The notes beneath the pieces are model-generated. The model did not search any database and was not told the DNA's origin. It saw only the letters and a program-made list of their open reading frames with translations. 64,000 nt of DNA, from the IMG/VR virus record IMGVR_UViG_3300048838_000238, positions 41,997-105,996 of that record; one strand, given 5' to 3'. The DNA is from a virus. This document shows, piece by piece, positions 1-64,000 of the stretch; position 1 is the stretch's first letter, and every line of letters starts with the position of its first letter. The translations under genes were made by a program, and so were the position numbers.

Positions 1-833
1 TTAACGAATACTAACGACCCCAGGATGTCGGCGTCAAACCGCACCGTTCCATAGTAGATTCCGCCATCACGAATCCAGAGACCTCGCGAGTCCTGCGGGT
101 TATTGATGTCAAACTCTCGTGTCTGGGCGCCGTAGTTGTTGAAGTGCGGAAGAATTCGATTATCAATATCCGACTCAGAAATTCCACCAAACCGGCCCTC
201 AGAACCGGTCCAGCGTCCGTAACCAATGACCGACGAACCGCTGGGCATCTCCAACGCAGGGTAAGGCTCGTTTCGATTCGTCGTATGCAGCAAGATTATG
301 TTCGGATCTTTCTGCTGACGAGCGCGAACAGATTGAGCGGCGTGACTACGAGGACCGCCCTGAGTCGCCGCCGCATACTTCACAGGAGACGAAATATAAG
401 ACGAGTTGTGCGACAAGCCGTCCGCCGTTCCTACCCACTTGCACTTGTGCCTGTAAAAGGCGTCGGTGAAGTAGTTGATCGGTCCTGGTCCGGTGTTGCC
501 GGTCGTGCTACTGGTCGCCGCCAAGCACAGCGGGTGCATGGTCGCCAGTCCGCGTTTACCTGGCGCGACCGCGCCTAGTCCGTTAAACGCCAACAGCGCC
601 GGATTCTGCAACTCCTGACCATAGACATTAGGCACGGTCCCGTACCAAACTGGCTTCGATCCGTCCATGAAGAACGACTTTGGATCTTCGGTATCGTCGA
701 TCGTGAACGGCTTGAGTTGGATCATGCCGAGCGCGGGGCAGGTTTCGGCGCTCTCGTTCTGCCAATCGAACCAGCGCTGCGTCTGGAACCAGTCTTGGAA
801 GCTCGTCGCGCGCGGCGTTAATGGACTGCTCAT
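1..833 (-). CDS. Putative tail/virion protein, partial (runs off the left edge)
   Basis: Manually translated frame MSSPLTPRATSFQDWFQTQRWFDWQNESAETCPALG... is open from ATG 833 to the window edge. ATGA overlap with the stop of 830..2539. Absent from the ORF track because it has no stop in the window. Confidence 0.7.
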   Translation of the reverse strand, partial: MSSPLTPRATSFQDWFQTQRWFDWQNESAETCPALGMIQLKPFTIDDTEDPKSFFMDGSKPVWYGTVPNVYGQELQNPALLAFNGLGAVAPGKRGLATMHPLCLAATSSTTGNTGPGPINYFTDAFYRHKCKWVGTADGLSHNSSYISSPVKYAAATQGGPRSHAAQSVRARQQKDPNIILLHTTNRNEPYPALEMPSGSSVIGYGRWTGSEGRFGGISESDIDNRILPHFNNYGAQTREFDINNPQDSRGLWIRDGGIYYGTVRFDADILGSLVFV

Positions 834-2539
834 GCCGTCCCCGGCTTCTTGGGTGCGGTGCGATTGGCGGAATCTTTCTTGAGCAGTTCCGCGACTTCCG
901 CTTGCTGCTTGCGCTCTTCGTAAGTGAGCGACATGAACGCTTGTTCGCGGTTGCGGCTGATCTGCGTTCTTGCATAGCCTTGTCCGTCGATCGTCCAAGT
1001 GATTTGATGCAACGCGCCGTCGAGGGTGATGTAGCGGAAACCGGCATAGCCACGCGCGCCTGGTCCGGTCATTTGAAACGACCGCAAGAGTTGGTCGATG
1101 TAGTACAGGGCTTGCTGCTTGACTTCGGTCTTATTGTCGATCGTTTTCGAGGGACCGGCCGCCGACTTCTGTACCCAAATCTTCCGCTGGATATCGTTTC
1201 TCTCGATGTAGAACGGCTTGGTGCCGAGCTTCTGACCGGGCGGTGTGAACTCGACAAGTTCGCGCTTTACCGCGCCGGTCTTCTCGTCTTTGATATGCAC
1301 GCCAGTTACCAGCCACAGTTTGGGCGGACGAACGTCTTGAGACGTGGAGTCGACCGCGCGGTCCGAATCGATGATCCCAGCCGAGTCGCCGAACAAAAAC
1401 AGCGGCTCGTCGGTCATCACAATGCCGCGATCCTTGTCAATCGAAAAGCTGCCCTCGTACTTGGCTAGCCTTCCGTGCGGAGTATCGGCGGTCTTCTCGG
1501 GATCAAGCTTCAAGTCGCCTGGGAAAAACAGCCCCCACAACTCCGCCGGCATCGGCTCTTGGACTTCTTTCTTCGGCTCGAACTTCTTGATCTTCGACTT
1601 GGCGACCCGCTCGTCCGTGAGCGGCAAGATGCGGTCGATGTCGTCCTCTTTGATCTTCTCCGGTTTCCCGTCTGCGGTAATGTCGATCGGCAGCTTCACG
1701 CGGAACCATCGCCACACGCACTTTTGCGCCTGCTTGCGGTCTTCAGGCTTGACGACCTCGGGGAAGTCCGGCGGCATGGACGTCTTCCATCCGCCTTGCG
1801 GCTTGAAGCTCAAGTCGTCGACTAGATCAATTTCGCCTTCGGTGTCCGCGCCCACCGCTTCTAATTCGAGCCACTCCTCATAGACCGTTGGCCCCGCGCG
1901 GAAGATGATCTTATCCGGCATTTCTGGCGGATTGATCGACAGCGAATCGGACTCCACGTCAAAGCCCATCGGCAGTTGCTGCCCTTCGCCGGACTTGGCT
2001 ATCAAGATGCCATCCGACTGAGGGTCGTAAATCACTCGGCAGCCGAGACCGTCGACTAGCTCTTGCAGCGCGCGTGAAGGATTGCCGTTCCACTTCACGT
2101 AGGGCAGCGAATCGTTCGGCAGCTTCGAGACGTCGAACTTCTTCTCGCCCATTTCCTTCAGACAGAGTTCCGCGAGTTCGCGCGGCTTCTTCTTGGTCTT
2201 CTCGCGGACCTTATTGTCGGCGGATTCGCGGATGTTGTACTCGCCTTCGATCCAGCCGTAATCGCGCCACTTCCAGCGTCGATCCAAGATTGTCAAGGCC
2301 ATGAACTGGCGGCCGTCGGTGCCGGTTTCAAACGCTACCGAATCGAGCAAGCAGTCGCGCAGCGTAATCGCGTTGCCGCCGTAGATCACTCGAAGATTCG
2401 ACCGCATCGGATAGGGGCCGGGCTGTGGCGCGCAGTAGATCACGTTCGCGCCGGGAGTCACGCCATGCGACACGGATACCGCGCCGTGCATGACGTAGCG
2501 GAAGCCACCAAACTCGAATAGTCCTTGCGGATCGGCCAA
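830..2539 (-). CDS. Putative tail tip/hub structural protein
   Basis: 569-aa ORF in the tail module downstream of the tape measure gene; function from position only. Confidence 0.55.
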   Translation of the reverse strand: MADPQGLFEFGGFRYVMHGAVSVSHGVTPGANVIYCAPQPGPYPMRSNLRVIYGGNAITLRDCLLDSVAFETGTDGRQFMALTILDRRWKWRDYGWIEGEYNIRESADNKVREKTKKKPRELAELCLKEMGEKKFDVSKLPNDSLPYVKWNGNPSRALQELVDGLGCRVIYDPQSDGILIAKSGEGQQLPMGFDVESDSLSINPPEMPDKIIFRAGPTVYEEWLELEAVGADTEGEIDLVDDLSFKPQGGWKTSMPPDFPEVVKPEDRKQAQKCVWRWFRVKLPIDITADGKPEKIKEDDIDRILPLTDERVAKSKIKKFEPKKEVQEPMPAELWGLFFPGDLKLDPEKTADTPHGRLAKYEGSFSIDKDRGIVMTDEPLFLFGDSAGIIDSDRAVDSTSQDVRPPKLWLVTGVHIKDEKTGAVKRELVEFTPPGQKLGTKPFYIERNDIQRKIWVQKSAAGPSKTIDNKTEVKQQALYYIDQLLRSFQMTGPGARGYAGFRYITLDGALHQITWTIDGQGYARTQISRNREQAFMSLTYEERKQQAEVAELLKKDSANRTAPKKPGTA

Positions 2540-2582
2540 GACACCCTCCTTGCTATCCTGCTACCTGCAATCCAGATTTCTT

Positions 2583-5500
2583 CTAGCCGCGAACGTGACG
2601 CTTGTTCGCGCCACCCAGCACGCCGAACCGCGTCGTGTTGTACCACTGGATCGCGAACTCTCCGTCTTCCTGGGTCAGCGTCGTAATGCGATCCTGCAAG
2701 TCGATGATTTCCACCGAGTCGCCGTAGGCCACGATCGGCGCGGACACCAATCGCTCTGCGATTTGAGTGGTGAAGTCAAGCTGCGCGGCGCGTGCAAGTT
2801 GCACCGATCCGACTCGCCCCCACGTCCCCGCCGATGAGTAGGCGGTGTACCCGGTGGAGTCCAAACCGATCAGTTGGAACGAGTAATCGTCCACAACCTG
2901 AATCGTGAATTCGCGCTGATTGACCTCCAGCATTCCAGCGACTTCGGCGATGCGGATACTGTGACCGTTTGACAATCCGTGCGGCACGAAGGCCCGCGCC
3001 GAATCGCCTACCGGATCAGTCGAGACAGTTCCGCCGTTGCGCCGCGCCCGGACGAAGTACAGATCGGCGGAGCTGTTGACTGATGTTTTCTTCCAATCCA
3101 GACCAGGTGCTGTCCAAGTGACATCGTACGAAGACGTGCCGGCCTTGAAGGCGGTGGTCCCATCCGAGATCCCCGCCAGCGCCACCCACTCGTCTCCGTC
3201 CCAGTATTCCCACGTCACGGTATAAGTGCCTGCGCCAGCCGTGCCTAAGTCGATAGCCAGCTTGCCGAATCGCTGTGCAAGGCCGAAGTAACAGGCATCG
3301 TCCGCGCCGACGCCAGCCGGGAAGATATCCCAGTCTCCAGTGCCAGCGTCGTTCGCGTCCGTCGTTTCGGTGACAAACGATTCGCCGCTGCTGTCCTCTT
3401 GCAGCACGATCGCGAGTTGGCTGGAGTAGCTTGTGACCACCGCCGGGCTGGCCTGAGTAATGCCCGAGATCGACCCGTATTGACCAAGTATTCCGGTCGT
3501 TTGCGCGAAGATCACGCCCGCCGTCGCGTCGATCGTGGTTACTTCCTTTGTGCCTTTCAGTAGCGTATCGCCGCCGTGGTTGTTCAGGGTGCCGAGACTG
3601 GCCGCGCAGATCAGCGCCCCGCCAGTCTTGTAGACCTCGTCAATTTCCGCATCGGCTCCGACCGTGACTTCCGCATCGGAACTGACGCTGCTTTGATAAC
3701 TCATCCACAGTTGCGAGACCGTGGCTACCTGCCCGTAGAAGTAGCCGAGACCGAGTTTGCCGCGCTGAATGCGAATGACGTTATCGGGGTGAGTGCCGCG
3801 CCAGTTAATGGCCGGCACGGAGCCGTCAACCGATGTCGAACTGGTATACACGTCGATCACGGTTTCGCGCTTGCCAGTATTGATCCTCGTCAAGCCCGAT
3901 CCAGACCCGCTACCTTCGCCGATTTCGATGATGAGCTGACCATCGTCCGCGCCGTCGCCGAGAACCAACTCGGTCGGTCGGTATTCGTAGTACAGTCCGG
4001 TATGCTGCTTGAGCCCGACCTCCCCGGTGTAGGTTGACTTTTGGATGTACTTCGCTGGCGGCGCTGCCGAGAAGTCGATGCCGTAGAGCAGCGACACGGT
4101 GGAGTTTTCCAGAAGCATCGTTTCGCCGGTTGTCGGGGCGTGACCGAGCGTCCAGTTTGCGGCTTCAGTGCCCCAGTTCGGACCTGTCGGCGACTGGGAA
4201 GTAGTCTGCGTGATTTCAGAAGCGCTCGCGCCGGTCAGCAATTCTCCATCGCCGGTGATGGCTTCGACGTTCGTCGCGGCAAGCGCCGATCCGAACGTGA
4301 CCACCACGGGCAAAGTCGGCAGCGGACCTCCCGTGCAAGTCACGTCGCCAGCGCCGATATTGCTCAAGGCTTCCAAGGCTGAATCGACAGCGGCGGCCGT
4401 GGCGTTGTAGGCGATCACGGAAGTGGTCTGTCCTGAATACGACAGCGTGAACGTGCCAGCATCTGGCGTTTTGTCGAAGGCAATCGATTGGATTTCATTG
4501 ACCGGCGCGATACCGCCTTGAAGAGTCGAGACTGCCACGGTAGCGCCGGTGAGATTACTGCCATCTCCGGTCATCAGAACTACGTCGGTCAGCGCATAAG
4601 CGCCGGTGAACTCGACCAGCCAAGGCCCGCCGTTCGGACCTGTTACTGAGATGTCTCCTGGGACCGGTGTGGTGAGCGCCTCCAAGGCGAGTTGCACGTC
4701 CACCGCTGCCGCATCGAAAGCGATCGCGGCGGTTGTTTCGGAGTCAAAGGTGAGCGTAAACGTCCCGGCTTCAGGAGTTCCGTCGAAGCTCACTTGCTGG
4801 ATTTCATTTTGTCCTTTGGAGTAAATGAAGAACGCTCCCGCGCTTGCGACAGAGTTCGCGCCGCTCTCGTCGTAGTCCTGAGCCGGCGCGCCAATCGCTA
4901 CCACGGTCCCTGTGATTGCCACAGATAGTCCGAACTGGTCTCCAGCAACCCTTCCATTTGTGCCGCTGCCGACCAACTTATCGGCGAGACTCCAAGTCGT
5001 GCCACTGCGAGTGAAAGTGTACGCCGCTCCGGCGCCGCTCAGCAGGTTTGCCCCGGCAGCATCATAATCCTGGCCGAACGCTCCGACGATCGCCATGTCT
5101 CCTTCTACGGCCACTGAAATCCCAAAAACGTCCGCAGCGAGCCTACCATTCGTGCCGCTGCCAACGAGTTTTTGTTCGAGCGCCCAAGTCGATCCTGTTC
5201 TCAGGTACACGTATGCCGCGCCTGCTTCAGTCAGGGCATTAGCGCCTGCTTCGTCATATTGCTGCCGAGGGGCACCGACGATAGCCGTGTCGCCATCGAT
5301 CGCTACGCTTTCTCCGAACCTATCCCCTGCCACACGTCCGTTCGTGCCGCTGCCGACGATCTTTTGCTGAAGCGCCCAAGTCGAGCCGGTACGAAGATAC
5401 ACATAGGCAGCGCCAGCGTTACTGGCAAGATTAGCGCCGGAGGCGTCATAATCCTGGAATGGTGCCCCGACGATGATGGTGTCGCCTGAGATCGCTACTC

Positions 5501-7091
5501 TAAATCCGAAAACGTCTCCAGCGATCCGTCCGTTCGTGCCGCTGCCGACCAGTTTTTGTTGCAGCGTCCACGTCGATCCGGTGCGAGTAAATACAAAAGC
5601 CGCGCCGGCATCCGTCAAGGCGGTCGCGCCGGATGCGTCATAGTCCTGCCTTTGCGCGCCGACCACAATCGTGTCGCCAGAGATCGCCACCGACCACCCA
5701 AAGAAGTCGCCGCTCTGACGCCCGTTGGTGCCACTTCCTACGAGCTTTTGCTGCTTGGTCCATGTCGCTCCGCTGCGAGTGAATACATACACAGCCCCCG
5801 CATTGGCGAGAGAATCTTCGCCATCGGCGTCTAAATCTCCGTTGTACGCGCCAACGACCGCCGTGTCGCCGTCCACAGCGACCGCGAATCCGAAAGAATC
5901 GCTCGATTCGTCACTAACAAGTCGGTCCTGGTAAGCCCATGTCGATCCCTTTAAGAACACCACCGCCTCGTTGTCACCTCCAGCGACCGCAGTGTCGTCG
6001 TCAATGTCGACGCCCGTGCCAAGTTGATCAGAGGCAGTCCTGTGCGGCGACGGCGCTACCAGCTTTTGTAAGTACCCAAGAGGCAGCGCTTCTTGAGTAG
6101 TCTCGATCTCAACGTCATATCCGCCGACGGTTAGACTTGCGCCGTCTCCGGTCATGGCCGCGACATTGGTTTCGGCCAACGCTTCCACAAACTCAACTGT
6201 CCAAGGTCCGCCGTCGGAGCCGGTGACTGTCACGTCAGACGCTACGCCGGCCGTCGTCGTACTGGGAACGACCGTTCCGCCTGTCGCATTGGAGTTATCG
6301 ACCGTGACTTGCGTGCGGTTGGCGCGACCGAGGGACTTCTTGAAGGTGATTGTGATGGGGGTCGTATTTAGCGGTCCTCCGGCGCAGACGGCCTCATCGA
6401 CTCCGATATTGCTCAGCGCTTCGAGTGCTGTTTCAAGGTTAGCGGCCGTCACATCGAAGGCGATCGTCGCGGCGGTCTGCCCCTCAAACGTCAAGTCAAA
6501 TGTTCCTCCGGACGCGGTAGACGTCAGCGTCTGAACTTCGTTTGTGCCAGCGATATTCGATAGATCACACAGCGCATCGCGAACATCGTAGGCAGTAGCG
6601 TCATAGGCGATGGCCGCTGTGACCTGTCCGTCGAATGTCAGTGCGAACGTGCCGCCTACCGCATCTGTATCCACGTCGATGTACTGAATCTCATTCTGCC
6701 CGGCCACGCCTTGCTGAGTGACTGTGACGACGACAGTCGCGACGATCGCATTGGACAGAGTCGCCGTGAAGGGTTTGCCGTCGTCCGGCCCGGTCAAAAG
6801 AATCGCCTCGATACCGTCGTCCCCGTCGTCGGATTCGTAGGTCATCTCGTTGAATTCGGCGATGTCTTCCGCGCCAGCGACCAGCGCCGCCAGCAGATTC
6901 GTCATGGCGACTTGGTCGGTTGTCAGACTGGGCGCCGCGTCGATGTCGTCCTGCGTCAGCGTATAGGTGACGTCCTTGCGGTTGACGGTCGCGGTCCAGG
7001 TTTCGCCGACTTCCGCATCGACGATTACCCAGCGTTCGATTTGAGCCTTGGCCTGCGCGTCGCCGCGAAAACTGTTAATTACTTCGGGCAT
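2583..7091 (-). CDS. Large mosaic tail protein/adhesin with FG-GAP beta-propeller, four NE(I/V)Q modules and an FCCH-like domain
   Basis: 1502 aa. About six GDxFGxSVAIxGDTxIVGA...AGAAYVF repeats, four NE[IV]Q...GTFxLxF...I[AP][YF][DN]A modules, and an ITQASPAVVT...HGLSNG motif. Confidence 0.75.
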   Translation of the reverse strand: MPEVINSFRGDAQAKAQIERWVIVDAEVGETWTATVNRKDVTYTLTQDDIDAAPSLTTDQVAMTNLLAALVAGAEDIAEFNEMTYESDDGDDGIEAILLTGPDDGKPFTATLSNAIVATVVVTVTQQGVAGQNEIQYIDVDTDAVGGTFALTFDGQVTAAIAYDATAYDVRDALCDLSNIAGTNEVQTLTSTASGGTFDLTFEGQTAATIAFDVTAANLETALEALSNIGVDEAVCAGGPLNTTPITITFKKSLGRANRTQVTVDNSNATGGTVVPSTTTAGVASDVTVTGSDGGPWTVEFVEALAETNVAAMTGDGASLTVGGYDVEIETTQEALPLGYLQKLVAPSPHRTASDQLGTGVDIDDDTAVAGGDNEAVVFLKGSTWAYQDRLVSDESSDSFGFAVAVDGDTAVVGAYNGDLDADGEDSLANAGAVYVFTRSGATWTKQQKLVGSGTNGRQSGDFFGWSVAISGDTIVVGAQRQDYDASGATALTDAGAAFVFTRTGSTWTLQQKLVGSGTNGRIAGDVFGFRVAISGDTIIVGAPFQDYDASGANLASNAGAAYVYLRTGSTWALQQKIVGSGTNGRVAGDRFGESVAIDGDTAIVGAPRQQYDEAGANALTEAGAAYVYLRTGSTWALEQKLVGSGTNGRLAADVFGISVAVEGDMAIVGAFGQDYDAAGANLLSGAGAAYTFTRSGTTWSLADKLVGSGTNGRVAGDQFGLSVAITGTVVAIGAPAQDYDESGANSVASAGAFFIYSKGQNEIQQVSFDGTPEAGTFTLTFDSETTAAIAFDAAAVDVQLALEALTTPVPGDISVTGPNGGPWLVEFTGAYALTDVVLMTGDGSNLTGATVAVSTLQGGIAPVNEIQSIAFDKTPDAGTFTLSYSGQTTSVIAYNATAAAVDSALEALSNIGAGDVTCTGGPLPTLPVVVTFGSALAATNVEAITGDGELLTGASASEITQTTSQSPTGPNWGTEAANWTLGHAPTTGETMLLENSTVSLLYGIDFSAAPPAKYIQKSTYTGEVGLKQHTGLYYEYRPTELVLGDGADDGQLIIEIGEGSGSGSGLTRINTGKRETVIDVYTSSTSVDGSVPAINWRGTHPDNVIRIQRGKLGLGYFYGQVATVSQLWMSYQSSVSSDAEVTVGADAEIDEVYKTGGALICAASLGTLNNHGGDTLLKGTKEVTTIDATAGVIFAQTTGILGQYGSISGITQASPAVVTSYSSQLAIVLQEDSSGESFVTETTDANDAGTGDWDIFPAGVGADDACYFGLAQRFGKLAIDLGTAGAGTYTVTWEYWDGDEWVALAGISDGTTAFKAGTSSYDVTWTAPGLDWKKTSVNSSADLYFVRARRNGGTVSTDPVGDSARAFVPHGLSNGHSIRIAEVAGMLEVNQREFTIQVVDDYSFQLIGLDSTGYTAYSSAGTWGRVGSVQLARAAQLDFTTQIAERLVSAPIVAYGDSVEIIDLQDRITTLTQEDGEFAIQWYNTTRFGVLGGANKRHVRG

Positions 7092-7127
7092 CCGTGCCGC
7101 TCCGTCGATGATTCTGAGTGGTGAAAC

Positions 7128-7146
7128 CTATATCCCTAAGATATAG
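7128..7146. promoter_or_regulatory. Palindromic operator-like site CTATATC-N5-GATATAG (perfect copy)
   Basis: CTATATC CCTAA GATATAG, intergenic, upstream of 2583..7091; one of at least 16 copies. Confidence 0.7.
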
Positions 7147-7197
7147 CAAGACGAGGCTCGTGTGCGGCGGCTGGACGTGTCTAACTAGCGGTCCAGA

Positions 7198-7971
7198 TCA
7201 CGGGTAGTTGTACCCCAGCCGGTGCGCTCTGCCATACAGCGAGGAACTGCTGACGTAGTTGTAGGTCCAGGAAATCGGCCAATCGACCCACGCCTGCTTG
7301 CCGTCGCTCGCGACCAGTCTGGGTGTCCCCTCGGTAACGAGCGGCACGGAACTGGCGAGCTTACTGGGCCAGATCGGCGGCGGGATGGGCGGATATCCAT
7401 AGAGCCCGACCGCCGATCCCTGCTGGACGGCGCGTACGGCAGTGTATTGACGAAGAGTCTGTTCGACCGCTGGTCCGGTCAGCACGTCGATCGCGCCCCG
7501 CTGCCTGCCAGCTTCCGGCCATTGCACGGTTTCCTGGAACGATTTGACCAGATTTGCCAGCGACAGCGAGCCCGCTGCGTAGGGTATAGTTGCCTTGGCG
7601 ACGATCTGGCTCTGGCAATTCGTAACCAGCGACGCGCGACCTGGATCCGGAAAGTGCGGCGGCGAGATGATTTGCACCCCAGCTAGGGTATCGACCGTCT
7701 TTAGAGTCAAGTGCGTTTCGGTGCCGTTGGGGTGGCAGAAGATCAGATCGCGACCGCTGACCGAGTAGGCTGCTTGCAGAGCCGCCATTTGTGCTTTGAT
7801 ATCGGCCCGCCGTAACGCTTCGGTTGCCTTATGCGAGATTAGCCAGACCGTGATATTCCACGTTTCTTCTTCGGCCCACGCGGTGCCAGCATCCGTCAGC
7901 AGGGCTTGCCTCTGTGTGGTGACTCGCGTCGTGCCGACCGGGTGCGTGAAATTGCCGTATTTCAGGATCAT
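7198..7971 (-). CDS. Putative distal-tail-like structural protein
   Basis: 257-aa ORF in the tail module; palindrome copy at 7979..7997 directly upstream. Confidence 0.5.
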   Translation of the reverse strand: MILKYGNFTHPVGTTRVTTQRQALLTDAGTAWAEEETWNITVWLISHKATEALRRADIKAQMAALQAAYSVSGRDLIFCHPNGTETHLTLKTVDTLAGVQIISPPHFPDPGRASLVTNCQSQIVAKATIPYAAGSLSLANLVKSFQETVQWPEAGRQRGAIDVLTGPAVEQTLRQYTAVRAVQQGSAVGLYGYPPIPPPIWPSKLASSVPLVTEGTPRLVASDGKQAWVDWPISWTYNYVSSSSLYGRAHRLGYNYP

Positions 7972-8019
7972 GACGCGATTATATCAGATCGCTATAGCCT
8001 GCCGATGGCGCGGAAGCGG

Positions 8020-9750
8020 TCACGCGACGTGTCCAATCCTCAGTAGATTCGACGGCTCGATCCGATTAGACAGCCGAAACACTTCGGCGACGTAAGCCAC
8101 GTCTTCGGGGTCTGGCTGGAGTTCTCGAACAGCCTCTTCAGCCGTGCGAATCCAACCAAGCAGTTTGCCGGCCTGGACGTTGATCGCCAAGATAACTCGC
8201 TTTGCCACGCGGATGTGTAAATTTCCGTTCTGGTATGCCTTGGCGTCCATCAGCGGCTCGCCGTCCTGGAGACATAGTTCGTTTTTCTTGCCAGACGTCC
8301 AGCGGTAGTTAGCTGGGCTGTCCATACAGGCAAACCCGAGATTGTTGGCGACGGTCACGAAGTCCGAAAGGAACTCTATCGACCGCCGCGACAGACCGTT
8401 TACAGCATCGAAGGAATACTGGCTGGTATTGATCCCTCCGAACCCCTCAATAACGAGCCGGTAGTCGATCTTGTATTGAGTCTCGTCTTCGTGGAGGTAT
8501 CGCCAATTTCCCTTGGTGAACACCTTGTCGTTGCTCTTGTAGCGGTGGACGTTGGCGTGTTGCGCGAGTGACTTAAACAGTTCAACGAGCTGGTCGTCAA
8601 AATGATCACTAGCCCACTTGGAAATCCATATCAGCATCGACCGGACATTGCCTTCCGTGAAGTCTACGACAGTTTTGTTTCTGAGCGATTCGAGGAACGC
8701 ATTGCGTTGCTTAGTGGCAAGCCTCTTGGTGATGTCTTCTAAGTGCTCAAACAGGACTTGCCAGTATTTGTTCTTGAGACCGACGATCTTTGACCGCAGG
8801 CCGTCCAGGATGGCTTTTTTCGTGACGCCCAGTTCCTTTAGTAGCAACGGGTTGATTTTGACCACCTTCCGGTAAGTCTCGTACATCTCTGTCAACTCGG
8901 TATCGTAGGCATGGACAAGCGATTCGATGATATTGCCACCCTTAGCGACTTGCCGCAGCCAATCCTTATCCTCTTCGCACTCGTCGTCGATCTTACAATC
9001 GAACTTATCCAGTTCTGGAAGCATCTCTTCAATAGCTGAATTGAATGCCGAGTCTTTGTCGCGGTCTCCCATATCGAAGAGAACGATCTCGACCTTGGCC
9101 CGTGCTCGCCGATCGGCAGTCTCAAAGTCGAACTTGCCCAGCGACTTTGGCTTTAGTTCGAACTGGTCGATCAACTCTTGAATCTTCTGGCTGTCGCGCC
9201 AGCGTCGCGGAATGACCAAGTACACCGACTTGGCGGCGCACTCGCGCAGGATGCGATACGCCCATTCCTCGTACTCGCTGTAGGGCGGATTGCAGAAGAC
9301 GATATCGACCTGTTTGTCGACCAGCGTTTGCTCGTGGAACTCAGTGCCGATCACGACTATATGCTTTGGCATGTTCGCCAAATGGATCATCGATTTTTCA
9401 ACGGCGAACTGATCCAGTGTGATCGTGTTCCGTGAATGCTCGCCCTCGTCACTCAGCATCTCTTGCAGCTTGACCAGCGCCCGGCCGTCGCCAGCCCCGA
9501 TGTCGAGGATATCTAGCGACCCGTGACGACGATAGGCACGATCGGCTTCTCGCCGGATACTCTTGGCGATGACAGCAAGGATCTCATCGGTCGTGGGATA
9601 AAAAGCGTAATCTTCTCCGTTGGCCTTCAGTTCGTCAACTCTGCGACGCGTTGCTGGCCGAGTGAATATCCGCACCGGTTTGCGTGTTGTCCTCAGATTT
9701 ACTGGCGAGGCCAGTTTCGCAGTCGTGCGTGGATGTGGTGTTGCATTCAC
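8020..9750 (-). CDS. Class I SAM-dependent DNA amino-methyltransferase, DUF4942-like
   Basis: FYPT, ILDIGAGDG (motif I) and FCNPPY (motif IV), long helical C-terminus ending KAYQNGNLHI; exact start uncertain. Confidence 0.75.
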   Translation of the reverse strand: MNATPHPRTTAKLASPVNLRTTRKPVRIFTRPATRRRVDELKANGEDYAFYPTTDEILAVIAKSIRREADRAYRRHGSLDILDIGAGDGRALVKLQEMLSDEGEHSRNTITLDQFAVEKSMIHLANMPKHIVVIGTEFHEQTLVDKQVDIVFCNPPYSEYEEWAYRILRECAAKSVYLVIPRRWRDSQKIQELIDQFELKPKSLGKFDFETADRRARAKVEIVLFDMGDRDKDSAFNSAIEEMLPELDKFDCKIDDECEEDKDWLRQVAKGGNIIESLVHAYDTELTEMYETYRKVVKINPLLLKELGVTKKAILDGLRSKIVGLKNKYWQVLFEHLEDITKRLATKQRNAFLESLRNKTVVDFTEGNVRSMLIWISKWASDHFDDQLVELFKSLAQHANVHRYKSNDKVFTKGNWRYLHEDETQYKIDYRLVIEGFGGINTSQYSFDAVNGLSRRSIEFLSDFVTVANNLGFACMDSPANYRWTSGKKNELCLQDGEPLMDAKAYQNGNLHIRVAKRVILAINVQAGKLLGWIRTAEEAVRELQPDPEDVAYVAEVFRLSNRIEPSNLLRIGHVA

Positions 9751-10262
9751 TGTAACTCTCCTCTGTCGGCCTCTGTGGCCGCTATGTTGTAGGCGTTACT
9801 TGCTTCGTCGATTGTGTAGAAGGTTCCAAGGAACTGTGTCTTGCCATTGACGTACAGGTTCGCCATGTACGGTTTTTTGTTTCTTAATGTGCGAGATACG
9901 CCAGTGGGTAGGCCGCTGGACTTTCCTCTGATGCGATAGCCCTCCGCTATGTTCTTTCTCTGTGAGATGATACGGAGGTTGGATAAACGATCGTCTGTGC
10001 AGTCGTTGTTTATATGGTCAACAACTTTGTCGTACCCTGCTGGTGAGTAACCTAGAAATGCCATCGCCACGAAGACGGCGACAGGCTGTTTTGTTGCCCT
10101 TCCTAGCGAAACATATCGCCGGTTATTCTTGCTGTTGACGTGAGGCGTCAGCATCACACCCTTGCGTTTCCTGCCATCCGCAAGCACGCGATCGATGCTT
10201 CGCACATGTCCGTTATCGGATGCTTCGTAGCCGTGGAATCCTGGTATCAGTCTCCATCTCAT
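9747..10262 (-). CDS. NUMOD4-HNH-AP2-like homing endonuclease
   Basis: WRLIPGFHGYEASDNGHVRS (NUMOD4), VDHINNDCTDDRLSNL (HNH), FLGTFYTIDEASNAYN (AP2-like); locally AT-rich. Confidence 0.85.
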   Translation of the reverse strand: MRWRLIPGFHGYEASDNGHVRSIDRVLADGRKRKGVMLTPHVNSKNNRRYVSLGRATKQPVAVFVAMAFLGYSPAGYDKVVDHINNDCTDDRLSNLRIISQRKNIAEGYRIRGKSSGLPTGVSRTLRNKKPYMANLYVNGKTQFLGTFYTIDEASNAYNIAATEADRGELQ

Positions 10263-10354
10263 CACGATGAACCTCTTAGAAGAAGTCCGCTTCAATGCAG
10301 GCGGATGGTCTGTTTGTAAACGTGACCCAATACGGCATCATGGCAATATCCCTT

Positions 10355-10609
10355 TCAGGAAGTGGCAGATAGTTCAACAGAAACTTCAGCAACTGGATGA
10401 TTCTCCGGCAATCCGTGCTGAGCGCAGAAGCTCAGCCACAACTTGTATCCGTGGAGATTGATGAACTCGATCCGCGTGAGTGCGCGGAGTAATTCGAGCT
10501 GCTGAATGACTAGCTTGCGGCGACGATCGAAGATCAGGTACGACGGGGTGCCGCTGCGAAGCGAACATTCCTTCATCAGTTCGGCGAGTTGCTTTTCAAG
10601 TTCTTCCAT
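10355..10609 (-). CDS. Hypothetical protein
   Basis: 84 aa, GAGGA RBS, palindrome at 10631..10649 upstream. Confidence 0.55.
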   Translation of the reverse strand: MEELEKQLAELMKECSLRSGTPSYLIFDRRRKLVIQQLELLRALTRIEFINLHGYKLWLSFCAQHGLPENHPVAEVSVELSATS

Positions 10610-10773
10610 CGTTCCGTCCTCGTGGCTTGGTTATATCTGATTGATATAGGTTATTCGCCGCGCGCTGAACAGTATTGGGACCGGCTGGTAAGAAATTGCC
10701 GGGAGAATCTGCAAGTCCCGACGCCTTATCCGGACACGAATGCGGACACCGTGTCCGGATAAGCCTGTCGCAA

Positions 10774-10950
10774 CTACGGCTCCAGAGTTTCCCGGACAAT
10801 ATCCCGCAGTTCGCGGTTGCCTTCCAGTGCTGGCAGCACCTTCCACAGCACGCGACCGTAGAGGGTGATCGTGCCGTACAGCGATGCGATCAGCTCTCTG
10901 GACTCTTCGGGAGACTCAACCGACGGAAGAAAAGGACGTGCATTGCTCAT
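10774..10950 (-). CDS. Hypothetical protein
   Basis: MSNARPFL..., GAGG RBS. Confidence 0.45.
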   Translation of the reverse strand: MSNARPFLPSVESPEESRELIASLYGTITLYGRVLWKVLPALEGNRELRDIVRETLEP

Positions 10951-11222
10951 AATTACACCTCGTTGTGAGGGTTCTGACCCGCCGGACACGTAGCACTATC
11001 AATGCCACGAGTCCTTTATTTTTCGAGGCGGCGGCCGACTGCGCGTCGGTGCTGATAGATTATCGCCGCAACTCTCGTAGCAATCACAAGTTAACGATCA
11101 ACCGAAACTTGCGAACTAGCAGACCAGAAAAGAGCGATCCTAGCGTTTAGTGTACGCTTGTCAACTATCCAAGAATGGAAAGATTTACCGACTGGTTTGA
11201 ATGGCGAGAAACTCCGGAATGC

Positions 11223-11615
11223 CTAGCGGTCGGCCAGCAGCGGCACACTTCCGCGATCATCTGGCGGTACGGAATCGTAGCCGCGTAGCCATTCGGATTC
11301 CTGCTCGGGCGATTCGGGACAACAGAGTATTCGATAGCAGCCTTGTAATGCGGCGAGTTGTCCGCATTCGTATGTCTTGTTGTGCGCGGCAAAGAACTCC
11401 GGCACATTGCACGGCATCCAGGCCAGCACGTCTGTCGGTGGCCATTGCTGGTAGTCGTCCGGCTCGTATCGATGCAGAATCAAGCCGTCCAGGTCAACGA
11501 ACGTTTGCGCGTAGTCGACGTGCGCACTTACGCCATCCCGCTCAATGACTGCGACCCAAATAGAATCTCCATCTCCTGGACGTTCAGACGTTGGCATCCA
11601 TCTCGGTTTCGTCAT
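11223..11615 (-). CDS. DUF551-like phage protein
   Basis: MTKPRWMPTSERP...VLAWMP pattern; start reassigned to the ATG after an AAGGAG RBS. Confidence 0.55.
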   Translation of the reverse strand: MTKPRWMPTSERPGDGDSIWVAVIERDGVSAHVDYAQTFVDLDGLILHRYEPDDYQQWPPTDVLAWMPCNVPEFFAAHNKTYECGQLAALQGCYRILCCPESPEQESEWLRGYDSVPPDDRGSVPLLADR

Positions 11616-11703
11616 CGGTTCGGATCTCCTTGTGCCGCATCTCGCGGCCACGGTTGGTGGTGTCGTTGCCAAGTTCACAGCGAGACGTGGGAAGTGTGCT
11701 GGA

Positions 11704-11967
11704 CTAGGATTGCTGCCACCCTGCCAATCCATCCTCAGCAGCCTCGGTGGCAGCCACAGCCTCAGCGACGATCTCTGGCCAGCGGTCGGATTCCCACCAC
11801 TCACCGTATGGTGTCAGATTGCCATCGCTGTCGTGTGTCAATTCGGTGCCGTGGTCGTAGGTCAGATCCCACGGGCCACAGTCCGCAGTGGGGACGTAGC
11901 CGTGCATGTCCGCTGACAGATTCTCGCCAAATGATCCGAGATTTGATTTGTGGAATGCGTTCATCAT
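11704..11967 (-). CDS. Hypothetical acidic protein
   Basis: 87 aa, GAGGAG RBS. Confidence 0.5.
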   Translation of the reverse strand: MMNAFHKSNLGSFGENLSADMHGYVPTADCGPWDLTYDHGTELTHDSDGNLTPYGEWWESDRWPEIVAEAVAATEAAEDGLAGWQQS

Positions 11968-12034
11968 CCGTGTTTCTCCTCATGTTGAATTTACTCCCCG
12001 CTCACTGCGAGACGGGGGTGGGTGGGTGGGGTAT

Positions 12035-12358
12035 TTAAGGTCCTGGTCCGCCAGTATGCTTTCCTCGCCGAATCGTTTTCTTGCCTCCGCCGCCGAGCGT
12101 AGCCCTCCTCACGCCCTTCGTTTTTGTCGCCTGCCTCGGCGGTGGAATCGGCGACGAGTCAGCCGGTGCGTGAGTGCCGCAGTACGCTCGCCAATCACCG
12201 CTTGACTTGCTGACGTGCGTTACTTTTTTGCGGCAGACTTCGCACGCGGCTTTTAGGCGCGGATATCGACCGTGGCAGTCGAGGCATTCTTTCGCCGACG
12301 TGATACTATCTGCGGCGAGCATGTGAGATCCGCACTCAGGGCAGAGTAGGTGCCGCAT
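12035..12358 (-). CDS. Cys-rich zinc-ribbon protein
   Basis: CPEC, CLDC and CEVC pairs; TAATG coupling with 12358..12576. Confidence 0.5.
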   Translation of the reverse strand: MRHLLCPECGSHMLAADSITSAKECLDCHGRYPRLKAACEVCRKKVTHVSKSSGDWRAYCGTHAPADSSPIPPPRQATKTKGVRRATLGGGGKKTIRRGKHTGGPGP

Positions 12359-12576
12359 TACACCGCCTCCACGTACTCGCCACCGGCAGCCGTCACGCCG
12401 TCCAGGGTATTCGGGCCGAGGTCGCCTTCCTCGATCGCGTCGTATGCCGACTGGACGGAGGCTTGGTCTGACGGGTCGCATACGATCCAGCCGACTGATC
12501 GCGAACCGAATCCGAATTCCCCGACGATCACTTTTCCGGAATCTGTTACTTCGCGTGCTGTCATTTGCTTCGTCAT
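12358..12576 (-). CDS. Hypothetical protein
   Basis: 72 aa, GAGGAG RBS, palindrome at 12629..12647 upstream. Confidence 0.55.
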   Translation of the reverse strand: MTKQMTAREVTDSGKVIVGEFGFGSRSVGWIVCDPSDQASVQSAYDAIEEGDLGPNTLDGVTAAGGEYVEAV

Positions 12577-12832
12577 CGTGTTTCTCCTCGTGTTAGTTGG
12601 TTTCGTTCTCGCCGGGCTTGTGACCGGCCTATATCACCTAGATATCACCGCTTAGTTCTTGAAACTCCAGTCGGCGAGTTGCTTGCGTCTATAGGGTATT
12701 CGCCGCTGATATCAGGATCTTGGTCGGAATTAGCGGTTCTTTCCAGTGACTGAACACTCGTTCATCTACATTCAGACCACCCACTTTTGCTATCATCACG
12801 AAAGATACAGACGAACTCTACGGGAGACGAAC

Positions 12833-13774
12833 ATGAGACACCTTCATTTCCTGATAGTGACCGCGATTGCCGCGTCCGCGTTCGGTCAGGGGCTATCTCC
12901 AACAGACGCATATGTTGAAGCGCACCACCGGCACTACGAGGCGCGGCGTGCAGAACTCATAGAAAAGCTGGCCGAAGCGACCGCCGAATACCAGCCGATT
13001 CGCGATGCCAAAGTTGATCGCCGCGCGGAGTCGCTGGCTGCCTTGACGGTAACTTTCGGAGAAGGTGCCGACGCCGTCCAGTGGTTTGAAGACGAAAATG
13101 ATGCCGTCTACTTTAGAACAGCTCGCGAGAAACGCTCTGTCACCGAAAGGTACGAACGACTCTACATTGATCCACGAAAAAAGGAACTTGCCGACTTGCC
13201 ATTGACGTACACAGACGAGCGTCCGTCGATGCCGTTTTCTGGCTCGCACCCAGGAATCATCCGGTGGAAGCCTTACGTATTCCAGGTAATCGACGACGAC
13301 GAAGTGCTTTTGCGAGTCTTCAAGGACACCATTTTGTACTTCAAAGGCGTAGCGACTGAAGGCATGGTTGACGGCGAGTACATCAACTTAGATGGAGCGT
13401 ATCACAGTACCGGCACAACAACCTACCAGACTGCCTCCGGTGGATCGAAGACTGTCCGTGTGATCGAGCCGTTCGATACGTCCTCGGCTGATGCCATTAT
13501 CTCAGAAAAACACGTTGAATTCTTGGACCGTCTAACCGCCGAGATGAAGAAATTAACCGCCGCAAATAAGAAGGAGACGGCAGACATTCGCGAATCCCTT
13601 ACCCGCGAATTCACCGACATCACCGGCACATTCAAAGTGAAAGCCGAATACGCCGGGTACGCTAGCGGAAACGTCCGTCTCAAAAAAGAGAACGGCGAAA
13701 CCATTAGCGTTCCACTGGCAAAGCTGTCGGATACCGACAGACGGTGGGTCGCTGAACAAACCGCGAGGGATTAA
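12833..13774 (+). CDS. Secreted SHD1-domain protein (moron-like)
   Basis: Signal peptide MRHLHFLIVTAIAASAFGQ; C-terminal REFTDITGTFKVKAEY...VRLKKENGETISVPLAKLSDTDRRWV matches the SHD1 pattern; opposite strand to neighbours. Confidence 0.75.
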   Translation: MRHLHFLIVTAIAASAFGQGLSPTDAYVEAHHRHYEARRAELIEKLAEATAEYQPIRDAKVDRRAESLAALTVTFGEGADAVQWFEDENDAVYFRTAREKRSVTERYERLYIDPRKKELADLPLTYTDERPSMPFSGSHPGIIRWKPYVFQVIDDDEVLLRVFKDTILYFKGVATEGMVDGEYINLDGAYHSTGTTTYQTASGGSKTVRVIEPFDTSSADAIISEKHVEFLDRLTAEMKKLTAANKKETADIRESLTREFTDITGTFKVKAEYAGYASGNVRLKKENGETISVPLAKLSDTDRRWVAEQTARD

Positions 13775-16700
13775 CGCGGGATTCCGGCCTTGCGACTGGC
13801 GGTCACTTGTGTAACTTGCAGGTTTCTCGTTTGCTTATCGGCTGCCAGCATCTTACTGACTTCTGCCAAGATCGCCTGATTATCTCGGTCGGTGTTCACG
13901 TTGAGGGCATTTTGGATCTGACGCAGCACCTCGTCGCGGTCTGTCACGACAGTGACATTGACGTCCGTTTTGGTTGTGACTTTCGCGGAAATCTCTTCTG
14001 CGAGTTTGTCGTGTGCTGGCCGCGACCGGGACTCGTGTTCCTGTACCGTGTTCCGGTTTTGGCTTTCTCTTGCGACAACCTCGTCCTGGAGCTGCCGCTT
14101 ATTGCGGTCAGCGTCATTGGCGCGAGCACGTTCGTCGCCGCCGAGAATATCCTCGACTCGCCCGAAGCCGCCGGCGCGGGCCGACTGGTCGAAGCCTCGC
14201 CGCTGAATGTCTTCTCCCACCCGCAAGCCGCTTGAGCCTAAGATGTTCCGGTCTTCTCGCGACAAGCCGGAAGCGATCGCGTCACGCCGTCTATTCTCCG
14301 CATCCTCCAACTTCTGCTGCTCGTCGCCTGAGATCGGCATACCGGCTTGTTGTTTCGCCTTAATGGCATTGACCTCGCCATCGCGTTTCCGCTTCTCCTG
14401 CGAGGTTTGCGCGACATCGAACTGGACCATGTCCCTGGAGTTCATGGCTTTCGCCATGCGCTCTTTGGCCTTGGCGTGTCTTTCTTCCGCAGCCTTGATC
14501 TTCTCCTTGCGGTCTGGAGACTCTGTACTGGCCGCGCGGACCGCCTCTTGGGCCTCTTTGATACGTTTGGCCGCCGCTTGCCGAGCCGCGAACTGCTCTT
14601 TAGCAGCTTCTGGAGACTGTTTTTTATCAAAGCCGAAGGCGTCTTTCTTCTCCGACTCCTGCTTTTCTAGCAACTTCTTCTGAGCTTCCCGAGCCGCTTC
14701 CAATTCGCCTTGTGCGTCCGTGAACTTATTGCCCTTGCCGGTCTTGAGCGTCTTCAGTGCGTCGCCAGATTCGGCCAATTCCTTTTGTGCTGCGGTGTAC
14801 TCTGTTTTGGCTGCGCCGATCTTGTCGCGATCCGCCTTACTCATCCCGGTTCTGTCGAATTCCAAGCCTTCCTTGCGAACCCGCTCGGCAGCCAAAACAA
14901 GCTTTTTCTGGTCGGATACATCCATCTGCCCGAACTTCTGACGGGCGTTGTCGATGCGGCCGCGCTCCATCTCGGCTATCTGGCCGCGAAGTTCAATCTC
15001 GCGATGCAAGTCCGCGATCGCCGCGCGATTGGCCGCAAGTTTGGCCTTGGTGATCTCGTTCTCGATCGCTAGTCGATCTTTGCCAGCCGCGATGGCCCTA
15101 GCGTGTGCATCCTGAATCTTCTGATCGGCTTCATCTCGCTTCCTGGTCAGTTCGTCCAGGGATTGTTTCTCGTTGTCAGACAGACCTTTTGCACTCTGTT
15201 TTTTCAGCTCCAGATTTCGGATATCCGCGTTGACGTTTCCGCTGCTGTTCAGGTCTTCGGTTTCTTGCTTGCGAATCTTAGCAAGATCGTTTAGTGCGTC
15301 CTGCTGCTTCTTAATCAGAAGCGTTCTTTTCTCCAGCATCTCCGGACTGAGGAAGTCAGCGCCGCTGTCCCGCCTCTGCTTCTCCAATCCCGCAATCTTC
15401 TGGCTTCGCGCCGCGAACTCCGCAGGATTCCGATCATGCTCTAGCGACCGCTTCTCGCCAGCGATCTTGCGATCCAAGGCGGATTGCTTATCCTCCTGAT
15501 CCGCGTTAGCGACGAAGCGTTTAACGTCGTTTTCCTGGAAGCCTAGTTCGTCCCGCTGCTCGGTGCGCTGCCGTTCTAGGTCCATCTCGCGACGGTGCTG
15601 CTCTAGCTCCTTGAGCATCCGCTCTTTGGAATCGGCGCGAGCCTTCTCGGCGCGCTCGACTCTGGCGGACGTCGCTGTCAGGTCAGTGATTGCCTTGCCG
15701 AATCCGTTCAAACCAGGAATGAGCTTTCCAATTGGACTGATCAAGGCATCGATCGCCCCTGCGCGGGCCTCCGAAGACAGTCCAGTCTTGGCAGCCATTT
15801 TGTCGAGCATGGCCATGAACTTGACTTCCCCGGTGGCGATATTGTCTCCCACCGAGCCTTGCTTCATGCCGCCGCCGAAACCGCTACTGCTGATCCCCTT
15901 GGCAAAATCCTTAGTGACGATCCCGGCCAAGACCGAAGATGCCACCGCTGCGATCGCTGCCGCAACAGGAACACCAATAGTCGCGGCCGTCATGCCGCCG
16001 GTCGCCGCCCCGGCGCCAGCGGCACCAGCACCTGCCGCGCCAGTCGTGGCAGCGCCTGCCGCAGTCGCCGTCCCGGCCGCGCCCGCGCCGGTTAACGCGG
16101 ATTTAGCCGCAGTCGCCGCGACGCCCGTCGCCGCGCCCTTGATGGCTGCATTACCGACTCCTCTCGTCGCCTCACCGGAGACAGCAGAACCGGCCGCGCC
16201 AGTCGCAGCCCCTGTAGTGAATCTGCCAGCCGCGATACCTGCCGCACTCGCGGTACCGGATGCCGCCGCGCGACCAGCCGCACTAGCCGCGAACCGAGTA
16301 GCGGCATTACCAGCCGCTCCCGCTGCGCCACCGCCGCCGCGCCCTGCGTTGAGCCGCATGTATGCCGCCGCCGCTGCGTTGGCGGCCACCGCTTCGCGCG
16401 CTAACGCCGCTGTCATTGCCGTCGACTTCGTGCCTCCGATCGCACTAGCGGCACTAGCGGCATCCATCATGCTTCGAAGATTGGTCCAGACTCCAGAGAG
16501 CCTCTGAATCGATTGCATCCCGCCGACAACGACGTCGAACGTCCCTTGCAATTTCGCCAGACCCTTGACGAAATCCTCCATGTTCTCGTCGCCGACCAAG
16601 CCGAGCATCCCGATGCCACGGGCAAGCTGCATTACCGATGCGGTCGATTCAGCGAGCGAGCCCATTAGCGCCCGACGGCTGCTGGTGTACTGATTCTGGA

Positions 16701-18120
16701 TAGCCTGCGCCTTGGCGACGGCTTCGACTTGCGCGGCTGATACGCTCGCTGCCGCTTCCCGTTCTGCGGCTGCCGATTCACGGGCCATCTTCGTCTGATT
16801 TGTATAGAACTGCTTTTTCAGTCCTTCCCGTTTCTTTATGACGACTTCTTGCTCTTTGGCTGAAAGCTGCATGAACTTCGAATCGTCTACCAAGCCGGCG
16901 CGTTGAGCGTTCGCGACTCGCTTCTGCCACTCCAGCTTCCACTCGGCGGTTCGCTTGGCGATGTCCTTTTCTTCGCGTTCTCGTTCGCGAATCCGATCTA
17001 AGATGCCCTGCTCTCTTTGCCGGTTGTCGTAGCGGTCCTCGCCTGCCTCGTCCTGCGCTGCCTGGCTGACGACGGGCCGCGTCGATCGGCCACGAGGTGC
17101 ATTGCGTGACGTCGGCGATTCCGGCTGTCCTGTCGCCGCTGGAGGGCTTCCTGGAAGAGACGCAAGGATTCGCTTCTTGGCGTCGACCATCCGCTTAGTT
17201 TCGGCGATGCCGTGGTCCGCTTGTCCGGACTCGATGGCGCGGATTTTCCGATCGAGTTCAGCGGTCCATACTCCGTAGTCGCGAAGAATCCGCTTAATGC
17301 GATCCGTTTCCGATTCCTTGGTCGCGACCGCCGTGCTGCTCGGCGGAGGGACATTGGTAGGCGCGTCGTTTCTTGCAACGACGTCGACTCGATTTGCGGG
17401 GACGTTCGGCTTGCTCGGGGCCGGCTGAACGATCGGCGATTCCGGCAGAGAACCACGACCCGATTGGCTGCCGTACACTTCTGCCAAGATTCGTTTCTTC
17501 GCGTCGACCATCCGACGTGTTTCGGCGACGGCATGATCAGCCATGCCGGTTTCAATGGCGCGGATCTTCTGGTCGTGTTCGCCATAGGCAGCTTCGTGTT
17601 CGCGCAGTATCCGCTTCACTCTGTCGGTTTCTGCCTCGGGACCGCGTCCGCCGGCCGGCAAGTCCTGGACCTGCGGAACCCGATACTGATCACCCGGCTT
17701 GCTGGCGGCTGGCGTGCCCCGGTTGGCTGCTGTAACACTCGATTGTGGAACGCTGCGCTGCGGAGCATTCGCAAACGCCTTCATTTGATCGGTGGCGGAC
17801 TGAAAGACAGATCGAATCTGCCCCACGACAGCCGCGCCGGTCGCCTCGATGGCACTCTTCGCGCCGTCTCTCGCCGCCCGGAATGCCGACAGTTGTTCGC
17901 GGCCGAAACCGCGATTCAGCAACTCGACTTCCCGCTTGATCTGATCGCTCGCGGACGTTGCGTGACGAGACACATCGCGCATCGAGGACGCGATTGTCTG
18001 CTGCGTGGCAGTGACCTGCTTGCCTAAGTCCGATAAGACTTTAGAGGTTGCCGGATGAGCCTCGACGCCAACCCGAAAAAGAACGTCCGCGCCGCCGCCT
18101 TTTGTTTTTTTCTTAGCCAT
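13771..18120 (-). CDS. Tail tape measure protein
   Basis: 1449 aa, Ala/Gly-rich and coiled-coil, downstream of tail tube and chaperone genes. Confidence 0.75.
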   Translation of the reverse strand: MAKKKTKGGGADVLFRVGVEAHPATSKVLSDLGKQVTATQQTIASSMRDVSRHATSASDQIKREVELLNRGFGREQLSAFRAARDGAKSAIEATGAAVVGQIRSVFQSATDQMKAFANAPQRSVPQSSVTAANRGTPAASKPGDQYRVPQVQDLPAGGRGPEAETDRVKRILREHEAAYGEHDQKIRAIETGMADHAVAETRRMVDAKKRILAEVYGSQSGRGSLPESPIVQPAPSKPNVPANRVDVVARNDAPTNVPPPSSTAVATKESETDRIKRILRDYGVWTAELDRKIRAIESGQADHGIAETKRMVDAKKRILASLPGSPPAATGQPESPTSRNAPRGRSTRPVVSQAAQDEAGEDRYDNRQREQGILDRIREREREEKDIAKRTAEWKLEWQKRVANAQRAGLVDDSKFMQLSAKEQEVVIKKREGLKKQFYTNQTKMARESAAAEREAAASVSAAQVEAVAKAQAIQNQYTSSRRALMGSLAESTASVMQLARGIGMLGLVGDENMEDFVKGLAKLQGTFDVVVGGMQSIQRLSGVWTNLRSMMDAASAASAIGGTKSTAMTAALAREAVAANAAAAAYMRLNAGRGGGGAAGAAGNAATRFAASAAGRAAASGTASAAGIAAGRFTTGAATGAAGSAVSGEATRGVGNAAIKGAATGVAATAAKSALTGAGAAGTATAAGAATTGAAGAGAAGAGAATGGMTAATIGVPVAAAIAAVASSVLAGIVTKDFAKGISSSGFGGGMKQGSVGDNIATGEVKFMAMLDKMAAKTGLSSEARAGAIDALISPIGKLIPGLNGFGKAITDLTATSARVERAEKARADSKERMLKELEQHRREMDLERQRTEQRDELGFQENDVKRFVANADQEDKQSALDRKIAGEKRSLEHDRNPAEFAARSQKIAGLEKQRRDSGADFLSPEMLEKRTLLIKKQQDALNDLAKIRKQETEDLNSSGNVNADIRNLELKKQSAKGLSDNEKQSLDELTRKRDEADQKIQDAHARAIAAGKDRLAIENEITKAKLAANRAAIADLHREIELRGQIAEMERGRIDNARQKFGQMDVSDQKKLVLAAERVRKEGLEFDRTGMSKADRDKIGAAKTEYTAAQKELAESGDALKTLKTGKGNKFTDAQGELEAAREAQKKLLEKQESEKKDAFGFDKKQSPEAAKEQFAARQAAAKRIKEAQEAVRAASTESPDRKEKIKAAEERHAKAKERMAKAMNSRDMVQFDVAQTSQEKRKRDGEVNAIKAKQQAGMPISGDEQQKLEDAENRRRDAIASGLSREDRNILGSSGLRVGEDIQRRGFDQSARAGGFGRVEDILGGDERARANDADRNKRQLQDEVVARESQNRNTVQEHESRSRPAHDKLAEEISAKVTTKTDVNVTVVTDRDEVLRQIQNALNVNTDRDNQAILAEVSKMLAADKQTRNLQVTQVTASRKAGIPR

Positions 18121-18271
18121 TACGTGATTGTATCACGAAGAAAAAAGCCGCCCGCGCCGCTGACTAACCTTACGGGGCCGGTTGCGATGCCGGCGCGGCG
18201 CGGGCTAAGGATCGCATCTATGCGGACCATCCGAGCGAGCGGGCCTTGTCCAGGATGGCGGACTCATCCGC

Positions 18272-18565
18272 CTAATCCCACCGCTGACGCTGTTGTTGCG
18301 CGACATGCTCGCGCTGCAACCGCACCTCGTACCACACCGGCTCCGTGACGTGGTGCCTGTGCTCCTGATGTGTGAGGGTGTTTCCTCCCAACACGTATTC
18401 ACGGTCGCCGTCGACCGCTACCGAACCAATCAACTCGTGTGCGTGCCCAGTCCGCTCGCCTGCGATGCGAATGCCAACGCGGCCTTCCTGGACTTGCGCA
18501 CCGGTCGGCAACTCGCCAACCGGAACCAACAACACGTCACCCTGCCTGATTGCCACTGCATTCAT
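18272..18565 (-). CDS. Conserved small protein (RQGDV...GExTGHxH...YEVRxQRE family), partner of DUF6745
   Basis: RQGDVLL, GERTGHAH, THQEH and YEVRLQRE motifs. Confidence 0.75.
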   Translation of the reverse strand: MNAVAIRQGDVLLVPVGELPTGAQVQEGRVGIRIAGERTGHAHELIGSVAVDGDREYVLGGNTLTHQEHRHHVTEPVWYEVRLQREHVAQQQRQRWD

Positions 18566-18566
18566 C

Positions 18567-19655
18567 TTAGCTCTCTCTTTCTGGACGGTACTCGTCCGGA
18601 TTCATTGAAAATGTCCATGCCACGGCAGCACGGATACGTTGTGATGCCGTCTCGCCAGAACGAAGCGGCATTGCGAATTGGGCTGGCACACCGATGCGGT
18701 GTTGCTGTCCGGTTGACGGGCAGCGGACACAGACTTGAGCCTGCGAGACTCGGGCCGTCGTCCCATCGACAGTACGATTAGTAATGATCGCGCCGTCATC
18801 GCTGGCACAAACCAACACCGGGTTCCATATGCTGATTGCGTCGTCTTCTCCGCGTGGACCGAGCCAGTCTAGTAGTCGCAAGTCATCACTATTAGACTCG
18901 CGATCATGGTCGCCATCGCGGCGAGAAGAGAAGGTGCGGTAGACCGCGATCTGCTCGTACCAAGGTACCGCAGTCCAGTCTCTATTATCCCACAGGGATG
19001 CCTGGTGCTGCGTGCCGAACACGCGGGCCAGCGTGCCGATCGCAGCGCGGCGACCAGCATTGCGAGCGCCTAGTGGTCGATTTGTGTTGTATTCCTCATT
19101 GGCTTGCAACGCAAGATCCGCGAGTGCAACCCGCAGCCCCCAACCGGCCAAGATGCGATTAGCGGTGCGGCGCGCCTCACGTAGCCATCGCTCAGCCAGT
19201 CCAGGTGACTGGAATCGCTGAGCTACGTTTACTGGCGAAACCAAGCAAGCCGGGCTGCCAATTCCCCGCGGACTAATACCGCGAGTGAATACCGCCGACA
19301 GTAAAGGGTACTCCGGCACCGCCCGCAGCCACCCGCAGACGCGGCGGGCATGGGAGTAGACGCGGTCCACCTCACATAGAGTTGACTCGCTCCACCGTGC
19401 AGACCAATGGCATGGCACGCCGCTAATCAGATACCCGTGTCCCCAGTTGCGGGGCAGCTTCTCTTGCATTTCACGCGGCCAGTACATGACCGCGTTCTCT
19501 AGCCATCTCTCAATCACGGCTCGCCGAATGAATGGCGAGCGACTCGGAGACTGGGCGTGATGCCATCGGACATGCCGGCGACCGAATGCACCGGGCGTGC
19601 GAACGGGGCGGTCTACAGATAGATGATCTCGGACTTCGGCGGTAAGTACACACAT
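18567..19655 (-). CDS. DUF6745-like domain protein
   Basis: C-terminal VRCPSTG...IGVP...AAVAWTF...Y.P..ES signature; AAGGAG RBS before MCVLT. Confidence 0.7.
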   Translation of the reverse strand: MCVLTAEVRDHLSVDRPVRTPGAFGRRHVRWHHAQSPSRSPFIRRAVIERWLENAVMYWPREMQEKLPRNWGHGYLISGVPCHWSARWSESTLCEVDRVYSHARRVCGWLRAVPEYPLLSAVFTRGISPRGIGSPACLVSPVNVAQRFQSPGLAERWLREARRTANRILAGWGLRVALADLALQANEEYNTNRPLGARNAGRRAAIGTLARVFGTQHQASLWDNRDWTAVPWYEQIAVYRTFSSRRDGDHDRESNSDDLRLLDWLGPRGEDDAISIWNPVLVCASDDGAIITNRTVDGTTARVSQAQVCVRCPSTGQQHRIGVPAQFAMPLRSGETASQRIRAAVAWTFSMNPDEYRPERES

Positions 19656-20001
19656 CGTTGTCACTCCTTGTGGCTTCGCGGGCCACGGCTGCAACTCCAT
19701 CAGTTGCCGATTTACGCTTGTTTCTTACAGGTAATTCGCCGCAATCCGGCGAATCTTGGGAAGTTTTTTTCACGAAATCAGTGTACTATTCGCGAAACAG
19801 AACCGCCATCGCGCCGTCGGATCACCGCAACAAGAGCAAGAGCCAAAGCAACCAACTTTGGTTATCTTCAGAGACCTTTTTGCCGACGCCGGCAAGATGG
19901 TCCGTTTTAGCGACTTCGTTCACCGGACGTGGCGGCGCTGCGGATGGCGATGAAAACTTGTCCTTTAATGGAGGTCCGTTGTGACCCATGATTAGCTCCA
20001 G

Positions 20002-20400
20002 CTATTCGCGAAAGAGAACAGCCAGCGCCCCGGCTAGTTCGTTCGCGAGTTGCTTAGACCTCTGGCGAGAAAGCAGCGTCTCGCATATTTCAAATCCGCG
20101 ACGGGTCCAAGCATCCCCTGGATCGGCCACGCCGCCGCCCATAGCGCGATGCTCGTAGTAGAGTTGCAGGAGCTGCTCGTTGCGCGCCGAGAGAACGTGA
20201 AGATACTCTCTCTCGGGTGACTCCTTGGGGCACTGAAATCCGCCCCGGCAAGGCGGTGGACCGTACTGGATGACGGGAAGCAACTCGCCGTCGCCTACCA
20301 TGTACGTCTCGCGCTCGCCGGTCTTCATGTTGAAGACGAACTTCTGGCACTCAGAGCAAGGGATATTGGCGATCTGCGGGCTGTTGATCCTGAGCAACAA
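20002..20400 (-). CDS. Tail assembly chaperone, -1 frameshift extension (gpT-like)
   Basis: In the -1 frame relative to the G GGA AAC slippery site at the end of 20409..20870. Confidence 0.65.
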   Translation of the reverse strand: MLLRINSPQIANIPCSECQKFVFNMKTGERETYMVGDGELLPVIQYGPPPCRGGFQCPKESPEREYLHVLSARNEQLLQLYYEHRAMGGGVADPGDAWTRRGFEICETLLSRQRSKQLANELAGALAVLFRE

Positions 20401-20408
20401 CCCGCCGA

Positions 20409-20870
20409 TTAGTTTCCCTCTGCTCCCCGCTGCCGCTCGCCAGATACCGTAGTCCCGGCGATCGCCGCTTCCAGTTCCAAGTCAGCTTCGTCGGTGACTT
20501 GCTTCTGCGTCCATTCGGGATCTGGGTCGGAGATCTGGCTGCCGTAGATCACGATCGCGGCCAGCCGGTCCCAAATATCGAAGAACAGCGTCAAGATAAA
20601 TTCGGCGGTAATCGGCGCTTCGCTGCCGTCTTTCAGTTTGATGTCCCAGGACTTGATCCGAGATGCCAAGGCGCGGGCAAAGAGCAAGTCTTGAGCGGCC
20701 GGCGACTTACCGTGCATTGAACCAAGCAAGGTACTGCGCTCGGTGATCAGCGTCGGCCGATAGCGAAACTTCACCGCTGGGTGCAAGAACGGAGCTTCGG
20801 CGACATAGCCATGCAGACTCCAGCCGTCGTCACCAGGAGGGCTGTAGCACAGAGTATTTGGGCACGACAC
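20409..20870 (-). CDS. Tail assembly chaperone (gpG-like)
   Basis: Between tail tube and tape measure genes; ends GAG GGA AAC TAA. Confidence 0.7.
   Translation of the reverse strand: MSCPNTLCYSPPGDDGWSLHGYVAEAPFLHPAVKFRYRPTLITERSTLLGSMHGKSPAAQDLLFARALASRIKSWDIKLKDGSEAPITAEFILTLFFDIWDRLAAIVIYGSQISDPDPEWTQKQVTDEADLELEAAIAGTTVSGERQRGAEGN
20412..20418 (-). other. Programmed -1 ribosomal frameshift slippery site GGGAAAC
   Basis: X XXY YYZ heptamer directly before the stop; the -1 frame reads KLIGG into 20002..20400. Confidence 0.75.
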
Positions 20871-20888
20871 GGTAGAGTTTCCCTTCAG

Positions 20889-21254
20889 CTATCGAGTGTC
20901 TTCGGCGCCAGTCTCGTCAGGTCCAGTCACAGCTTCTGCCACCGCTGGCGGCGCGAAGACTTTCGGTAGATCGCGGACCTTCTGGACCGGAACGTCAGCG
21001 ACTGGCTTGATATTCGGCCGCGACTTGGGCTTTCGGTCCTTGAATTTTTGGCCCTTTGGCTTCTCCGGATCGACCGGTTTTGGAATCGGCTCGGTCATGG
21101 CCGTGATCGTCAGATAGATGCCGTCATCGCCGGAAACGTACTCCACGTCCGTGTACGCGGACGGATTCGAGAACGCGCGCCGGATGTTGCGGATAAGCTC
21201 ATCCAGCTTCTCGCGCTTCCGTGGGTCGTCGTGGGCGATTCGGATCTTTTTCAT
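20889..21254 (-). CDS. Hypothetical protein
   Basis: 121-aa ORF in the tail operon. Confidence 0.55.
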   Translation of the reverse strand: MKKIRIAHDDPRKREKLDELIRNIRRAFSNPSAYTDVEYVSGDDGIYLTITAMTEPIPKPVDPEKPKGQKFKDRKPKSRPNIKPVADVPVQKVRDLPKVFAPPAVAEAVTGPDETGAEDTR

Positions 21255-21302
21255 GGCACACTCGGTCTGAGGTTTGAGCGACTAGCAACTAGCCGTTAGC
21301 TA

Positions 21303-22208
21303 TTACACTGTCGCGTCGTTGATGATTTGGATCGCGTTCGGAATCGCGTCGCCGTCCAGCGTCCGCGCCGTGAACACCAGCCGCTGCCGAAGCTCGGTCG
21401 AACTGCCTTCCAAGCCTGGCAACTCGGGAGCGATCTGCAAGCACGGGAACAAGAACGACAAGCTGCGCCCGCCATTCGTGTAGACGATCGAGGCGGCCAC
21501 GCCCGCGAGCGCGATTTCATTCAGGTCGATGTCGTTGGTGGTAAACGGCGAATCGCAAGAGAACGTGATATTACGTCCGCCTTGTGGCAGTTCCGTACGA
21601 GTCGAACTTGTGAAGAACCGCTCGGTATCGAGCATGTTGTCGACCATCACTTCGACGTTGTCGACTGGTCGCGCCGTGCCGTCGATCGTGATGACCGCTT
21701 GATTGTGGATGTACGGCTGCAAGATGCTCAGGTCTAGCGTCGGGAACGTGTCAGCCGATGCCTTGGCTTGCGTCAGCCCCTCCAGTTCCCAGTTGAGCCT
21801 CAATAATTGCCCGGCGCTGGACGTGAACGTCGCCTTGGACGTCCGCATGTCAGTGTGGTTGTAGACCGCGATCTTGCGGTCAACCGTGAGCGGAAAGTAT
21901 TGCGTCAGATACGCCGGATCAAGCGTATTTCCAGAGAACGCACCGCCGAAGATCAACGGCAGAATCGCCGTGAGTTCATCGGGTCGCGGCGCCCACGCCA
22001 TCGCGCCGGATACCTTGTACGGACCTTCCGCCAGAGACTCGCTGCGCTGATCGAGCTGTCCGGCCATCTCGTTGTCGGGGAACACTTGCAGCGGAATCTT
22101 CCGCACGCCGCATTGCTGGAGCGCCAACCGTGTCGTGACCGGGAGAGCCGCGCCGAACACGCCCACGCCGACTTTGAGCATGTGCCCCTTAACGGCCAAG
22201 TTCGTCAT
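21303..22208 (-). CDS. Major tail tube protein
   Basis: 301 aa, beta-rich, upstream of the chaperone pair; no sheath gene nearby. Confidence 0.7.
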   Translation of the reverse strand: MTNLAVKGHMLKVGVGVFGAALPVTTRLALQQCGVRKIPLQVFPDNEMAGQLDQRSESLAEGPYKVSGAMAWAPRPDELTAILPLIFGGAFSGNTLDPAYLTQYFPLTVDRKIAVYNHTDMRTSKATFTSSAGQLLRLNWELEGLTQAKASADTFPTLDLSILQPYIHNQAVITIDGTARPVDNVEVMVDNMLDTERFFTSSTRTELPQGGRNITFSCDSPFTTNDIDLNEIALAGVAASIVYTNGGRSLSFLFPCLQIAPELPGLEGSSTELRQRLVFTARTLDGDAIPNAIQIINDATV

Positions 22209-22273
22209 CTCTTACTCCCTGCAACTCGAAAAACGGTGAATCTTGTAAAACGCTTACGCGGCTGGAAAAACGC

Positions 22274-22654
22274 TTACGCCGGGGTCGGGTCGATCTTGCC
22301 CCAGATGCGCAACCGGACTTCCGGCGTATTGGTGATGTAGAGCGCCGTCCAATCCGTGCCGAAGAAGAAGGCGTCGTACGAATCTTCTGTCCAGACGTAC
22401 GGCTTATTCGCGACCAGCGTGATTGGATCGTCGGGTGTGGTGCCGTCGTTCGGCTCCAGCAAGCAGGCCGCGCTCGCCACCAGAACGAACGACTTCACCT
22501 CCGACACGTCGAGTGTTGCCCCGATGATCTTGTTTGTCTGATTGACAGGGATCGTCTCGTCGAGCAACAGTGTTAGGCCGCCCGTGTAGTCCTCTGTGAA
22601 CTCCACCTTGACGCCATCTTCCGGCGTAATTGAGTACCCGATCTTGTGCGACAT
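22274..22654 (-). CDS. Hypothetical structural protein
   Basis: 126 aa, AAGGA RBS, palindrome at 22714..22732 upstream. Confidence 0.55.
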   Translation of the reverse strand: MSHKIGYSITPEDGVKVEFTEDYTGGLTLLLDETIPVNQTNKIIGATLDVSEVKSFVLVASAACLLEPNDGTTPDDPITLVANKPYVWTEDSYDAFFFGTDWTALYITNTPEVRLRIWGKIDPTPA

Positions 22655-22754
22655 GCGGTGGCTTCCTTGCCGTGCTTAGATTTACTTCCGTGTGCGACTA
22701 GCGCCAGCCCTGAATATATCAGACCGATATAGGCGGCGATCTAATTATCTCCGG

Positions 22755-23471
22755 CTAGAAGATGCCGCGCGGCATTTGGGCCTGAAACCGCAGCATGATC
22801 GTCGAAATATCAAACAGCTCCGAGAAACCGGACGGAATAACCGGCGGACCTGGATCGACGAAGATATCAATGACCTCGGGCACGCCCGCAAACGGCGCGT
22901 TTTCCGAGAGAGCTTGCGTAATCTGTTGCCGCCAGCCAAGTTCGCCGCGCAGATTCAGCGTCTGATCTGCATCGCTGGCGCGAAGTAAGGAGAGTTGAAC
23001 TCCGTAGTTGATCTCATCCCGCTCGTTATCCAAAGAGTCCCGTGTCTCGCGGATCGGCGTCACGAAGATGGCTAGCGATAAGTCGCGCCGATTCCACGGC
23101 AGTTTCTGCATGATGATATTGGCGGACGGAACATCCGTGAGGCTCATCGCTTGCAGAAATTCAACCACCGCTTCGCAGCAGCGGTAATGAATCGGGTCCA
23201 CTCCGCTTGAAGCGCGGAAGCCGGTGAAGATTACTGAGATGTCAGCGCCTAACTTGCTGACCAGAACTGCGCAGTACAAGCCATTGTCCACATCCAGCGC
23301 GACAGTGCCGTCGCCAGTCCGATTCCCGGAACTGGACCCATCCGCAGGAACGAGCCCGGAACTCCATGGCGCGGTGTAGATTGTGTTCGTTGAAGCCGGA
23401 TCGCTGCCGCTGATCGTCGCTGTCGCGCCCGTCCCGGCTAGGTTATCGGCGATTGAAATAGCAAGAGGCAT
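22755..23471 (-). CDS. Putative tail terminator/completion protein
   Basis: Position between virion morphogenesis and tail tube genes. Confidence 0.5.
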   Translation of the reverse strand: MPLAISIADNLAGTGATATISGSDPASTNTIYTAPWSSGLVPADGSSSGNRTGDGTVALDVDNGLYCAVLVSKLGADISVIFTGFRASSGVDPIHYRCCEAVVEFLQAMSLTDVPSANIIMQKLPWNRRDLSLAIFVTPIRETRDSLDNERDEINYGVQLSLLRASDADQTLNLRGELGWRQQITQALSENAPFAGVPEVIDIFVDPGPPVIPSGFSELFDISTIMLRFQAQMPRGIF

Positions 23472-23494
23472 CGCGGCTCACTTCACTGGTTCAG

Positions 23495-23929
23495 TTACTG
23501 TCCGAAGGCGTTTTCGATGGCTGCGGACTTCAGTATCTCACCGCACTCTTCCACGATAGCCTCGGTGGCGTAGATGTAGGTGCGAGGCGGGATTGGTCCG
23601 CGACCGTATTGCTGTGTCGCGGCATACGGGATCTCGCCGCCGTTCACCCCTAGCGATGCTTCGCGATCGGCGGTGACAGCGATATTCCCCATCGCGCCAA
23701 GCTGAGTCGTGGCATTCAGCATGTCCTCTGAAAGTCGCAAGAGCGGATGCGGTAGGTTGTCCTTGCGTTGCGGCCACGGTGACCCGTCTGGGTACGACGC
23801 ACTCATGAAGTTGTCGTAGAAGCCTCGCCGCAGAACTTCACCGGCCTGCCCTAGCGGTTCTTGGAATGATCCTGATTCGAAGTAGGCATCGGCGTCGTCC
23901 AGAAGCTCAACGAATTCTTCCGGGCTCAT
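23495..23929 (-). CDS. Phage virion morphogenesis protein (Mu gpG/P2 gpS-like)
   Basis: PDGSPW, PYAATQQYG and IPPRTYI motifs. Confidence 0.75.
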   Translation of the reverse strand: MSPEEFVELLDDADAYFESGSFQEPLGQAGEVLRRGFYDNFMSASYPDGSPWPQRKDNLPHPLLRLSEDMLNATTQLGAMGNIAVTADREASLGVNGGEIPYAATQQYGRGPIPPRTYIYATEAIVEECGEILKSAAIENAFGQ

Positions 23930-24147
23930 GAGTCATTCCGAACTTGAATGAGGGAGTAAATCACGACGATGAGTGACAGCGGGCCAAGGATCAGGAATGA
24001 AAACGCGATCAGCGCCGACTCAGCCCAATACTTTTGAATTTGCCGGAATACGTCGGAGGTTCCGTCCGAAATCATGCAAGCGATCATTAGGACGATCGAG
24101 GCGAGCAGGCCACACGCGAGCCACGCAGCGAACAGGATAAGGATCAT
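23926..24147 (-). CDS. Small two-TM membrane protein
   Basis: 73 aa with two hydrophobic segments. Confidence 0.55.
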   Translation of the reverse strand: MILILFAAWLACGLLASIVLMIACMISDGTSDVFRQIQKYWAESALIAFSFLILGPLSLIVVIYSLIQVRNDS

Positions 24148-24151
24148 ATGC

Positions 24152-24529
24152 TCACGCTTTCAATTGGACCTGAATGATCTCTGTCGCGCCGGCGGCTTGA
24201 TTGCTCAAGATGCCGATCTCGTGCGCACCAGCGAGCGCCGCTGGAATTGGATACGACTTACCGGCCGATACTGTGCGAGTGACCGCGACCGGAGGTTCCG
24301 CATCCGTGTACGCTGGCGCGAGCAATCCGCCCTCCCACGAAGACGAGTAAAACGTCAATAGCGTCCCAAGGAATCCGGCCGGAAGCGTGATATTGCCGAC
24401 ATCGAATCCCTTAAAAACAAACTTCCCGGTGGTTGCCGCATCATTGGAGAGCGGCAGCTTAAACTGACGCGACGCTCCACTCCTGGAGATAAAAGCACTC
24501 TTTTCGTCAGTTGGGACGGCGTTGGCCAT
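24152..24529 (-). CDS. Hypothetical structural protein
   Basis: MANAVPTDEK..., start reassigned downstream of the 24535 stop. Confidence 0.55.
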   Translation of the reverse strand: MANAVPTDEKSAFISRSGASRQFKLPLSNDAATTGKFVFKGFDVGNITLPAGFLGTLLTFYSSSWEGGLLAPAYTDAEPPVAVTRTVSAGKSYPIPAALAGAHEIGILSNQAAGATEIIQVQLKA

Positions 24530-24534
24530 TGCGG

Positions 24535-24750
24535 TTACTTTCTCTTGGACCAGTTTGTAAAAAACATCGCGAAGTACAGTGTCACGACTCCGCCAAATAC
24601 CGACACGGCGAAAAACGGCAGCGTGAACCACCACTCCTTAACCGAGTGGCGGATCGTGTTTGTCAGTCCGTCTGCGATGACTGTGCTGCCTGCGAATACA
24701 CACCAGCCAACGAAGCCCGCCAAGAACCAACTCAGGATGATCTCAAGCAT
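24535..24750 (-). CDS. Small two-TM membrane protein (holin-like candidate)
   Basis: 71 aa, two hydrophobic helices, basic C-terminus WSKRK. Confidence 0.5.
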   Translation of the reverse strand: MLEIILSWFLAGFVGWCVFAGSTVIADGLTNTIRHSVKEWWFTLPFFAVSVFGGVVTLYFAMFFTNWSKRK

Positions 24751-25310
24751 TACGCGCCCTCAGAAAAATCAGGGCAGCATCCTGCCTCATCACCTTGATT
24801 TCCACTAGCCGAACCGCGACTTCCGAATGTCACGCACCAGTAGATTGCGCCGTTCGATCCAGTTGCGTAGCCGACTCCTATTTCGTGATACGCGGTGTTT
24901 TTGATGTTACGTCGATGACCGGTGGAGTTCATCCAAACACGCATGACATGCTCGGGAGACTTCTGCCCGTACGCGACGTTTTCGCCGTAGGTATTCCAGT
25001 CGTACCCTGCCAGTTTGATCCTCGCGCCGGGACTACTGAATCCTTCCCCGCGATGCGACATTGTTCGCTTCGATGCCATCCAGTCGGCGTGCTTCTGCGC
25101 GGCCTTCGTCAACAGAGCATTAAGAGCAAGAGGCGATGTTGGATCGCGGTTGGCGTTGTGGATTCTCAGTATCTCGGCAACGTACGGCGGCGCTGTTGGC
25201 GTCGTTGGATATGGCAGAATCGACGGTTTAGGAGGAACCGGCTTAGCTGGCTGCGCGGGCCTCCACCACGGTGAAATAAGTTCCAAAAACAGTGCAATTA
25301 GATTTGTCAT
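24750..25310 (-). CDS. CAP (SCP/YkwD-like) domain protein
   Basis: HNANR...AAQKHADWM...MSH...GENVAYGQ...WMNSTGHRRNI...IGVG. Confidence 0.85.
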   Translation of the reverse strand: MTNLIALFLELISPWWRPAQPAKPVPPKPSILPYPTTPTAPPYVAEILRIHNANRDPTSPLALNALLTKAAQKHADWMASKRTMSHRGEGFSSPGARIKLAGYDWNTYGENVAYGQKSPEHVMRVWMNSTGHRRNIKNTAYHEIGVGYATGSNGAIYWCVTFGSRGSASGNQGDEAGCCPDFSEGA

Positions 25311-25552
25311 CAGAACACCCTGCCTGTTATCGCCGCGAAGACTTCCACAGCATTCAAGACCAAGAATAAAGACGCTTGCCACTTCTCCCGAGAGTACAGC
25401 CACGCGCCCGCCAAGCCACCGACGTACAAGTGTGCCACGTCCTTGTAGACGTCCAGCCAGATACTGTCAGGCTCGACTAAGTCGCCGATCATCAACCGGA
25501 CAATCGCCAAGGCAATGCCGAACGCGATTACTGAGTCACGAGTACCTGTCAT
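25310..25552 (-). CDS. Small membrane protein
   Basis: 80 aa with up to three hydrophobic segments. Confidence 0.5.
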   Translation of the reverse strand: MTGTRDSVIAFGIALAIVRLMIGDLVEPDSIWLDVYKDVAHLYVGGLAGAWLYSREKWQASLFLVLNAVEVFAAITGRVF

Positions 25553-26013
25553 GGCTTAAGACTCGCGATGCCGCCGCTAACAATCACCGTCACGGGAACA
25601 TTGATCCCACGCACTCCCATCGGGGAAGTCGCCTGGATCGGCCCGCTCGGAATTTCAAACACGACGCTGTAGCCAGATTGTTTGCCGGGATACTCGCCGT
25701 CCTCAAGGTGCGTCGGCTTGAGAAACGTCAATTGAATCCGCGACGTTTCGTGGCAGGTTTTTGCCGCCTGCGTTTTTGTTCCCAACTCGAACGTGCGACC
25801 GTTCGGACACACCACGATCGTCTTGACGACTTGCCGAACTTGCACGTCTCCGTGATCCTCGGCGCTCACGATCTGCCGGCGGCAATTAGGGCACTCCGCG
25901 CCCTCGGAAATCTCGCCAGACAGACACTTCCCGTCGCGGTAGCAGCGATAGAACTTATTGCCGTCCAGCGTGAAGAACTCACCAGTGCAAATCGTTCCGT
26001 GTGAGATTGCCAT
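25549..26013 (-). CDS. Hypothetical Cys-containing protein
   Basis: 154 aa, AAGGA RBS, ATGA coupling. Confidence 0.5.
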   Translation of the reverse strand: MAISHGTICTGEFFTLDGNKFYRCYRDGKCLSGEISEGAECPNCRRQIVSAEDHGDVQVRQVVKTIVVCPNGRTFELGTKTQAAKTCHETSRIQLTFLKPTHLEDGEYPGKQSGYSVVFEIPSGPIQATSPMGVRGINVPVTVIVSGGIASLKP

Positions 26014-26051
26014 CGATCCATCCTTGGAGTCGGCGACCAGTCGCCAGAGTC

Positions 26052-26390
26052 TTAGAGTCGGCCACGCTTACATTGGCAGTGCCATTGCGTGTCCCATAAC
26101 TCCAGCGTAGCGGATACGATCAGCCAACTTTCGCCGTCGACTGCGAATCGCTCATCGCGCAACGGCTCGTGATCGCCCAGGAACTCCGCCCACAGCACCC
26201 ACGTCGCGTTAGTCGACTTCACCGACACGTTCTCGCCGACTTCGCTCCGGGCGCGCGCCGGCAATTCCTTTTTGGCTTTCACGCCCGTGATAGTGGACCC
26301 ATCCGCCTTGGTGTAAGTAACGGCCACGACGCCGTCGTGATACTGCCAATCGTTCTTATACAGTTCGTAGGCGGCGGATCTTGTGGTCAT
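26052..26390 (-). CDS. Putative head-tail joining (head closure) protein
   Basis: 112 aa, beta-rich, neck position. Confidence 0.5.
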   Translation of the reverse strand: MTTRSAAYELYKNDWQYHDGVVAVTYTKADGSTITGVKAKKELPARARSEVGENVSVKSTNATWVLWAEFLGDHEPLRDERFAVDGESWLIVSATLELWDTQWHCQCKRGRL

Positions 26391-26421
26391 CGGTCACTTT
26401 TCCCAAACAGGAAACTACTCG

Positions 26422-26766
26422 TTAACAGGAAATCAACCGGCCGTCTCGGCACCAGCCGTGCCACATCCCGACCCAATGCAGACTCGGTGATAGCGTCGGC
26501 TTCTCCTGGGTGCCGCTCAGTGTCCATTTTGCGCCACACGGATTCCGTCGATCGACCGTCCATTCGCAGACGATGCCGTTCTGCGGCAAGTCGGTGTCGC
26601 CCCAATTGACCGGCATCACGATAAAAACGCTGGCCACATCTTCCGGGAACTGATGCTGCGTGTCCGGCTTCCACGAGTACCAAATCCCTCCTTTGCCGTG
26701 CTGCCGCGCGTCGCCGCTGCATCCGAACACCACAGCATCCACGGACTCGGTAGAGACTTCGCTCAA
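26422..26766 (-). CDS. DUF6527-like protein
   Basis: WTLSGTQEKPTLSPSL...WHGWCRDG motif. Confidence 0.6.
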   Translation of the reverse strand: MSEVSTESVDAVVFGCSGDARQHGKGGIWYSWKPDTQHQFPEDVASVFIVMPVNWGDTDLPQNGIVCEWTVDRRNPCGAKWTLSGTQEKPTLSPSLHWVGMWHGWCRDGRLISC

Positions 26767-27023
26767 GAATCAACCTCCCAAGGGCCGTCTGCTCGCGCCA
26801 CTTCGTCGTCAATCTGCTTTTCGATCGCTGACAGCGCGTCAAGGAGTGACATGCGGTAGCCGACGTGGTCGATGGTATGACCAGATCCAGATGCGTTCGG
26901 CTTCAGCGGAGCCTCTTGTAACGCCGTGAGAATCCGCGTTCTCTCTGCGCGAAGCCGCGACAGAGTGGTTCCGGTACTGACACTTGAGACGGGTGTCCCG
27001 TCGTTGATTGTTTGGTCGCTCAT
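26763..27023 (-). CDS. Putative head-tail adaptor (gpW-like)
   Basis: 86 aa helix-hairpin-helix-like pattern after the capsid genes. Confidence 0.45.
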   Translation of the reverse strand: MSDQTINDGTPVSSVSTGTTLSRLRAERTRILTALQEAPLKPNASGSGHTIDHVGYRMSLLDALSAIEKQIDDEVARADGPWEVDS

Positions 27024-27035
27024 GTCACCGCGCCC

Positions 27036-28175
27036 TTATGCCACCGTCATTACAGTTGGGTTCGTGAAGTCGTGGCTCGTGCTATTTCGCCACAGGTAAT
27101 ACGTTCCGGCATTCAGCATGAACGTGACGTGTCCGAACTCGTCAGTGTAAAGAGTCCCTGCAATGACGTTCGTGCCGGCCGAGTCCGTCGACACCCAGCA
27201 GCCCACGTCACCTATCGGGTCGCCTTCGCTATCGTTTACGGTGATCTGCCAAGGCGTTCCGCCGGGACCGGCCGCACCAGCTAGTAGATCGACAGCCTCC
27301 TGCATGGCTGCGATGTCGGCGATGATTTCATCTTGTTTGGCTTCAGTTGCGTCGCCAGCGTCACTGCCTGGCCCGGCCGCCAGCGCCGCCGCCGTGAAGT
27401 CGTACACCAAGCCGTTGACAATAATCATCGTGGAGAACTGCGCGGCCATCGTGACGACGTTTGCTAGATTGGGAACAGTTACTTGGCGCGTGCTTGTTGC
27501 CACGTCGATCCTCGCCAATTCGGTGGCTAGTTCGGTGCGGACGTCCGCTGGAGAATGCGTGCTGAGTCCAGAAACGTCGGCCGTCAGCCAGTTGCCCTGG
27601 TTGGTCTGCAACTCGTTAGTGTCCGCCAAGATCGCGGCAATCTCGGTATCCAAATAGCCAGCGACCGCAGCGAGATTTGCCGCCGTTGCAAGGCCAGACT
27701 GGATTTCGGTCACAGCGTCCGCAGCCAGCCCGGCGGCTGTCAGCCAGTTCGCGGGAACCGTCGGAAGGTTCGCGAGGTTCGTGGTCGTGCCTACCGAAGT
27801 CACATTGGCTACAGTATCCGTTGCTGGATCGCTGATTAAAACAAGCTCACCTGTGTCGAGTCGCTTCCAAAAGATTCGGACGGGCGAGTTCCCGGTTTGA
27901 TACTCCTTAATACGTGAGTTGCCGGTTTCCTGATAGTGGATATTGAAGGAGTTCACACCGTCGGCGTAGACGCGACTACGAGTCGTCTGTAGTTGGACGC
28001 GGCCAGGGCGTGCGGTTGTGTCGCGGTCCTTCGACTCTCCATCTTCCCAATACGCAGCCTCCACGTATCGACGTCTACCACGTTCATCATCGCGGATCTC
28101 ATCAACGAGAACTTCGCGCACTCCAAGTTCATGGAATCGCGGTTCTACGGCCAAGTCTGATGAAAGCCTGCTCAT
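27036..28175 (-). CDS. Putative virion fibre/structural protein
   Basis: 379 aa, Ala/Thr-rich stalk and beta-rich C-terminus. Confidence 0.5.
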   Translation of the reverse strand: MSRLSSDLAVEPRFHELGVREVLVDEIRDDERGRRRYVEAAYWEDGESKDRDTTARPGRVQLQTTRSRVYADGVNSFNIHYQETGNSRIKEYQTGNSPVRIFWKRLDTGELVLISDPATDTVANVTSVGTTTNLANLPTVPANWLTAAGLAADAVTEIQSGLATAANLAAVAGYLDTEIAAILADTNELQTNQGNWLTADVSGLSTHSPADVRTELATELARIDVATSTRQVTVPNLANVVTMAAQFSTMIIVNGLVYDFTAAALAAGPGSDAGDATEAKQDEIIADIAAMQEAVDLLAGAAGPGGTPWQITVNDSEGDPIGDVGCWVSTDSAGTNVIAGTLYTDEFGHVTFMLNAGTYYLWRNSTSHDFTNPTVMTVA

Positions 28176-28196
28176 GATGTTGCCATGCGTCTAAAA

Positions 28197-28233
28197 CAAA
28201 AGCCGCGACCGCCTGCAACAGACGGCGCGGCTT
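28197..28233 (-). terminator. Putative intrinsic terminator
   Basis: AAGCCGCG...CGCGGCTT inverted repeat followed by a U-tract on the minus strand, after 28273..28884. Confidence 0.45.
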
Positions 28234-28272
28234 GCGCGTAACTCGTTTTTCGTGATTAGTCCGTTGCGAGTC

Positions 28273-28884
28273 TTAGGCGGCCAAGGCGCGGACGTACTTG
28301 AGAACTTCCTTCTGGACTACCGGCAACTCGGATTCATCGATCGGAGTTACCCTGATACTCTTTGCCGGATCGATCACCGTGATGATCCCCATGTGTGTCT
28401 CGTATCGGCCCCGTGCTGTGAAGGCGTTGATCGCGCCAACCAATCGCATCGATCGCGGTTCGCCGGGGATCTCGACACGGAACTTCAAATCGCCATCTTG
28501 CAACGACAACTCGGAATCCCTCAGAAGTTCGCTGTACTCGCGATTCCGCTGTTCGGCGCGTTCCTGTGCCAACCGGCGCTTCGTCATCCGCATCTCGCGA
28601 TCGTCGTCGTACATAGCTCGCCGGACGTCGTCGATGCCCATTCGCTCGATTGGGCGGCCACCGCCGGCCAATGCCAACTTCCGCACCATCGCAGTCAACT
28701 CGGCGACCTGATCTCGCAACGCAGTGACTTCGTCGACGTGAGTGGCTGGCGGAGACGGCTCTTGCGGACCTGACTCATTGCGGACCATCGTTTCGGTGGC
28801 ACCGGCTGCCGCTTGACTCGATTGATTGCCTGGCTGCCGTGACTGATTGCCTTGCGGCCGATTGCTGCTTTGTGGGTTGGCCAT
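28273..28884 (-). CDS. Hypothetical protein downstream of the major capsid gene
   Basis: 203 aa, GGAG RBS. Confidence 0.6.
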   Translation of the reverse strand: MANPQSSNRPQGNQSRQPGNQSSQAAAGATETMVRNESGPQEPSPPATHVDEVTALRDQVAELTAMVRKLALAGGGRPIERMGIDDVRRAMYDDDREMRMTKRRLAQERAEQRNREYSELLRDSELSLQDGDLKFRVEIPGEPRSMRLVGAINAFTARGRYETHMGIITVIDPAKSIRVTPIDESELPVVQKEVLKYVRALAA

Positions 28885-28975
28885 GACTTAGGAAACTCCA
28901 GAGTGGAAAGAAAAATCAGCGGCGGCGCGGGTGGCGTGAACCAGTCCGCGCCGCCTATCGGGTTGTTGTTCAGGC

Positions 28976-30250
28976 TTAGTTGGTGCTGCGAACGACCCCA
29001 CGAGGATCTTTCACGGAGTATGCGTGCATCTGATCGACGAACAGAGCCAGCAGAATCTTGTGATTCAGCATGGTGTAGTCGTTCGGGGCAGCACGTTGAA
29101 CCGTGAACGGCCAGTTCTCGACTCGGCTGAACGCCTTGCGAGTGTTGATCGCCCACCAGTATGCGAGAGCGTTGGTCGTCGACACGGCCAATCCTCGATC
29201 CGCCACCGCGTCCGTCAGGATTTGATCCATGATCGGAGACGACAGAATCTCCTTGTTGGTGATGCTGGTGTTCGCACCGCGTCGGATCGCCGTGCTGGAC
29301 TGAGTTCGCGTTTCGATCTCCGAAGCGCCCTTGATCTGAGCCGCAGTCTCGTGCTTGTCGTTATGCACAAGCATCACGTCCCAGTCGGTCGCGATCCGCT
29401 CGCCGGTTTCCTGGTCGGTCATGCGGGAGAACAGCAAGTTCGTCGCATTGACGTCCTCCCAGTCGGTCAGCGGGTTGGAGTGGGTATTCACCCAGAACCC
29501 GCCCGAGGCGACGTAAGTTTGGTAGGCCACCCCGCCGTAGTTGTACGGGTTGTCAACGCCTGCGATCAGACGCAGTCCGTCCTTCTCCTTGCGGAGACCC
29601 ATGACTTCGCCGATCTTGTTGGCGTGAGCCAGCACTTGTCCGGTCTGGTCGAACTGGACCGTCTCGAACGTCACCTCCATGCGGAGGCCGTCTTGGTAGG
29701 TTTCGGGAGTCAGCGTGTAGCGTTCGGTGAACTGCATCGCGGCATGTTCTTCACCGGGATTGCGCCGCACGGCCTGATCGCCCAATCCGCCGAGACCCAT
29801 GTACTTCTTCTGCCGCACGTTCGGAGTCGGATCAACCGGGATCAACCGATCAGTGATGAAGTCCGGCCGCTCGTAGTCTTGGAGCAACGCCGCGTCCAAG
29901 AGTCCGCTAACGGACCCCAGGAAGGCCGATACGTTCGGCAAGTCCGAAGGCAGCACGGCTTCCGCCCCACCGGCTTCGTAGACTTGATAGGAGTTCGCGG
30001 TCGAGCGCGACAAACCTTCAGCCCATTGCGGGCCGATGAACGTATCGGCCAAGCCCCGGATGGAGAAGTCTTGCGGCCGCATGTAGTTCGGCCCGGTTTC
30101 CAACACGGCCATGCCGTGCTTGTTGACCTTGATACCGAGGTCTTCATGGAACTTCCGCAAGAAGGCATTCGTGCCTGCGATCCGTTCGCCTTGACTGGCG
30201 TGCGAAGGCGCGAATTGCTCAAGCACGTTACGGAGGGCTTTGTAGTCCAT
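28976..30250 (-). CDS. Major capsid protein
   Basis: 424 aa, AAGGAG RBS, follows protease/scaffold and decoration genes, GC hairpin downstream. Confidence 0.75.
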   Translation of the reverse strand: MDYKALRNVLEQFAPSHASQGERIAGTNAFLRKFHEDLGIKVNKHGMAVLETGPNYMRPQDFSIRGLADTFIGPQWAEGLSRSTANSYQVYEAGGAEAVLPSDLPNVSAFLGSVSGLLDAALLQDYERPDFITDRLIPVDPTPNVRQKKYMGLGGLGDQAVRRNPGEEHAAMQFTERYTLTPETYQDGLRMEVTFETVQFDQTGQVLAHANKIGEVMGLRKEKDGLRLIAGVDNPYNYGGVAYQTYVASGGFWVNTHSNPLTDWEDVNATNLLFSRMTDQETGERIATDWDVMLVHNDKHETAAQIKGASEIETRTQSSTAIRRGANTSITNKEILSSPIMDQILTDAVADRGLAVSTTNALAYWWAINTRKAFSRVENWPFTVQRAAPNDYTMLNHKILLALFVDQMHAYSVKDPRGVVRSTN

Positions 30251-30393
30251 CTCTCGAAACTCCTTTTTCGGGGTCGTGACTTCGTGTCACAATGTCTTCT
30301 TGGTGAAGCGTGTTTTTGTGAAAGTCTGGGTTAAAAAGTCCGTGTGGCTTAGGACCGAAATCCACTACCACACAGACCGCTAGAGGGTGCTAG

Positions 30394-30579
30394 TCAGGCC
30401 GTCTCGTCTGCGTCGTCTGCCGATCCCACGAGACAGCTAGTCGCTTTGTCGAGGCTGTCTTTCAGGCTGGCGTTTTCCGTTTGGAGTCTCGCGATCACTT
30501 TCCGCAGAGCCACGATTTCCAACCGTGCGTCCGCATAGGCGATCTTGATTTCGTCGATGCTCAATCCGATCTGATCCAT
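30394..30579 (-). CDS. Small coiled-coil protein
   Basis: MDQIGLSIDEIK..., palindrome at 30601..30619 upstream. Confidence 0.5.
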   Translation of the reverse strand: MDQIGLSIDEIKIAYADARLEIVALRKVIARLQTENASLKDSLDKATSCLVGSADDADETA

Positions 30580-30600
30580 CTTTCCCTCTAGCAAGTCTGG

Positions 30601-30619
30601 CTATATCGACGTGATATAG
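30601..30619. promoter_or_regulatory. Palindromic operator-like site (perfect copy)
   Basis: CTATATC GACGT GATATAG. Confidence 0.7.
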
Positions 30620-30650
30620 TCGCTGTCGCGTAATATGGTATAATCCTGGC

Positions 30651-31193
30651 ATGGAAACCATCATTTGTGTTTGTGAGAATTGTTCTGTTGAGTTCCCAAC
30701 TCCTGCCCATGACGTGCGTCGTCGTGGTAGAAGGTTTTGCAGCCCAGCGTGCTACGATGCTTCGCGACGTAACACGCCAGACAAGTTTTGGTCCTTGACC
30801 ACGAAGGTCGATGGGGAATGTTGGCCGTGGAGAGGCCGTCGTACGGAAGGAGGTTACGGCAGATTTCACTTTAGTGGAGAGCAACTCGCCCACCGTGTTT
30901 CTTATCTGCTTACATTCGGCTCCCTGCCGGATGGTTTGTGCCTCGACCACCTTTGCCGGAACCGCCTGTGCGTCAATCCTGCGCATCTCGAACCTACAAC
31001 GTGGCGCGAAAACATCCTTCGCGGTGAAGGTGTCGCTGCACTGGAAGCACGAGCTACTCACTGCAAGTGGGGACATCCATTCGACGCAGCCAATACCATG
31101 ATCCGTAAAGACGGAGGACGGTTCTGCCGCGCCTGTGGACGCAGGCGATACAAGGCATACAAGCAAAAGAAGAAATCTCATATTATTTCCTAG
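30651..31193 (+). CDS. HNH homing endonuclease, inverted in the head operon
   Basis: CWPW...GYG...AHRVSY...LDHLCRNRLCVNPAHLE...EN; zinc-finger-like ends. Confidence 0.85.
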   Translation: METIICVCENCSVEFPTPAHDVRRRGRRFCSPACYDASRRNTPDKFWSLTTKVDGECWPWRGRRTEGGYGRFHFSGEQLAHRVSYLLTFGSLPDGLCLDHLCRNRLCVNPAHLEPTTWRENILRGEGVAALEARATHCKWGHPFDAANTMIRKDGGRFCRACGRRRYKAYKQKKKSHIIS

Positions 31194-32209
31194 CCAACCA
31201 GGCCCTTCTCTTGTAGGTCGTCGGCAATCGAATTGACGAAGCTGGCGGTATTGGCCAGATCCACAATCAGCCGGTCACAAGTGCGTGCCAGACTTGCAAA
31301 GTTGCTCCGAATCGCAGCCACGTCGTTCGCGTACGTCGTACCGTCCGCCAGCGCTGCGATCGTGTCAGCCGGGGTTCCTGCCGAGTTGTCTGTCAGGTCA
31401 ACTGCGGTTCGCGCCGCGTGCGTGCGGTCAGCGGTCGAAAAGGTCTGAACGTACGCGGCACATTGATCCGTCGGAGTCGATCCGTGGAACGCGACCAAGT
31501 CGGTGGTGGCGCTGCCGATCTGTGCATCACCAGCCACATTCACGCGGACTGCCGCGCCGAAGGCCAAGACCACCGTGCCTGTCGTGGTATCGATCGTGAG
31601 GATATCGCCAGTCGAATCCTCGATACTCAAGGCATCCGCCAAGTTGGTCGGGACGCGGATCTCGTTCGCGCCGGTAGCGCCGTCGAAGATCAACACCGGA
31701 GTCGTGACCGTAACGAACTCGCTGGTCGTGTCTCCGCTGCCGACGGCATTCGGAGTGACCTTGCTGATCAGCCGCACCAGGACGCGAGTCGTGGCACTGG
31801 AATATCGTTTCACGACCACACCGATCGCCACGCTCTCGACGGTCGTCTTTTCCAGCTTCTGGTTTTCGACCGCGTCGCCGGTACTGACTTCCGTCACGGA
31901 GACCTTGTCGCCGATCTCGAATGTCGCCGACACGCAGTCGTATTCCGCGATAATGTCAGTCGCGACCGGGAAGTACGGATCAGCCGCCGTTTCCAGCACC
32001 GTCCGCGTTTCCGTGGCGACACCAGCGAACAGAGGCGCGAAGGTCGACTTGTTCAGCGCCGCCGTCCCAGCGTCGGCTTGCGAACTCGCCGGCTTCACGT
32101 CGTCCGTATCGTGAAACAGCAGGTCGCCCTTCTCCACGGCGAGCGTGCCGTTGAAGAGGTACTTGACCGGGAATGCGCTGACGTCTTTGAAAATGCGGGG
32201 CTTGGTCAT
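31190..32209 (-). CDS. Head decoration/cement protein with C-terminal extension
   Basis: 339 aa between scaffold and capsid genes; FAGVA...FEIGDKV...IGVV pattern. Confidence 0.6.
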   Translation of the reverse strand: MTKPRIFKDVSAFPVKYLFNGTLAVEKGDLLFHDTDDVKPASSQADAGTAALNKSTFAPLFAGVATETRTVLETAADPYFPVATDIIAEYDCVSATFEIGDKVSVTEVSTGDAVENQKLEKTTVESVAIGVVVKRYSSATTRVLVRLISKVTPNAVGSGDTTSEFVTVTTPVLIFDGATGANEIRVPTNLADALSIEDSTGDILTIDTTTGTVVLAFGAAVRVNVAGDAQIGSATTDLVAFHGSTPTDQCAAYVQTFSTADRTHAARTAVDLTDNSAGTPADTIAALADGTTYANDVAAIRSNFASLARTCDRLIVDLANTASFVNSIADDLQEKGLVG

Positions 32210-32312
32210 GACGTGTACTTCCTTGTACTTTTTGGTTGTTCAGTGCGGCCCAGCCGCGATTGTTCAAGTGTCAAAAACGCTGCGAATTAACGCCGGACGT
32301 TGATTGGATTAG

Positions 32313-33695
32313 TTAGCGGATCAGGTTTGCCAAGCTGCCTGGCTCGGCATATTTCTTCGCGACCTCCGCGATGTTCACGGCTGGCTGCTGGACTGGTGCA
32401 ATCGCCGGTTGACTGCGAGCCCTCGGTGCATTTTCGAGGACCGGTGCGCCGCCCTTTGCAGGTGCGACCGGAGCGATCGACAGACCAGCCAAGTCGTTGG
32501 CGAACGCGGTGCGTTCTTCCAGCGTCAACAGCCGAGACATCGCCGTCACGAACTGGCGAGTCGGCGTCACCTTGCGAGCGGTCAACAGGTCCGTGCATTC
32601 AAGCACGACGTTCACGTCTAGCGATTTCCTGGCCGATTCCTCGACGGTTTCTTTTTCCTCCGGCATTTCGGAGGGCATTGGTTCTGGTTCTTCAGCGGGT
32701 GCCGCTTCGGTGACGGCTGCCGCCGCGAGGTTGTCGCTCACGCTGTCGCTCATGTCGAGCGATGCCAACACTGCTCGGAGTTGCTCGGTGCTGGCTTCCG
32801 CCACCTTTGAGGCAATCGCTGCCAGAATGCCGGCCCGAATCTGCGATTCTGGAGACACGTCATCCACCGGCACTTCCACGGGCAGATCGCCCATTTCTGG
32901 ATCGATCGCGCCATCCGCTTCGGAGACGGCGTCTTTCAACATGCCGTACTCTTCCGTGCCTTCCATGTCTTCCGGTGCGGATTCCAAAATCATGCGGATC
33001 GTATGTCGCATCGCAGCGTGACCTTTCCGTTGGGCCGATTCAAAGAGGCTATGCGTGGTGCCGGGATTCCCGTTCACCACTGCGACTCCCGAGACGGCAG
33101 TAATTTCTGTGAGGTAAATCCGCCCGTTTTGCAGGATCGGAGTTGGTCCGCGCTGAGCCTCGTGACTCAGTGCAAAGGCGTCCGGCTTCCGCTTGGCGAC
33201 TTCAACCAGGATGGGAGAGAACTCGCTCGATTCCAGGTAGTGAAGATCGGCGACGATGCCCTTGCCTTCGACAAATCTCGCCTCGGCCAGCCAGCCGACC
33301 ATGCGAGTGTTGTCGTGTGACTCTTCTTTGAGTACGCGGCGACCGCTGGCGTCGTAGCCGAATTCAAGATGCCCGTCGTAGACCTTTGCACCTTCGTACA
33401 AAGGAACAGCCCTGCGCAAACATTCCGTTGTGTACGCATAGGGCCGATCGACCGCGTCTCCAAAATCCCTTTCGGAGAGTCCCAGAACGCGGCCGGTATT
33501 TTTCGATTCCTCCGCGACAACCAGGACGCCGCGAATAACCTTGGCTTCCTCGTCGACTCGCGATACGCCCAGCGCCAATTCCATGACGCCGCTGGCCAAC
33601 TCCAGAACGATTAAGTTCTGAGGGGCTGGTTGTGCCGTCCTGGCTTTCCGTGACAGACGTTTCCGCTGGCGTGTTTTGGCTTCCGTGCCGTTCAT
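32313..33695 (-). CDS. Prohead protease/scaffold protein
   Basis: Protease-like N-terminus (LYEGAKVYDGH...VGWL...ADLHYL...ALSH) plus acidic scaffold region. Confidence 0.7.
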   Translation of the reverse strand: MNGTEAKTRQRKRLSRKARTAQPAPQNLIVLELASGVMELALGVSRVDEEAKVIRGVLVVAEESKNTGRVLGLSERDFGDAVDRPYAYTTECLRRAVPLYEGAKVYDGHLEFGYDASGRRVLKEESHDNTRMVGWLAEARFVEGKGIVADLHYLESSEFSPILVEVAKRKPDAFALSHEAQRGPTPILQNGRIYLTEITAVSGVAVVNGNPGTTHSLFESAQRKGHAAMRHTIRMILESAPEDMEGTEEYGMLKDAVSEADGAIDPEMGDLPVEVPVDDVSPESQIRAGILAAIASKVAEASTEQLRAVLASLDMSDSVSDNLAAAAVTEAAPAEEPEPMPSEMPEEKETVEESARKSLDVNVVLECTDLLTARKVTPTRQFVTAMSRLLTLEERTAFANDLAGLSIAPVAPAKGGAPVLENAPRARSQPAIAPVQQPAVNIAEVAKKYAEPGSLANLIR

Positions 33696-34061
33696 TTAGC
33701 CAAGGATAGAGCGGCAATTGGCGGTTTTTACGCAAACCAGACTGAGGCAGCCTCGCGACGGCGATCCGCGACCAGGCGTGAGAAGTCCGCAGTTGTTGCG
33801 AGACGCGAGCAAACTCGGCAATTCGCACGGCAAGCGATTAGTCGCCGCTTGTGCGATGTGGACCCATCCGCCGCTAGTCGCGAGAAGCTGGACTCCACGC
33901 AGATGCGAGAATTCTCAGCACGTTCACGCCTAGATAAGTCGCTGCTAAGACATAGACAGCCATCGCGAGTCTCGCCTCGCCGGTGAATTCAAGCAGAACT
34001 CTGACCGTGACTTCCATCTCTGCATGATAAACGAAGCGGCGCGGCGGTCTTTGTGAGGCAT

Positions 34062-34226
34062 TCAGGAAGTGGACCCATCCGCCGATTCGCGACACGGCTT
34101 ACACTTCCGACCTGGACGTCCGGGAGGTATCGGTTTATCGCACGACGCGCAACAGCTTCTGCGCACCGCAGGTCTGCTCATTGGCAGCCGGAATAAATCA
34201 CCTGCGACGATAGCCAATGTGAGCAT
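34062..34226 (-). CDS. Small zinc-finger protein (54 aa)
   Basis: Manual translation ...CASC...CKPC...; below the ORF-track size cutoff. Confidence 0.35.
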   Translation of the reverse strand: MLTLAIVAGDLFRLPMSRPAVRRSCCASCDKPIPPGRPGRKCKPCRESADGSTS

Positions 34227-34246
34227 CTTCTCTCGTGTGTCTTCGT

Positions 34247-34756
34247 TTATAGAGACGCTCTCCAGTTCTCGAACAGTTCAACTGATGCTTGTAGGTACGG
34301 CCGGAATGCTTCCAGCGCTGACTCAGCCTCGTAGTCAGTGACAGTGAATTGACACCGTGGGCATTGGTGCATACCGCCGCTCCGAACTGGCGGATAGAAA
34401 GAATCCGACGTGCCGAGATAGCTGCACTTAGGGCAATGTCCATCGTGCATTGATCGTACGATCCGATGTAGCGCCCGAGCGTGTTCGGCGGATAGGTCAA
34501 GTGACAGACGAGTACATTCGCTCTTGACTTGTTCAGCTTTTGGAGGAAGTGCGTCGGTCGCGGTGGAGTTTAAGTCGCCGCCGATCGACGCATCGAAGTG
34601 GCTAACGGCGATGTCGGCGTTTACCCGAGACTGCTCAAGAGCCTTGCCGTGATTGCAACTCGCGGCGTACACGCCGCACCATAATTTCGTGCGAAGCTCC
34701 TGTGTGTGTTTCCGATCAGAGACCAACCGTTCCGCTTCGTTACTCATCGTGTTCAC
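34247..34756 (-). CDS. Hypothetical zinc-ribbon protein
   Basis: CPKC and CPRC motifs, AAGGA RBS. Confidence 0.55.
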   Translation of the reverse strand: MNTMSNEAERLVSDRKHTQELRTKLWCGVYAASCNHGKALEQSRVNADIAVSHFDASIGGDLNSTATDALPPKAEQVKSECTRLSLDLSAEHARALHRIVRSMHDGHCPKCSYLGTSDSFYPPVRSGGMHQCPRCQFTVTDYEAESALEAFRPYLQASVELFENWRASL

Positions 34757-34768
34757 GTCCTTTCTGTG

Positions 34769-35104
34769 CTAGTTCATTCCGCACACAACGCCCCAAGTGA
34801 TCCGACACTCGCCTTCCGCCGCCAGAACGGCAGACGTGAACGGCCTCGCCATTTCCTCGAATCTAGCGATCTCATGCGAGATTGCTGGGATCGCAAAGAC
34901 CGGCATGTCGTCGTTCTTCGAGAAGCTCATCTGCCGATCGACGCCGGGTAGCTTCCGATTCGGAATCAGGTACTTCCTGACTTCATAGGACCCCAACTCT
35001 CCACGCCCGTCATACACGATGCTTTCATGTTCGTAGATCAGCTCCTCATCGAAGTTCCACGCTTCGATGTACGGCCCGACATAAACACTGAGATTCATGC
35101 TCAT
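34769..35104 (-). CDS. Hypothetical protein
   Basis: MSMNLSVYVGPY..., ATGA coupling. Confidence 0.55.
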   Translation of the reverse strand: MSMNLSVYVGPYIEAWNFDEELIYEHESIVYDGRGELGSYEVRKYLIPNRKLPGVDRQMSFSKNDDMPVFAIPAISHEIARFEEMARPFTSAVLAAEGECRITWGVVCGMN

Positions 35105-35289
35105 CGCGATCTCGACTCTTCTGAAAGCTCGCACCTAGTGACTTGTTTAACGATTGCACCCCAGCGGACGACGCTTATTCCGACTGGCCTGCCACCGCCA
35201 TAGGAGACAATCGTTGCAGCTTTCTGTCGCGTGATATCAGTGACCTTTCCACGTTTCACTAGCCTCGATATTCGTGCGCCGTGGTTCAT
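35101..35289 (-). CDS. Hypothetical protein
   Basis: 62 aa, coupled to the next gene, palindrome at 35314..35332 upstream. Confidence 0.4.
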   Translation of the reverse strand: MNHGARISRLVKRGKVTDITRQKAATIVSYGGGRPVGISVVRWGAIVKQVTRCELSEESRSR

Positions 35290-35342
35290 ATCAGCTATTC
35301 GCCGGTCGGCAGCCTATATCGGAAAGACATAGCAAAGAACGT

Positions 35343-35594
35343 CTAAGATTTCTTCGCAGCGCCAGCGAGCAGCCAAGCAGCCGCCTCGTTACTGCCGACA
35401 TGAAACGACGGCTTGCCGACGATGCGCTCGCCCCTGACCGATTCGCAGGCGTGATAGATCGTCGCGCCACCGCCTTTGACTTTCAGTCGGCCGCCGCCGA
35501 GATTCGGCTCATGGCCGACGATCACCACTTCACGAGAATCCGCTACCTCGCTAGGACACGGTAAGACGTCGCCGATTTCAAGAGTTGCCTGCAT
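35343..35594 (-). CDS. Hypothetical protein
   Basis: 83-aa ORF in series. Confidence 0.45.
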   Translation of the reverse strand: MQATLEIGDVLPCPSEVADSREVVIVGHEPNLGGGRLKVKGGGATIYHACESVRGERIVGKPSFHVGSNEAAAWLLAGAAKKS

Positions 35595-35925
35595 GATCCA
35601 ACTTCCCTCTATAAGATTCCCGACCAGCGATCACTAACTGTTCACTGGCCTCTTTCCAGCCGGCACGATACGAGTCACGAAACATTCCGATCTCTTGCGG
35701 CTCGCTCGCGCCGATACATCGCGAACACCAACCAGCGAGGAACGCCGTCAGAGATGGAATGATGCCGCCTATCTCGTTCCAACGCAAATGCACAACCGAC
35801 CACCGCGTTAGCGCCAACTCGATTGGCAGTTCCATCGGGCGAATCTGCGCCGGAGACTGCTGCGGCTTCTCACATCCAGGTCCATCGCAGTACGGTGTAC
35901 GAAGTTCAGGGTTGCACTTGCACAT
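35578..35925 (-). CDS. Hypothetical protein
   Basis: 115 aa, begins MCKCNPELRTPYC. Confidence 0.5.
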   Translation of the reverse strand: MCKCNPELRTPYCDGPGCEKPQQSPAQIRPMELPIELALTRWSVVHLRWNEIGGIIPSLTAFLAGWCSRCIGASEPQEIGMFRDSYRAGWKEASEQLVIAGRESYRGKLDHAGNS

Positions 35926-35927
35926 GG

Positions 35928-36182
35928 TTACTCTTCCACTACTTCCGCGAACAACCGAATACCGGTGAAGTTCCTGGGCAGTCGCCGCAAGAACTTCTCG
36001 CCATCGCTGGCATCGACCGCGCCTTCCACCTGACCAGGATTGTCGCCGAACTTGCCTGACAGCACACGTTCCGCTAACGACTCATCGCCGGATAGTCGCA
36101 CAGCGCGGCCGTCCTGCAATCCCAGTGTCAGCACCGTTACAATGTTGGCATCGCGGTCGGCAGTCTTGAACTTAACGATCAC
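35928..36182 (-). CDS. Hypothetical protein
   Basis: GTG start after an AAGGA RBS, about 84 aa. Confidence 0.45.
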   Translation of the reverse strand: MIVKFKTADRDANIVTVLTLGLQDGRAVRLSGDESLAERVLSGKFGDNPGQVEGAVDASDGEKFLRRLPRNFTGIRLFAEVVEE

Positions 36183-36205
36183 CTGGCTGGTCCTTGCTTG
36201 AGAGT

Positions 36206-36541
36206 TTAAGCGGATTCGACATAGCCAATTTTCTGGCTCGTCTTTTTGAACTTCGCGTCGCGGATCGTTTCCAAGTCTAGGCCCGCAGCCTGAGCCCACA
36301 GATCCAAGTAGATTGCCGCGTCGGCAATCTCATCGGCTAGTTTTCCGCGAAGTTCTTCTGGAGTTTCGTCATTCCCTGGAATGCCGTCACGCACTCGATT
36401 GAGCTTCTTGACGATGTTTGCGGCCTCGCCTACTTCACCGACAGTGGCTGTCACCCAATCACTGAGGCTCCACGAATTGAGCGGGTGATTGAATCCGTCC
36501 GGAGCCTCGCAACGACGTCTGTTTCGTTCGCTGAATTTCAT
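36206..36541 (-). CDS. MazG-like nucleotide pyrophosphohydrolase
   Basis: GEVGEAANIVKK...LADEIADAAIYLDL (ExxE...ExxD). Confidence 0.8.
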   Translation of the reverse strand: MKFSERNRRRCEAPDGFNHPLNSWSLSDWVTATVGEVGEAANIVKKLNRVRDGIPGNDETPEELRGKLADEIADAAIYLDLWAQAAGLDLETIRDAKFKKTSQKIGYVESA

Positions 36542-36568
36542 TCGGTAAATCCCACTTTCTGGCCTGCG

Positions 36569-36889
36569 TTATCGGAGCCGAACCGACTCGACTCCGTCTC
36601 CGAATAGCTCGGAAGCTTCTGGTGTAAATTTGACATCGGCCATGAGTACCGAGCCGACTCCTTCCATCTTCTCTTCCCTGAATTTCGTCACGTAGCCAAC
36701 GCAATAATTGTCTCTGTAGACGAGTGTTTTCGAGTTCACGATTGTCGCTTCGATTCGTCCTGACAGATACTCAGCAGGAACGTCGTAGCCCCAAATGCGG
36801 ATTGTTTTAGGTGGCTTCTTGGCGAACACCGACGACAACGGGCTAAACAGTGCGGCCACGGCGGCGACGAAACTACGACGGCTCAACAT
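36569..36889 (-). CDS. Protein with twin-arginine-like signal peptide
   Basis: MLSRRSFVAAVAALF. Confidence 0.55.
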   Translation of the reverse strand: MLSRRSFVAAVAALFSPLSSVFAKKPPKTIRIWGYDVPAEYLSGRIEATIVNSKTLVYRDNYCVGYVTKFREEKMEGVGSVLMADVKFTPEASELFGDGVESVRLR

Positions 36890-36894
36890 TAGAT

Positions 36895-39684
36895 TTAATC
36901 CTTCAGGGCTCGTCCGCCATCAAAAGCATTGCCGGTGTACTGGTCGTGAGGCGGCGCGATCTTGCGGAAGTTGTCGCTGTGCTTGTGCAAGACTTCGGCC
37001 CGCTTCCAAAAGGCTTGCAGTTGATCGTCTTCCAGGAACGGTTTCAGTTCGCGCGTAACAGTCTCGCGGTCTGATAGTAGCTTGCCGAGACTGTCTTGGA
37101 AATCCTGCGGCAGCTTCTCGGCGTAGAACTTCGGAGGCCAGACTCCCTTGAGCGCGTACTTGCCAGCGATGTACGGCTCGTTGTGCTTCGGAAAGCCCAT
37201 GCCGTTATCGATAGCTACTGGCTTATCGCCGTCGGCCAGCACGTTTCCGTAGTGCCGATCCGGATTGCCGATCAGCAGATCAAACGCGGCGAGCTTCGTC
37301 ATTCCTTCCTCGGACACTCTATCGAGGACTTTGTAGTTGATGAAGCCGTTCTCGACCGCTGCTTTGCCGTTGGACCATTCCTGGACGCTGCCGATCCCGA
37401 GTTCGCCATCGGCCAAGGCAGTCTTGGGGACCATGCCGAGTCCCATGATCTCATCGAGGACCGATGCCGCGACTTCGGATTTGTGCATGGTCTGCGGATG
37501 CCACATCTCAGGATCCCAACCGTGGTCTGCGATCTTCGCATCGCCGGAGGCTGGCTTGTAGACGCCTCTCTTGTCGCCTTCCAGATCGACAACATAAGAC
37601 GAGTTGATCCCTTTTGTTTCGGTGATCTTCCTCGGTTGCGAGATAGCGACTCGCTCTTTCGATCTCGGTGTTTCAGGGCGCGGCGATGCGGTTGTAGTTT
37701 TGTCGCTGCGCGGCGAGGCGTCGTCTTTGCCTGTCTCTGCTTTTCCGCCATCAGTGAATGCCTGCGTAGACGCGACTCCGCCGCCGGCGGCTTTCAAGTC
37801 GCGATCCAGCTTCTCCCTTTCCTTGGGATCAGTGACTGAGTCGCGCAGAGCTTTCTCTTTGGCTGGATTACCAGCGGCTAGCGTGATCGCTCCGCTCGAT
37901 ACAAACTTCCCGTGGTCGTCGCGCGGATGATCGGACTCATTAAATGCTTCCGCGATAAAGCGACATTCTCGCTCCCAGCGTTGGATGTCTTCAAACGACT
38001 CATGCACACGTCCAGACTTGCCTGACTTAATGGCCGCATCCAGCATCTTAATTGCATCGTCAACAGTCGCCCCGCTTTCTGGGTCGATGCTGATATCGGA
38101 CGACGTGTGACGCTTCCCTCGTTTCGTATCGAAGCCACCGACAGTTTGCAGTTTTCCGTCAACCCAATCGCGTGGTTGCGGATGATCGGCGAAGCGAATC
38201 TTGTATTCTCCTCCGGACGGCAGTGTCGCAAATACATAACGGCTCGTCGAATCATCAGGGACGCTCACGCGAACCTGGACTCCCATGTCGGCGATTTTGG
38301 ACGCCAAGTCTATCGACGGCTTGTCAAACTTCCGAGACAGCGAGTCAATGTGCGTTCGCTGGTCAATAACTTCATTTCTGACCGCAGACTTCACCTTATC
38401 TCGCGACTCGTTGTCGATTTTGTATGGCTCTGGAGTATCCATTACCCCAGCGGACTTGCGGCTGTACAGGTTGCCTGCTTTATCGATCGCGAACTCCCGG
38501 CCTTCGACGTGAAGCGTTCCGAACGGCGATACCTTCTGAAGCGACAGTCGTCTCTTTTTACCGTCTCCTTTGATTGCCGCCTCGGCGCTGCGGAATTGGC
38601 CTTTCGTCCAGTTCATCGTTCGCGATTCAACCTTGTCGGCGAACGAGTTGAGTTCAGCCATGTCGATCGGCGGCTTAAACGATCCTTCCACTTTAATCTT
38701 GCGATCTGGTGACTTACCTCTGGCGGCCAGTAACTCGCGATCTAATTTCTCCCGCTGCTGCGGATCGGTGACTGAGTCTCGCAGTTTATTCTCTTTAGCC
38801 GGATTCCCCGCTGCCGACGTGATCGAATCACCAGAAACAAATCGCCCGTTGTCAGCCCTTGGATGGTCGCTCTCAACGAACTCGGCGATGAAGCCACCAT
38901 CCGCGCCGCCACCGAACCCCATCACCAGCAAGTCCACCATCGCTCGGCAAGTCTGATGATCGGATTCAAAGAGTCCTTCGGTATCTGGTTCACCGGGATC
39001 TGGTGTTCGGGATGCGGTGTCGCGCGGAACAATAGAGAGGGTACAGCAGCAGTGGGGGTGACTTGGCGGTCCATCAGAATACTTCGACCAGTACGATTGA
39101 TCCGTCCCGGCCATCCGTTCGCAAAACTCACAGTGATCGCAATTTCCTAGTGTCCAGATCACTTTGTACTGGCTCGCCACAGCGGCACTCCCGCGCCCGG
39201 CTGCAAGCAACGTACCCGCAGAAGCGGCCTTCGTTGTCTCGGTAACGGCGACCGTCCCCATCCGCTCGGGACCGAGTACCTTCATCAGGTCCGCGCGAAT
39301 CCGCGTCACGCCGATCTTCTTACCGGCTGCGATTTCTGCGTTCCAGACTTCTTGCGTTGCGTTCAACTGCTTGACGGTGGTTTGCATCATCCGCCGCGCG
39401 GCGAACGAGGCGCGAATCCGCCCCCAGCCACCGGACTGCGCACTAGCAAAGTCAGCAGGTACGCCTTCCTGGATCGCGCTGGCCATCATGATCAGGATCA
39501 GAATCGCGGCCAGTTCAGCGTTTGTCTCTTGCTCGACGCGATCCCAGAAGCTGGTCGGCACGTTCCGTAGATTTGGCGGATTGCCGAGATAGGCTTCGAT
39601 TTCACGGCGGTGCTGGGCGCTGAGCTTGCTCAAGCGGCGGAAGGCTTGCTGCTCGAATTGATCGCGTTCTACTAGTTGGGCCAT
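36895..39684 (-). CDS. MuF-like minor head protein with repeated HPR modules and a C-terminal PI3/4-kinase/HipA-like domain
   Basis: W...CxxC...PPSHPHCCC (MuF); two ESDHPR..G[RK]F repeats; VYKP...EVAA...GSVQEW...DLLIGNPDRHYGN...IDNG kinase motifs. Confidence 0.8.
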   Translation of the reverse strand: MAQLVERDQFEQQAFRRLSKLSAQHRREIEAYLGNPPNLRNVPTSFWDRVEQETNAELAAILILIMMASAIQEGVPADFASAQSGGWGRIRASFAARRMMQTTVKQLNATQEVWNAEIAAGKKIGVTRIRADLMKVLGPERMGTVAVTETTKAASAGTLLAAGRGSAAVASQYKVIWTLGNCDHCEFCERMAGTDQSYWSKYSDGPPSHPHCCCTLSIVPRDTASRTPDPGEPDTEGLFESDHQTCRAMVDLLVMGFGGGADGGFIAEFVESDHPRADNGRFVSGDSITSAAGNPAKENKLRDSVTDPQQREKLDRELLAARGKSPDRKIKVEGSFKPPIDMAELNSFADKVESRTMNWTKGQFRSAEAAIKGDGKKRRLSLQKVSPFGTLHVEGREFAIDKAGNLYSRKSAGVMDTPEPYKIDNESRDKVKSAVRNEVIDQRTHIDSLSRKFDKPSIDLASKIADMGVQVRVSVPDDSTSRYVFATLPSGGEYKIRFADHPQPRDWVDGKLQTVGGFDTKRGKRHTSSDISIDPESGATVDDAIKMLDAAIKSGKSGRVHESFEDIQRWERECRFIAEAFNESDHPRDDHGKFVSSGAITLAAGNPAKEKALRDSVTDPKEREKLDRDLKAAGGGVASTQAFTDGGKAETGKDDASPRSDKTTTASPRPETPRSKERVAISQPRKITETKGINSSYVVDLEGDKRGVYKPASGDAKIADHGWDPEMWHPQTMHKSEVAASVLDEIMGLGMVPKTALADGELGIGSVQEWSNGKAAVENGFINYKVLDRVSEEGMTKLAAFDLLIGNPDRHYGNVLADGDKPVAIDNGMGFPKHNEPYIAGKYALKGVWPPKFYAEKLPQDFQDSLGKLLSDRETVTRELKPFLEDDQLQAFWKRAEVLHKHSDNFRKIAPPHDQYTGNAFDGGRALKD

Positions 39685-40135
39685 TGACTTTTTTCCGAGT
39701 TCTTTGTTCGTCGCTCAACTCGGTCCCACCCGCAGTGAGTAACTAAAAGTTCTTTCACTGTGAGGGCCGGGGACATAAGTCCTGTGATCCTCACGCTTTC
39801 GACGGCGTTCCGCGACTGCTCCGACCGGTAAACGTATCGGGCATTGATCGCGCTCAGCCTTGCGGTGGCTGAACTGTATCAGTCGTATCCATCGGAGACT
39901 ATATCAGGTTGAAATAGCCAGTACAAGCAGATTTCTGACCGGCTAGTATCTATTCGCTATAGGCGGCAGGATCTTGGTAACACAGTTCCTGAACTGTAAC
40001 AGAGCCAGAGTTACTTAGAGGTGACAGCGTTACTACGTCTAGGTTTCAGTTCGCGCCGCTCCCGTTCTGGGCTAAGCTGTCGAGCGTCTAGCTCTCGATC
40101 GAATGATGTCCATGTCTCAAGGAAGGTCGTCGCAG

Positions 40136-43100
40136 TTACGGGTAAGACTCGACGATCCGGTTGGCAGGCTGCTGCTTGAGAAGCTGAAGAAACGCCTTGG
40201 CTTCATCGGATAGCTCAGCGCCGGTATCGCTGTCGCCGCATCCCTTGCACTCGGCAACTAGGTCGGAAGCCGACTCCGCACCTGCCTGCGGCGATCCCGC
40301 ACCTGCCTGCGGTTTGACCGCACCCGAGTGCCGTCCGGTCATTACCCAGTCGCGGAACTCGTCGATGTGCATGGCGCGGATCGGCCCAACCTTCCAGCCA
40401 GCGTCATAGCTTCCAAGGTACGCGCCGACGGCCCCGAGCTTGCTATTGAAGCCAAGGAACGCCTTGTGCTCGTCGAACTCTCCGGTCTGCTGATCGATCT
40501 GATCCATGACGAAGACAAGTTCGCTGTCTGCGTTCGGCCCGAGAAACACGTCCACGTAGTCTCCGTCAGCGCCGGCGAGCCCGATGACTTCCCCGTAGTG
40601 CGCGGCCATCGTGTTCGCCCACGGCTTGCCGTCCGCGCCGACGCCACGACGCACCGAGCCCTTTGGATTCTCGATCAGGATCGTCAGCCCGTGGAACTGG
40701 ACAGCATGTTTCGGCAAGAGTTCAGGCGGTGTCTGCTCGCGGATCATCTGAGATTGCACCATCTCGGTAACTAGCAGCTCAATCTGCTGTCGCGACATAA
40801 CCGGCCCCACGCCCTCCGGTGCGCCCAACTCCTTGCTGATACTCGGGAGGTCAGACATACCGGCGGCTGGCGCTGCGGTCTTAGGGTCGCGGATACCGGC
40901 TGGCGGTTGCCCGACCGGCGGCTGCTCGCCTGGCGGTTGTCCATGTGGCTTGCCGGTAGCCGCGTCGCGCTCCGCCTCTTCCTGGATATGCTTGTCCTCG
41001 ACTTCACCGTCTAGTTCAGCTTGCGCCTGCCACGTCTTGCGGCTGAGTACCTTAGCGGCTTGGCGGATTTGCCGGATCTGCTCTTCCTCCAGCTTGTTCC
41101 TCTCGTTGATCGGCGGCGCTTCGATCTGCAAGTCGATCGTCCGCTTGAACTCGCGCCATGATTTCTGGCCGGGCGCGAATCCGAACCGCTCGAACCGCCC
41201 GGCGTGGTAGTTAAACAGCAAGACTTTCCAGAAGATTTGGCGGTAATACTGTTTGCGCATTCCTTGCTCGGATCGGCAACTAACGTGAAATCGAGAACCA
41301 GCGACAATACCAGACGCCATGTTGTTATTCGAATCGTCGCCGGAAATTTGTCCTTCCGACATGCAATTTCCAGATACGGCAACGGTCCCGTGCCTGCGAG
41401 TAACCATCGTTCCATTCGGAACCGAGACGCACCACACCTTGCCGACGTACTCGCTAATCTGGACGTTGTCGATCGGCGTAAATCCAACACGATCTGCGAG
41501 TCTGAACCTCACCCTCCATTGAGAGCCCTGTCGTCCCCGAACGGTGGCGACGTATCCGCAACGTACTGCAATCTCCTGGACGTCGTCGGCGAGCTGACGG
41601 CTTGCGGTGTGGTACTCCATAACATTGGCCGTTGCGTTACCTCCGTCGCCTTGCCATAGAGCATGTAGAAGCACCTCTAATAGCTCTGGAACCAGCATCT
41701 TGAATTGGCTAGGGATTCTCTTGTTGCGCGACCCCTCTCCGCAATTCTCGCGAAGCCACAGGCATAGCGACTTGTTCAATACTTCCCATTGGTAAAAATC
41801 CGCAGTCATCTCAGTTTCGCCGATTGGACTTACCCGCTTTGTTCCGGCCGGCGTAATCGATTCAAAAACCTTGTGCCCCAGTAGGTGAATCGACGACTTG
41901 ATATCTTCAAATGCCTCGTTGCCGATTCCCTGGCAAAGGCCAACGCGGTAATTGGCTTGCTCTTTCTGAATTGTTGTCCATCCTTCCGACAGAAAGTGGC
42001 CAATGAATTTAATGAACGGAATGGCATCAAAGCACTGGTCTTGATACTGACTCGCGTTCTCTCGGCGATATGTTTTATTGGAGACGATCTGCCTCACAGC
42101 TCCGGGAGTTACAGAAAACTCGCGTGCTGTCCCGGCGATTGAACTCCCAGACGAAACCAGTTCTCGAATACTTTCCGCCTTCTTGAAGTTAAGTCGCCCC
42201 CTTCCGTCGACGCTTGGTATCGTGATGCTTTCAGGCTTCCAGCCCTCTTCGCAAGCCATCGCAGTAGGAATAGCGTATTGTCGATGGCGATTCCCTTCGA
42301 CAAGATCCCACGCCGGATAGAACCTCCCGACGTCGAATACACGATCACGGCCCCGTGGCGTCAGCAAATACATGCGATGGTCTGGAGTTACCATCATGTC
42401 GACTTTCGCGTTCTTGACACGGACCATCGGCCCCGCGTAGTCGTAAATATGGATCTTCGTAGGTGCCTGGAATTCAAGTTTTCCAGTCTTTTGATTCATC
42501 GTTCCGATGCGATCATCGCTTGAAAGCTTGTCATATTCCTTCCACCCACTATCCGTTAAGCACTCCGTATCCGTATCGTGGCACCATCGCACAGCCACTT
42601 GCCGCAAGATCCCCTGGACAACGTCCAAGAATGCAGAGCCGCGTTCATGGCCGGTCGGACCCGGTTGGTATTCCATCCCCTCCGAGATGTGCTTATGCGT
42701 CCCTGGTGGGTGGTGGCGCTTCGAGACTTCGCGGGTGCCGTTCTGGCCATAGACGTTTTGCTCGTAATCCGCGTTGTTGCGGACCATCGATTCGACTTGG
42801 TCTTTACTGGTGCCCTTGACGTGCTGAATGATGTAGGCGATCGCGGCCTGCTCGGCTGCCGCTTCCCCTGTGTTTTCCAGGATGCGCGATTGCTGGAGAA
42901 TCCACTTCCACACGGGGTAGAAGTCTGTCATCCCACGCTTCACGTTCTGGAATGAATTGCGCTTGCTGTGCTCGACATAGAGCTTCGGCAAGTAATCCCG
43001 TGTCCCGGTGTCCCATTGAACGCAGTAGCCGATGACATCTACCACGTCGTGATCTGGCGTATGCAGTCCGAACGTGCAATTGTCGGCGTGTTCGCGCACA

Positions 43101-43768
43101 ATGCCGAACTTCTCATAGAGCGTGTCGTCGTCCAGCGGTAGATTACCGGTGTCCGTGACGTACTCGGGTTCGATCACGCGAGCTTTGACGCGCCCCGCTT
43201 GGTTCGGATGCAAGCCCAGGAACGTCTCGCCGTCCGCTAGATCGCGGTTGTAGAGTTCCTTGTCGAGGTTACCTGTGAACTTGTTGTCCTCGTCGAACTC
43301 GTCGATCACGTCTTGGACTTCTTCTAGCAGTCCGTCCGGTGTCTGCTTGCCGCGCCTCGCAATGGCCTTATAGATGTAGCCGTCGCCGATCACGTAGTCC
43401 GTGAGCGTCTTGACGATGCCTACCCCGACGGATTCTGCGGTTGTGACCAGTCGCGCGAAGGCGCGTTGCTGCCGCAGGTCTTCCTCGGTCATCACGAACG
43501 GGGCGTTATTGCCGTCGCGGCGCTCGGTCAGACCGCCCATCGCCAGCCCGCCGCCGCCGAAGCCGCCGTTCGCACCTCCCCAGAAATTCGGCAGCCAATC
43601 CATGCGATTGACGGTCTTGATGGCGCTCTCGGATATGCCGAGTTGCCGTTCCAGACCTTGCTTCTTAACGCTCAGTTCGAGGTCGCGGACTTGCCGCTCC
43701 AGGGTTGCCGAGCCGCCGTTATCCGACCCGCTGGCTGCGCCACCTGACTTTTTCCTACGTCGCGACAT
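40136..43768 (-). CDS. Portal protein with intein and C-terminal inorganic pyrophosphatase-like (InPase) domain
   Basis: Follows TerL; DGETFL and KRGMTDF portal-like motifs; C-terminal IENPKGSVR...HYG...GADGDYVDVFLG...FDEHK. Confidence 0.8.
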   Translation of the reverse strand: MSRRRKKSGGAASGSDNGGSATLERQVRDLELSVKKQGLERQLGISESAIKTVNRMDWLPNFWGGANGGFGGGGLAMGGLTERRDGNNAPFVMTEEDLRQQRAFARLVTTAESVGVGIVKTLTDYVIGDGYIYKAIARRGKQTPDGLLEEVQDVIDEFDEDNKFTGNLDKELYNRDLADGETFLGLHPNQAGRVKARVIEPEYVTDTGNLPLDDDTLYEKFGIVREHADNCTFGLHTPDHDVVDVIGYCVQWDTGTRDYLPKLYVEHSKRNSFQNVKRGMTDFYPVWKWILQQSRILENTGEAAAEQAAIAYIIQHVKGTSKDQVESMVRNNADYEQNVYGQNGTREVSKRHHPPGTHKHISEGMEYQPGPTGHERGSAFLDVVQGILRQVAVRWCHDTDTECLTDSGWKEYDKLSSDDRIGTMNQKTGKLEFQAPTKIHIYDYAGPMVRVKNAKVDMMVTPDHRMYLLTPRGRDRVFDVGRFYPAWDLVEGNRHRQYAIPTAMACEEGWKPESITIPSVDGRGRLNFKKAESIRELVSSGSSIAGTAREFSVTPGAVRQIVSNKTYRRENASQYQDQCFDAIPFIKFIGHFLSEGWTTIQKEQANYRVGLCQGIGNEAFEDIKSSIHLLGHKVFESITPAGTKRVSPIGETEMTADFYQWEVLNKSLCLWLRENCGEGSRNKRIPSQFKMLVPELLEVLLHALWQGDGGNATANVMEYHTASRQLADDVQEIAVRCGYVATVRGRQGSQWRVRFRLADRVGFTPIDNVQISEYVGKVWCVSVPNGTMVTRRHGTVAVSGNCMSEGQISGDDSNNNMASGIVAGSRFHVSCRSEQGMRKQYYRQIFWKVLLFNYHAGRFERFGFAPGQKSWREFKRTIDLQIEAPPINERNKLEEEQIRQIRQAAKVLSRKTWQAQAELDGEVEDKHIQEEAERDAATGKPHGQPPGEQPPVGQPPAGIRDPKTAAPAAGMSDLPSISKELGAPEGVGPVMSRQQIELLVTEMVQSQMIREQTPPELLPKHAVQFHGLTILIENPKGSVRRGVGADGKPWANTMAAHYGEVIGLAGADGDYVDVFLGPNADSELVFVMDQIDQQTGEFDEHKAFLGFNSKLGAVGAYLGSYDAGWKVGPIRAMHIDEFRDWVMTGRHSGAVKPQAGAGSPQAGAESASDLVAECKGCGDSDTGAELSDEAKAFLQLLKQQPANRIVESYP
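41366..42583 (-). mobile_element. Intein (406 aa) with LAGLIDADG endonuclease in the portal
   Basis: W|CHDTDTECLT N-terminus, VTPDHRM block B, FIGHFLSEG and LWQGDG endonuclease motifs, VWCVSV...SGN|C C-terminus. Confidence 0.9.
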
Positions 43769-43771
43769 GCG

Positions 43772-43951
43772 TTACCCCGGCTGTTGGTCTGTTGGTGCCT
43801 TGGCGGATTCAAAGATCCGGCGTACCGTCCAGCGGCTGACACCGGCCGCTTCCGCAATCGCCTGCTTCGATAAGTCCGTTTCCGACAACATCTTGAGTAT
43901 CTTCCGCTCCGTCGGCTTGGGAGTCTTGTTGCCTCGCCCTCGTTTCAGCAC
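43772..43951 (-). CDS. Small HTH DNA-binding protein (59 aa)
   Basis: Manual translation ...LSKQAIAEAAGVSRWTVRRIF...; GGAG RBS, GTG start; palindrome at 43967..43985 upstream; below the ORF-track cutoff. Confidence 0.7.
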   Translation of the reverse strand: MLKRGRGNKTPKPTERKILKMLSETDLSKQAIAEAAGVSRWTVRRIFESAKAPTDQQPG

Positions 43952-44009
43952 GCCGCGTCTCCGTGACTATCTCATAGTGATATAGCGTTAGTATAGGCGA
44001 CGAACTGCT

Positions 44010-44459
44010 TTAGAGCTGGCGCGGCAGTTCTCCAGAGAACTCGTACTCCCGGTACAGCGTGCCGCGCTCAGTCCGCTTCGTGACGTGGTCATAAAGATCC
44101 GCATGGCCGCAGCCGTAGCGGCAAGCAACATGCGGCGGATGCTGGTCTAGCGTTATCACTTGGCCGCCCATGCCGCCGCCAATGAAACGAATCGGCCCGC
44201 CGTCCGACCTTGGCTGAAAGAGCAGGAACTCGCCATCCGGTATTCGGTAGCAGATCACCACTGGATGCGCGAACAACCTTCCTGATTCGTAACAGTACGG
44301 ACTAGCGCCTATCAGGAAGTACGCTTCCATGAGTAGGTGTTCCGTTGCTGGGCTGAATCGGATCGGCAAATCCGCTGGCACCTTTGGCAGATCGTAGAAG
44401 CGGCACCAGCGCTGACACTCCCGCCAATACTGACTCAGAAGATCCGTCATGGCAGCCAC
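44010..44459 (-). CDS. Hypothetical protein
   Basis: 149-aa ORF between TerL and the HTH gene. Confidence 0.5.
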   Translation of the reverse strand: MAAMTDLLSQYWRECQRWCRFYDLPKVPADLPIRFSPATEHLLMEAYFLIGASPYCYESGRLFAHPVVICYRIPDGEFLLFQPRSDGGPIRFIGGGMGGQVITLDQHPPHVACRYGCGHADLYDHVTKRTERGTLYREYEFSGELPRQL

Positions 44460-44522
44460 CTTGATTGCGCCTTTGCTGGCATCCTTGCTTGCATTACTGG
44501 ACCCATCCGCTTGCTTAGCCGA

Positions 44523-46643
44523 CTAACCGAATCTCGGCTTCTCCATCGTGCCCTTGGACCAGTGAAGGCATACGGCGAACGCGGTTCCAAGCGGCAAAGA
44601 GTCGCCGTGTTCCATGATATAGCCGCCCGAACTCCGCTCTTTGATTTCCAGCGAACACAACTCCCCGAACAGATCACGATCGGTGTACAAGTCCATTAGA
44701 TGCTGTCGAGTCTTTGCCAACAGCGTCGTGGCGGACTTGGCGCGGTTGGTATTATCCATCGGGAACGGATAAGTAATCATCCCGACGCTTCTCAGGAGAC
44801 CGGCCAGATCATCGCACTGCGTCGGATCGTACGCGATGCCGAGACACCGGAGCCGCTTGCCGTGCGTCATCACGTGCGCCGCGATCTCGGACACGTCCAC
44901 CCTCTGGGTGTCAGGCGTTCGCTGCCACCGCTGAGCGTGCAATATGACGATACGCTGTCGCTGGTCATCCGTTCCCATCACCACAAACGCGGCGTCGGTC
45001 AAGGTCCGGTTGCAGAAGAGCGCCCCGACTGCGGCGTTGTACGGGTGACGATCTTCAATCCAAGGACCGTCCAGCACGGCCATCGCCTCCAAGTCCGCTG
45101 GTTCGACTCGGATAAACGATTGCCGCATGAGCCGCCGGTACATGCCCGAAGCTGCGTCCACCATATCGTCATGTGTGCCGTTGGGAAATAGCTCGTGCTC
45201 CGCGATGAACTTATCCGTCCACTCGTCCTCGACAACGTACACTTCACCGTTTTCAACGGCGATTGAATACGATTCGGCGCGTTGTGACTTGCTACCGCGT
45301 GGATGCTCGGTATCGAACCGGAGCCCCTTGAGTGCGGGCGTGGTCATGGCGGTTTGATATTTGTTGTCCTCTTCGATAACCGTCTGGACTAGCGCGCCGT
45401 AGTCGCGGTCATCTTCCGAAGATGTACTGGCGATGGAGCTTACGACTCCACGAGGGGACGCCTGTTCGTGCTTAACGTCCACGATGTAGACCTTGCGCCC
45501 GCACCGGCCACCGAGAACGCCAGCCGTTGGGTCGCCGGTGACGGTCTGGGATGTGTCCCAATAACGAACCAGTTCATCGAACGACGCTGGCAGTTCGCTC
45601 CTTGCGATCCTCTCGAACTTGTCGACCTTAAAGAATCCGCCTTCATTCGGCGATGGGCGCTGTTGAAACTGACCGGCCCGGCCGTATTCCCCAAGCGGCT
45701 TGCCGATCCGATTAACGGTGGCTTCGCTCATGTAGTTCGGGTCGATCAACTGCCCTTCTTCGGTGCGAGGATCGAACTGCCGAGAGTACGATATGAACGG
45801 GTGATTCCGCTCGAATCGCATCGGGAAGCACAGGTGGACGTAGCCGTAATCTTCTAATTCGTTGGCGATGATATGCCCGCTCAAGTCATCCTGACCGAGT
45901 CGCTGCATATCGACGACCCGAGACACGTCTCGGGTGGCACCGCGAGTAGGCATTTCGCGAGTCCACCAACTGATAACCTCTTTCAGCTTGGCCTTACTTT
46001 CCAGCCGTTGCGGGTTGTGCGCGTCGTCCACGACGATGCGGTCTGGGTGCTGTCCGGTTGCACCGGTGCCGGATGTTCCAGCACTGCGAAAGCCGCCCCT
46101 TGTCGTGTTGTATAACGTCCGCTGATTCTGGTCGTGCGACAGCGCAAAGCGGTCCCCCCAATGGCCTTGATACCACGCGCTATCCATCAGCGTCCGGCAT
46201 TTCAGGGAATCACGAGTCGACAACTCTTGGTCGTAGGAGAAGAACATCCAACGGGTATCGGCGCGGTCGCGCGGCCCCCACTCCCACATTGGCCAGAACA
46301 CGCAGCACGATAGCGACTTGGTAAATCCCGGCGGGACGTTAATCAGCAGATTCTTGATCTGCCCCAACGACACCGCTTCCAAGTGTTCCGCCACACAGTC
46401 CACGATCCAGGTCCGCTTGAACGGGACTGTCGGTTCCAGGACTTTCCAGCCCTGTGCCATGAATTCGATCAGCCGCGACTCCGCCAACTCCCGATTCGTC
46501 TGGAAGTCCTGCATCTGCTTCAGGACATCCGCCCTCTGCCAGCAAGGCATCTGCTCCAGGAGGAAGGCTGATGCCGAGGCGCTGAGCGAGAAGAGTAACT
46601 CGATTTCGTCGTTGCTCAACGGAGACGTAGTGCTCATGGACAT
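44523..46643 (-). CDS. terL: Terminase large subunit
   Basis: LINVPPGFTKS (Walker A), IVVDDAH (Walker B), QRL coupling motif, RYWD and FPNGTHDDMVDA nuclease motifs; true start may be downstream. Confidence 0.9.
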   Translation of the reverse strand: MSMSTTSPLSNDEIELLFSLSASASAFLLEQMPCWQRADVLKQMQDFQTNRELAESRLIEFMAQGWKVLEPTVPFKRTWIVDCVAEHLEAVSLGQIKNLLINVPPGFTKSLSCCVFWPMWEWGPRDRADTRWMFFSYDQELSTRDSLKCRTLMDSAWYQGHWGDRFALSHDQNQRTLYNTTRGGFRSAGTSGTGATGQHPDRIVVDDAHNPQRLESKAKLKEVISWWTREMPTRGATRDVSRVVDMQRLGQDDLSGHIIANELEDYGYVHLCFPMRFERNHPFISYSRQFDPRTEEGQLIDPNYMSEATVNRIGKPLGEYGRAGQFQQRPSPNEGGFFKVDKFERIARSELPASFDELVRYWDTSQTVTGDPTAGVLGGRCGRKVYIVDVKHEQASPRGVVSSIASTSSEDDRDYGALVQTVIEEDNKYQTAMTTPALKGLRFDTEHPRGSKSQRAESYSIAVENGEVYVVEDEWTDKFIAEHELFPNGTHDDMVDAASGMYRRLMRQSFIRVEPADLEAMAVLDGPWIEDRHPYNAAVGALFCNRTLTDAAFVVMGTDDQRQRIVILHAQRWQRTPDTQRVDVSEIAAHVMTHGKRLRCLGIAYDPTQCDDLAGLLRSVGMITYPFPMDNTNRAKSATTLLAKTRQHLMDLYTDRDLFGELCSLEIKERSSGGYIMEHGDSLPLGTAFAVCLHWSKGTMEKPRFG

Positions 46644-46914
46644 GGTGTACTTCCGCCGGATTCTTGCTCTGCTCTTCCTTCATTTGCAGGCTTTCGCGTT
46701 GGATGTTGTTCCGATCGGCTGCGATCAATACCCGCGCGGCTGCGATCTGGCTGCGCTCCGACTCCCCGGCTACTGCCACATTGGTCATCTTTGCCATGAT
46801 GGCTTGCCGGACCAACGGCGAGATTGGCCAGCCGTTCTTGATGGCGCGCTCGATAAGCTGCATATCGCTGCGGCTGGTCTTGTCGTCCGGCGATGGCGCG
46901 GCCTGATCTGTCAT
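46339..46914 (-). CDS. Putative terminase small subunit
   Basis: Helical protein directly upstream of and overlapping TerL; ATGA-coupled to the ParB-like gene. Confidence 0.55.
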   Translation of the reverse strand: MTDQAAPSPDDKTSRSDMQLIERAIKNGWPISPLVRQAIMAKMTNVAVAGESERSQIAAARVLIAADRNNIQRESLQMKEEQSKNPAEVHHVHEHYVSVEQRRNRVTLLAQRLGISLPPGADALLAEGGCPEADAGLPDESGVGGVAADRIHGTGLESPGTDSPVQADLDRGLCGGTLGSGVVGADQESAD

Positions 46915-47468
46915 GCACCAGCATCCCACGAATGGCCACAATGTGGACAGGTAATTACTTCCGCCGCACCGGCCGCCGGCGTATCTGGCGGCAAGTCTTC
47001 TGGGATATCGAGCACTGCCAGCAGTCCGTTGTCTTCGGCTAGCTGCGTGAGCATTTCCGCTAGAGCGCCGTTACCGGTCTGAACTGATCTCAGCAGTTCA
47101 TCGAGCTTCTGCGCATCGGCTTCCGCCATAGCGGCAAGAGGATCTTTGGTAAGAGTGGCCTTGCGGGCTTCCGCCTCGTCGAAGTCGGTCACGTTGACTT
47201 CGATCTCGCAATCGGGACCGTACTTTGCCAGCAGGTGTTTCTTCCGCAAATGCCCGTCACAGAGCTTGATTCGTCCCGGCTCCGGTTCGAATGTATCGGG
47301 GTACGAATACCAACCTAGCTCATCGATCGCGCCCTCTAAAGCATCTTGCTGAGCTTGCGGATGCGTCCGAAAGTTCCATTCGGCATCCTCGATATCGGCG
47401 ACCCGTACTAGACGGATACCGATGTTCCGTGTCCGCAGTTCCGGCTTGGCTTCCGTGCCTTCTGCCAT
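46911..47468 (-). CDS. ParB/Srx-like domain protein with C-terminal zinc ribbon
   Basis: NFRTHP...LCDGHLR...CPHCGH; position typical before TerS. Confidence 0.7.
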   Translation of the reverse strand: MAEGTEAKPELRTRNIGIRLVRVADIEDAEWNFRTHPQAQQDALEGAIDELGWYSYPDTFEPEPGRIKLCDGHLRKKHLLAKYGPDCEIEVNVTDFDEAEARKATLTKDPLAAMAEADAQKLDELLRSVQTGNGALAEMLTQLAEDNGLLAVLDIPEDLPPDTPAAGAAEVITCPHCGHSWDAGA

Positions 47469-47629
47469 CTATTTCAACCCCCTGACCCCCGGCTGAATCA
47501 CTGATCTTCTCGGGTGCCATCGTCCATGTTTTAATTACTCGGTTCGACCGTTATACAACCCGCGTTACAACTACTTACGGGGCGGTCAGTTGCACCGATT
47601 ATAGCATGGTGATATAGGTCGCGACGGAG

Positions 47630-48391
47630 TTAAACAGCCGAGACTCGCCCCTTACCTGCTTGTGCCAGCAGCCTGTTAATCACGTCTTGGTAGTATTCTT
47701 TTTCCCACTCGGCGCGGCCTCCGCCGGCGCCGTGGGTGTCTCCGATCTCGGCCACCCGCAGTCTTTCTCGTGGCCAACGGCCGCCTCCCAGCATCGCATA
47801 AGCAGGGTGAATAGGCAGGTCGTGGATGGCTAGATATCCGAATACATCGGCCGTGTTCCATCGTCCAATCGGCGAGCAGCCTTTAGGGCTGTTCAGTCCC
47901 CAGCGTAGCATCCGAATCCTCCTGCCGCTTGACTCATCTGCGCGGATACCAAGGATGTGCCGTCCGCTGTATGGCTTCTCGAATCTCCGAATCTCCGCGT
48001 ACCATATCTTGTCGGTGAGTTTATCGACGTCCTGATGAGGAGCGTTGCGATCGATGCCGACGTAGTCGACGTCAACTTCCTGATACAGTTGCCCAGGGAA
48101 TTGGCTGAAGTAGGCATCGCGAACCGCGTCACAATCCGGGTTATGGTTTGTCGGGCGCAAGTGCATTAACGGGACGTGACGTGCCACTTTCCACAACAGA
48201 TGGGCAATGACAACGCTATCTTTGCCCCACGAAATTCCTGCGTAGCAATGGCCGTCGCCGATGAACTCAGTGATCGCGCCGATGGATTGCCGTTCACGAC
48301 CATCAACCTCTCTAAGACGATCGCTTTCGGCGTATTCTTTCCACAATAGTAGGTCGCCCGGACGATGCCGTTCACTCTGTATCAGCATCAA
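47630..48391 (-). CDS. CysH/PAPS-reductase-like PP-loop protein (type IV-B-associated)
   Basis: ISWGKDS, LGIRADES..R, PIGRW...DVFGYL...LPIHPAY; last gene of the csf operon. Confidence 0.8.
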   Translation of the reverse strand: MMLIQSERHRPGDLLLWKEYAESDRLREVDGRERQSIGAITEFIGDGHCYAGISWGKDSVVIAHLLWKVARHVPLMHLRPTNHNPDCDAVRDAYFSQFPGQLYQEVDVDYVGIDRNAPHQDVDKLTDKIWYAEIRRFEKPYSGRHILGIRADESSGRRIRMLRWGLNSPKGCSPIGRWNTADVFGYLAIHDLPIHPAYAMLGGGRWPRERLRVAEIGDTHGAGGGRAEWEKEYYQDVINRLLAQAGKGRVSAV

Positions 48392-48962
48392 TCATTTCCC
48401 ATGCGGTTGAATACTGGACGTTTGCAAACAATGATGCAATGCCGGTAAGTTGCTTGTACCGATGAACGGAATCCAAATCGAGGCCGAGCTTCTCCGCAAC
48501 CTCTTCCTCGCTCATGCCTTGCTGAATTAAGGCACGAACGACGTCGGCATCCAAGTCTACCTGATGAAATCCGCGAGCGTTATTAAATTGAACTGTCGCA
48601 GCCATCCTCTTGGCCATCGTGTGCGGCAAACAAACAACTGGAATGTGCGACATATCCAGCCAGTCAGGTCCAGCAATTAAGTGCCGGTGAAACCCGTCTA
48701 TAATCACGAACTGGTCAGCCTCATCGCTCCAGATCGTGACCACGGGGAAGCAGAATCCGTTTTCAATGATGGACGTCTTTAGCAACTCCATTTTGTCGGG
48801 AGGAACGGAATTGGGGTTGTACGTGTTCGCGACTACCAGTCGCCTATTGACGAGCATGGTTTCAATGCACGGGATCGGGATGTCGATCGCCAGCGATGAC
48901 GACTTAATAGCAACAGACTCACGTCGATACCTTCTATAGTCGTCGGCTGTTTCGATAATCAT
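48372..48962 (-). CDS. ibrB: IbrB-like ParB/Srx protein
   Basis: ANTYNPNSV...SIIENGF...IIDGFHR...TVQFNNARG plus C-terminal HTH; ATGA-coupled to ibrA. Confidence 0.75.
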   Translation of the reverse strand: MIIETADDYRRYRRESVAIKSSSLAIDIPIPCIETMLVNRRLVVANTYNPNSVPPDKMELLKTSIIENGFCFPVVTIWSDEADQFVIIDGFHRHLIAGPDWLDMSHIPVVCLPHTMAKRMAATVQFNNARGFHQVDLDADVVRALIQQGMSEEEVAEKLGLDLDSVHRYKQLTGIASLFANVQYSTAWEMIDADTE

Positions 48963-50083
48963 AGGACGCTCCGGTAGTAGGCGAGCAACTGATCTCTCGG
49001 ATCTTCCGCGTTGTCGACTGGGAGGTTGTTCTCGTAATCGTTCAGAAGAAGTTGTCGGCACTGCTGACGCGCCACGTACTCGTTATTGCGATGCTTAGAG
49101 AATCGCGACCTAAAGACATTGACCGCCATTGAGTCTTGGTGAGTTGCCAACAGAAAGTCGCGGTAGACCATCCATGAGGTGTAACCCTTTGGCAGCTTCC
49201 GTGCGGCGAACATCTTGCTGTTCTTCCCGGTCTCTTGAGCGAACGACACGCCATTCACTCTTTTGAGAAGCTTGGCGTATGTCTTCGGTTCAAACTCCGG
49301 CAGTTCGCAGATACTCTTGAACGACCGCTCGTGAATAAGCGAAGAGCAACGAATCTCGGTGATGCTCATGCCCTTTTTGAACTGCATGTCGTATATTTTT
49401 GAGTACAGAAGTCCTTCGTCGTGGATGAACTTCCACACGTCATGGAAGTTCCAATCGTAGATCGGATAGACGGATGCCGAGTTGCGGTTCTTTTTGGTCG
49501 CGTAGTAGATGCGTTCGCCGTGTCTCTCGACAGGGTTCTTGCTCACTGCCCGGTAACGGTTTGGACCCTCAGTCGCGCGCAGTCCGACCAGAAACGCGGT
49601 ATCAGTAAAACAACTCTCAAAGTTGTCGATCACGTCATAGAACCCGAACCCCTTACGTTTATCTCGGACGGTCGGATTGCGACCCCACATCGGCGAGACA
49701 ATATTCCCATTGCCTTTCGGTCGCATCCAAATTTTATGTTTGCCTTCCTCCCAGCACTTGAGCTGTGTTTCGGATTGCGACGTGGCGTTCGTTAAATGAA
49801 ACTCGACTTGCAGCCACAGTCGATTCGTCCACTCGGGTGATAAGTTCATCAGCCATTCAACTTGGTCGATCGTCGACTGATAAACCACCTCTTCGTCCAG
49901 AAAAAACAGACCGACTTTCTGTTGTCGACGCTCCGCCTCTTGGACGGCCAGATAGGCAAGAACCGTGCTGTCCTTGCCGCCGCTAATGGAAACAATGACG
50001 TTTTCAAATAGATCAAACGTCTTGGCGATCCTCCGCCGCGCCGCTTCAACCACGGATTCGTCAAGATATTTTTGCGTAAGCAT
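48959..50083 (-). CDS. ibrA: IbrA-like PAPS-reductase/DUF3440 family protein
   Basis: SISGGKDS, FLDEE, VGLRATE..NR, YPIYDW...DVW, LLNDY. Confidence 0.75.
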   Translation of the reverse strand: MLTQKYLDESVVEAARRRIAKTFDLFENVIVSISGGKDSTVLAYLAVQEAERRQQKVGLFFLDEEVVYQSTIDQVEWLMNLSPEWTNRLWLQVEFHLTNATSQSETQLKCWEEGKHKIWMRPKGNGNIVSPMWGRNPTVRDKRKGFGFYDVIDNFESCFTDTAFLVGLRATEGPNRYRAVSKNPVERHGERIYYATKKNRNSASVYPIYDWNFHDVWKFIHDEGLLYSKIYDMQFKKGMSITEIRCSSLIHERSFKSICELPEFEPKTYAKLLKRVNGVSFAQETGKNSKMFAARKLPKGYTSWMVYRDFLLATHQDSMAVNVFRSRFSKHRNNEYVARQQCRQLLLNDYENNLPVDNAEDPRDQLLAYYRSVL

Positions 50084-50906
50084 CGGCTACCCGCAGACTC
50101 CAATCGCACGTTCTCTGGATGTACCAATGATCCACCTTCAATTCAGTGGTAAGAAACGGAATCCGTGCCTGTCCCGTCAAACTAAGGAAGTCGATCAGGT
50201 CAATATAGTTGTGGCACATCTCAAAGACGGTTCGTTCTCCTGCGATGGAGTCGTCTTTGAATGTGACAAGATATGGTAGCTTCATCCGGTTATTGCGCCC
50301 CACGAGCTGTCGATCCCCGGCCACGGCAGCCTTGTCAGCTCCGCCGATAAGATGCAAGTTACGCGGGATCGTGTGCGGGTCTTTAAGGCCGATGCCGTCA
50401 AACAATTGCTGCCGCTGCTTCTTATACTCCGCTATCGTCTTACTTGATACGGCAACACGTTCTTCAATGAAGACCGGGTGCCTATCGATGACACGGACAT
50501 CAACGTGCGACTTGAACTCGTCCGACCATCCACATCCCTTGAACCGGCTATTGGTGTCAAAGTCCATCAGAATCATCAGGTCGTTAATTGAGTCGATGAT
50601 CGGCAGCCACTGGAATACCAACTGATGACGAGTTTGTGACAGGAAGTGGCGAATGCAATTGTAAGTCAAGTCGCTTCGGTTCTGAGTTCTCAGACACTCG
50701 TTGACGACGACCAGAGTGTTTGAATCGATCTCTCTAAGCAACCGGTAGAATACCTTGTACTTGATGATCTGATGCCAATCGACAAACTCACAGCCATCCA
50801 GTTCAAACCAAAACTTACTTGGCGACAGCACGACCACTTTGCGGCCTTCTGCGTGTTCTCGCACGATCTCAGCCTTATCGGAATTGTGAACGCCAAGATA
50901 GATCAT
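50061..50906 (-). CDS. Hypothetical protein, possibly a degenerate helicase-like fold
   Basis: 281 aa, coupled to both neighbours; LVVVNEC resembles a degenerate DExx motif. Confidence 0.6.
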   Translation of the reverse strand: MIYLGVHNSDKAEIVREHAEGRKVVVLSPSKFWFELDGCEFVDWHQIIKYKVFYRLLREIDSNTLVVVNECLRTQNRSDLTYNCIRHFLSQTRHQLVFQWLPIIDSINDLMILMDFDTNSRFKGCGWSDEFKSHVDVRVIDRHPVFIEERVAVSSKTIAEYKKQRQQLFDGIGLKDPHTIPRNLHLIGGADKAAVAGDRQLVGRNNRMKLPYLVTFKDDSIAGERTVFEMCHNYIDLIDFLSLTGQARIPFLTTELKVDHWYIQRTCDWSLRVADAYAKIS

Positions 50907-51496
50907 TGAATCGCCTTCAACCGCTTCGCACATTCCAATGATCGCTTCTCATTCAACTCGATAGCTGCAACTCGCATCCCGACGTCCATGAACTTCTTGA
51001 GCATCTTTCCCTTGCCAGCGCAAACATCAGCCACTGTCCGACAGCCCTGCCGAAGGAACCATCCAGATAATGCCGTCGTTGCGTCGCGGCTATCCTTCAG
51101 TTGCGGTGCGATCGATGGATCGCCTTGCCTTGAAGCAACGATCTGATAGTTGTTTCCGGCGTAGTAGTTGGTTTGCCATCCGACTTGGCTTCCATATCCA
51201 ACGTCATACAAAGCGTTCATCCAATGGCGAGACTCAGGAACGCCGGTCTTCAGGTAAACCCATGCTGGATTAGAGCGTTCGACAACGCCAATCAGTTCTT
51301 CGCAGAACCGCGACCAGTCTTGCTCAACTCCAGATTTACGACTCCAGTACGTCAGATTCCCTTGCCTCCAAGGAGGATCGATGGCAAGTAGATCGGCATT
51401 CAGACTCGTGCCGTAAAAACTGCCGCAGTAGACCTCGGATCGATCACTTCTGCCAGTAAACCGAGTCCCACTTGGTTCTCTCAGCAATGACATCAT
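50903..51496 (-). CDS. Small amino-methyltransferase-like protein
   Basis: IDPPW (motif IV) before VADVCAGKG...AIEL (motif I), beta-class order; start uncertain. Confidence 0.65.
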   Translation of the reverse strand: MMSLLREPSGTRFTGRSDRSEVYCGSFYGTSLNADLLAIDPPWRQGNLTYWSRKSGVEQDWSRFCEELIGVVERSNPAWVYLKTGVPESRHWMNALYDVGYGSQVGWQTNYYAGNNYQIVASRQGDPSIAPQLKDSRDATTALSGWFLRQGCRTVADVCAGKGKMLKKFMDVGMRVAAIELNEKRSLECAKRLKAIQ

Positions 51497-51869
51497 TTGG
51501 GATTGAGTAGACAAGGTGCGTCGTCCCCATCTTGAACTTTTTGAGGTGAACAAAACCAAGGGATTCAAATAGCGATGGTCGGAATGCAAAAGTATCTAGC
51601 TTCTTGGCGGACGTGTTTTGGCAACCGTACGCAAACCGGTGCTCAACAAGCAGCTTACCGAGCCCCTGGCAGCGAAACTCTGGTGCCACCCAGCATCCGC
51701 ACAAGCGTACCGCGATGCTGTTTAGCTTTCGAAGGCAACCGATAGCAGGCTTTCCGTCGACAACAAAGATGATGTCTCGTTGCCGGATCGATACGCGATC
51801 GCGTTTTGCTTTCGCGACCAAGCCGCTTGCGACTGCAAGATCAAATGGTATCTGAAGAACCTTCAACAT
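51444..51869 (-). CDS. GNAT family acetyltransferase
   Basis: WVAPEFRCQGLG acetyl-CoA motif, FESLGF. Confidence 0.8.
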   Translation of the reverse strand: MLKVLQIPFDLAVASGLVAKAKRDRVSIRQRDIIFVVDGKPAIGCLRKLNSIAVRLCGCWVAPEFRCQGLGKLLVEHRFAYGCQNTSAKKLDTFAFRPSLFESLGFVHLKKFKMGTTHLVYSIPNDVIAERTKWDSVYWQK

Positions 51870-52537
51870 GGAACTACGATCTCTCGGAAGCGATCCGGGT
51901 GCCACCTCGGCGGCTGGCAGGCTCCGAACCACCGCTTGAATCCGGTCAAGTCAGGCGGCAATTTGTCACACCACGGCAAGGCACGCATAAGCAGTGTCCC
52001 GGCCTCGCATGGCGCGAACCAACTCCAGTCGTGTTCGACTTCCACGGCAGTCCATTCACTCACCCGACCAAATCCTTGAGAGCGTTTATGGCCGATGGAA
52101 TGGACCGAGTCAAGCAGGGACAACAGCGTCCGTCGCTCCGAGCCCCCGACGAACCACACCACGCGATCACAGTCTCTTAGTCGCAACGGCAAGCGATAGC
52201 TCTTGTACGTGGCATTTCCGACTGCTACACACAGTCTCTTGTCTGGCGACAAGACGTCGGCATATTCGACAGCCAGCCGCTTGGCGAATCTTTCCACCCG
52301 ATCCCTGGCGGGCGACAGGATCGGCGCCGAACATCGCGGGATATTATTCACTCCGCCTATCGCGCCTCGCAAGCACGGAATATGAATCTCTCCCGGCGGC
52401 GGTGCCGGTGCGCTCCGAACAATGCGGCTTGCCAAGCCTAGCCGCTGGCTCATCTCGTACTCCAGAAGTGAATCTAGGTACGGGGCGTCGCCAGCCAGCG
52501 GGCTCGACAGGCAGGCCGTGACTTTCCAGTTAGCCAT
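51863..52537 (-). CDS. csf3: Type IV CRISPR Cas5-like RAMP
   Basis: LSSPL...YLDSLL, YKSYRLPL, G-rich loop IGHKRSQGFGRV, PPRWHP. Confidence 0.8.
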   Translation of the reverse strand: MANWKVTACLSSPLAGDAPYLDSLLEYEMSQRLGLASRIVRSAPAPPPGEIHIPCLRGAIGGVNNIPRCSAPILSPARDRVERFAKRLAVEYADVLSPDKRLCVAVGNATYKSYRLPLRLRDCDRVVWFVGGSERRTLLSLLDSVHSIGHKRSQGFGRVSEWTAVEVEHDWSWFAPCEAGTLLMRALPWCDKLPPDLTGFKRWFGACQPPRWHPDRFREIVVPC

Positions 52538-53423
52538 TAGATGCCGCCTTGCTCGTTTTGCGTCCGCGCGGCGACACCGTGACGAACGCCTCGTTTAGCC
52601 ATTGAACGCACTCGTCACGATTGGCGTCGACGTGCGACACGTAATCCAGCAACAGCGAATCGTCACCGTCATCCATGTTCACGAACGACATCCTCAGTCT
52701 GCCATGCCCTATCCGTGATTGCCCTCCGATCGTTCCCCCTGAATCCTGCCACAACCGCAGAGACAATCGCAGGCAGCCCAACTCCAGTTCATTGACGTGC
52801 TTCAATACGAAGCCGTGATGAAACACCGCCCCTCGACCAACGGCTTGGCCGGAGTAGATCATCAGACTGGAGGTGTCTCCGTCTTGCGTCTCAGCTTGTC
52901 CCAACTTCGCAGCGTCACCACGGGTGTACTGATATCCGCTCGCGAACCGCTCGGCTGACCAGAGTCTTGCCGTCGGAAAGTCCGCGATCATACTGGCTAA
53001 CGACTCGCGGTTCTCTTCACACACTAGTACCCCGCGCCACACGTCCATCGATCCGGCAAGTATCTGGTTCGGCAGCGATCCTCCGCACAATCGCAGCAAC
53101 GGAAATAATCGATGGCAATCGGCGATGCGACGGGTATTCTCTTGCGCCGTCGATTGTGTGAGGTTCCCACCGTGCAACAGGAAGTTCAGTTGCGGAAGCG
53201 ACAGTTTGCCTCGCAACCCCAGGCGATCAATCAGCCACATCGCGCCGGGCTCACGAACGAACCGGTGACGGATTGCGTTGCCGCTCAGGAACGGGACGTA
53301 AGCCACGCCACAAGGAGTCGTCACCGGTTCGCGGGCTACAATCGCCTCGTTACCAGCCGTCCCGCTGGCGTGCGTAATGGGCGAGATGGCTTTCGATAGG
53401 CAGTGAATCGTGTACGTTTTCAA
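52530..53423 (-). CDS. csf2: Type IV CRISPR Cas7-like backbone RAMP
   Basis: SPITH, VPFLSGNAIRH, LLHGGNL, FPLLRLCGG, IGGQSRIGHG. Confidence 0.85.
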   Translation of the reverse strand: MKTYTIHCLSKAISPITHASGTAGNEAIVAREPVTTPCGVAYVPFLSGNAIRHRFVREPGAMWLIDRLGLRGKLSLPQLNFLLHGGNLTQSTAQENTRRIADCHRLFPLLRLCGGSLPNQILAGSMDVWRGVLVCEENRESLASMIADFPTARLWSAERFASGYQYTRGDAAKLGQAETQDGDTSSLMIYSGQAVGRGAVFHHGFVLKHVNELELGCLRLSLRLWQDSGGTIGGQSRIGHGRLRMSFVNMDDGDDSLLLDYVSHVDANRDECVQWLNEAFVTVSPRGRKTSKAASNG

Positions 53424-53875
53424 GCGGCACCTCCGATCTTGTCTTTCCAGCGGCGACGAGCCAACACCAAAACGGGAATGAGATGTGTCGTCAGATACTT
53501 CAGCCAGTCGGCGCGTGACTCTGCCGGTAGGTCGTAAAGCGATTGCAAAGCGTTAACGAAGTCGTCATCCGCGACCGCCTTGGCTGGCTCTGCTTTGATA
53601 TGCTCGCAGACGTGCTGTACGAACAGATCCAAATCGCCGTCGATTGTCTTCGCATAGGCCGACTGGATCGCGGTGGCGATGCGGTCCCAGAGCGTGAGAC
53701 GGTCCAGGTCAGACCCAAAGATTCTCGGCAGCGACGCGCAGAAATCGACGGCCAATTCCTTGGCGACGCTGACAAACCATTCCGGCTTGTCGGCGTCATA
53801 GTCGATCAGCCCGGCTAATTCTTGTCGCAGTCTCTCGGTATCAAGAGTCGGCAGTGGCGGTGGCAGGGTAGTCAT
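53420..53875 (-). CDS. cas11: Cas11-like small helical subunit
   Basis: 151-aa all-alpha protein directly upstream of csf2, as in type IV-B gene order. Confidence 0.6.
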   Translation of the reverse strand: MTTLPPPLPTLDTERLRQELAGLIDYDADKPEWFVSVAKELAVDFCASLPRIFGSDLDRLTLWDRIATAIQSAYAKTIDGDLDLFVQHVCEHIKAEPAKAVADDDFVNALQSLYDLPAESRADWLKYLTTHLIPVLVLARRRWKDKIGGAA

Positions 53876-54720
53876 CGTATTTTCTTTCCTGGTTGTATTG
53901 GTAATGTTGCGGCCAATTCCGGATCAATCCCTTTCCTTATCCGAGACGTCAACGTAGCTTTCCGAACGACACACAAGGGATGGCGAGACAATTCCGTAAC
54001 GGTAATCGTCTCGCCAAATGCGTCTACAACGCAATTTATGTCTGCCCTCCCAACAGGAACTGATGCCGCCTTTTCGATATCCCACCCATTGCAAATTCTG
54101 TAGGCAAGAGTTTTGTAGGACACCTCGCATCTGCTGTCTCTGCTTAATTCTGCTAAAGTCATTCCGATTCCAAATGCGATAATTGGTAGATTTCGGCTAG
54201 TGTTATTTGCCTGTTGTGACTTTGTTGCCCATCGGCAGTTGCAAGGTTCGTAGTTACCGTCATTGTCCTTGCGATCTATTTCGTGCTTTGGGGGTCTCTT
54301 CCCCATGTCGGCAAGAAAGTTACTGAACCCGTCTATTCCAGTCCATCGCTCGCAAACTGTAATCCCTCTTCCGCCGTAATGGCGATATGCGTCATGCGAC
54401 GGCCTGTAGCATCTTGCCTTCATGTTCATCCACACAATCCATTCTGGAGAATTGGTTTGCCCATGAGACGTGTTGCGTTTCCTAGTTGTCTCACTTCCGG
54501 CACACCCACAGCTTTTAGAGTTACCGCTTTTAAGGTTGTATCCATCGACGACAGTTAATGACCCACACAAGCACTCGCACAGCCACTTACATTTTGACTG
54601 TGCGTCCCGGCCATGAAAGTTCTTCACAGTCAGCCTGCCGAACTTCGTTCCGCATAAATCATTTTTTGGCTGTCGGTATTGGTTCGGTGACGGTGTCGCG
54701 GTATTGTCTAAAGCAGACAT
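53872..54720 (-). CDS. HNH-type homing endonuclease inside the cas operon
   Basis: FGRLTV...WLCECLCG...SCGC...YGGRGITVCERW...IDRKDNDGNYEPCNCRWAT; AT-rich, own AAGGAG RBS. Confidence 0.85.
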   Translation of the reverse strand: MSALDNTATPSPNQYRQPKNDLCGTKFGRLTVKNFHGRDAQSKCKWLCECLCGSLTVVDGYNLKSGNSKSCGCAGSETTRKRNTSHGQTNSPEWIVWMNMKARCYRPSHDAYRHYGGRGITVCERWTGIDGFSNFLADMGKRPPKHEIDRKDNDGNYEPCNCRWATKSQQANNTSRNLPIIAFGIGMTLAELSRDSRCEVSYKTLAYRICNGWDIEKAASVPVGRADINCVVDAFGETITVTELSRHPLCVVRKATLTSRIRKGIDPELAATLPIQPGKKIR

Positions 54721-54748
54721 GACATTGCTCCTTGTTAGCGTGTCGTGT

Positions 54749-55480
54749 TTAGAAGAGCGTTGGCCGGAATCCAACGCTCTTCGCATTTTCTCCTATCGTC
54801 TGTGGATACACAAGAAGGCACTCGCTTCGAGGCGGGCAGAGCCACAGACTAAGACGACTAAGTGGTTCGGTGGCCACGGCGAGCCACGCCGATAGCCATT
54901 GGTCAGAATCGTAATGTTCGACAACGCGGATTTGCTGCATGAATGACAGTCCAGCGTCCAACGCCGGCTTTCCGGTCACTGCCGCGATCCGCTGGCATAA
55001 GTCAACTCGGTCGCGAAGTCCCGGTAGACCGTAATCGATCCGTTCACCTTCAAGAGTAACGGTCGGATGCTTCTGATCGTGACACACGACTGCGCGGTAG
55101 AGTAGATGCTTCTGTCCGCTGTCGCTGATACAAATCACAAACGGAGGTGGTGGCGGATACAGGCATACGCTCAGTAGCCAATCGCGATGAGACTTCGTCG
55201 CCGCGATCCGCTTTCCATTAGCCACTACCCACGAGTAACAGCGGACCTTCTGCCCATCTCGCGACGTCCCGTCGTGAAACTGAACGCTAGTCGATTCAGC
55301 CTGACTGGCAACGCATCCTCGACATACGTGAGCCGCTTGCGTCACGGTATCGAGCCCTGTAAACGAACTCTTAACGAAGTCTCGCGACAGCGTTTCACCG
55401 TCACACTGGCCGCCGCAAAAGAAGCAGCGGCAGTTGCCGGTTTCAAAATGGCCGTTCCAGAGTTGTGGTGCGGTTTGCAT
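54749..55480 (-). CDS. csf1: Type IV CRISPR large subunit
   Basis: CFFC...CRGC zinc motif and PPPPFVICISDSGQKHLLY signature; TAATG coupling. Confidence 0.75.
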   Translation of the reverse strand: MQTAPQLWNGHFETGNCRCFFCGGQCDGETLSRDFVKSSFTGLDTVTQAAHVCRGCVASQAESTSVQFHDGTSRDGQKVRCYSWVVANGKRIAATKSHRDWLLSVCLYPPPPPFVICISDSGQKHLLYRAVVCHDQKHPTVTLEGERIDYGLPGLRDRVDLCQRIAAVTGKPALDAGLSFMQQIRVVEHYDSDQWLSAWLAVATEPLSRLSLWLCPPRSECLLVYPQTIGENAKSVGFRPTLF

Positions 55481-56055
55481 TAATTGCTCGGCATATCGCA
55501 TTCGTGACGTGGCTTGACGCAACCATCCTCAAGATCAACACACCAGCCGTCCGGGACTCCGCCGTTCTTTACGGTCGATTCGTCTCGCTTCGACTTCTCG
55601 ATGAAGCGGCGGATTCCACCAACCGTCTGATAGACCATGCGTCCGGTCGACCGCCCATAGTTACCACGCTCTTCGCGTGCTTCGTATCGCTTCACCCATT
55701 TGCAATCGGATTCAGCGGCCCAGAAGTCAATCGAGCAATCCAGAACGGTCAGCCACAGCTTGCCGGTCTTATCCGACCGTCCAATGACGTAGTAGGTGCG
55801 ACCCTTATACTCGACTTTGCCAGTGCATTGTCGATCGGCCAGTTCCTTCTTGTCGGGCTCGATGGTCTTGCCGTCCATGCCTCCGACGAGTGATTCGATC
55901 TGGCTGGCCTTGGCCGCGCCGATCCACCATTGCTTGCGGTCGCCATCCCAGTGACAACCGGCTGACTTGAGTTGCGACTTAATGGGGAACGTATTCCCCA
56001 CGACATAGATGCGGGCTCCGACCTTTTCCGTTCCGATGGACATGACGGCTGACAT
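55480..56055 (-). CDS. Hypothetical protein, first gene of the cas operon
   Basis: GNTFPIKSQLKSAGCHWDGDRKQWW N-terminal motif; AGGAG RBS; palindrome at 56088..56106 upstream. Confidence 0.65.
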   Translation of the reverse strand: MSAVMSIGTEKVGARIYVVGNTFPIKSQLKSAGCHWDGDRKQWWIGAAKASQIESLVGGMDGKTIEPDKKELADRQCTGKVEYKGRTYYVIGRSDKTGKLWLTVLDCSIDFWAAESDCKWVKRYEAREERGNYGRSTGRMVYQTVGGIRRFIEKSKRDESTVKNGGVPDGWCVDLEDGCVKPRHECDMPSN

Positions 56056-56087
56056 TGAATTAGCTCCTGATTGCGAGTTGATTTGAC

Positions 56088-56138
56088 CTACATCACACTG
56101 ATATATGTAATTCGCTGGCCAGTCAGGATATTGGCCAA
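56088..56138 (-). promoter_or_regulatory. Promoter-like motif plus palindrome heading the cas/ibr operon
   Basis: TTGGCC-N17-GCGAAT on the minus strand, followed by the palindrome CTACATC-N5-GATATAT. Confidence 0.5.
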
Positions 56139-56165
56139 CCGCTGAAAAGAATCTGGAAAAAGCCG

Positions 56166-56438
56166 TCAGTTAACGCTTTGTCGGCTGATTTCGTTCAGAA
56201 TCGCGACTAACCTAGACTCCAGTTCCATAGCGGAATCCGCCTTTCCGGCCATATCCAGAAGCACTTCTCCCGACTCTTCTAGCATCTTGGGGAGTTTTGA
56301 GATGTGTTCGCGGAGTTTGCGGATTTGGGTATCGCGGTCTCGGTCTGCGGCTAGCAGTCGGCGTAGGGAATCGCTGCGACCTTCGTACTTGGCGAACAGG
56401 CGGCGTAGGTATTGGTGGTCGTCGGGGCGGCCGCTCAT
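56166..56438 (-). CDS. Hypothetical coiled-coil protein
   Basis: MSGRPDDH..., ATGA coupling. Confidence 0.5.
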   Translation of the reverse strand: MSGRPDDHQYLRRLFAKYEGRSDSLRRLLAADRDRDTQIRKLREHISKLPKMLEESGEVLLDMAGKADSAMELESRLVAILNEISRQSVN

Positions 56439-56692
56439 TCGCAGTTCTCTGCCAAGGCGACCTCTAGGCAAGGGCATCTCGGGTGATGAATGACGCCAGC
56501 GCCGCCACCACTCTTGGTGATCGTGACAAACTTGCGACCGTCATGCTCGATTGTCCGCAAGGTTGCGATCCATCCAACGTCGGTTTCACGGCTTGTCCCC
56601 ATTGATCCCCAAATCAGAATCGCGATGAGGATACCACTGATCGCAATCCCGACCAGTATCTCAACAAACGTAAACGCGGATCTCTTTTTCAC
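56435..56692 (-). CDS. Prepilin-type N-terminal motif protein
   Basis: MKKRSA|FTFVEILVGIAISGILIAIL. Confidence 0.65.
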   Translation of the reverse strand: MKKRSAFTFVEILVGIAISGILIAILIWGSMGTSRETDVGWIATLRTIEHDGRKFVTITKSGGGAGVIHHPRCPCLEVALAENCE

Positions 56693-57234
56693 CGTTCCAC
56701 CTGCTTTCTAAGGAACTGCTGAAACCACTTATTCAGGACTTCGCGAGTCTTGTCCGCTTCGCAGGACATCCCTTCATTTGCAGAAATGTCGGCCCTCGCC
56801 TTGCGGTACAGATACGGCAGCAAAGTGATCGCGTCCCACAATTCGTTCTCTTTGCCTTCAGCGATCCCGATTTCCTTGAAGACTTGGTAAAGGTCTAGGC
56901 TCGTCCGCGAATACTGCCTCTCTGACTTTGACAGCAGGCTGCGCAGCCCGTGCTTGCTCGCTTTGAACATCTCGCGGTATGGTTCGGATGCGCGACGTTC
57001 TGCGTCGATCGTCTTCATCAGGGAATCGAGGACGGATTTGATATCCGCCTCGGTCGCTTTCAGTGGATCATTCACACCAACCTCGCCATCCGCTTGCGAG
57101 ACACAGACCGGATCGCACTTCATACAAATCCCAACGACTTGCCGACTAACTTCTGCAATGAGCCTTCCGCAGCTGACACAACGTGGCAGCGTATCGTGCT
57201 CGAATTTTACGCTTCTATGCGATTCTTCATTCAT
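56689..57234 (-). CDS. Hypothetical protein with N-terminal zinc ribbon
   Basis: CVSC and CMKC motifs. Confidence 0.55.
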   Translation of the reverse strand: MNEESHRSVKFEHDTLPRCVSCGRLIAEVSRQVVGICMKCDPVCVSQADGEVGVNDPLKATEADIKSVLDSLMKTIDAERRASEPYREMFKASKHGLRSLLSKSERQYSRTSLDLYQVFKEIGIAEGKENELWDAITLLPYLYRKARADISANEGMSCEADKTREVLNKWFQQFLRKQVER

Positions 57235-57524
57235 GCTTCGATCTTCTCCACGGCTTGCAGTTCGATCATTCCAAGCCGCTCGGCAATTTGCAGCGGCTGC
57301 GTCTTGTGCGCGTCAAAGAATCCACGGCAGACCGCATTGTCGCCGTCTAGCGTCGAATGGCAGATGATCGCCGAGTTGTCTTTCACTGCATCAGCAACCA
57401 TCCCTTCAAGACGGCCTTCGGTCAGATTCATCAAATTCCCAGGTCGGAAGACGCAAGTAGGGCAGCGACGCTCACAGACGTGGACCTTGCCGTGTCGATA
57501 TGCGTTGCCGTGTTTTTTGCTCAT
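57231..57524 (-). CDS. Small Cys/His-rich phage protein
   Basis: CPTCVFR...ICHST...VCRGF. Confidence 0.6.
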   Translation of the reverse strand: MSKKHGNAYRHGKVHVCERRCPTCVFRPGNLMNLTEGRLEGMVADAVKDNSAIICHSTLDGDNAVCRGFFDAHKTQPLQIAERLGMIELQAVEKIEA

Positions 57525-57527
57525 CGG

Positions 57528-57920
57528 TTAGTAGACCTTCTCCAAATCTCCGAAGCTCACCTTCGCCTCGCGACCAGTCAGAACTGAAACGAGAAACGCT
57601 TGTCTGGCGATTAGGCAACACAGGTACGTGTGACCGTCCTTGTCTCGGTAGTAGCTTCCTGGAACTAGCGCGGGCTCTGCGTCGTACCAGTCTTCGTCGC
57701 CGGCCCCCCAGTAGTCATCCTCGAAATCGTCATGGCCGTAGAAGTATTTGCATTCGAGGCAAACGTCCGTCTCTTGGCGTGACAGTTCCGCATCGCAGTC
57801 GCGACACACCGGGAACACCTGAGTCCGAAGGAACTCGTCGATCTCGGCTTGGTGAATCCGATCTAACGACTTTGCAAATTCTTGCTTGGCGCGGATTCCG
57901 TTTCGAGAACTCCTGCTCAT
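57528..57920 (-). CDS. Hypothetical protein
   Basis: 130 aa with CxxC pairs. Confidence 0.5.
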   Translation of the reverse strand: MSRSSRNGIRAKQEFAKSLDRIHQAEIDEFLRTQVFPVCRDCDAELSRQETDVCLECKYFYGHDDFEDDYWGAGDEDWYDAEPALVPGSYYRDKDGHTYLCCLIARQAFLVSVLTGREAKVSFGDLEKVY

Positions 57921-58777
57921 CAGTCCACGAACTCCGTTCCGGCGTTAACCCAAGCGTTATCACGTACTTCGATCGCCTCGCGATCAGCCGGCACGATCGT
58001 CACTCGCGCAGCCCGCGCCTTCACCTTCCCCCACGTCTTGCCGTAGGCGTCGATGCTCTCAGTTGTCAGTTCTTCGCCGTCCCATCGCCACGTCACTGGA
58101 TAGTTATTGCCTTGCGTGGTCCATTCGATCGGAGCGTTTAGCGTGTCCAGAACCGCTTTGCGTCCGACATAGTTCGGAGCAACGTCGTACTTCGGATTCC
58201 TCGCGACGAATGCTTGCCACATCTTGGCATCGCCCTCTCGCAAATGCCGCAAGAACAACGGAACGTGCTCCTTTTGATACGAAGCGATCTCGCCGCCCAT
58301 CATGGCCTGCGGACGGAAGGCGACCAGTTTCTCCACGTTCTCGACGGTCCAGTCAGCTTTCGGCAAGAGGCTGTCGCCGTTGACAATGAACGCCGAATGC
58401 TTTCTGAACGGCACTTCCTTGCACATCGGCATGTGCGCATACGGCAGGTACACGTAATCGCCGATGAATGCCAACTTAGTGGCAGCCAAGCCAAGTTGCG
58501 GAATACCCTTGCCTTTCTGCTTATGCTCGTGAACCCACGAGCTGAACGATCCGGCGCGACGTGTCGGACCTGACTCGGTACTCATCCTGCCGTAGGGGCA
58601 CTTCTGGTGACTGAAAATCTGGACTTGAATGCAGCCGCCGCGTTCGCGAACCGGACACGATTCGAGCGAACAGAAGATGGACGTGCATGTCGCGCGTTCG
58701 TTTGCAGGAGCTTTGAACAGCGAATTCGTCGGATCGTAAACCCGAAGAGACACGAGTTTTTCTTCTGGCACTGTCAC
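57920..58777 (-). CDS. Hypothetical phage protein
   Basis: 285 aa, GGAG RBS, palindrome at 58796..58814 upstream. Confidence 0.65.
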   Translation of the reverse strand: MTVPEEKLVSLRVYDPTNSLFKAPANERATCTSIFCSLESCPVRERGGCIQVQIFSHQKCPYGRMSTESGPTRRAGSFSSWVHEHKQKGKGIPQLGLAATKLAFIGDYVYLPYAHMPMCKEVPFRKHSAFIVNGDSLLPKADWTVENVEKLVAFRPQAMMGGEIASYQKEHVPLFLRHLREGDAKMWQAFVARNPKYDVAPNYVGRKAVLDTLNAPIEWTTQGNNYPVTWRWDGEELTTESIDAYGKTWGKVKARAARVTIVPADREAIEVRDNAWVNAGTEFVD

Positions 58778-58815
58778 TGCGTTCTCTCCGTGTGGTGATA
58801 TCTGATCGCTATAGG

Positions 58816-59928
58816 CTATTCGCCGCGCGAGCGCTGTTCTTGCATCAGTTCGCGGTATCTCTCGATCACTTGCTTCGCCGATGTGAACTTCACAGGAATG
58901 CCGACGGCGGTCCCCACTTCTTGTCTCATCGCGGCGATACTGCGAGCCTCATCTAAAGTCAAGATGCAGGTCGGCCAGCCTTTCGTGTACAGCAAGTGCT
59001 TCGGAAGCCACCGCTCCGCGTTCTCGCGAATCACCTGGACGCACTTGGCGCGATCTAGTCCAGAATGTTGCTCGTTGGTCAGGAGGTTCGGCGCTACATC
59101 CCCCAGCCACTTCGCTTGAAAGGCAAACGAAGAGTCGATTTCCAACTGAACCATCTGGCGGTACAACTCGTGGTTGTCCGGACAAGTGGAAGCCGCCAGA
59201 AGATCCGGCCGCGCCGACAAGATGCAGTAGCAGCAAGACACTCGCGATGCGCCGTACGTCACGTAGGCTTCGTGTAACGGGAACTCGCGATTAGCGTGCA
59301 AGGCGATAACATCGTCAAGAGTCCACTCGATGATCGGGTGCCAGTTGAATCCGTTCGTGTCGTCGCTCCTGCGGTACAGCAGAGACTGCGGGCTCGACAC
59401 TGGCTTCTTGGCGCGGCCGGGGCTTTCCTGGCGGCGGATACCAACGGCGTTGATAATCGTCTGACCGCCGAACCGTTTTTTAAGATAGCTACAGATCACG
59501 GCTGTCTTCAACTCGCTGGTGCAAAACCTCATCGAGGGCGTGCTCCAAGGCAGGATCAGCTTGACGCACTCCAGGTTTCCATATCGCCGGACGTTGTTGT
59601 CCCAGCGAGTCAACCAGCGGTCGAGCATATCGCCAGCCTTGCGACGAACCACGACCAGTTCCAGCCCGAGCCTGTCAGCCAGCTTTTCACATTGCGGCAA
59701 GCTGGCCTTCCACTCAGTTCTGCCGAGGTCACTGTGAATCAATATCCGCTCACCACGATGGCCGACAGTGTCTAAGTGATCGATCGTCGCGAACGCCAGT
59801 GCATCGCTGTCCTTGCCTCCTGACACTCCGATGGCAACCGGGGCATGGTCCGCGACCGCCTTATCAATCTCTGGCGTCGTAGCGACGCCTGGCTCGCAGC
59901 CAGCCGTGAATAGTTTTGCTTGCTTCAC
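58816..59928 (-). CDS. PAPS-reductase family PP-loop protein with putative Fe-S cysteines
   Basis: VSGGKDS, RFCTSELK, GIRRQES..R, SRVSCCYC. Confidence 0.85.
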   Translation of the reverse strand: MKQAKLFTAGCEPGVATTPEIDKAVADHAPVAIGVSGGKDSDALAFATIDHLDTVGHRGERILIHSDLGRTEWKASLPQCEKLADRLGLELVVVRRKAGDMLDRWLTRWDNNVRRYGNLECVKLILPWSTPSMRFCTSELKTAVICSYLKKRFGGQTIINAVGIRRQESPGRAKKPVSSPQSLLYRRSDDTNGFNWHPIIEWTLDDVIALHANREFPLHEAYVTYGASRVSCCYCILSARPDLLAASTCPDNHELYRQMVQLEIDSSFAFQAKWLGDVAPNLLTNEQHSGLDRAKCVQVIRENAERWLPKHLLYTKGWPTCILTLDEARSIAAMRQEVGTAVGIPVKFTSAKQVIERYRELMQEQRSRGE

Positions 59929-59939
59929 GTTCTCTCCAG

Positions 59940-60320
59940 TTACCCTTGATGGTGGCCCGTCGACTTTGCCTTGGTCGCTTCTTTCAGATACGCGCGAGTC
60001 TCCTCCACCGACAGTATCCTACCTCGCAGTCTTGCCATGTCGGTCAACTCAAAGACTGGCTTGCCAGAAGTCATCGCCGCTTCGACCTCGCCACCAACAC
60101 CCGCTGTAATCTTCCCGTCTGACAGACTGCGGAATGCCAAGCAGTCGACCGACAACAGCATGTCGTAAAAGAACTGCATCCCGAATTTTCGGTAGGCTTC
60201 GTCGTTGCCTGGACGATTCGGATTGACGACTTCAAAGCCGATACGCTCCAGAGCCTCGACATCGTCTTTCTCTTGATTGGTGTCGTAGCTATCGGTGCTG
60301 TGTGCGTAGTAGCATTTCAT
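59940..60320 (-). CDS. Nucleoside 2-deoxyribosyltransferase-like protein
   Basis: YYAHS...VVNP...TAGVGGEV..A...GKPV. Confidence 0.6.
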   Translation of the reverse strand: MKCYYAHSTDSYDTNQEKDDVEALERIGFEVVNPNRPGNDEAYRKFGMQFFYDMLLSVDCLAFRSLSDGKITAGVGGEVEAAMTSGKPVFELTDMARLRGRILSVEETRAYLKEATKAKSTGHHQG

Positions 60321-60361
60321 GCGTCGATCCTTGCGGGTGATATCTAACTGATATAGCCAAT

Positions 60362-61555
60362 CTACATGAAGCAAAGTCCAGAGTCGCATTGCAGGTCCGA
60401 CACAGCGTCTTCGCCAACCTGGAAGTCGAGAATCGGCAGCAGCTCAAGAGGCACCAACGTCTGCGAACAGAACACTTGGTTCTTGGCGCCAGCGGCTGCG
60501 AAGTCGCGCAGCTTGCGGTCAAGAAATGCCGCCTGAACCCAATCCTCGGAATGGTTCTCGTACATATCTCGCAGCGAGCGAATCCCTTGGAACGGACACA
60601 TATTGCACATCGATATCGCCGGTTCACCGAGCCCCCAGCGTTTCCAGTCGGCGTGAACTCGGTCGGGACCGATGCCGCGTTCGATCATCGGGAACCGCAG
60701 CTTCTGCCACCGCACGTCTTCTTTGGCCTTGGCTGCGCGCCACCGTTCGTGATCAGCGAAGCCGATCCACGTCTCGGCGATACCCGGCCACACTCGCCGC
60801 GAGCCAGTTAGTTTCTCCAGGTGAGTTCTAATCGCTCGCCGGATGGGCGCGACTTTGTAGTAGGCGGTGCAACACTGTGCCAGTTGACCAGCAGCCCCTC
60901 TTTGTTCTCGTGTCGTCCGATACCTGTCTGGGTTCGCGATCGCGTCGTGGTAGTAAGCCAGCGTCCGATTGTCGTTGGCCCATTCCATCGACTGCTTCTC
61001 GGGATCTGGAATCGTGTCGCCTGCCGCGCGAGTCCACATCGGCGGGTTGTCGATCCGATGCTTATCGCCTCTCTGGATAGCCAGCAGGTCGTCGGAGAGC
61101 TTCGGGCCGTCGGCGACGACGAAGGCGATACCAGCCTCTTCGCAGAGCGTCTTGTATTTGGCAACCGTATCGTAGGTTCGTTGTTTCTCGGCGCCGGGAT
61201 TCGCCGTGACAACCAGGAATGGATCTGGTCGCTCGACTTCTCCGCGCAGGACCGCTTCCAGAATCCAAGTCGACTGACGGCCACCGGAGAAGCTGAGCGT
61301 CGTCAGTTCGCACGTTCCTGCCAAGCGTCGGTCGCGACCAAGCACGGCGTGCTTCTCTTCTGGCATGTCGTCGATATCGCACGTCGCGAAGTACGAGCCG
61401 ATACCACCGCCGACTACCACCGCGTTCTCACAGGTTCTGCGAGCAGCAATGGCCTCGTGAGCCGTCTCGTACCGCCTGTGCTTCTGCTTGAACAGCAAGC
61501 CTTGTGAGAGCGACAGTCGGCTAGCATGATTTCCAGTCGGAGCGGCTTGAATCAT
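60362..61555 (-). CDS. Adenine nucleotide alpha-hydrolase/PAPS-reductase-like protein
   Basis: LSFSGGRQS, QCCTAYYKVAPI, SMCNMCPF, C-terminal CDSGLCFM. Confidence 0.75.
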   Translation of the reverse strand: MIQAAPTGNHASRLSLSQGLLFKQKHRRYETAHEAIAARRTCENAVVVGGGIGSYFATCDIDDMPEEKHAVLGRDRRLAGTCELTTLSFSGGRQSTWILEAVLRGEVERPDPFLVVTANPGAEKQRTYDTVAKYKTLCEEAGIAFVVADGPKLSDDLLAIQRGDKHRIDNPPMWTRAAGDTIPDPEKQSMEWANDNRTLAYYHDAIANPDRYRTTREQRGAAGQLAQCCTAYYKVAPIRRAIRTHLEKLTGSRRVWPGIAETWIGFADHERWRAAKAKEDVRWQKLRFPMIERGIGPDRVHADWKRWGLGEPAISMCNMCPFQGIRSLRDMYENHSEDWVQAAFLDRKLRDFAAAGAKNQVFCSQTLVPLELLPILDFQVGEDAVSDLQCDSGLCFM

Positions 61556-61752
61556 TGCGGCTTATCCTTTACCCAGTCTCGCGACTGAACACGGGTCGGG
61601 ACGACTTTGCCGCTCCAGCGACTTGCGATGGATCGAAAATGTGGAGCATGGAACGAATACGCTCCGTCATCGTCGAGTTCCACGATAAGGCATTGCGTAC
61701 GGACGACTCCGCACTTGATCGTCTTATCGTAAAAGTACATGGCTTGAATCAT
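61552..61752 (-). CDS. Hypothetical protein
   Basis: 66 aa, coupled to both neighbours. Confidence 0.5.
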   Translation of the reverse strand: MIQAMYFYDKTIKCGVVRTQCLIVELDDDGAYSFHAPHFRSIASRWSGKVVPTRVQSRDWVKDKPQ

Positions 61753-61919
61753 CGTTCGGACTCCACGGAAACTTCCGACCGCATCTCTGCGATTATTCTC
61801 TCCGCAAGCTCTAGTCTCTTGATCGCTTCTAGCGCGATCGACCGTTGCGCGGCTTCTGTCAGGTAATGCGGTTCATCGTTCAGCACTTGGCAGCAATGTC
61901 GGAAATGAGCTTCGGTCAT
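61749..61919 (-). CDS. Hypothetical protein (56 aa)
   Basis: Manual translation MTEAHFRHCC...; GAGG RBS; palindrome at 61949..61967 upstream. Confidence 0.45.
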   Translation of the reverse strand: MTEAHFRHCCQVLNDEPHYLTEAAQRSIALEAIKRLELAERIIAEMRSEVSVESER

Positions 61920-62038
61920 GCGGCACCTCGTGTCGGTTTCCTGCCTGACTATATCGTACTGATATATCTAGTTCGCCGCGAGTCAGACGATCTTGGCAAC
62001 CAGTTTGAAAACTTTCTCAGCGGCAAAAATCGCCGCCG

Positions 62039-62404
62039 CTACTTAGCGCGGAAGTGATCGGCGGCCATGCGGATGATGACCCGCACTGCATCCGTCAAGG
62101 ACTCGGCCTTGGTCCTCGCGATGAAGGCATCCAAGTGCTCTCGCTGTTCCTCGGTAAGCCGCAAGACAAGCGGTTTCCCGGTTGAATAGGCCGCATCGGA
62201 TTCACGCAGATGCTTTTTGTAGATCGCGGTCGACTTCTCTACAGCGCCGCAGGCCCAGCGCAGAGAGTGAATGAAAGCGCTGTTCCATGAGTTCGCCCAC
62301 AGGGAATGGCGGAGTTGCTCGACTGTTTCCTGATCTTCGTCGTCCAGCCATATCGGGTGGAGCATCTTCGCAGGTTCGGATTTGACTCGCTTTTTCTTGG
62401 CCAC
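62039..62404 (-). CDS. Putative tandem ribbon-helix-helix DNA-binding protein
   Basis: PIWLDDEDQETVEQL and LVLRLTEEQREHLDAF...SLTDAVRVII. Confidence 0.5.
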   Translation of the reverse strand: MAKKKRVKSEPAKMLHPIWLDDEDQETVEQLRHSLWANSWNSAFIHSLRWACGAVEKSTAIYKKHLRESDAAYSTGKPLVLRLTEEQREHLDAFIARTKAESLTDAVRVIIRMAADHFRAK

Positions 62405-62508
62405 AGCGGTACTCTCGAAGCATCTGAGGTAGCCCCTAGACGGGCTACTCTACTCAGTGTGGCACCGCTTGTCTATCGCAATCTGAAAACCTCTCCAGAT
62501 TACCGCTC

Positions 62509-62820
62509 TTACCAGTCTGGATAATCGAGCCGATGCTGCGGAACTAGATGGTCCGGCGCGTCCCACCGCATCGTTCTTCCGTCTGGTAGCTTGTATCGTT
62601 GCGGTGCGATCAGCAGGGCGTCAGCAAGGGCTTGCTTCAGGTCGGAGTTCTGCTGAGAAGTGACTACCACGCAGAGCTTCAGGGCGTCTGACTCTGGCAG
62701 ACCGGTTCTCAACGCGCCGGCGACGAAGCAATCCGTGGCTTTCAGCTTGTCGAATTCGTCGCGGATTCCCTGGATCGATTCAAAGTCAAATGGCCCGGCG
62801 GATGGGTTGGTCATCGTCAT
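62509..62820 (-). CDS. Hypothetical protein
   Basis: 103-aa ORF. Confidence 0.5.
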   Translation of the reverse strand: MTMTNPSAGPFDFESIQGIRDEFDKLKATDCFVAGALRTGLPESDALKLCVVVTSQQNSDLKQALADALLIAPQRYKLPDGRTMRWDAPDHLVPQHRLDYPDW

Positions 62821-63083
62821 TGCAGTTTAGCTCCAGCGTCAGCAGACCCCAGTGAGTTGCCTCGATATTTGCCGTAGGCGCGAACGAACACCGCCATCTC
62901 GCGCCCGTCATCGTGCCAGTCTTGGATGATGGCGACGCACGGATCGGCTTCGATGTCGTCGCTGCGGACCAACGTCCTGACAAGACCCTGCGCCGCGACT
63001 CGTTGAATGGCAGCCGACAGTCGCATCGCCTGATAGCGGCCAGTTCGCGACTCGCCTTTTCGGTAGGTGGTGAGTTGGACCAT
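62817..63083 (-). CDS. Hypothetical protein
   Basis: 88 aa, palindrome at 63111..63129 upstream. Confidence 0.5.
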   Translation of the reverse strand: MVQLTTYRKGESRTGRYQAMRLSAAIQRVAAQGLVRTLVRSDDIEADPCVAIIQDWHDDGREMAVFVRAYGKYRGNSLGSADAGAKLQ

Positions 63084-63151
63084 GATGCGTGCCTTAGGTT
63101 TCGCTGTCGGTTGTATCTAGGTGATATAGGTTGTTCGCCGACGGCGCGGCA

Positions 63152-63385
63152 TTATTGGAGAGACCCAGGAAAGATTAACGGAACCGGCTTTGTCCTGCCA
63201 GCGATGTACAGCGGATGCTTGGGAGTTCCGTCGTTGTTCAGTCCCAGACAAAACAAGCGGCCAGGAGGCACGGTCTTAAAGACTATCTTGTCGCGATCCT
63301 TCAGGTGCTTTGGAAACTTCGACCGCCGCCCCCAGCAGGCCAGCACCATTCCCGTCTGGTCGTTGGATGAGCGACTCCGTTTCAA
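63152..63385 (-). pseudogene. C-terminal fragment of a DUF1643-like gene
   Basis: LACWG...LFCLGLNNDGTPKHPLY motif; in-frame stop about 30 nt upstream, N-terminal half absent. Confidence 0.5.
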
Positions 63386-63511
63386 GAATGGATGCGACTT
63401 TTTCTTCTGAGATTACAACTGGAACGATCTTCCCGTTGATTCTCGTTCTTGGCCTAACCACTGGTTCAGTCCTTTCGCATCTTACAAAAACCGCTGCGCC
63501 ACGCTTTAACT

Positions 63512-64000
63512 TTAGGTGAACTCGCCAACAATCTGTCCGTTCTGAATCTTGCGAGTCGCTTCAATTTCTCCAACGAATACGCGATGCTGAACTACGTCGT
63601 CAACTATCCAATGGGCGAGCAAGACAGCGCCGGGATGCTCAACCCAGGTGAATCTCGTCGCGGTCGATACACCAGCCGACTTTGGTCCGAGTTCGATTGT
63701 GCTGTATTCACCCGTCGTCAACGCGGCACCTCCGTAGCCCGAGTTGGACGCGGCACCTCTGTAGCCCGAGTTGGACGCGGCACCGCTGTAGCCCGAGTTG
63801 GACGCGGCACCGCTGGAGCCCGAGTTGGACGCGGCACCTCCGTAGCCCGAGTTGGACGCGGCACCTCCGTAGCCCGAGTTGGACGCGGCACCTCTGTAGC
63901 CCGAGTTGGACGCGGCACCGCTGTAGCCCGAGTTGGACGCGGCACCTCTGTAGCCCGAGTTGGACGCGGCACCGCTGTAGCCCGAGTTGGACGCGGCACC
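63512..64000 (-). CDS. Gly/Ala/Ser repeat protein (GAASNSGYx)n, partial
   Basis: The repeat reads GAASNSGY[S/R/G] in frame with the 63512..63721 ORF. Confidence 0.7.
   Translation of the reverse strand, partial: GAASNSGYSGAASNSGYRGAASNSGYSGAASNSGYRGAASNSGYGGAASNSGYGGAASNSGSSGAASNSGYSGAASNSGYRGAASNSGYGGAALTTGEYSTIELGPKSAGVSTATRFTWVEHPGAVLLAHWIVDDVVQHRVFVGEIEATRKIQNGQIVGEFT
63722..64000. repeat. 27-bp coding tandem repeat, about 10 copies
   Basis: Unit GGACGCGGCACC(T/G)C(T/C)GTAGCCCGAGTT with no spacers. Confidence 0.95.

Follow-up and report, generated by a model that had tools for sequence, protein, structure and literature searches.

A promoter-positioned palindrome as the probable operator of a phage-wide repressor in a temperate Pirellulaceae phage

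To our knowledge, almost nothing is known of gene regulation in the phages of Planctomycetota. In plasmid RK2, KorB, a ParB homologue, represses many promoters via about 12 palindromic operators. With Arc, two RHH units occupy half-sites about one helical turn (11 bp) apart, in an operator of about 21 bp that overlaps the promoter. Of other RHH proteins, TraY and VirC2 assist the relaxosome as accessory factors and AvtR regulates a few lipothrixvirus promoters; for none of these three do we know of a role as immunity repressor of a whole phage genome. TraY, a monomer, forms an RHH pseudo-dimer whose two beta-strands read the major groove, and both direct and inverted arrangements are bound (PMC12117103). 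The repressors of Cluster A mycobacteriophages, e.g. L5 gp71 and that of TipsytheTRex, use operators within promoters and also stoperators in short intergenic spaces (PMC9283540).

The stretch of DNA analysed here (the window) is 64,000 nt from a phage genome of 105,996 bp. In it the palindrome CTATATC-N5-GATATAG occurs, with up to 3 mismatches, at 15 sites, far above shuffled sequence (0.63 expected, with none of 100 shuffles reaching 15). Sites with 0, 1, 2 and 3 mismatches number 2, 6, 6 and 1, as against 0, 0, 0 and 1.15 in shuffles, and with 4 mismatches chance level is reached (11 sites versus 9.9). The repeated palindrome of the original prediction is real, 15 of the starts listed there being recovered exactly by pattern search, and with N5 spacing only. 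One further listed start, 39944, departs from the motif at 4 positions; it overlaps GCGAAT, the -10 box of a promoter at 39949-39983, so is not a copy. The 3-mismatch site at 58796 is accepted because it is in exact promoter register (type A, below). In the whole genome there are 29 matches with up to 3 mismatches, 28 of them credible. Arm spacing is strictly N5 (25 sites, as against 0-1 at each other spacing between 0 and 12), which sets the ATAT cores of the two half-sites 11 bp apart, and no free half-sites were found outside palindromes in the phage genome. Copies had been described as all intergenic, which is fully so for 26 of the 29 genome-wide matches but not for the other three (non-coding sequence is 11% of the genome; binomial P ~4e-22). 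That most precede a minus-strand start codon by about 60 nt or less was borne out, with such a codon 7-59 nt downstream of 13 of the 15 window sites. A mild asymmetry is also seen, 13 mismatches in the upstream arm versus 30 in the downstream arm (P = 0.014); a better-conserved upstream arm is not predicted by a purely symmetric site.

What the original prediction overlooked is the surrounding sequence. With a promoter matrix, about 22 minus-strand copies of a phage promoter, CCAAGAT-N12-GGCGAATAAC, were found in the genome, and the corresponding regular expression has 19 minus-strand matches and none on the plus strand. The palindrome is present on 20 of these ~22 promoters, at offsets from the -10 box of +3 (13 sites), -36 (4 sites), +10, +34 and +50. 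In the first class (type A, n = 13) it begins exactly 3 nt past the GCGAAT -10 box, thus covering roughly -6 to +13 over a start site whose position is extrapolated from sigma-28-type promoters; in the second (type B, n = 4) it lies exactly over the -35 box. Register with the -10 or -35 boxes is base-exact for 17 of the 28 sites. To judge from the sequence, promoter and palindrome together make up a longer promoter-operator unit that is strand-specific. The copies on promoters in the window, with a promoter that has no palindrome, are as follows.

10631..10649, minus strand: putative type A operator, 3 nt after the GCGAAT of the promoter at 10650-10684
56088..56106, minus strand: putative type A operator at the csf/ibrAB operon promoter (56107-56141)
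58796..58814, minus strand: putative type A operator with 3 mismatches, promoter at 58815-58849, within the 3' end of the upstream gene
61949..61967, minus strand: putative type A operator, promoter at 61968-62002
63111..63129, minus strand: putative type A operator, promoter at 63130-63164
35314..35332, minus strand: putative type B operator, its right arm serving as -35 box to the promoter at 35294-35328 (in the relative G305, below, most copies have this geometry)
39899..39917, minus strand: putative downstream operator, beginning 34 nt after the GCGAAT of the promoter at 39949-39983
12629..12647, minus strand: putative downstream operator, 50 nt after the GCGAAT of the promoter at 12695-12729, in a divergent gap beside a plus-strand SHD1 gene
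19731..19765, minus strand: sigma-type promoter without a palindrome, one of two such in the genome

The phage encodes its own sigma factor (the Sigma70_r2 match, E 5.7e-7, passes the Pfam cut-off), which is of the SigB/F/G and FliA type (group-3), though only the sigma-70 superfamily model passes: FliA_WhiG gives 19.8 bits against a cut-off of 189.6, short of FliA/WhiG membership, and the SigB/F/G model 50.5 against 234. A strand-specific, fixed-spacing bipartite promoter and a sigma gene in the same phage are what a group-3 sigma regulon would comprise, and the ~22 CCAAGAT-N12-GGCGAATAAC promoters appear to match the phage-encoded group-3 sigma. The sigma gene itself carries two promoters and two of the putative operators.

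A tyrosine integrase (E 6.5e-10) and an attP-like 5' half of tRNA-Asn indicate that the phage is temperate. Exact matches to this tRNA-Asn sequence are found only in Planctomycetota genomes, mostly of Pirellulaceae, and we infer the latter to be the host family. Searches for the palindrome gave 0 sites in 5 genomes and, in 301 Pirellulaceae genomes, 19 sites, the same as with a reversed control and so background; as far as these searches go, the palindrome is not a host site. A distant relative, phage G305 (102 kb; 31 shared proteins, with 25-54% protein identity), has its own sigma factor and the same promoter type. CTATATC-N5-GATATAG was not found there, but G305 has 33 copies (0.4 expected) of GATATT-N5-AATATC, again with N5 only. 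The ATAT cores are kept 11 bp apart, both flanking bases are changed, and in 22 of the 33 the right arm is the -35 box.

With that geometry in mind, the palindrome might be a promoter part recognised by RNA polymerase carrying the phage sigma (-35 box plus upstream or downstream element), no separate regulator being involved. The -35 box (CCAATAT) does resemble a half-site and coincides with the right arm in type B and in the 22 G305 sites, and CTAT of the left arm is also what promoters without a palindrome conserve past their -10 box. Yet the palindrome stands at five different promoter positions and at 8 places without any promoter, the two promoters in the genome that lack it are both strong, and sigma factors do not recognise strictly spaced, twofold-symmetric sites, all of which makes this reading very improbable.

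Scarcely plausible is a role for the palindrome as a 7-bp RNA hairpin or DNA cruciform, whether as a processing signal or as a handle for the array-less type IV-B Csf complex. Csf1, Csf2 and Csf3 are present in the right order (at sub-threshold scores) with no array seen, and the folding energies of perfect copies are -6 to -7 kcal/mol. However, of 40 arm departures just 2 show Watson-Crick compensation; a stem forms in 14 of the 28 copies and none in 9, with energies from 0 to -8 kcal/mol; at the 13 type A sites the transcript start, positioned by extrapolation, would fall inside the left arm and leave most of that arm untranscribed; and the G305 right arm, being the -35 box, is untranscribed from that promoter. 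The RNA-handle proposal of the original prediction finds no footing in these figures: the palindrome is unlike the compensated, transcribed stem of a CRISPR repeat or type IV handle, and service to the phage's Cas complex is unlikely.

The reading that we favour, and consider likely on the pattern of sites, is that the palindrome is the operator of a phage-encoded repressor able to silence almost all transcription of this temperate Pirellulaceae phage. Being at fixed positions on nearly every promoter, it could allow the whole phage genome to be switched off; with two operators on the sigma gene's two promoters, repression would also cut the supply of sigma. The proposal of a stoperator-like regulon of a symmetric DNA-binding protein is supported by the promoter registers, strict spacing, lack of compensation, absence from host-family genomes and co-varying operator of G305. 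In mechanistic terms, two protein units would bind head-to-head on the ATAT-core half-sites 11 bp (one helical turn) apart, and the bound repressor would block either access of sigma to the -35 box or formation of the open complex at the start site.

Eight of the 28 copies stand alone, without a promoter, in short intergenic gaps mostly in structural modules; six are in gaps of 41-161 nt and the other two in gaps of 231 and 264 nt. Those in the window are these.

7128..7146, minus strand: stand-alone, 36 nt ahead of a 1502-aa FG-GAP protein, with no sigma-type promoter in any register
7979..7997, minus strand: stand-alone, in a 48-nt gap, with the ATG of a 257-aa gene 7 nt on
22714..22732, minus strand: stand-alone, in a 100-nt gap of the structural region
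30601..30619, minus strand: stand-alone and perfect, between a 61-aa minus-strand gene and a plus-strand HNH endonuclease gene (30651-31193)
43967..43985, minus strand: stand-alone, 15 nt ahead of the 59-aa HTH gene and the portal gene
47599..47617, minus strand: stand-alone, preceding the ParB-Zn-ribbon and terminase genes
60338..60356, minus strand: stand-alone, filling a 41-nt gap

As parts of the repressor system these copies would probably be roadblocks to read-through, in the manner of stoperators. Most of them are 5-24 nt past the upstream stop codon with no terminator between, so read-through is to be expected. Clustered as they are before structural operons, they could instead be late promoters, and a switch of dual function may be envisaged in which the binder, besides repressing the sigma-type (early/middle) promoters, turns on or helps to build late promoters at these eight copies, with their TGATATAAT-like right arm as an extended -10 element. 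Six of the eight do precede packaging, portal, head or tail operons without a sigma-type promoter, the sites at 7979 and 47599 read TGATATAAT and TGCTATAAT, and the distance to the start codon is equal for stand-alone and type A copies. We nevertheless regard such a switch as unlikely: besides the expected read-through, the right-arm variants involved (A at 19, T at 20, TG at 12-13) are no commoner in stand-alone than in type A copies, promoters of sigma-70 type are fewer than expected (4 versus 8.5), and the surroundings of the stand-alone copies yielded no further motif in common.

As for the binder of the putative operator, the candidates named earlier do not fare equally when G305 is considered: the tandem RHH protein, with a diverged homologue there, is now the best supported, whereas the 59-aa HTH protein and IbrB are weakened. 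The two small proteins concerned are these.

62039..62404, minus strand: 121-aa single-chain tandem RHH protein, best candidate repressor, in a separate unit
43772..43951, minus strand: 59-aa Hin-like HTH protein, weaker candidate binder

Neither IbrB nor the Xis-like HTH protein has a homologue in G305, and the 59-aa HTH has just a weak positional analogue there, with no operator upstream. The phage encodes two ParB-domain proteins, IbrB and a ParB-Zn-ribbon protein, and if either were the binder the sites could be of parS or KorB type, for loading, spreading or long-range silencing. The ParB-Zn-ribbon protein is kept in G305 at 54% identity, with stand-alone palindromes directly upstream of its gene in both phages. 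Against a ParB binder, which is quite unlikely in our estimation, the base-exact registers over -35 and +1 suggest direct occlusion rather than loading, IbrB lacks a G305 counterpart although the system is the same there, and the ParB-Zn-ribbon protein, in which no HTH was detected, is highly conserved though both operator flanks have changed. Loading sites of parS type would be few, near a par locus and independent of register; here 28 are dispersed with 17 in exact register, and the suggestion of parS leaves the base-exact +3 and -36 distances from the promoter boxes unexplained.

That the repressor is the 121-aa tandem RHH protein we put at roughly an even chance, its assignment as binder reflecting co-occurrence in just two genomes. 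No Pfam match and no PDB sequence or profile match was found for it, and the protein Atlas gives leads only, to ParG, RHH_3 and Arc clusters. An AlphaFold2 model made with an alignment (pLDDT 86.2, pTM 0.79) has the beta-alpha-alpha unit twice, with strands at 13-20 and 77-83 and two helices after each, i.e. a predicted single-chain tandem RHH fold. Among known structures it comes closest to F-plasmid TraY (Z 10.5, with 101 of 113 residues aligned at rmsd 2.9 A), and next to single-chain Arc (Z 7.2) and AvtR (Z 5.9); the best 10 with Foldseek are all TraY chains (probability 0.97-1.00), and residues 74-121 align with many RHH domains at rmsd 1.1-2.5 A. Each molecule would thus be a TraY-like pseudo-dimer reading one half-site with its two-stranded beta-sheet. 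The G305 homologue (E 8.6e-14, 28% identity) has different beta-strand residues. In both phages the gene is outside the regulon, where one would look for the gene of an immunity repressor produced by the lysogen; in the window neither a palindrome nor a phage-sigma promoter lies upstream of it.

More tentatively, there might be a clade of large temperate planctomycete phages with a self-contained sigma, one promoter type and a tandem RHH immunity repressor acting at about 30 base-exact operators on nearly every promoter, and in which the operator of one lineage came to lie at the start site instead of the -35 box, its flanks changing together with the repressor's beta-strands. The attraction of the system is that a complete circuit (sigma, ~22 promoters, 28 operators and candidate repressor) can be read from sequence, and that the variant operator and diverged repressor of G305 allow specificity-swap tests. 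If the proposal is right, genome-wide silencing of the stoperator kind would extend to another repressor fold and to phage-sigma-dependent promoters, the tandem RHH protein would be the first such protein to act as a genome-wide phage repressor, and the sigma, promoter and repressor would form a natural orthogonal set, a source of regulatory parts.

In having one palindromic operator repeated at promoters and at a distance, with silencing of the whole element as the putative outcome, the system recalls KorB and KorA of RK2. KorB, however, is a ParB-family CTPase, whereas in our phage the sites are in exact register, and the ParB-like candidates agree less well with the comparative data. With P22 Arc and Mnt, of the MetJ/Arc superfamily, what is shared is a small phage RHH repressor (here a candidate); these are homodimers or tetramers of chains of ~53-83 aa acting at one or two promoters, while here both RHH motifs are in one chain and there are 28 putative operators. 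TraY, VirC2 of Agrobacterium and the archaeal virus AvtR have the same predicted fold, with no detectable sequence similarity. The parallel with Cluster A is of arrangement: more than 20 sites (here 28, of which 20 are on promoters and 8 stand alone) over a temperate genome that runs largely in one direction, all on its transcribed side. The Cluster A site is an asymmetric 13-mer, bound by a monomeric HTH repressor and with orientation essential (PMC9283540), whereas here it is a 19-bp inverted repeat. Also unlike Cluster A, the candidate binder is an RHH protein, the promoters are of the phage-sigma type, and the sites are mostly in base-exact register with the promoter boxes.

The distribution of the 19-bp palindrome CTATATC-N5-GATATAG is real and highly non-random. 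A pattern search of the window at up to 3 mismatches yields 15 copies against 0.63 expected from shuffles, with 2, 6 and 6 copies in the classes of 0, 1 and 2 mismatches (the shuffles have zero in each) and the 4-mismatch class at chance level (11, versus 9.9 in shuffles). Fifteen of the 16 starts listed in the original prediction are thereby recovered; that at 39944, with 4 mismatches, is not a copy, being the -10 box of a promoter whose downstream operator is the palindrome at 39899. The whole genome of 105,996 bp, of which the window is bases 41997-105996, has 29 matches, 28 of them credible. The N5 spacer is found at 25 sites and any other spacing at 0-1, and exact half-sites outside palindromes are almost absent from the genome. 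Codon-based gene calling assigns 143 of 149 genes to the minus strand. Fully intergenic copies make up 26 of the 29 matches, although no more than 11% of the genome is non-coding (P about 4e-22). A minus-strand start codon is 7-59 nt downstream of 13 of the 15 window sites, and the upstream arm is better conserved than the downstream arm (13 versus 30 mismatches, P = 0.014).

In minus-strand orientation, the motif CCAAGAT-N12-GGCGAATAAC stands just ahead of many copies; a regular expression for it gives 19 occurrences on that strand and 0 on the plus strand, and a promoter weight matrix about 22 strong matches. The palindrome is present on 20 of these 22 promoters, and elsewhere stands alone.

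Classes of palindrome by position
Type A operators, 13: palindrome begins exactly 3 nt after the -10 box GCGAAT
Type B operators, 4: palindrome begins exactly 36 nt before the type A start point, its right arm being the -35 box
Downstream operators, 3: palindrome 10, 34 and 50 nt downstream
Stand-alone copies, 8: window 7128, 7979, 22714, 30601, 43967, 47599 and 60338; genome 7894

With the usual sigma-28 geometry, type A palindromes would cover about -6 to +13. A sigma factor gene is present at genome 33115-33798 (Sigma70_r2, E 5.7e-7, passing the Pfam cut-off); its product is of group-3 type, with weak SigB/F/G and FliA matches that miss the cut-offs of both the FliA/WhiG and the SigBFG models. 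Two promoters and two operators are upstream of it, and a 62-aa ORF between these tandem operators and the gene was discarded for want of a coding signal. The window has fewer sigma-70-type promoters than expected (4 versus 8.5).

At the stand-alone copies no sigma-type promoter is found at any register, in 8 of 8 cases, nor any extra motif common to them; TTRGACACGTC, common to the regions upstream of 7128 and 7979, has only those two exact occurrences and was set aside. The gaps in which they lie are of 41-161 nt for six, 231 nt at 30601 and 264 nt at genome 7894. For 6 of the 8 the upstream stop codon is just 5-51 nt away with no terminator between, and packaging, head or tail genes are downstream of 6 of the 8. 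The only convincing plus-strand genes are the first two of the features that follow.

Other features, window coordinates
30651-31193, plus strand: HNH endonuclease of atypical codon usage, separated by 32 nt from palindrome 30601
12833-13774, plus strand: secreted SHD1-domain protein with signal peptide, apparently a moron
40136-43768: 1210-aa protein with LAGLIDADG domain (intein) and C-terminal inorganic pyrophosphatase-like domain (InPase, E 2.9e-42)
47630-56055: operon behind the type A promoter-operator at 56088-56141, with ordered sub-threshold NCBIfam matches to Csf1 (E 3.4e-11), Csf2 (2.4e-7) and Csf3 (5e-4), and encoding also an IbrA-like PAPS reductase with DUF3440, the ParB-like IbrB and a second PAPS reductase
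56435-56692: 85-aa pilin-like protein with prepilin-type N-terminal methylation motif (N_methyl, E 1.1e-6)

Both genome ends (window 63722-64000; genome 1-635) consist of a 27-nt tandem repeat encoding the 9-aa unit GAASNSGYS/R, and the 127-bp 'direct terminal repeat' is within this coding repeat, so that it could have arisen where the assembly of a circular or permuted genome overlaps itself.

Two alternatives had been offered to a DNA site for a regulator. One, in which the arms pair in RNA as a handle for the Csf complex (type IV-B Cas proteins), is unsupported: a minimum-energy fold gives the stem in 14 of 28 copies and none in 9, energies ranging from 0 to -8 kcal/mol, and Watson-Crick compensation is seen at just 2 of the 40 departures from the consensus pair in the arms. 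Type A transcripts, moreover, would begin within the left arm. The other, that the copies are parS sites, was also judged unsupported. The palindrome is taken to be a protein site, neither a hairpin nor a site of the host.

Identity of the host is relevant to the last point. The phage encodes a tyrosine integrase (E 6.5e-10) adjoined by the 5′ half of a tRNA-Asn gene, which by gene content marks it as temperate.

Features of the integration region, coordinates of genome segment L007
14229-15359: integrase
15360-15640 (genome 35360-35640): attP-like fragment
17375-17448: phage tRNA-Met, within a small-gene operon upstream of attP

Exact matches to the 38 nt of the tRNA-Asn half are confined to 26 genomes of Planctomycetota, for the most part Pirellulaceae (Rhodopirellula, Novipirellula, Rubripirellula), which makes this the likely host clade of the uncultured phage; the SHD1-domain protein is consistent with such a host. 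At up to 1 mismatch the palindrome is absent from five genomes of the matching host group, and its 19 occurrences in 301 Pirellulaceae genomes are not above a reversed control; the phage's 0.106 Mb contain 16 such sites. Most likely, therefore, the phage encodes the binder itself.

One candidate is a 121-aa ORFan with a predicted tandem ribbon-helix-helix (RHH) fold (window 62039-62404, minus strand). Its 14 homologues by exhaustive HMMER search include one on G305 (IMGVR_UViG_3300028840_002150; 102,420 bp with terminal repeats), a distant relative with 31 syntenic proteins in common at 25-54% identity. G305 encodes its own sigma gene and has the same promoter, CCAATATC-N12-GCGAATAAC. The palindrome itself is absent from G305, which instead has 33 copies of GATATT-N5-AATATC (0.4 expected), with N5 spacing only. 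Type B geometry is exact in 22 of them, 3 follow the -10 box at a distance of about 15 nt, and about 7 stand alone. At some G305 promoters one operator covers the -35 box and another follows the -10 box by about 15 nt (in L168-L173, for example at 17277-17315, 25899-25936 and 64754-64791), and sites 48868 and 48899 are directly before a ParB homologue, as is 47599 in the window. The two ATAT cores of a site are spaced 11 bp apart in each phage, and alignment on them (C-T-ATAT-C-N5-G-ATAT-A-G here; c-G-ATAT-T-N5-A-ATAT-C-g in G305) reveals that the positions on both sides of the core differ symmetrically. Comparison of the two sequences therefore indicates an operator system kept in both phages, with drifted specificity and most operators of the present phage shifted from -35 to +1. 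The five different positions of the palindrome, together with type A promoters having the -35 box alone, make repression far more plausible than activation.

Broader searches yielded little. Megablast against phages gave no close relatives, terminase matches in cultured phages are all below 37% identity, and searches of IMG/VR with the sigma factor and the terminase returned none; by word-indexed search the sigma factor is unique. A capsid profile search added no clade members, the promoter-operator 17-mer matched once, by chance, in L005, and a literature search with half-site strings was uninformative. Scanning IMG/VR for the exact palindrome gave isolated chance matches with one exception, the phage contig G001 (IMGVR_UViG_3300028891_000081, L126-L132; 128,201 bp, 41% GC), with 28 copies, at up to 2 mismatches, of the same half-sites around a conserved, oriented spacer (CTATATC-YCTCR-GATATAG). 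Real genes contain about half of the copies (family B DNA polymerase polB, NrdD, a DNA ligase fusion and a 2033-aa DUF2341 protein), no proteins are common to the two phages, and the motif is judged convergent or unrelated.

As to the binder, a single-sequence AlphaFold2 model of the RHH protein gave no decisive fold match. With an 11-sequence alignment the model (pLDDT 86, pTM 0.79) is beta-alpha-alpha, linker, beta-alpha-alpha, and structural search against all PDB places F-plasmid TraY first (9f0x_E, Z 10.5, rmsd 2.9 A, 101/113 residues), clearly ahead of a permuted single-chain Arc (7.2), DndE (7.0) and AvtR (5.9); dozens of RHH domains align to residues 74-121, and the best ten Foldseek matches are all TraY chains. 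TraY is a monomer holding the whole RHH dimer in one chain, two strands of which read the major groove (PMC12117103). In G305 the homologue retains 28% identity (E 8.6e-14), with differences among the beta-strand residues. In both phages a non-coding gap with neither sigma-type promoter nor palindrome precedes the gene, which here has hairpins on both flanks and a TAGACA-17-TAGAGT match upstream. The closest homologues (44-54% identical) are encoded on short contigs; the profile gave no loci in metagenome and viral contigs, nor any homologue in genomes of Pirellulaceae (301) or Planctomycetota (401). Judged from sequence and modeled fold, the case for its binding the palindrome is evenly poised. 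The other candidates fare worse. A ParB-Zn-ribbon protein, with a G305 homologue at 54% identity, remains a rival as binder. IbrB and a Xis-like HTH_17 protein are both without a G305 homologue, and the nearest counterpart of a 59-aa Hin-like HTH protein is a weak positional analogue, which precedes the portal gene of G305 and lacks a palindrome on its upstream side. Scans of about 95 proteins with Pfam, PHROGs and NCBIfam gave no repressor of CI type.

If the RHH protein is the binder, two tandem molecules would sit head-to-head on half-sites one helical turn apart, in much the same manner as two dimers of Arc bind. The bound pair would occlude the -35 box or start site of phage-sigma promoters, the sigma gene being locked twice, and stand-alone copies would probably act as a stoperator-like block on read-through into structural operons. 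The original reading, a regulon of a DNA-binding protein, appears essentially right and can be given a more specific form. A layout of operators plus stoperators is common to this phage and the Cluster A mycobacteriophages (PMC9283540), but here the site is symmetric and the candidate repressor is of a different fold.

Follow-up and report, generated by a model that had tools for sequence, protein, structure and literature searches.

A phage-borne, array-less type IV-B Csf operon joined to an IbrAB-methyltransferase cassette that elsewhere pairs with a SNF2 helicase

In this work we describe a phage operon in which an array-less type IV-B effector is joined to a cassette encoding a methyltransferase, a degenerate mini-SNF2 protein and an IbrA/IbrB pair. 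Across related loci this cassette is accompanied by either a SNF2 translocase or Csf plus CysH, almost never by both, so that the Csf ribonucleoprotein (RNP) with CysH most likely replaces the translocase. We consider it fairly probable, from comparative sequence analysis, that the Csf + CysH module and the cassette act jointly, the Csf RNP with CysH standing in for the translocase in a modification machine. Phage-borne type IV-B as such was known already (PMC10848311, PMC7038947), and we found no published description of the csf-cassette pairing in the literature. The csf-or-SNF2 pairing thus offers a testable clue to the role of type IV-B.

The operon lies in what we call the window, the whole stretch of 64,000 nucleotides that was analysed, and is carried by a complete tailed-phage genome of 105,996 bp (apparently ~106 kb). 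Its twelve minus-strand ORFs run from 56055 to 47630 between two operator-like palindromes, in the order given by the initial annotation. As also noted there, translational coupling is found at most junctions, with a start touching or overlapping the preceding stop (TAATG, ATGA, TTGA, short overlaps). In order of transcription, the features are as follows.

56056..56165, minus: intergenic stretch ahead of the operon, containing an operator-like palindrome at 56088-56106 and, for o1, an AGGAG ribosome-binding site
55480..56055, minus: o1, 191 aa, function not assigned; TAATG overlap of its stop with the start of csf1
54749..55480, minus: csf1, 243 aa, the Cas8-like large subunit of type IV (PADLOC typeIV_Cas8 PDLC01574, 5.4e-57)
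53872..54786, minus: free-standing homing-type HNH endonuclease, between csf1 and cas11 (phrog_374, 1.1e-61)
53420..53875, minus: cas11, 151 aa, the small subunit of type IV (PADLOC typeIV_Cas11, 2.4e-30; ATGA overlap with the HNH stop)
52530..53423, minus: csf2, Cas7 backbone, 297 aa (PADLOC typeIV_Cas7, 2.3e-80; phrog_22746, 1e-67; TTG start over the cas11 stop)
51863..52537, minus: csf3, Cas5, 224 aa (PADLOC typeIV_Cas5, 4.1e-26; phrog_34599)
51444..51869, minus: GNAT acetyltransferase, ~141 aa (Pfam Acetyltransf_7, 3.3e-7; 31 bits, cut-off 27)
50903..51496, minus: o8, beta-class DNA amino-methyltransferase consisting of a minimal core (motif I D-x-C-x-G-x-G; motif IV DPPW)
50061..50906, minus: o9, degenerate mini-SNF2 two-lobe ATPase core, 281 aa (predicted structure and motifs)
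48959..50083, minus: ibrA-type PP-loop enzyme, 374 aa (SGGKDS motif; C-terminal DUF3440)
48372..48962, minus: ibrB-type ParB/Srx-like protein, 196 aa (DGFHR motif; C-terminal HTH; phrog_2159, 3.9e-43)
47630..48388, minus: type IV-B cysH-like gene (CasCysH), 252 aa (Pfam PAPS_reduct, 4.7e-11; PP-loop motif SWGKDS)
47599..47617, no strand: next copy of the operator-like palindrome, where the packaging unit downstream begins
44523..47468, minus: downstream context, a ParB-like gene (46911-47468; phrog_620, 4.5e-10) and the large terminase (44523-46643; phrog_38, 1.3e-64; Terminase_6C)

The flanking palindromes, reported at the outset, belong to a family of 14 CTATATC-N5-GATATAG copies in the window (0.05 expected by chance), none of which falls within the operon. 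A promoter-like GCGAATTA box can be read immediately upstream of the first one, and there is no excess of the sigma-70 consensus within the operon. TerL and the ParB-like gene lie directly downstream, placing the operon next to the packaging genes as had been proposed. The absence of cas1, cas2, cas6, dinG and an array, initially claimed for the window, extends to the complete viral genome: neither the window nor the whole 105,996 bp contains a repeat-spacer array, and models for Cas1, Cas2, Cas6 (Cas_Cas6_C) and DEAD_2/DinG find no match in that genome, leaving no cognate array with cas6 elsewhere in it.

The effector is a real, array-less subtype IV-B (Csf1, Cas11, Csf2, Csf3 and CasCysH). 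Its subunits match type IV RAMP/Csf families strongly, bearing out the RAMP folds suggested earlier; the curated cut-offs of the NCBIfam csf equivalogs lie above the scores of the window's csf genes (csf1 against TIGR03114: 2.3e-11). Csf1 has the CxxC...CxxC zinc-finger cysteines, and Csf2 has more than 500 homologous clusters. CasCysH is a homologue of the gene following csf3 in ~22 related loci and has no cysteine in the C-terminal stretch inspected, where CysH has its catalytic Cys. The canonical order csf1-cas11-csf2-csf3-cysH recurs in ~22-25 related viral loci (~22 of 30 retrieved with Csf2), which were annotated by stop-to-stop ORFs and HMMs built from few sequences. In the window this order is interrupted twice by insertions, the HNH gene and the five-gene cassette, both of them richer in AT.

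The HNH gene, initially counted as an operon component, has a GC content of 48.2% (genome: 56.7%), and in most related loci csf1 directly adjoins cas11 (in L022 ~1.5 kb separate the two); it is a window-specific, AT-rich selfish insertion outside the system. The GNAT gene adjoins the cassette in four other loci (L037, L038, L050, L057) and is only an occasional extra of it. For o1, the sole profile match is DUF5710 (17 bits, weak and under cut-off), phmmer finds no homologue in the ORF sets of the related loci L001-L057, and an Atlas search gave no lead.

The remaining cassette genes (methylase, mini-SNF2, IbrA and IbrB) form the core of a widespread, unnamed phage module. The family profile of o8 (A3) matches beta-class DNA methyltransferases (N6-adenine) in the PDB at 3e-7, and its predicted model (pLDDT 78) resembles M.MboIIA (Z 16.3) and M.BceJIV (Z 16.1). 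The target-recognition domain is absent, which is compatible with targeting by partner proteins. The 281-aa product of o9, left without an assignment in the initial annotation, is now recognized as a degenerate SNF2-like ATPase core: its model (pLDDT 85) matches INO80/ISWI (Foldseek E 7e-9) and CSB (VIA Z 16.7, 280 residues aligned). It has more than 540 homologous clusters, none with a name, and no match among cultured phages. Its Walker A lacks S/T, its Walker B has N instead of D, and motifs II and VI read NECLRTQN and GRNNR (family conservation checked); owing to this degeneration, o9 may not be an active motor. IbrA is strongly conserved (mean column identity 73%) and matches Pfam PAPS_reduct (2.1e-13) and DUF3440 (8.1e-9), both over cut-off, as well as phrog_2302 (1.1e-77). 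No cysteine occurs among its invariant or near-invariant alignment columns, making an Fe-S cluster unlikely. IbrB matches TIGR00180 under cut-off (6.8e-5) and HTH_23 weakly.

How firmly are the two modules linked? When loci were retrieved through o9 only, csf genes were present in 10 of 26 IMG/VR loci and in 26 of 75 metagenome loci. The linkage is kept across Csf2 clades as divergent as phmmer E 1e-9 to 1e-16, although these divergent csf-positive loci were retrieved through o9 and the sampling is thus biased. At least 20 different gene orders combine csf and cassette; in L038 and L034 the two are even interleaved, the cassette sitting between csf2-cysH and csf3. The Csf2 tree requires at least four gains or losses of the cassette, which is present in only 3 of the ~30 loci in the window's own Csf2 clade. 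The expected co-occurrence of ibr, GNAT and methyltransferase genes with csf thus holds in many phage contigs for ibr and the methyltransferase, and only occasionally for GNAT. Together with the missing array and cas6, this recurrence points away from adaptive immunity and towards a single functional unit. That part of the initial reading stands on comparative genomics, whereas the placement of HNH, GNAT and CysH had to be corrected; the RNP-directed modification or anti-defence activity proposed there is a hypothesis.

Of the non-duplicate cassette loci whose flanks were long enough, 25 have csf only, 21 SNF2 only, 7 neither and 1 both, the last resting on a weak, distant match. Fisher's exact test gives p = 4e-8 for this exclusivity, a figure that overstates independence because the loci are mutually related; the tree-based switch counts are safer, with at least seven partner switches by parsimony on the IbrA tree, at least three of them forced by the starred branches. 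In L047 a canonical 675-aa SNF2 helicase lies immediately upstream of o9, in the SNF2-only loci a full-length SNF2 gene is found directly upstream of the mini-SNF2 gene wherever the position was inspected, and this helicase family occurs in 15 of the 16 csf-negative loci clustered. In the window's complete genome no SNF2 match exceeds the cut-off. CysH belongs with the Csf genes and not with the cassette: it is present in 31 of 36 csf-positive loci (the other five being short contigs of 1.3-6 kb) and in none of the 29 SNF2-positive ones. CysH subtype, in turn, tracks cassette presence, contrary to Csf2 phylogeny. The CysH tree groups the window with L005 and L019 at 100% support, a clade that the Csf2 tree rejects (AU p = 4e-5), and the L019 IbrA is distant from the window's in the IbrA tree, so that CysH and cassette were not simply co-inherited.

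These data also bear on the idea that the type IV-B genes have no functional tie to the IbrAB cassette, the two being separate accessory modules that share a permissive slot near the packaging genes. Each is found without the other, both can sit just upstream of terL (L007, L019, L041, L053), and the window's cassette, whose GC content (50.9% vs 56.7 +/- 1.9) is below that of any other 3-kb stretch of the genome, resembles a recent insertion. However, position relative to terL varies (L048, L103), linkage survives wide divergence among Csf clades and a great variety of gene orders, the CysH correlation runs against Csf2 phylogeny, and a shared hot spot would not predict mutual exclusivity of Csf and the cassette-adjacent SNF2. 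We regard mere coincidence as unlikely.

An equally improbable option is that the same coupled system works on RNA, with host takeover or control of translation as its purpose: the PP-loop enzymes would adenylate, thiolate or otherwise modify the transcripts, tRNA or rRNA bound by Csf. Most characterised PP-loop enzymes of nucleic acids act on tRNA (TilS, ThiI, MnmA, TtcA), and the GNATs of some systems acetylate tRNA or rRNA bases. IbrA weakly matches the TilS, ThiI and TtuA models, and Csf filaments bind RNA (PMC7937560). On the other hand, the predicted methyltransferase fold is nearest to DNA N6-adenine/N4-cytosine enzymes, IbrB is ParB-like with an HTH, the alternative partner is a SNF2-type dsDNA translocase, and the DNA modifiers Dnd, BREX type 4 and Dpd employ PAPS-reductase-like and ParB-like proteins (PMC8175902, PMC12839542). 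Least probable is that Csf loads host or co-resident crRNAs against rivals or as an anti-CRISPR sponge beside an unrelated anti-restriction DNA modification cassette: both ideas were raised for type IV-B in PMC7038947 and suit a complete effector on a phage whose genome has no array of its own, but the solved IV-B complex held heterogeneous non-CRISPR RNA rather than co-expressed crRNA (PMC7937560 and PMC8175902), the viral genome has no Cas6 for guide processing, and the alternation of Csf + CysH and SNF2 at one cassette is left unexplained.

Under the joint action that we favour, a phage IV-B operon would have acquired the selfish HNH gene and the accessory cassette, here with GNAT. The Csf RNP and CysH would most likely take the translocase's place as the nucleic-acid-engaging front end, and would put ATP-using (adenylating) and methylating enzymes on a substrate, probably DNA, around packaging time. 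The modification might serve self-marking just as well as an attack on the host or on rival elements.

Compared with known systems, the operon is closest to subtype IV-B (e.g., on the Mycobacterium sp. JS623 plasmid; PMC7937560, PMC8175902, PMC7038947), which shares the four effector genes and a cysH-like gene. Both reside on mobile elements and lack an array, Cas6, an adaptation module and DinG, and both CysH proteins combine a PP-loop with the lack of any cysteine in the C-terminal part inspected. The window differs in its carrier, a complete tailed phage, in the five accessory genes parting cysH from csf3, and in the HNH gene parting csf1 from cas11. IV-A (CasDinG) and IV-D (RecD), whose effectors depend on a helicase, likewise tie the Csf complex genetically to a SF2-type ATPase, here o9. 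Yet o9, a degenerate SNF2 core, is neither DinG nor RecD, array and Cas6 are missing, and in the cassette lineage the Csf complex and a full SNF2 helicase can stand in for one another, suggesting that a SNF2 partner was replaced rather than a helicase recruited. E. coli IbrA/IbrB and phage phrog_2302 + phrog_2159 pairs also have a PAPS_reduct + DUF3440 protein followed by a translationally coupled ParB-like one. The only role that we know of for IbrAB is a regulatory phenotype in E. coli; the window-type pair, unlike the E. coli one, always occurs together with the genes for the mini-SNF2 and the minimal methyltransferase, joined to Csf/CysH or SNF2. Finally, Dnd (DndB/DndC), BREX type 4 (BrxP) and Dpd (DpdB) differ in that the operon resides on a phage and is tied to a Cas RNP, that neither cysteine desulfurase nor TGT was seen in or beside it, and that the DndC and BrxP models matched weakly. 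Nonetheless, they share with it a PP-loop ATP pyrophosphatase, a ParB/Srx-like protein, an ATPase of SNF2 or other type and sometimes a methyltransferase, and these common superfamilies support the analogy with DNA modification.

[quoted passage not shown] Csf1, Csf2, and Csf3 match the PADLOC type IV models (5e-57, 2e-80, and 4e-26, respectively) as expected of a subtype IV-B effector, and its small subunit is provided by Cas11 (PADLOC typeIV_Cas11, 2.4e-30). The corresponding NCBIfam csf equivalogs, TIGR03114/5/6, were matched with 44, 30, and 20 bits, far short of the curated cut-offs of 130-140, and the Csf proteins of the window thus represent a divergent branch. The window is the final 64 kb of a single 105,996-bp contig, a virus by IMG/VR classification, with direct terminal repeats and an estimated completeness of 100%. 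The features discussed here are the following (window positions unless stated otherwise):

56055 down to 47630, minus strand: operon of o1 (the first gene, 191 aa), csf1, HNH, cas11, csf2, csf3, GNAT, o8 (a small methyltransferase with a DPPW motif), o9, ibrA, ibrB, and a cysH-like gene
56088-56106 and 47599-47617: palindrome CTATATC-N5-GATATAG, bordering the operon on both sides
46911-47468, minus strand: ParB-like protein, between the operon and terL
54752-54782: hairpin with a perfect 12-bp stem, exactly at the junction of csf1 stop and HNH start
58816-59928, minus strand: third gene for a PP-loop protein of the PAPS-reductase family (370 aa), located 2.8 kb upstream of the operon
5149-5687: tandem repeat of 192 bp (2.8 copies, 72% matches)
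63721-64000, and positions 1-190 of the genome: 27-bp coding tandem repeat at both contig ends (about 10 copies, 96% matches)

The twelve ORFs proposed in the initial annotation are indeed present on the minus strand and in the order it gave, and its 281-aa ORF (o9) is recovered when stop-coupled start codons are chosen. At most junctions of the operon, there is a possible start codon that abuts or overlaps the stop of the gene before it (TAATG, ATGA, TTGA, or 7-53 nt of overlap). In all, the window contains 14 copies of the bordering palindrome with at most two mismatches (e.g., at 7128, 30601, 47599, and 56088), against 0.05 copies expected, and none of the 14 lies inside the operon; together the copies look like a genome-wide operator set. 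Sigma-70-like promoters and terminators show no excess within the operon. Given the coupled starts, the bordering palindromes, and this lack of internal signals, a single transcription unit is the most economical reading. Directly downstream lie the gene of the ParB-like protein (phrog_620, 4.5e-10, with a C-terminal CxxC) and terL. A homologue of this protein also follows the IV-B locus in two related loci (L004 and L005), and it may be a small-terminase-like packaging factor. The hairpin at the csf1/HNH junction may have a connection with the HNH insertion or play a part in translational control, and no local direct repeats were detected near the operon. The 27-bp repeat is probably the coding sequence for 9-aa repeats in a structural protein and probably marks the assembly break point of a circularly permuted or terminally repeated genome.

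Neither the window nor the whole genome contains a repeat-spacer structure, and the Rfam scan of the window returned no family. The complete genome was searched with the models for Cas1, Cas2, Cas_Cas6_C, and DEAD_2 (DinG-type), none of which had a match. The absence of an array, cas1, cas2, cas6, and dinG, initially noted for the window, therefore extends to the complete genome as judged by the repeat scan and the models searched. The product of o1 belongs to no family and has no homologue in the related loci, and a protein-atlas look-up gave no usable lead for it.

To place the operon among its relatives, we can turn to Csf2, whose homologues form more than 500 clusters, nearly all made up of unnamed metagenomic proteins. 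The loci retrieved with it comprise 26 from IMG/VR and four MAG contigs (three of Planctomycetota and one labelled Micavibrio). About 22 of these 30 show the canonical order csf1-cas11-csf2-csf3-cysH, and only two, L005 and L019, carry an insertion between csf3 and cysH as the window does. The HNH endonuclease gene of the window, which lies between csf1 and cas11 (phrog_374, 1e-61), is found in none of them. Base composition singles out the same two segments: GC content is 48.2% in the HNH gene and 50.9% in the five genes from GNAT to ibrB (the lowest 3-kb stretch), for a genome average of 56.7 +/- 1.9%, and the csf genes and cysH are genome-like. The canonical order in relatives and the deviant GC content together identify the operon as a canonical phage IV-B operon with two insertions. 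On the Csf2 tree, the loci bearing the inserted cassette require at least four gains or losses.

No match was obtained when the operon was compared by megablast with 50,697 phage records, or CysH and o9 by tblastn with cultured phages, and the Csf2 search against cultured phages found only Skermania phage SPI1 (KR011061), a phage of actinobacteria. At 4840-8473 its orf40-43 correspond to Csf1, Cas11, Csf2, and Csf3 (PADLOC, 2e-28 to 1e-66), and the cysH position is occupied by orf44, a 239-aa ORF without a PADLOC match; all five are annotated as hypothetical proteins. SPI1 is a possible laboratory model of phage-borne type IV-B.

In the inserted cassette, the GNAT following csf3 has a Pfam match above cut-off. 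No Pfam family matched o8 at E <= 0.01, and its nature emerges from motifs and structure. The DPPW (motif IV) precedes D-x-C-x-G-x-G (motif I), both invariant or nearly so in the family, and the family profile finds beta-class DNA N6-adenine methyltransferases in the PDB (3e-7). The predicted structure (pLDDT 78) superposes on M.MboIIA (Z 16.3), M.BceJIV, M1.HpyAVI, and CcrM at Z 15-16, so that both motif order and fold are those of a beta-class amino-methyltransferase. The conserved core of o8 is no longer than about 160 aa, and its alignments to enzymes of 228-250 aa cover 166-174 residues, which suggests that o8 lacks a target-recognition domain (TRD).

The neighboring o9 was called unknown in the initial annotation, a label that its fold and motifs now replace with that of a degenerate SNF2 core. 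Its model (pLDDT 85) is a two-lobe SNF2-type ATPase core. In structure comparison (VIA), CSB comes first (Z 16.7, 280 of 290 residues aligned), ahead of SWR1, INO80, and SNF2h; Foldseek reaches E 7e-9 to SNF2-type structures. The family keeps a motif II-like NECLRTQN (cf. DEAHRIKN), a III-like QYLP, and a VI-like GRNNR. Both RecA-like lobes of an SNF2 protein are there, without the canonical Walker A and B (GxGK[ST], DExH): Walker A reads G14-x5-K20 with no conserved S/T, and the Walker B Asp is replaced by N in 21 of 24 sequences. As these residues are missing and neither Pfam nor NCBIfam has a match, o9 is an SNF2-derived degenerate core and not a member of the SNF2 family. The last two genes of the cassette form an IbrA/IbrB pair. 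IbrA matches PAPS_reduct (51.1 bits) and then DUF3440 (35.9 bits), both above the Pfam cut-offs, and the adjoining gene, overlapping by ATGA, encodes the ParB-like IbrB (phrog_2159, 3.9e-43, DGFHR motif), for which Pfam listed no ParBc at E <= 0.01 and TIGR00180 stayed below cut-off. The third PP-loop gene, upstream of the operon, encodes a GVSGGKDS motif and a CCYC cysteine cluster, and beyond the domain its sequence is unrelated to IbrA or CasCysH (the type IV-B CysH-like protein).

With more than 540 homologous clusters, the unnamed o9 family is as large as that of Csf2 and offers a route to the cassette that makes no reference to Cas. Single o9 or CysH sequences retrieved nothing from IMG/VR; alignment-based scans with o9 yielded 26 IMG/VR and 80 metagenome loci (75 of the latter non-duplicate), which we annotated from raw ORFs with HMMs built for this analysis, many contigs being short. 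In every contig with enough downstream sequence, ibrA and then ibrB come after o9, and the small methylase flanks this trio on one side or the other. The conserved unit is therefore a four-gene cassette, with GNAT as an occasional fifth gene. Csf genes share the contig in 10/26 viral and 26/75 non-duplicate metagenome loci; as the divergent csf-bearing loci came in through o9, these counts do not give the share of cassettes among all IV-B loci. Some of the cassette-linked Csf2 lineages are far from that of the window (phmmer only 1e-9 to 1e-16), and the divergent Csf2 proteins of loci L033 and L038 are type IV Cas7 by PADLOC.

Gene order is highly variable: cysH precedes the cassette in some loci and follows it in others, the methylase likewise changes sides, and in locus L037 the csf genes are convergent. 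L038, from a low-GC phage, holds the whole gene set of the window rearranged (csf1, cas11-csf2 fusion, cysH, o9, ibrA, ibrB, 101-aa ORF, GNAT, methylase, 175-aa ORF, csf3). Its Cas11-Csf2 fusion (7931-9232, 433 aa) matches the Cas11 model at residues 65-165 and Cas7 models at 209-429. In L044 and L054, one IMG/VR contig family with an SNF2-type cassette, two ibrA-ibrB pairs follow o9 in tandem (about 4049-7243), the second being more divergent.

What accompanies the cassette where csf genes are missing? All-against-all clustering of neighborhood ORFs revealed a partner that a GxGK[ST] + DExH regex had missed: one family occurs in 15/16 csf-negative loci vs 0/16 csf-positive loci. Its member in L047 (about 675 aa, ending at the o9 start) contains the Pfam domains SNF2-rel_dom and Helicase_C with canonical SNF2 motifs (MGTGK, VDES.YIK, LTGTP, QAEDR..RIGQ). 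When the non-duplicate o9 loci are restricted to those with 2.5 kb or more of upstream sequence, 25 have csf only, 21 SNF2 only, one both, and seven neither (Fisher p = 4e-8, a test that ignores locus kinship). The lone locus with both owes this to a weak match, 8 kb away and at the locus edge. Because the loci are related, the number of switches on a tree is the safer measure, and parsimony on the IbrA tree requires no fewer than seven changes of partner state, with at least three changes forced by well-supported branches. The complete genome of the window, where the cassette stands with Csf, has no SNF2 protein above cut-off.

On which side, then, does CysH stand? The window protein matches Pfam PAPS_reduct (4.7e-11), as a IV-B CysH does, and the ortholog of its gene in related loci comes immediately after csf3; in the window, five genes separate the two. 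The C-terminal stretch read, where CysH carries its catalytic Cys, contains no Cys; this and the PP-loop agree with the published description of CasCysH (PMC8175902). A cysH-type gene is present in 31/36 csf-bearing cassettes vs 0/29 of those with SNF2, and CysH therefore belongs to the Csf side; the five csf-bearing cassettes without it are all on short contigs (1.3-6 kb). The CysH tree unites the window, L005, and L019 in a clade with 100% support, a grouping that the Csf2 alignment rejects (AU p = 4e-5), and the IbrA of L019 is distant from that of the window although its CysH is close. It follows from this conflict that, for three taxa within the window's Csf clade, one CysH lineage tracks the cassette irrespective of Csf2 or IbrA ancestry, which hints at co-adaptation. 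We rejected an arrival of cysH together with the cassette, given its genome-like GC and the lack of a corresponding closeness in IbrA. Co-folding of CysH with IbrA + IbrB scored 0.00, which counts neither for nor against binding.

Type IV-B has already been reported on plasmids, prophages, some lytic phages, and an archaeal virus (PMC7038947, PMC10848311). A 2026 paper still calls its biological function and complete effector architecture unclear (PMC13676074); it is the one widespread CRISPR-Cas subtype so described, and CysH is its invariant, unexplained partner. Shmakov et al. listed an N6-MTase and an ADP-ribosyltransferase among the neighbors of IV-B loci (bioRxiv 270033). Within the reach of our literature search, which covered subscription journals only in part, no paper linked IV-B to IbrA/IbrB, ParB, or PAPS reductase or described the SNF2 alternative, and DUF3440 queries likewise did not return the association. 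The repeated tie of Csf and CysH to IbrA, IbrB, a minimal DNA methylase, and a degenerate SNF2 core is a concrete genetic context for type IV-B, which is thereby connected to IbrAB, another uncharacterised and very common phage module. That Csf and CysH are interchangeable with an SNF2 DNA translocase predicts a role in delivering or positioning enzymes on nucleic acid, and the cassette names both pull-down candidates and the chemistry to seek.

By analogy, we infer that cassette and partner form a machine modifying nucleic acid, probably DNA, which is also the simplest model. It would combine an adenylating PP-loop enzyme, a ParB/Srx-HTH protein, a putative TRD-less DNA methyltransferase core, and the degenerate SNF2 core with a fifth component, for which a live SNF2 dsDNA translocase and Csf plus CysH are the alternatives. 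The substrate would be engaged by ATP-driven translocation in the first case and by the Csf ribonucleoprotein in the second. An action around packaging fits the operon's site upstream of the ParB-like gene and terL. The solved IV-B complex is an RNA-containing Csf filament whose RNA is heterogeneous and cellular, not crRNA (PMC7937560), and it is thus conceivable, if speculative, that transcripts guide Csf to the phage's own genome. Pushed further, this becomes Csf-RNA-directed self-marking, which we regard as unlikely: the guide-less filament would load the phage's own transcripts, their complementarity would bring CasCysH, IbrA, IbrB, and the methyltransferase specifically to the phage genome, and the resulting hypermodification would protect the DNA before packaging; in sister phages, the SNF2 translocase would carry the same enzymes along DNA. 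If true, self-marking would make type IV-B a CRISPR-derived targeting module for epigenetic DNA modification, not interference. For the nucleic-acid modification machine in general, counterparts are Dnd, BREX type 4, and Dpd, DNA-modification systems drawn from the same superfamilies as the cassette (PMC8175902; PMC12839542).
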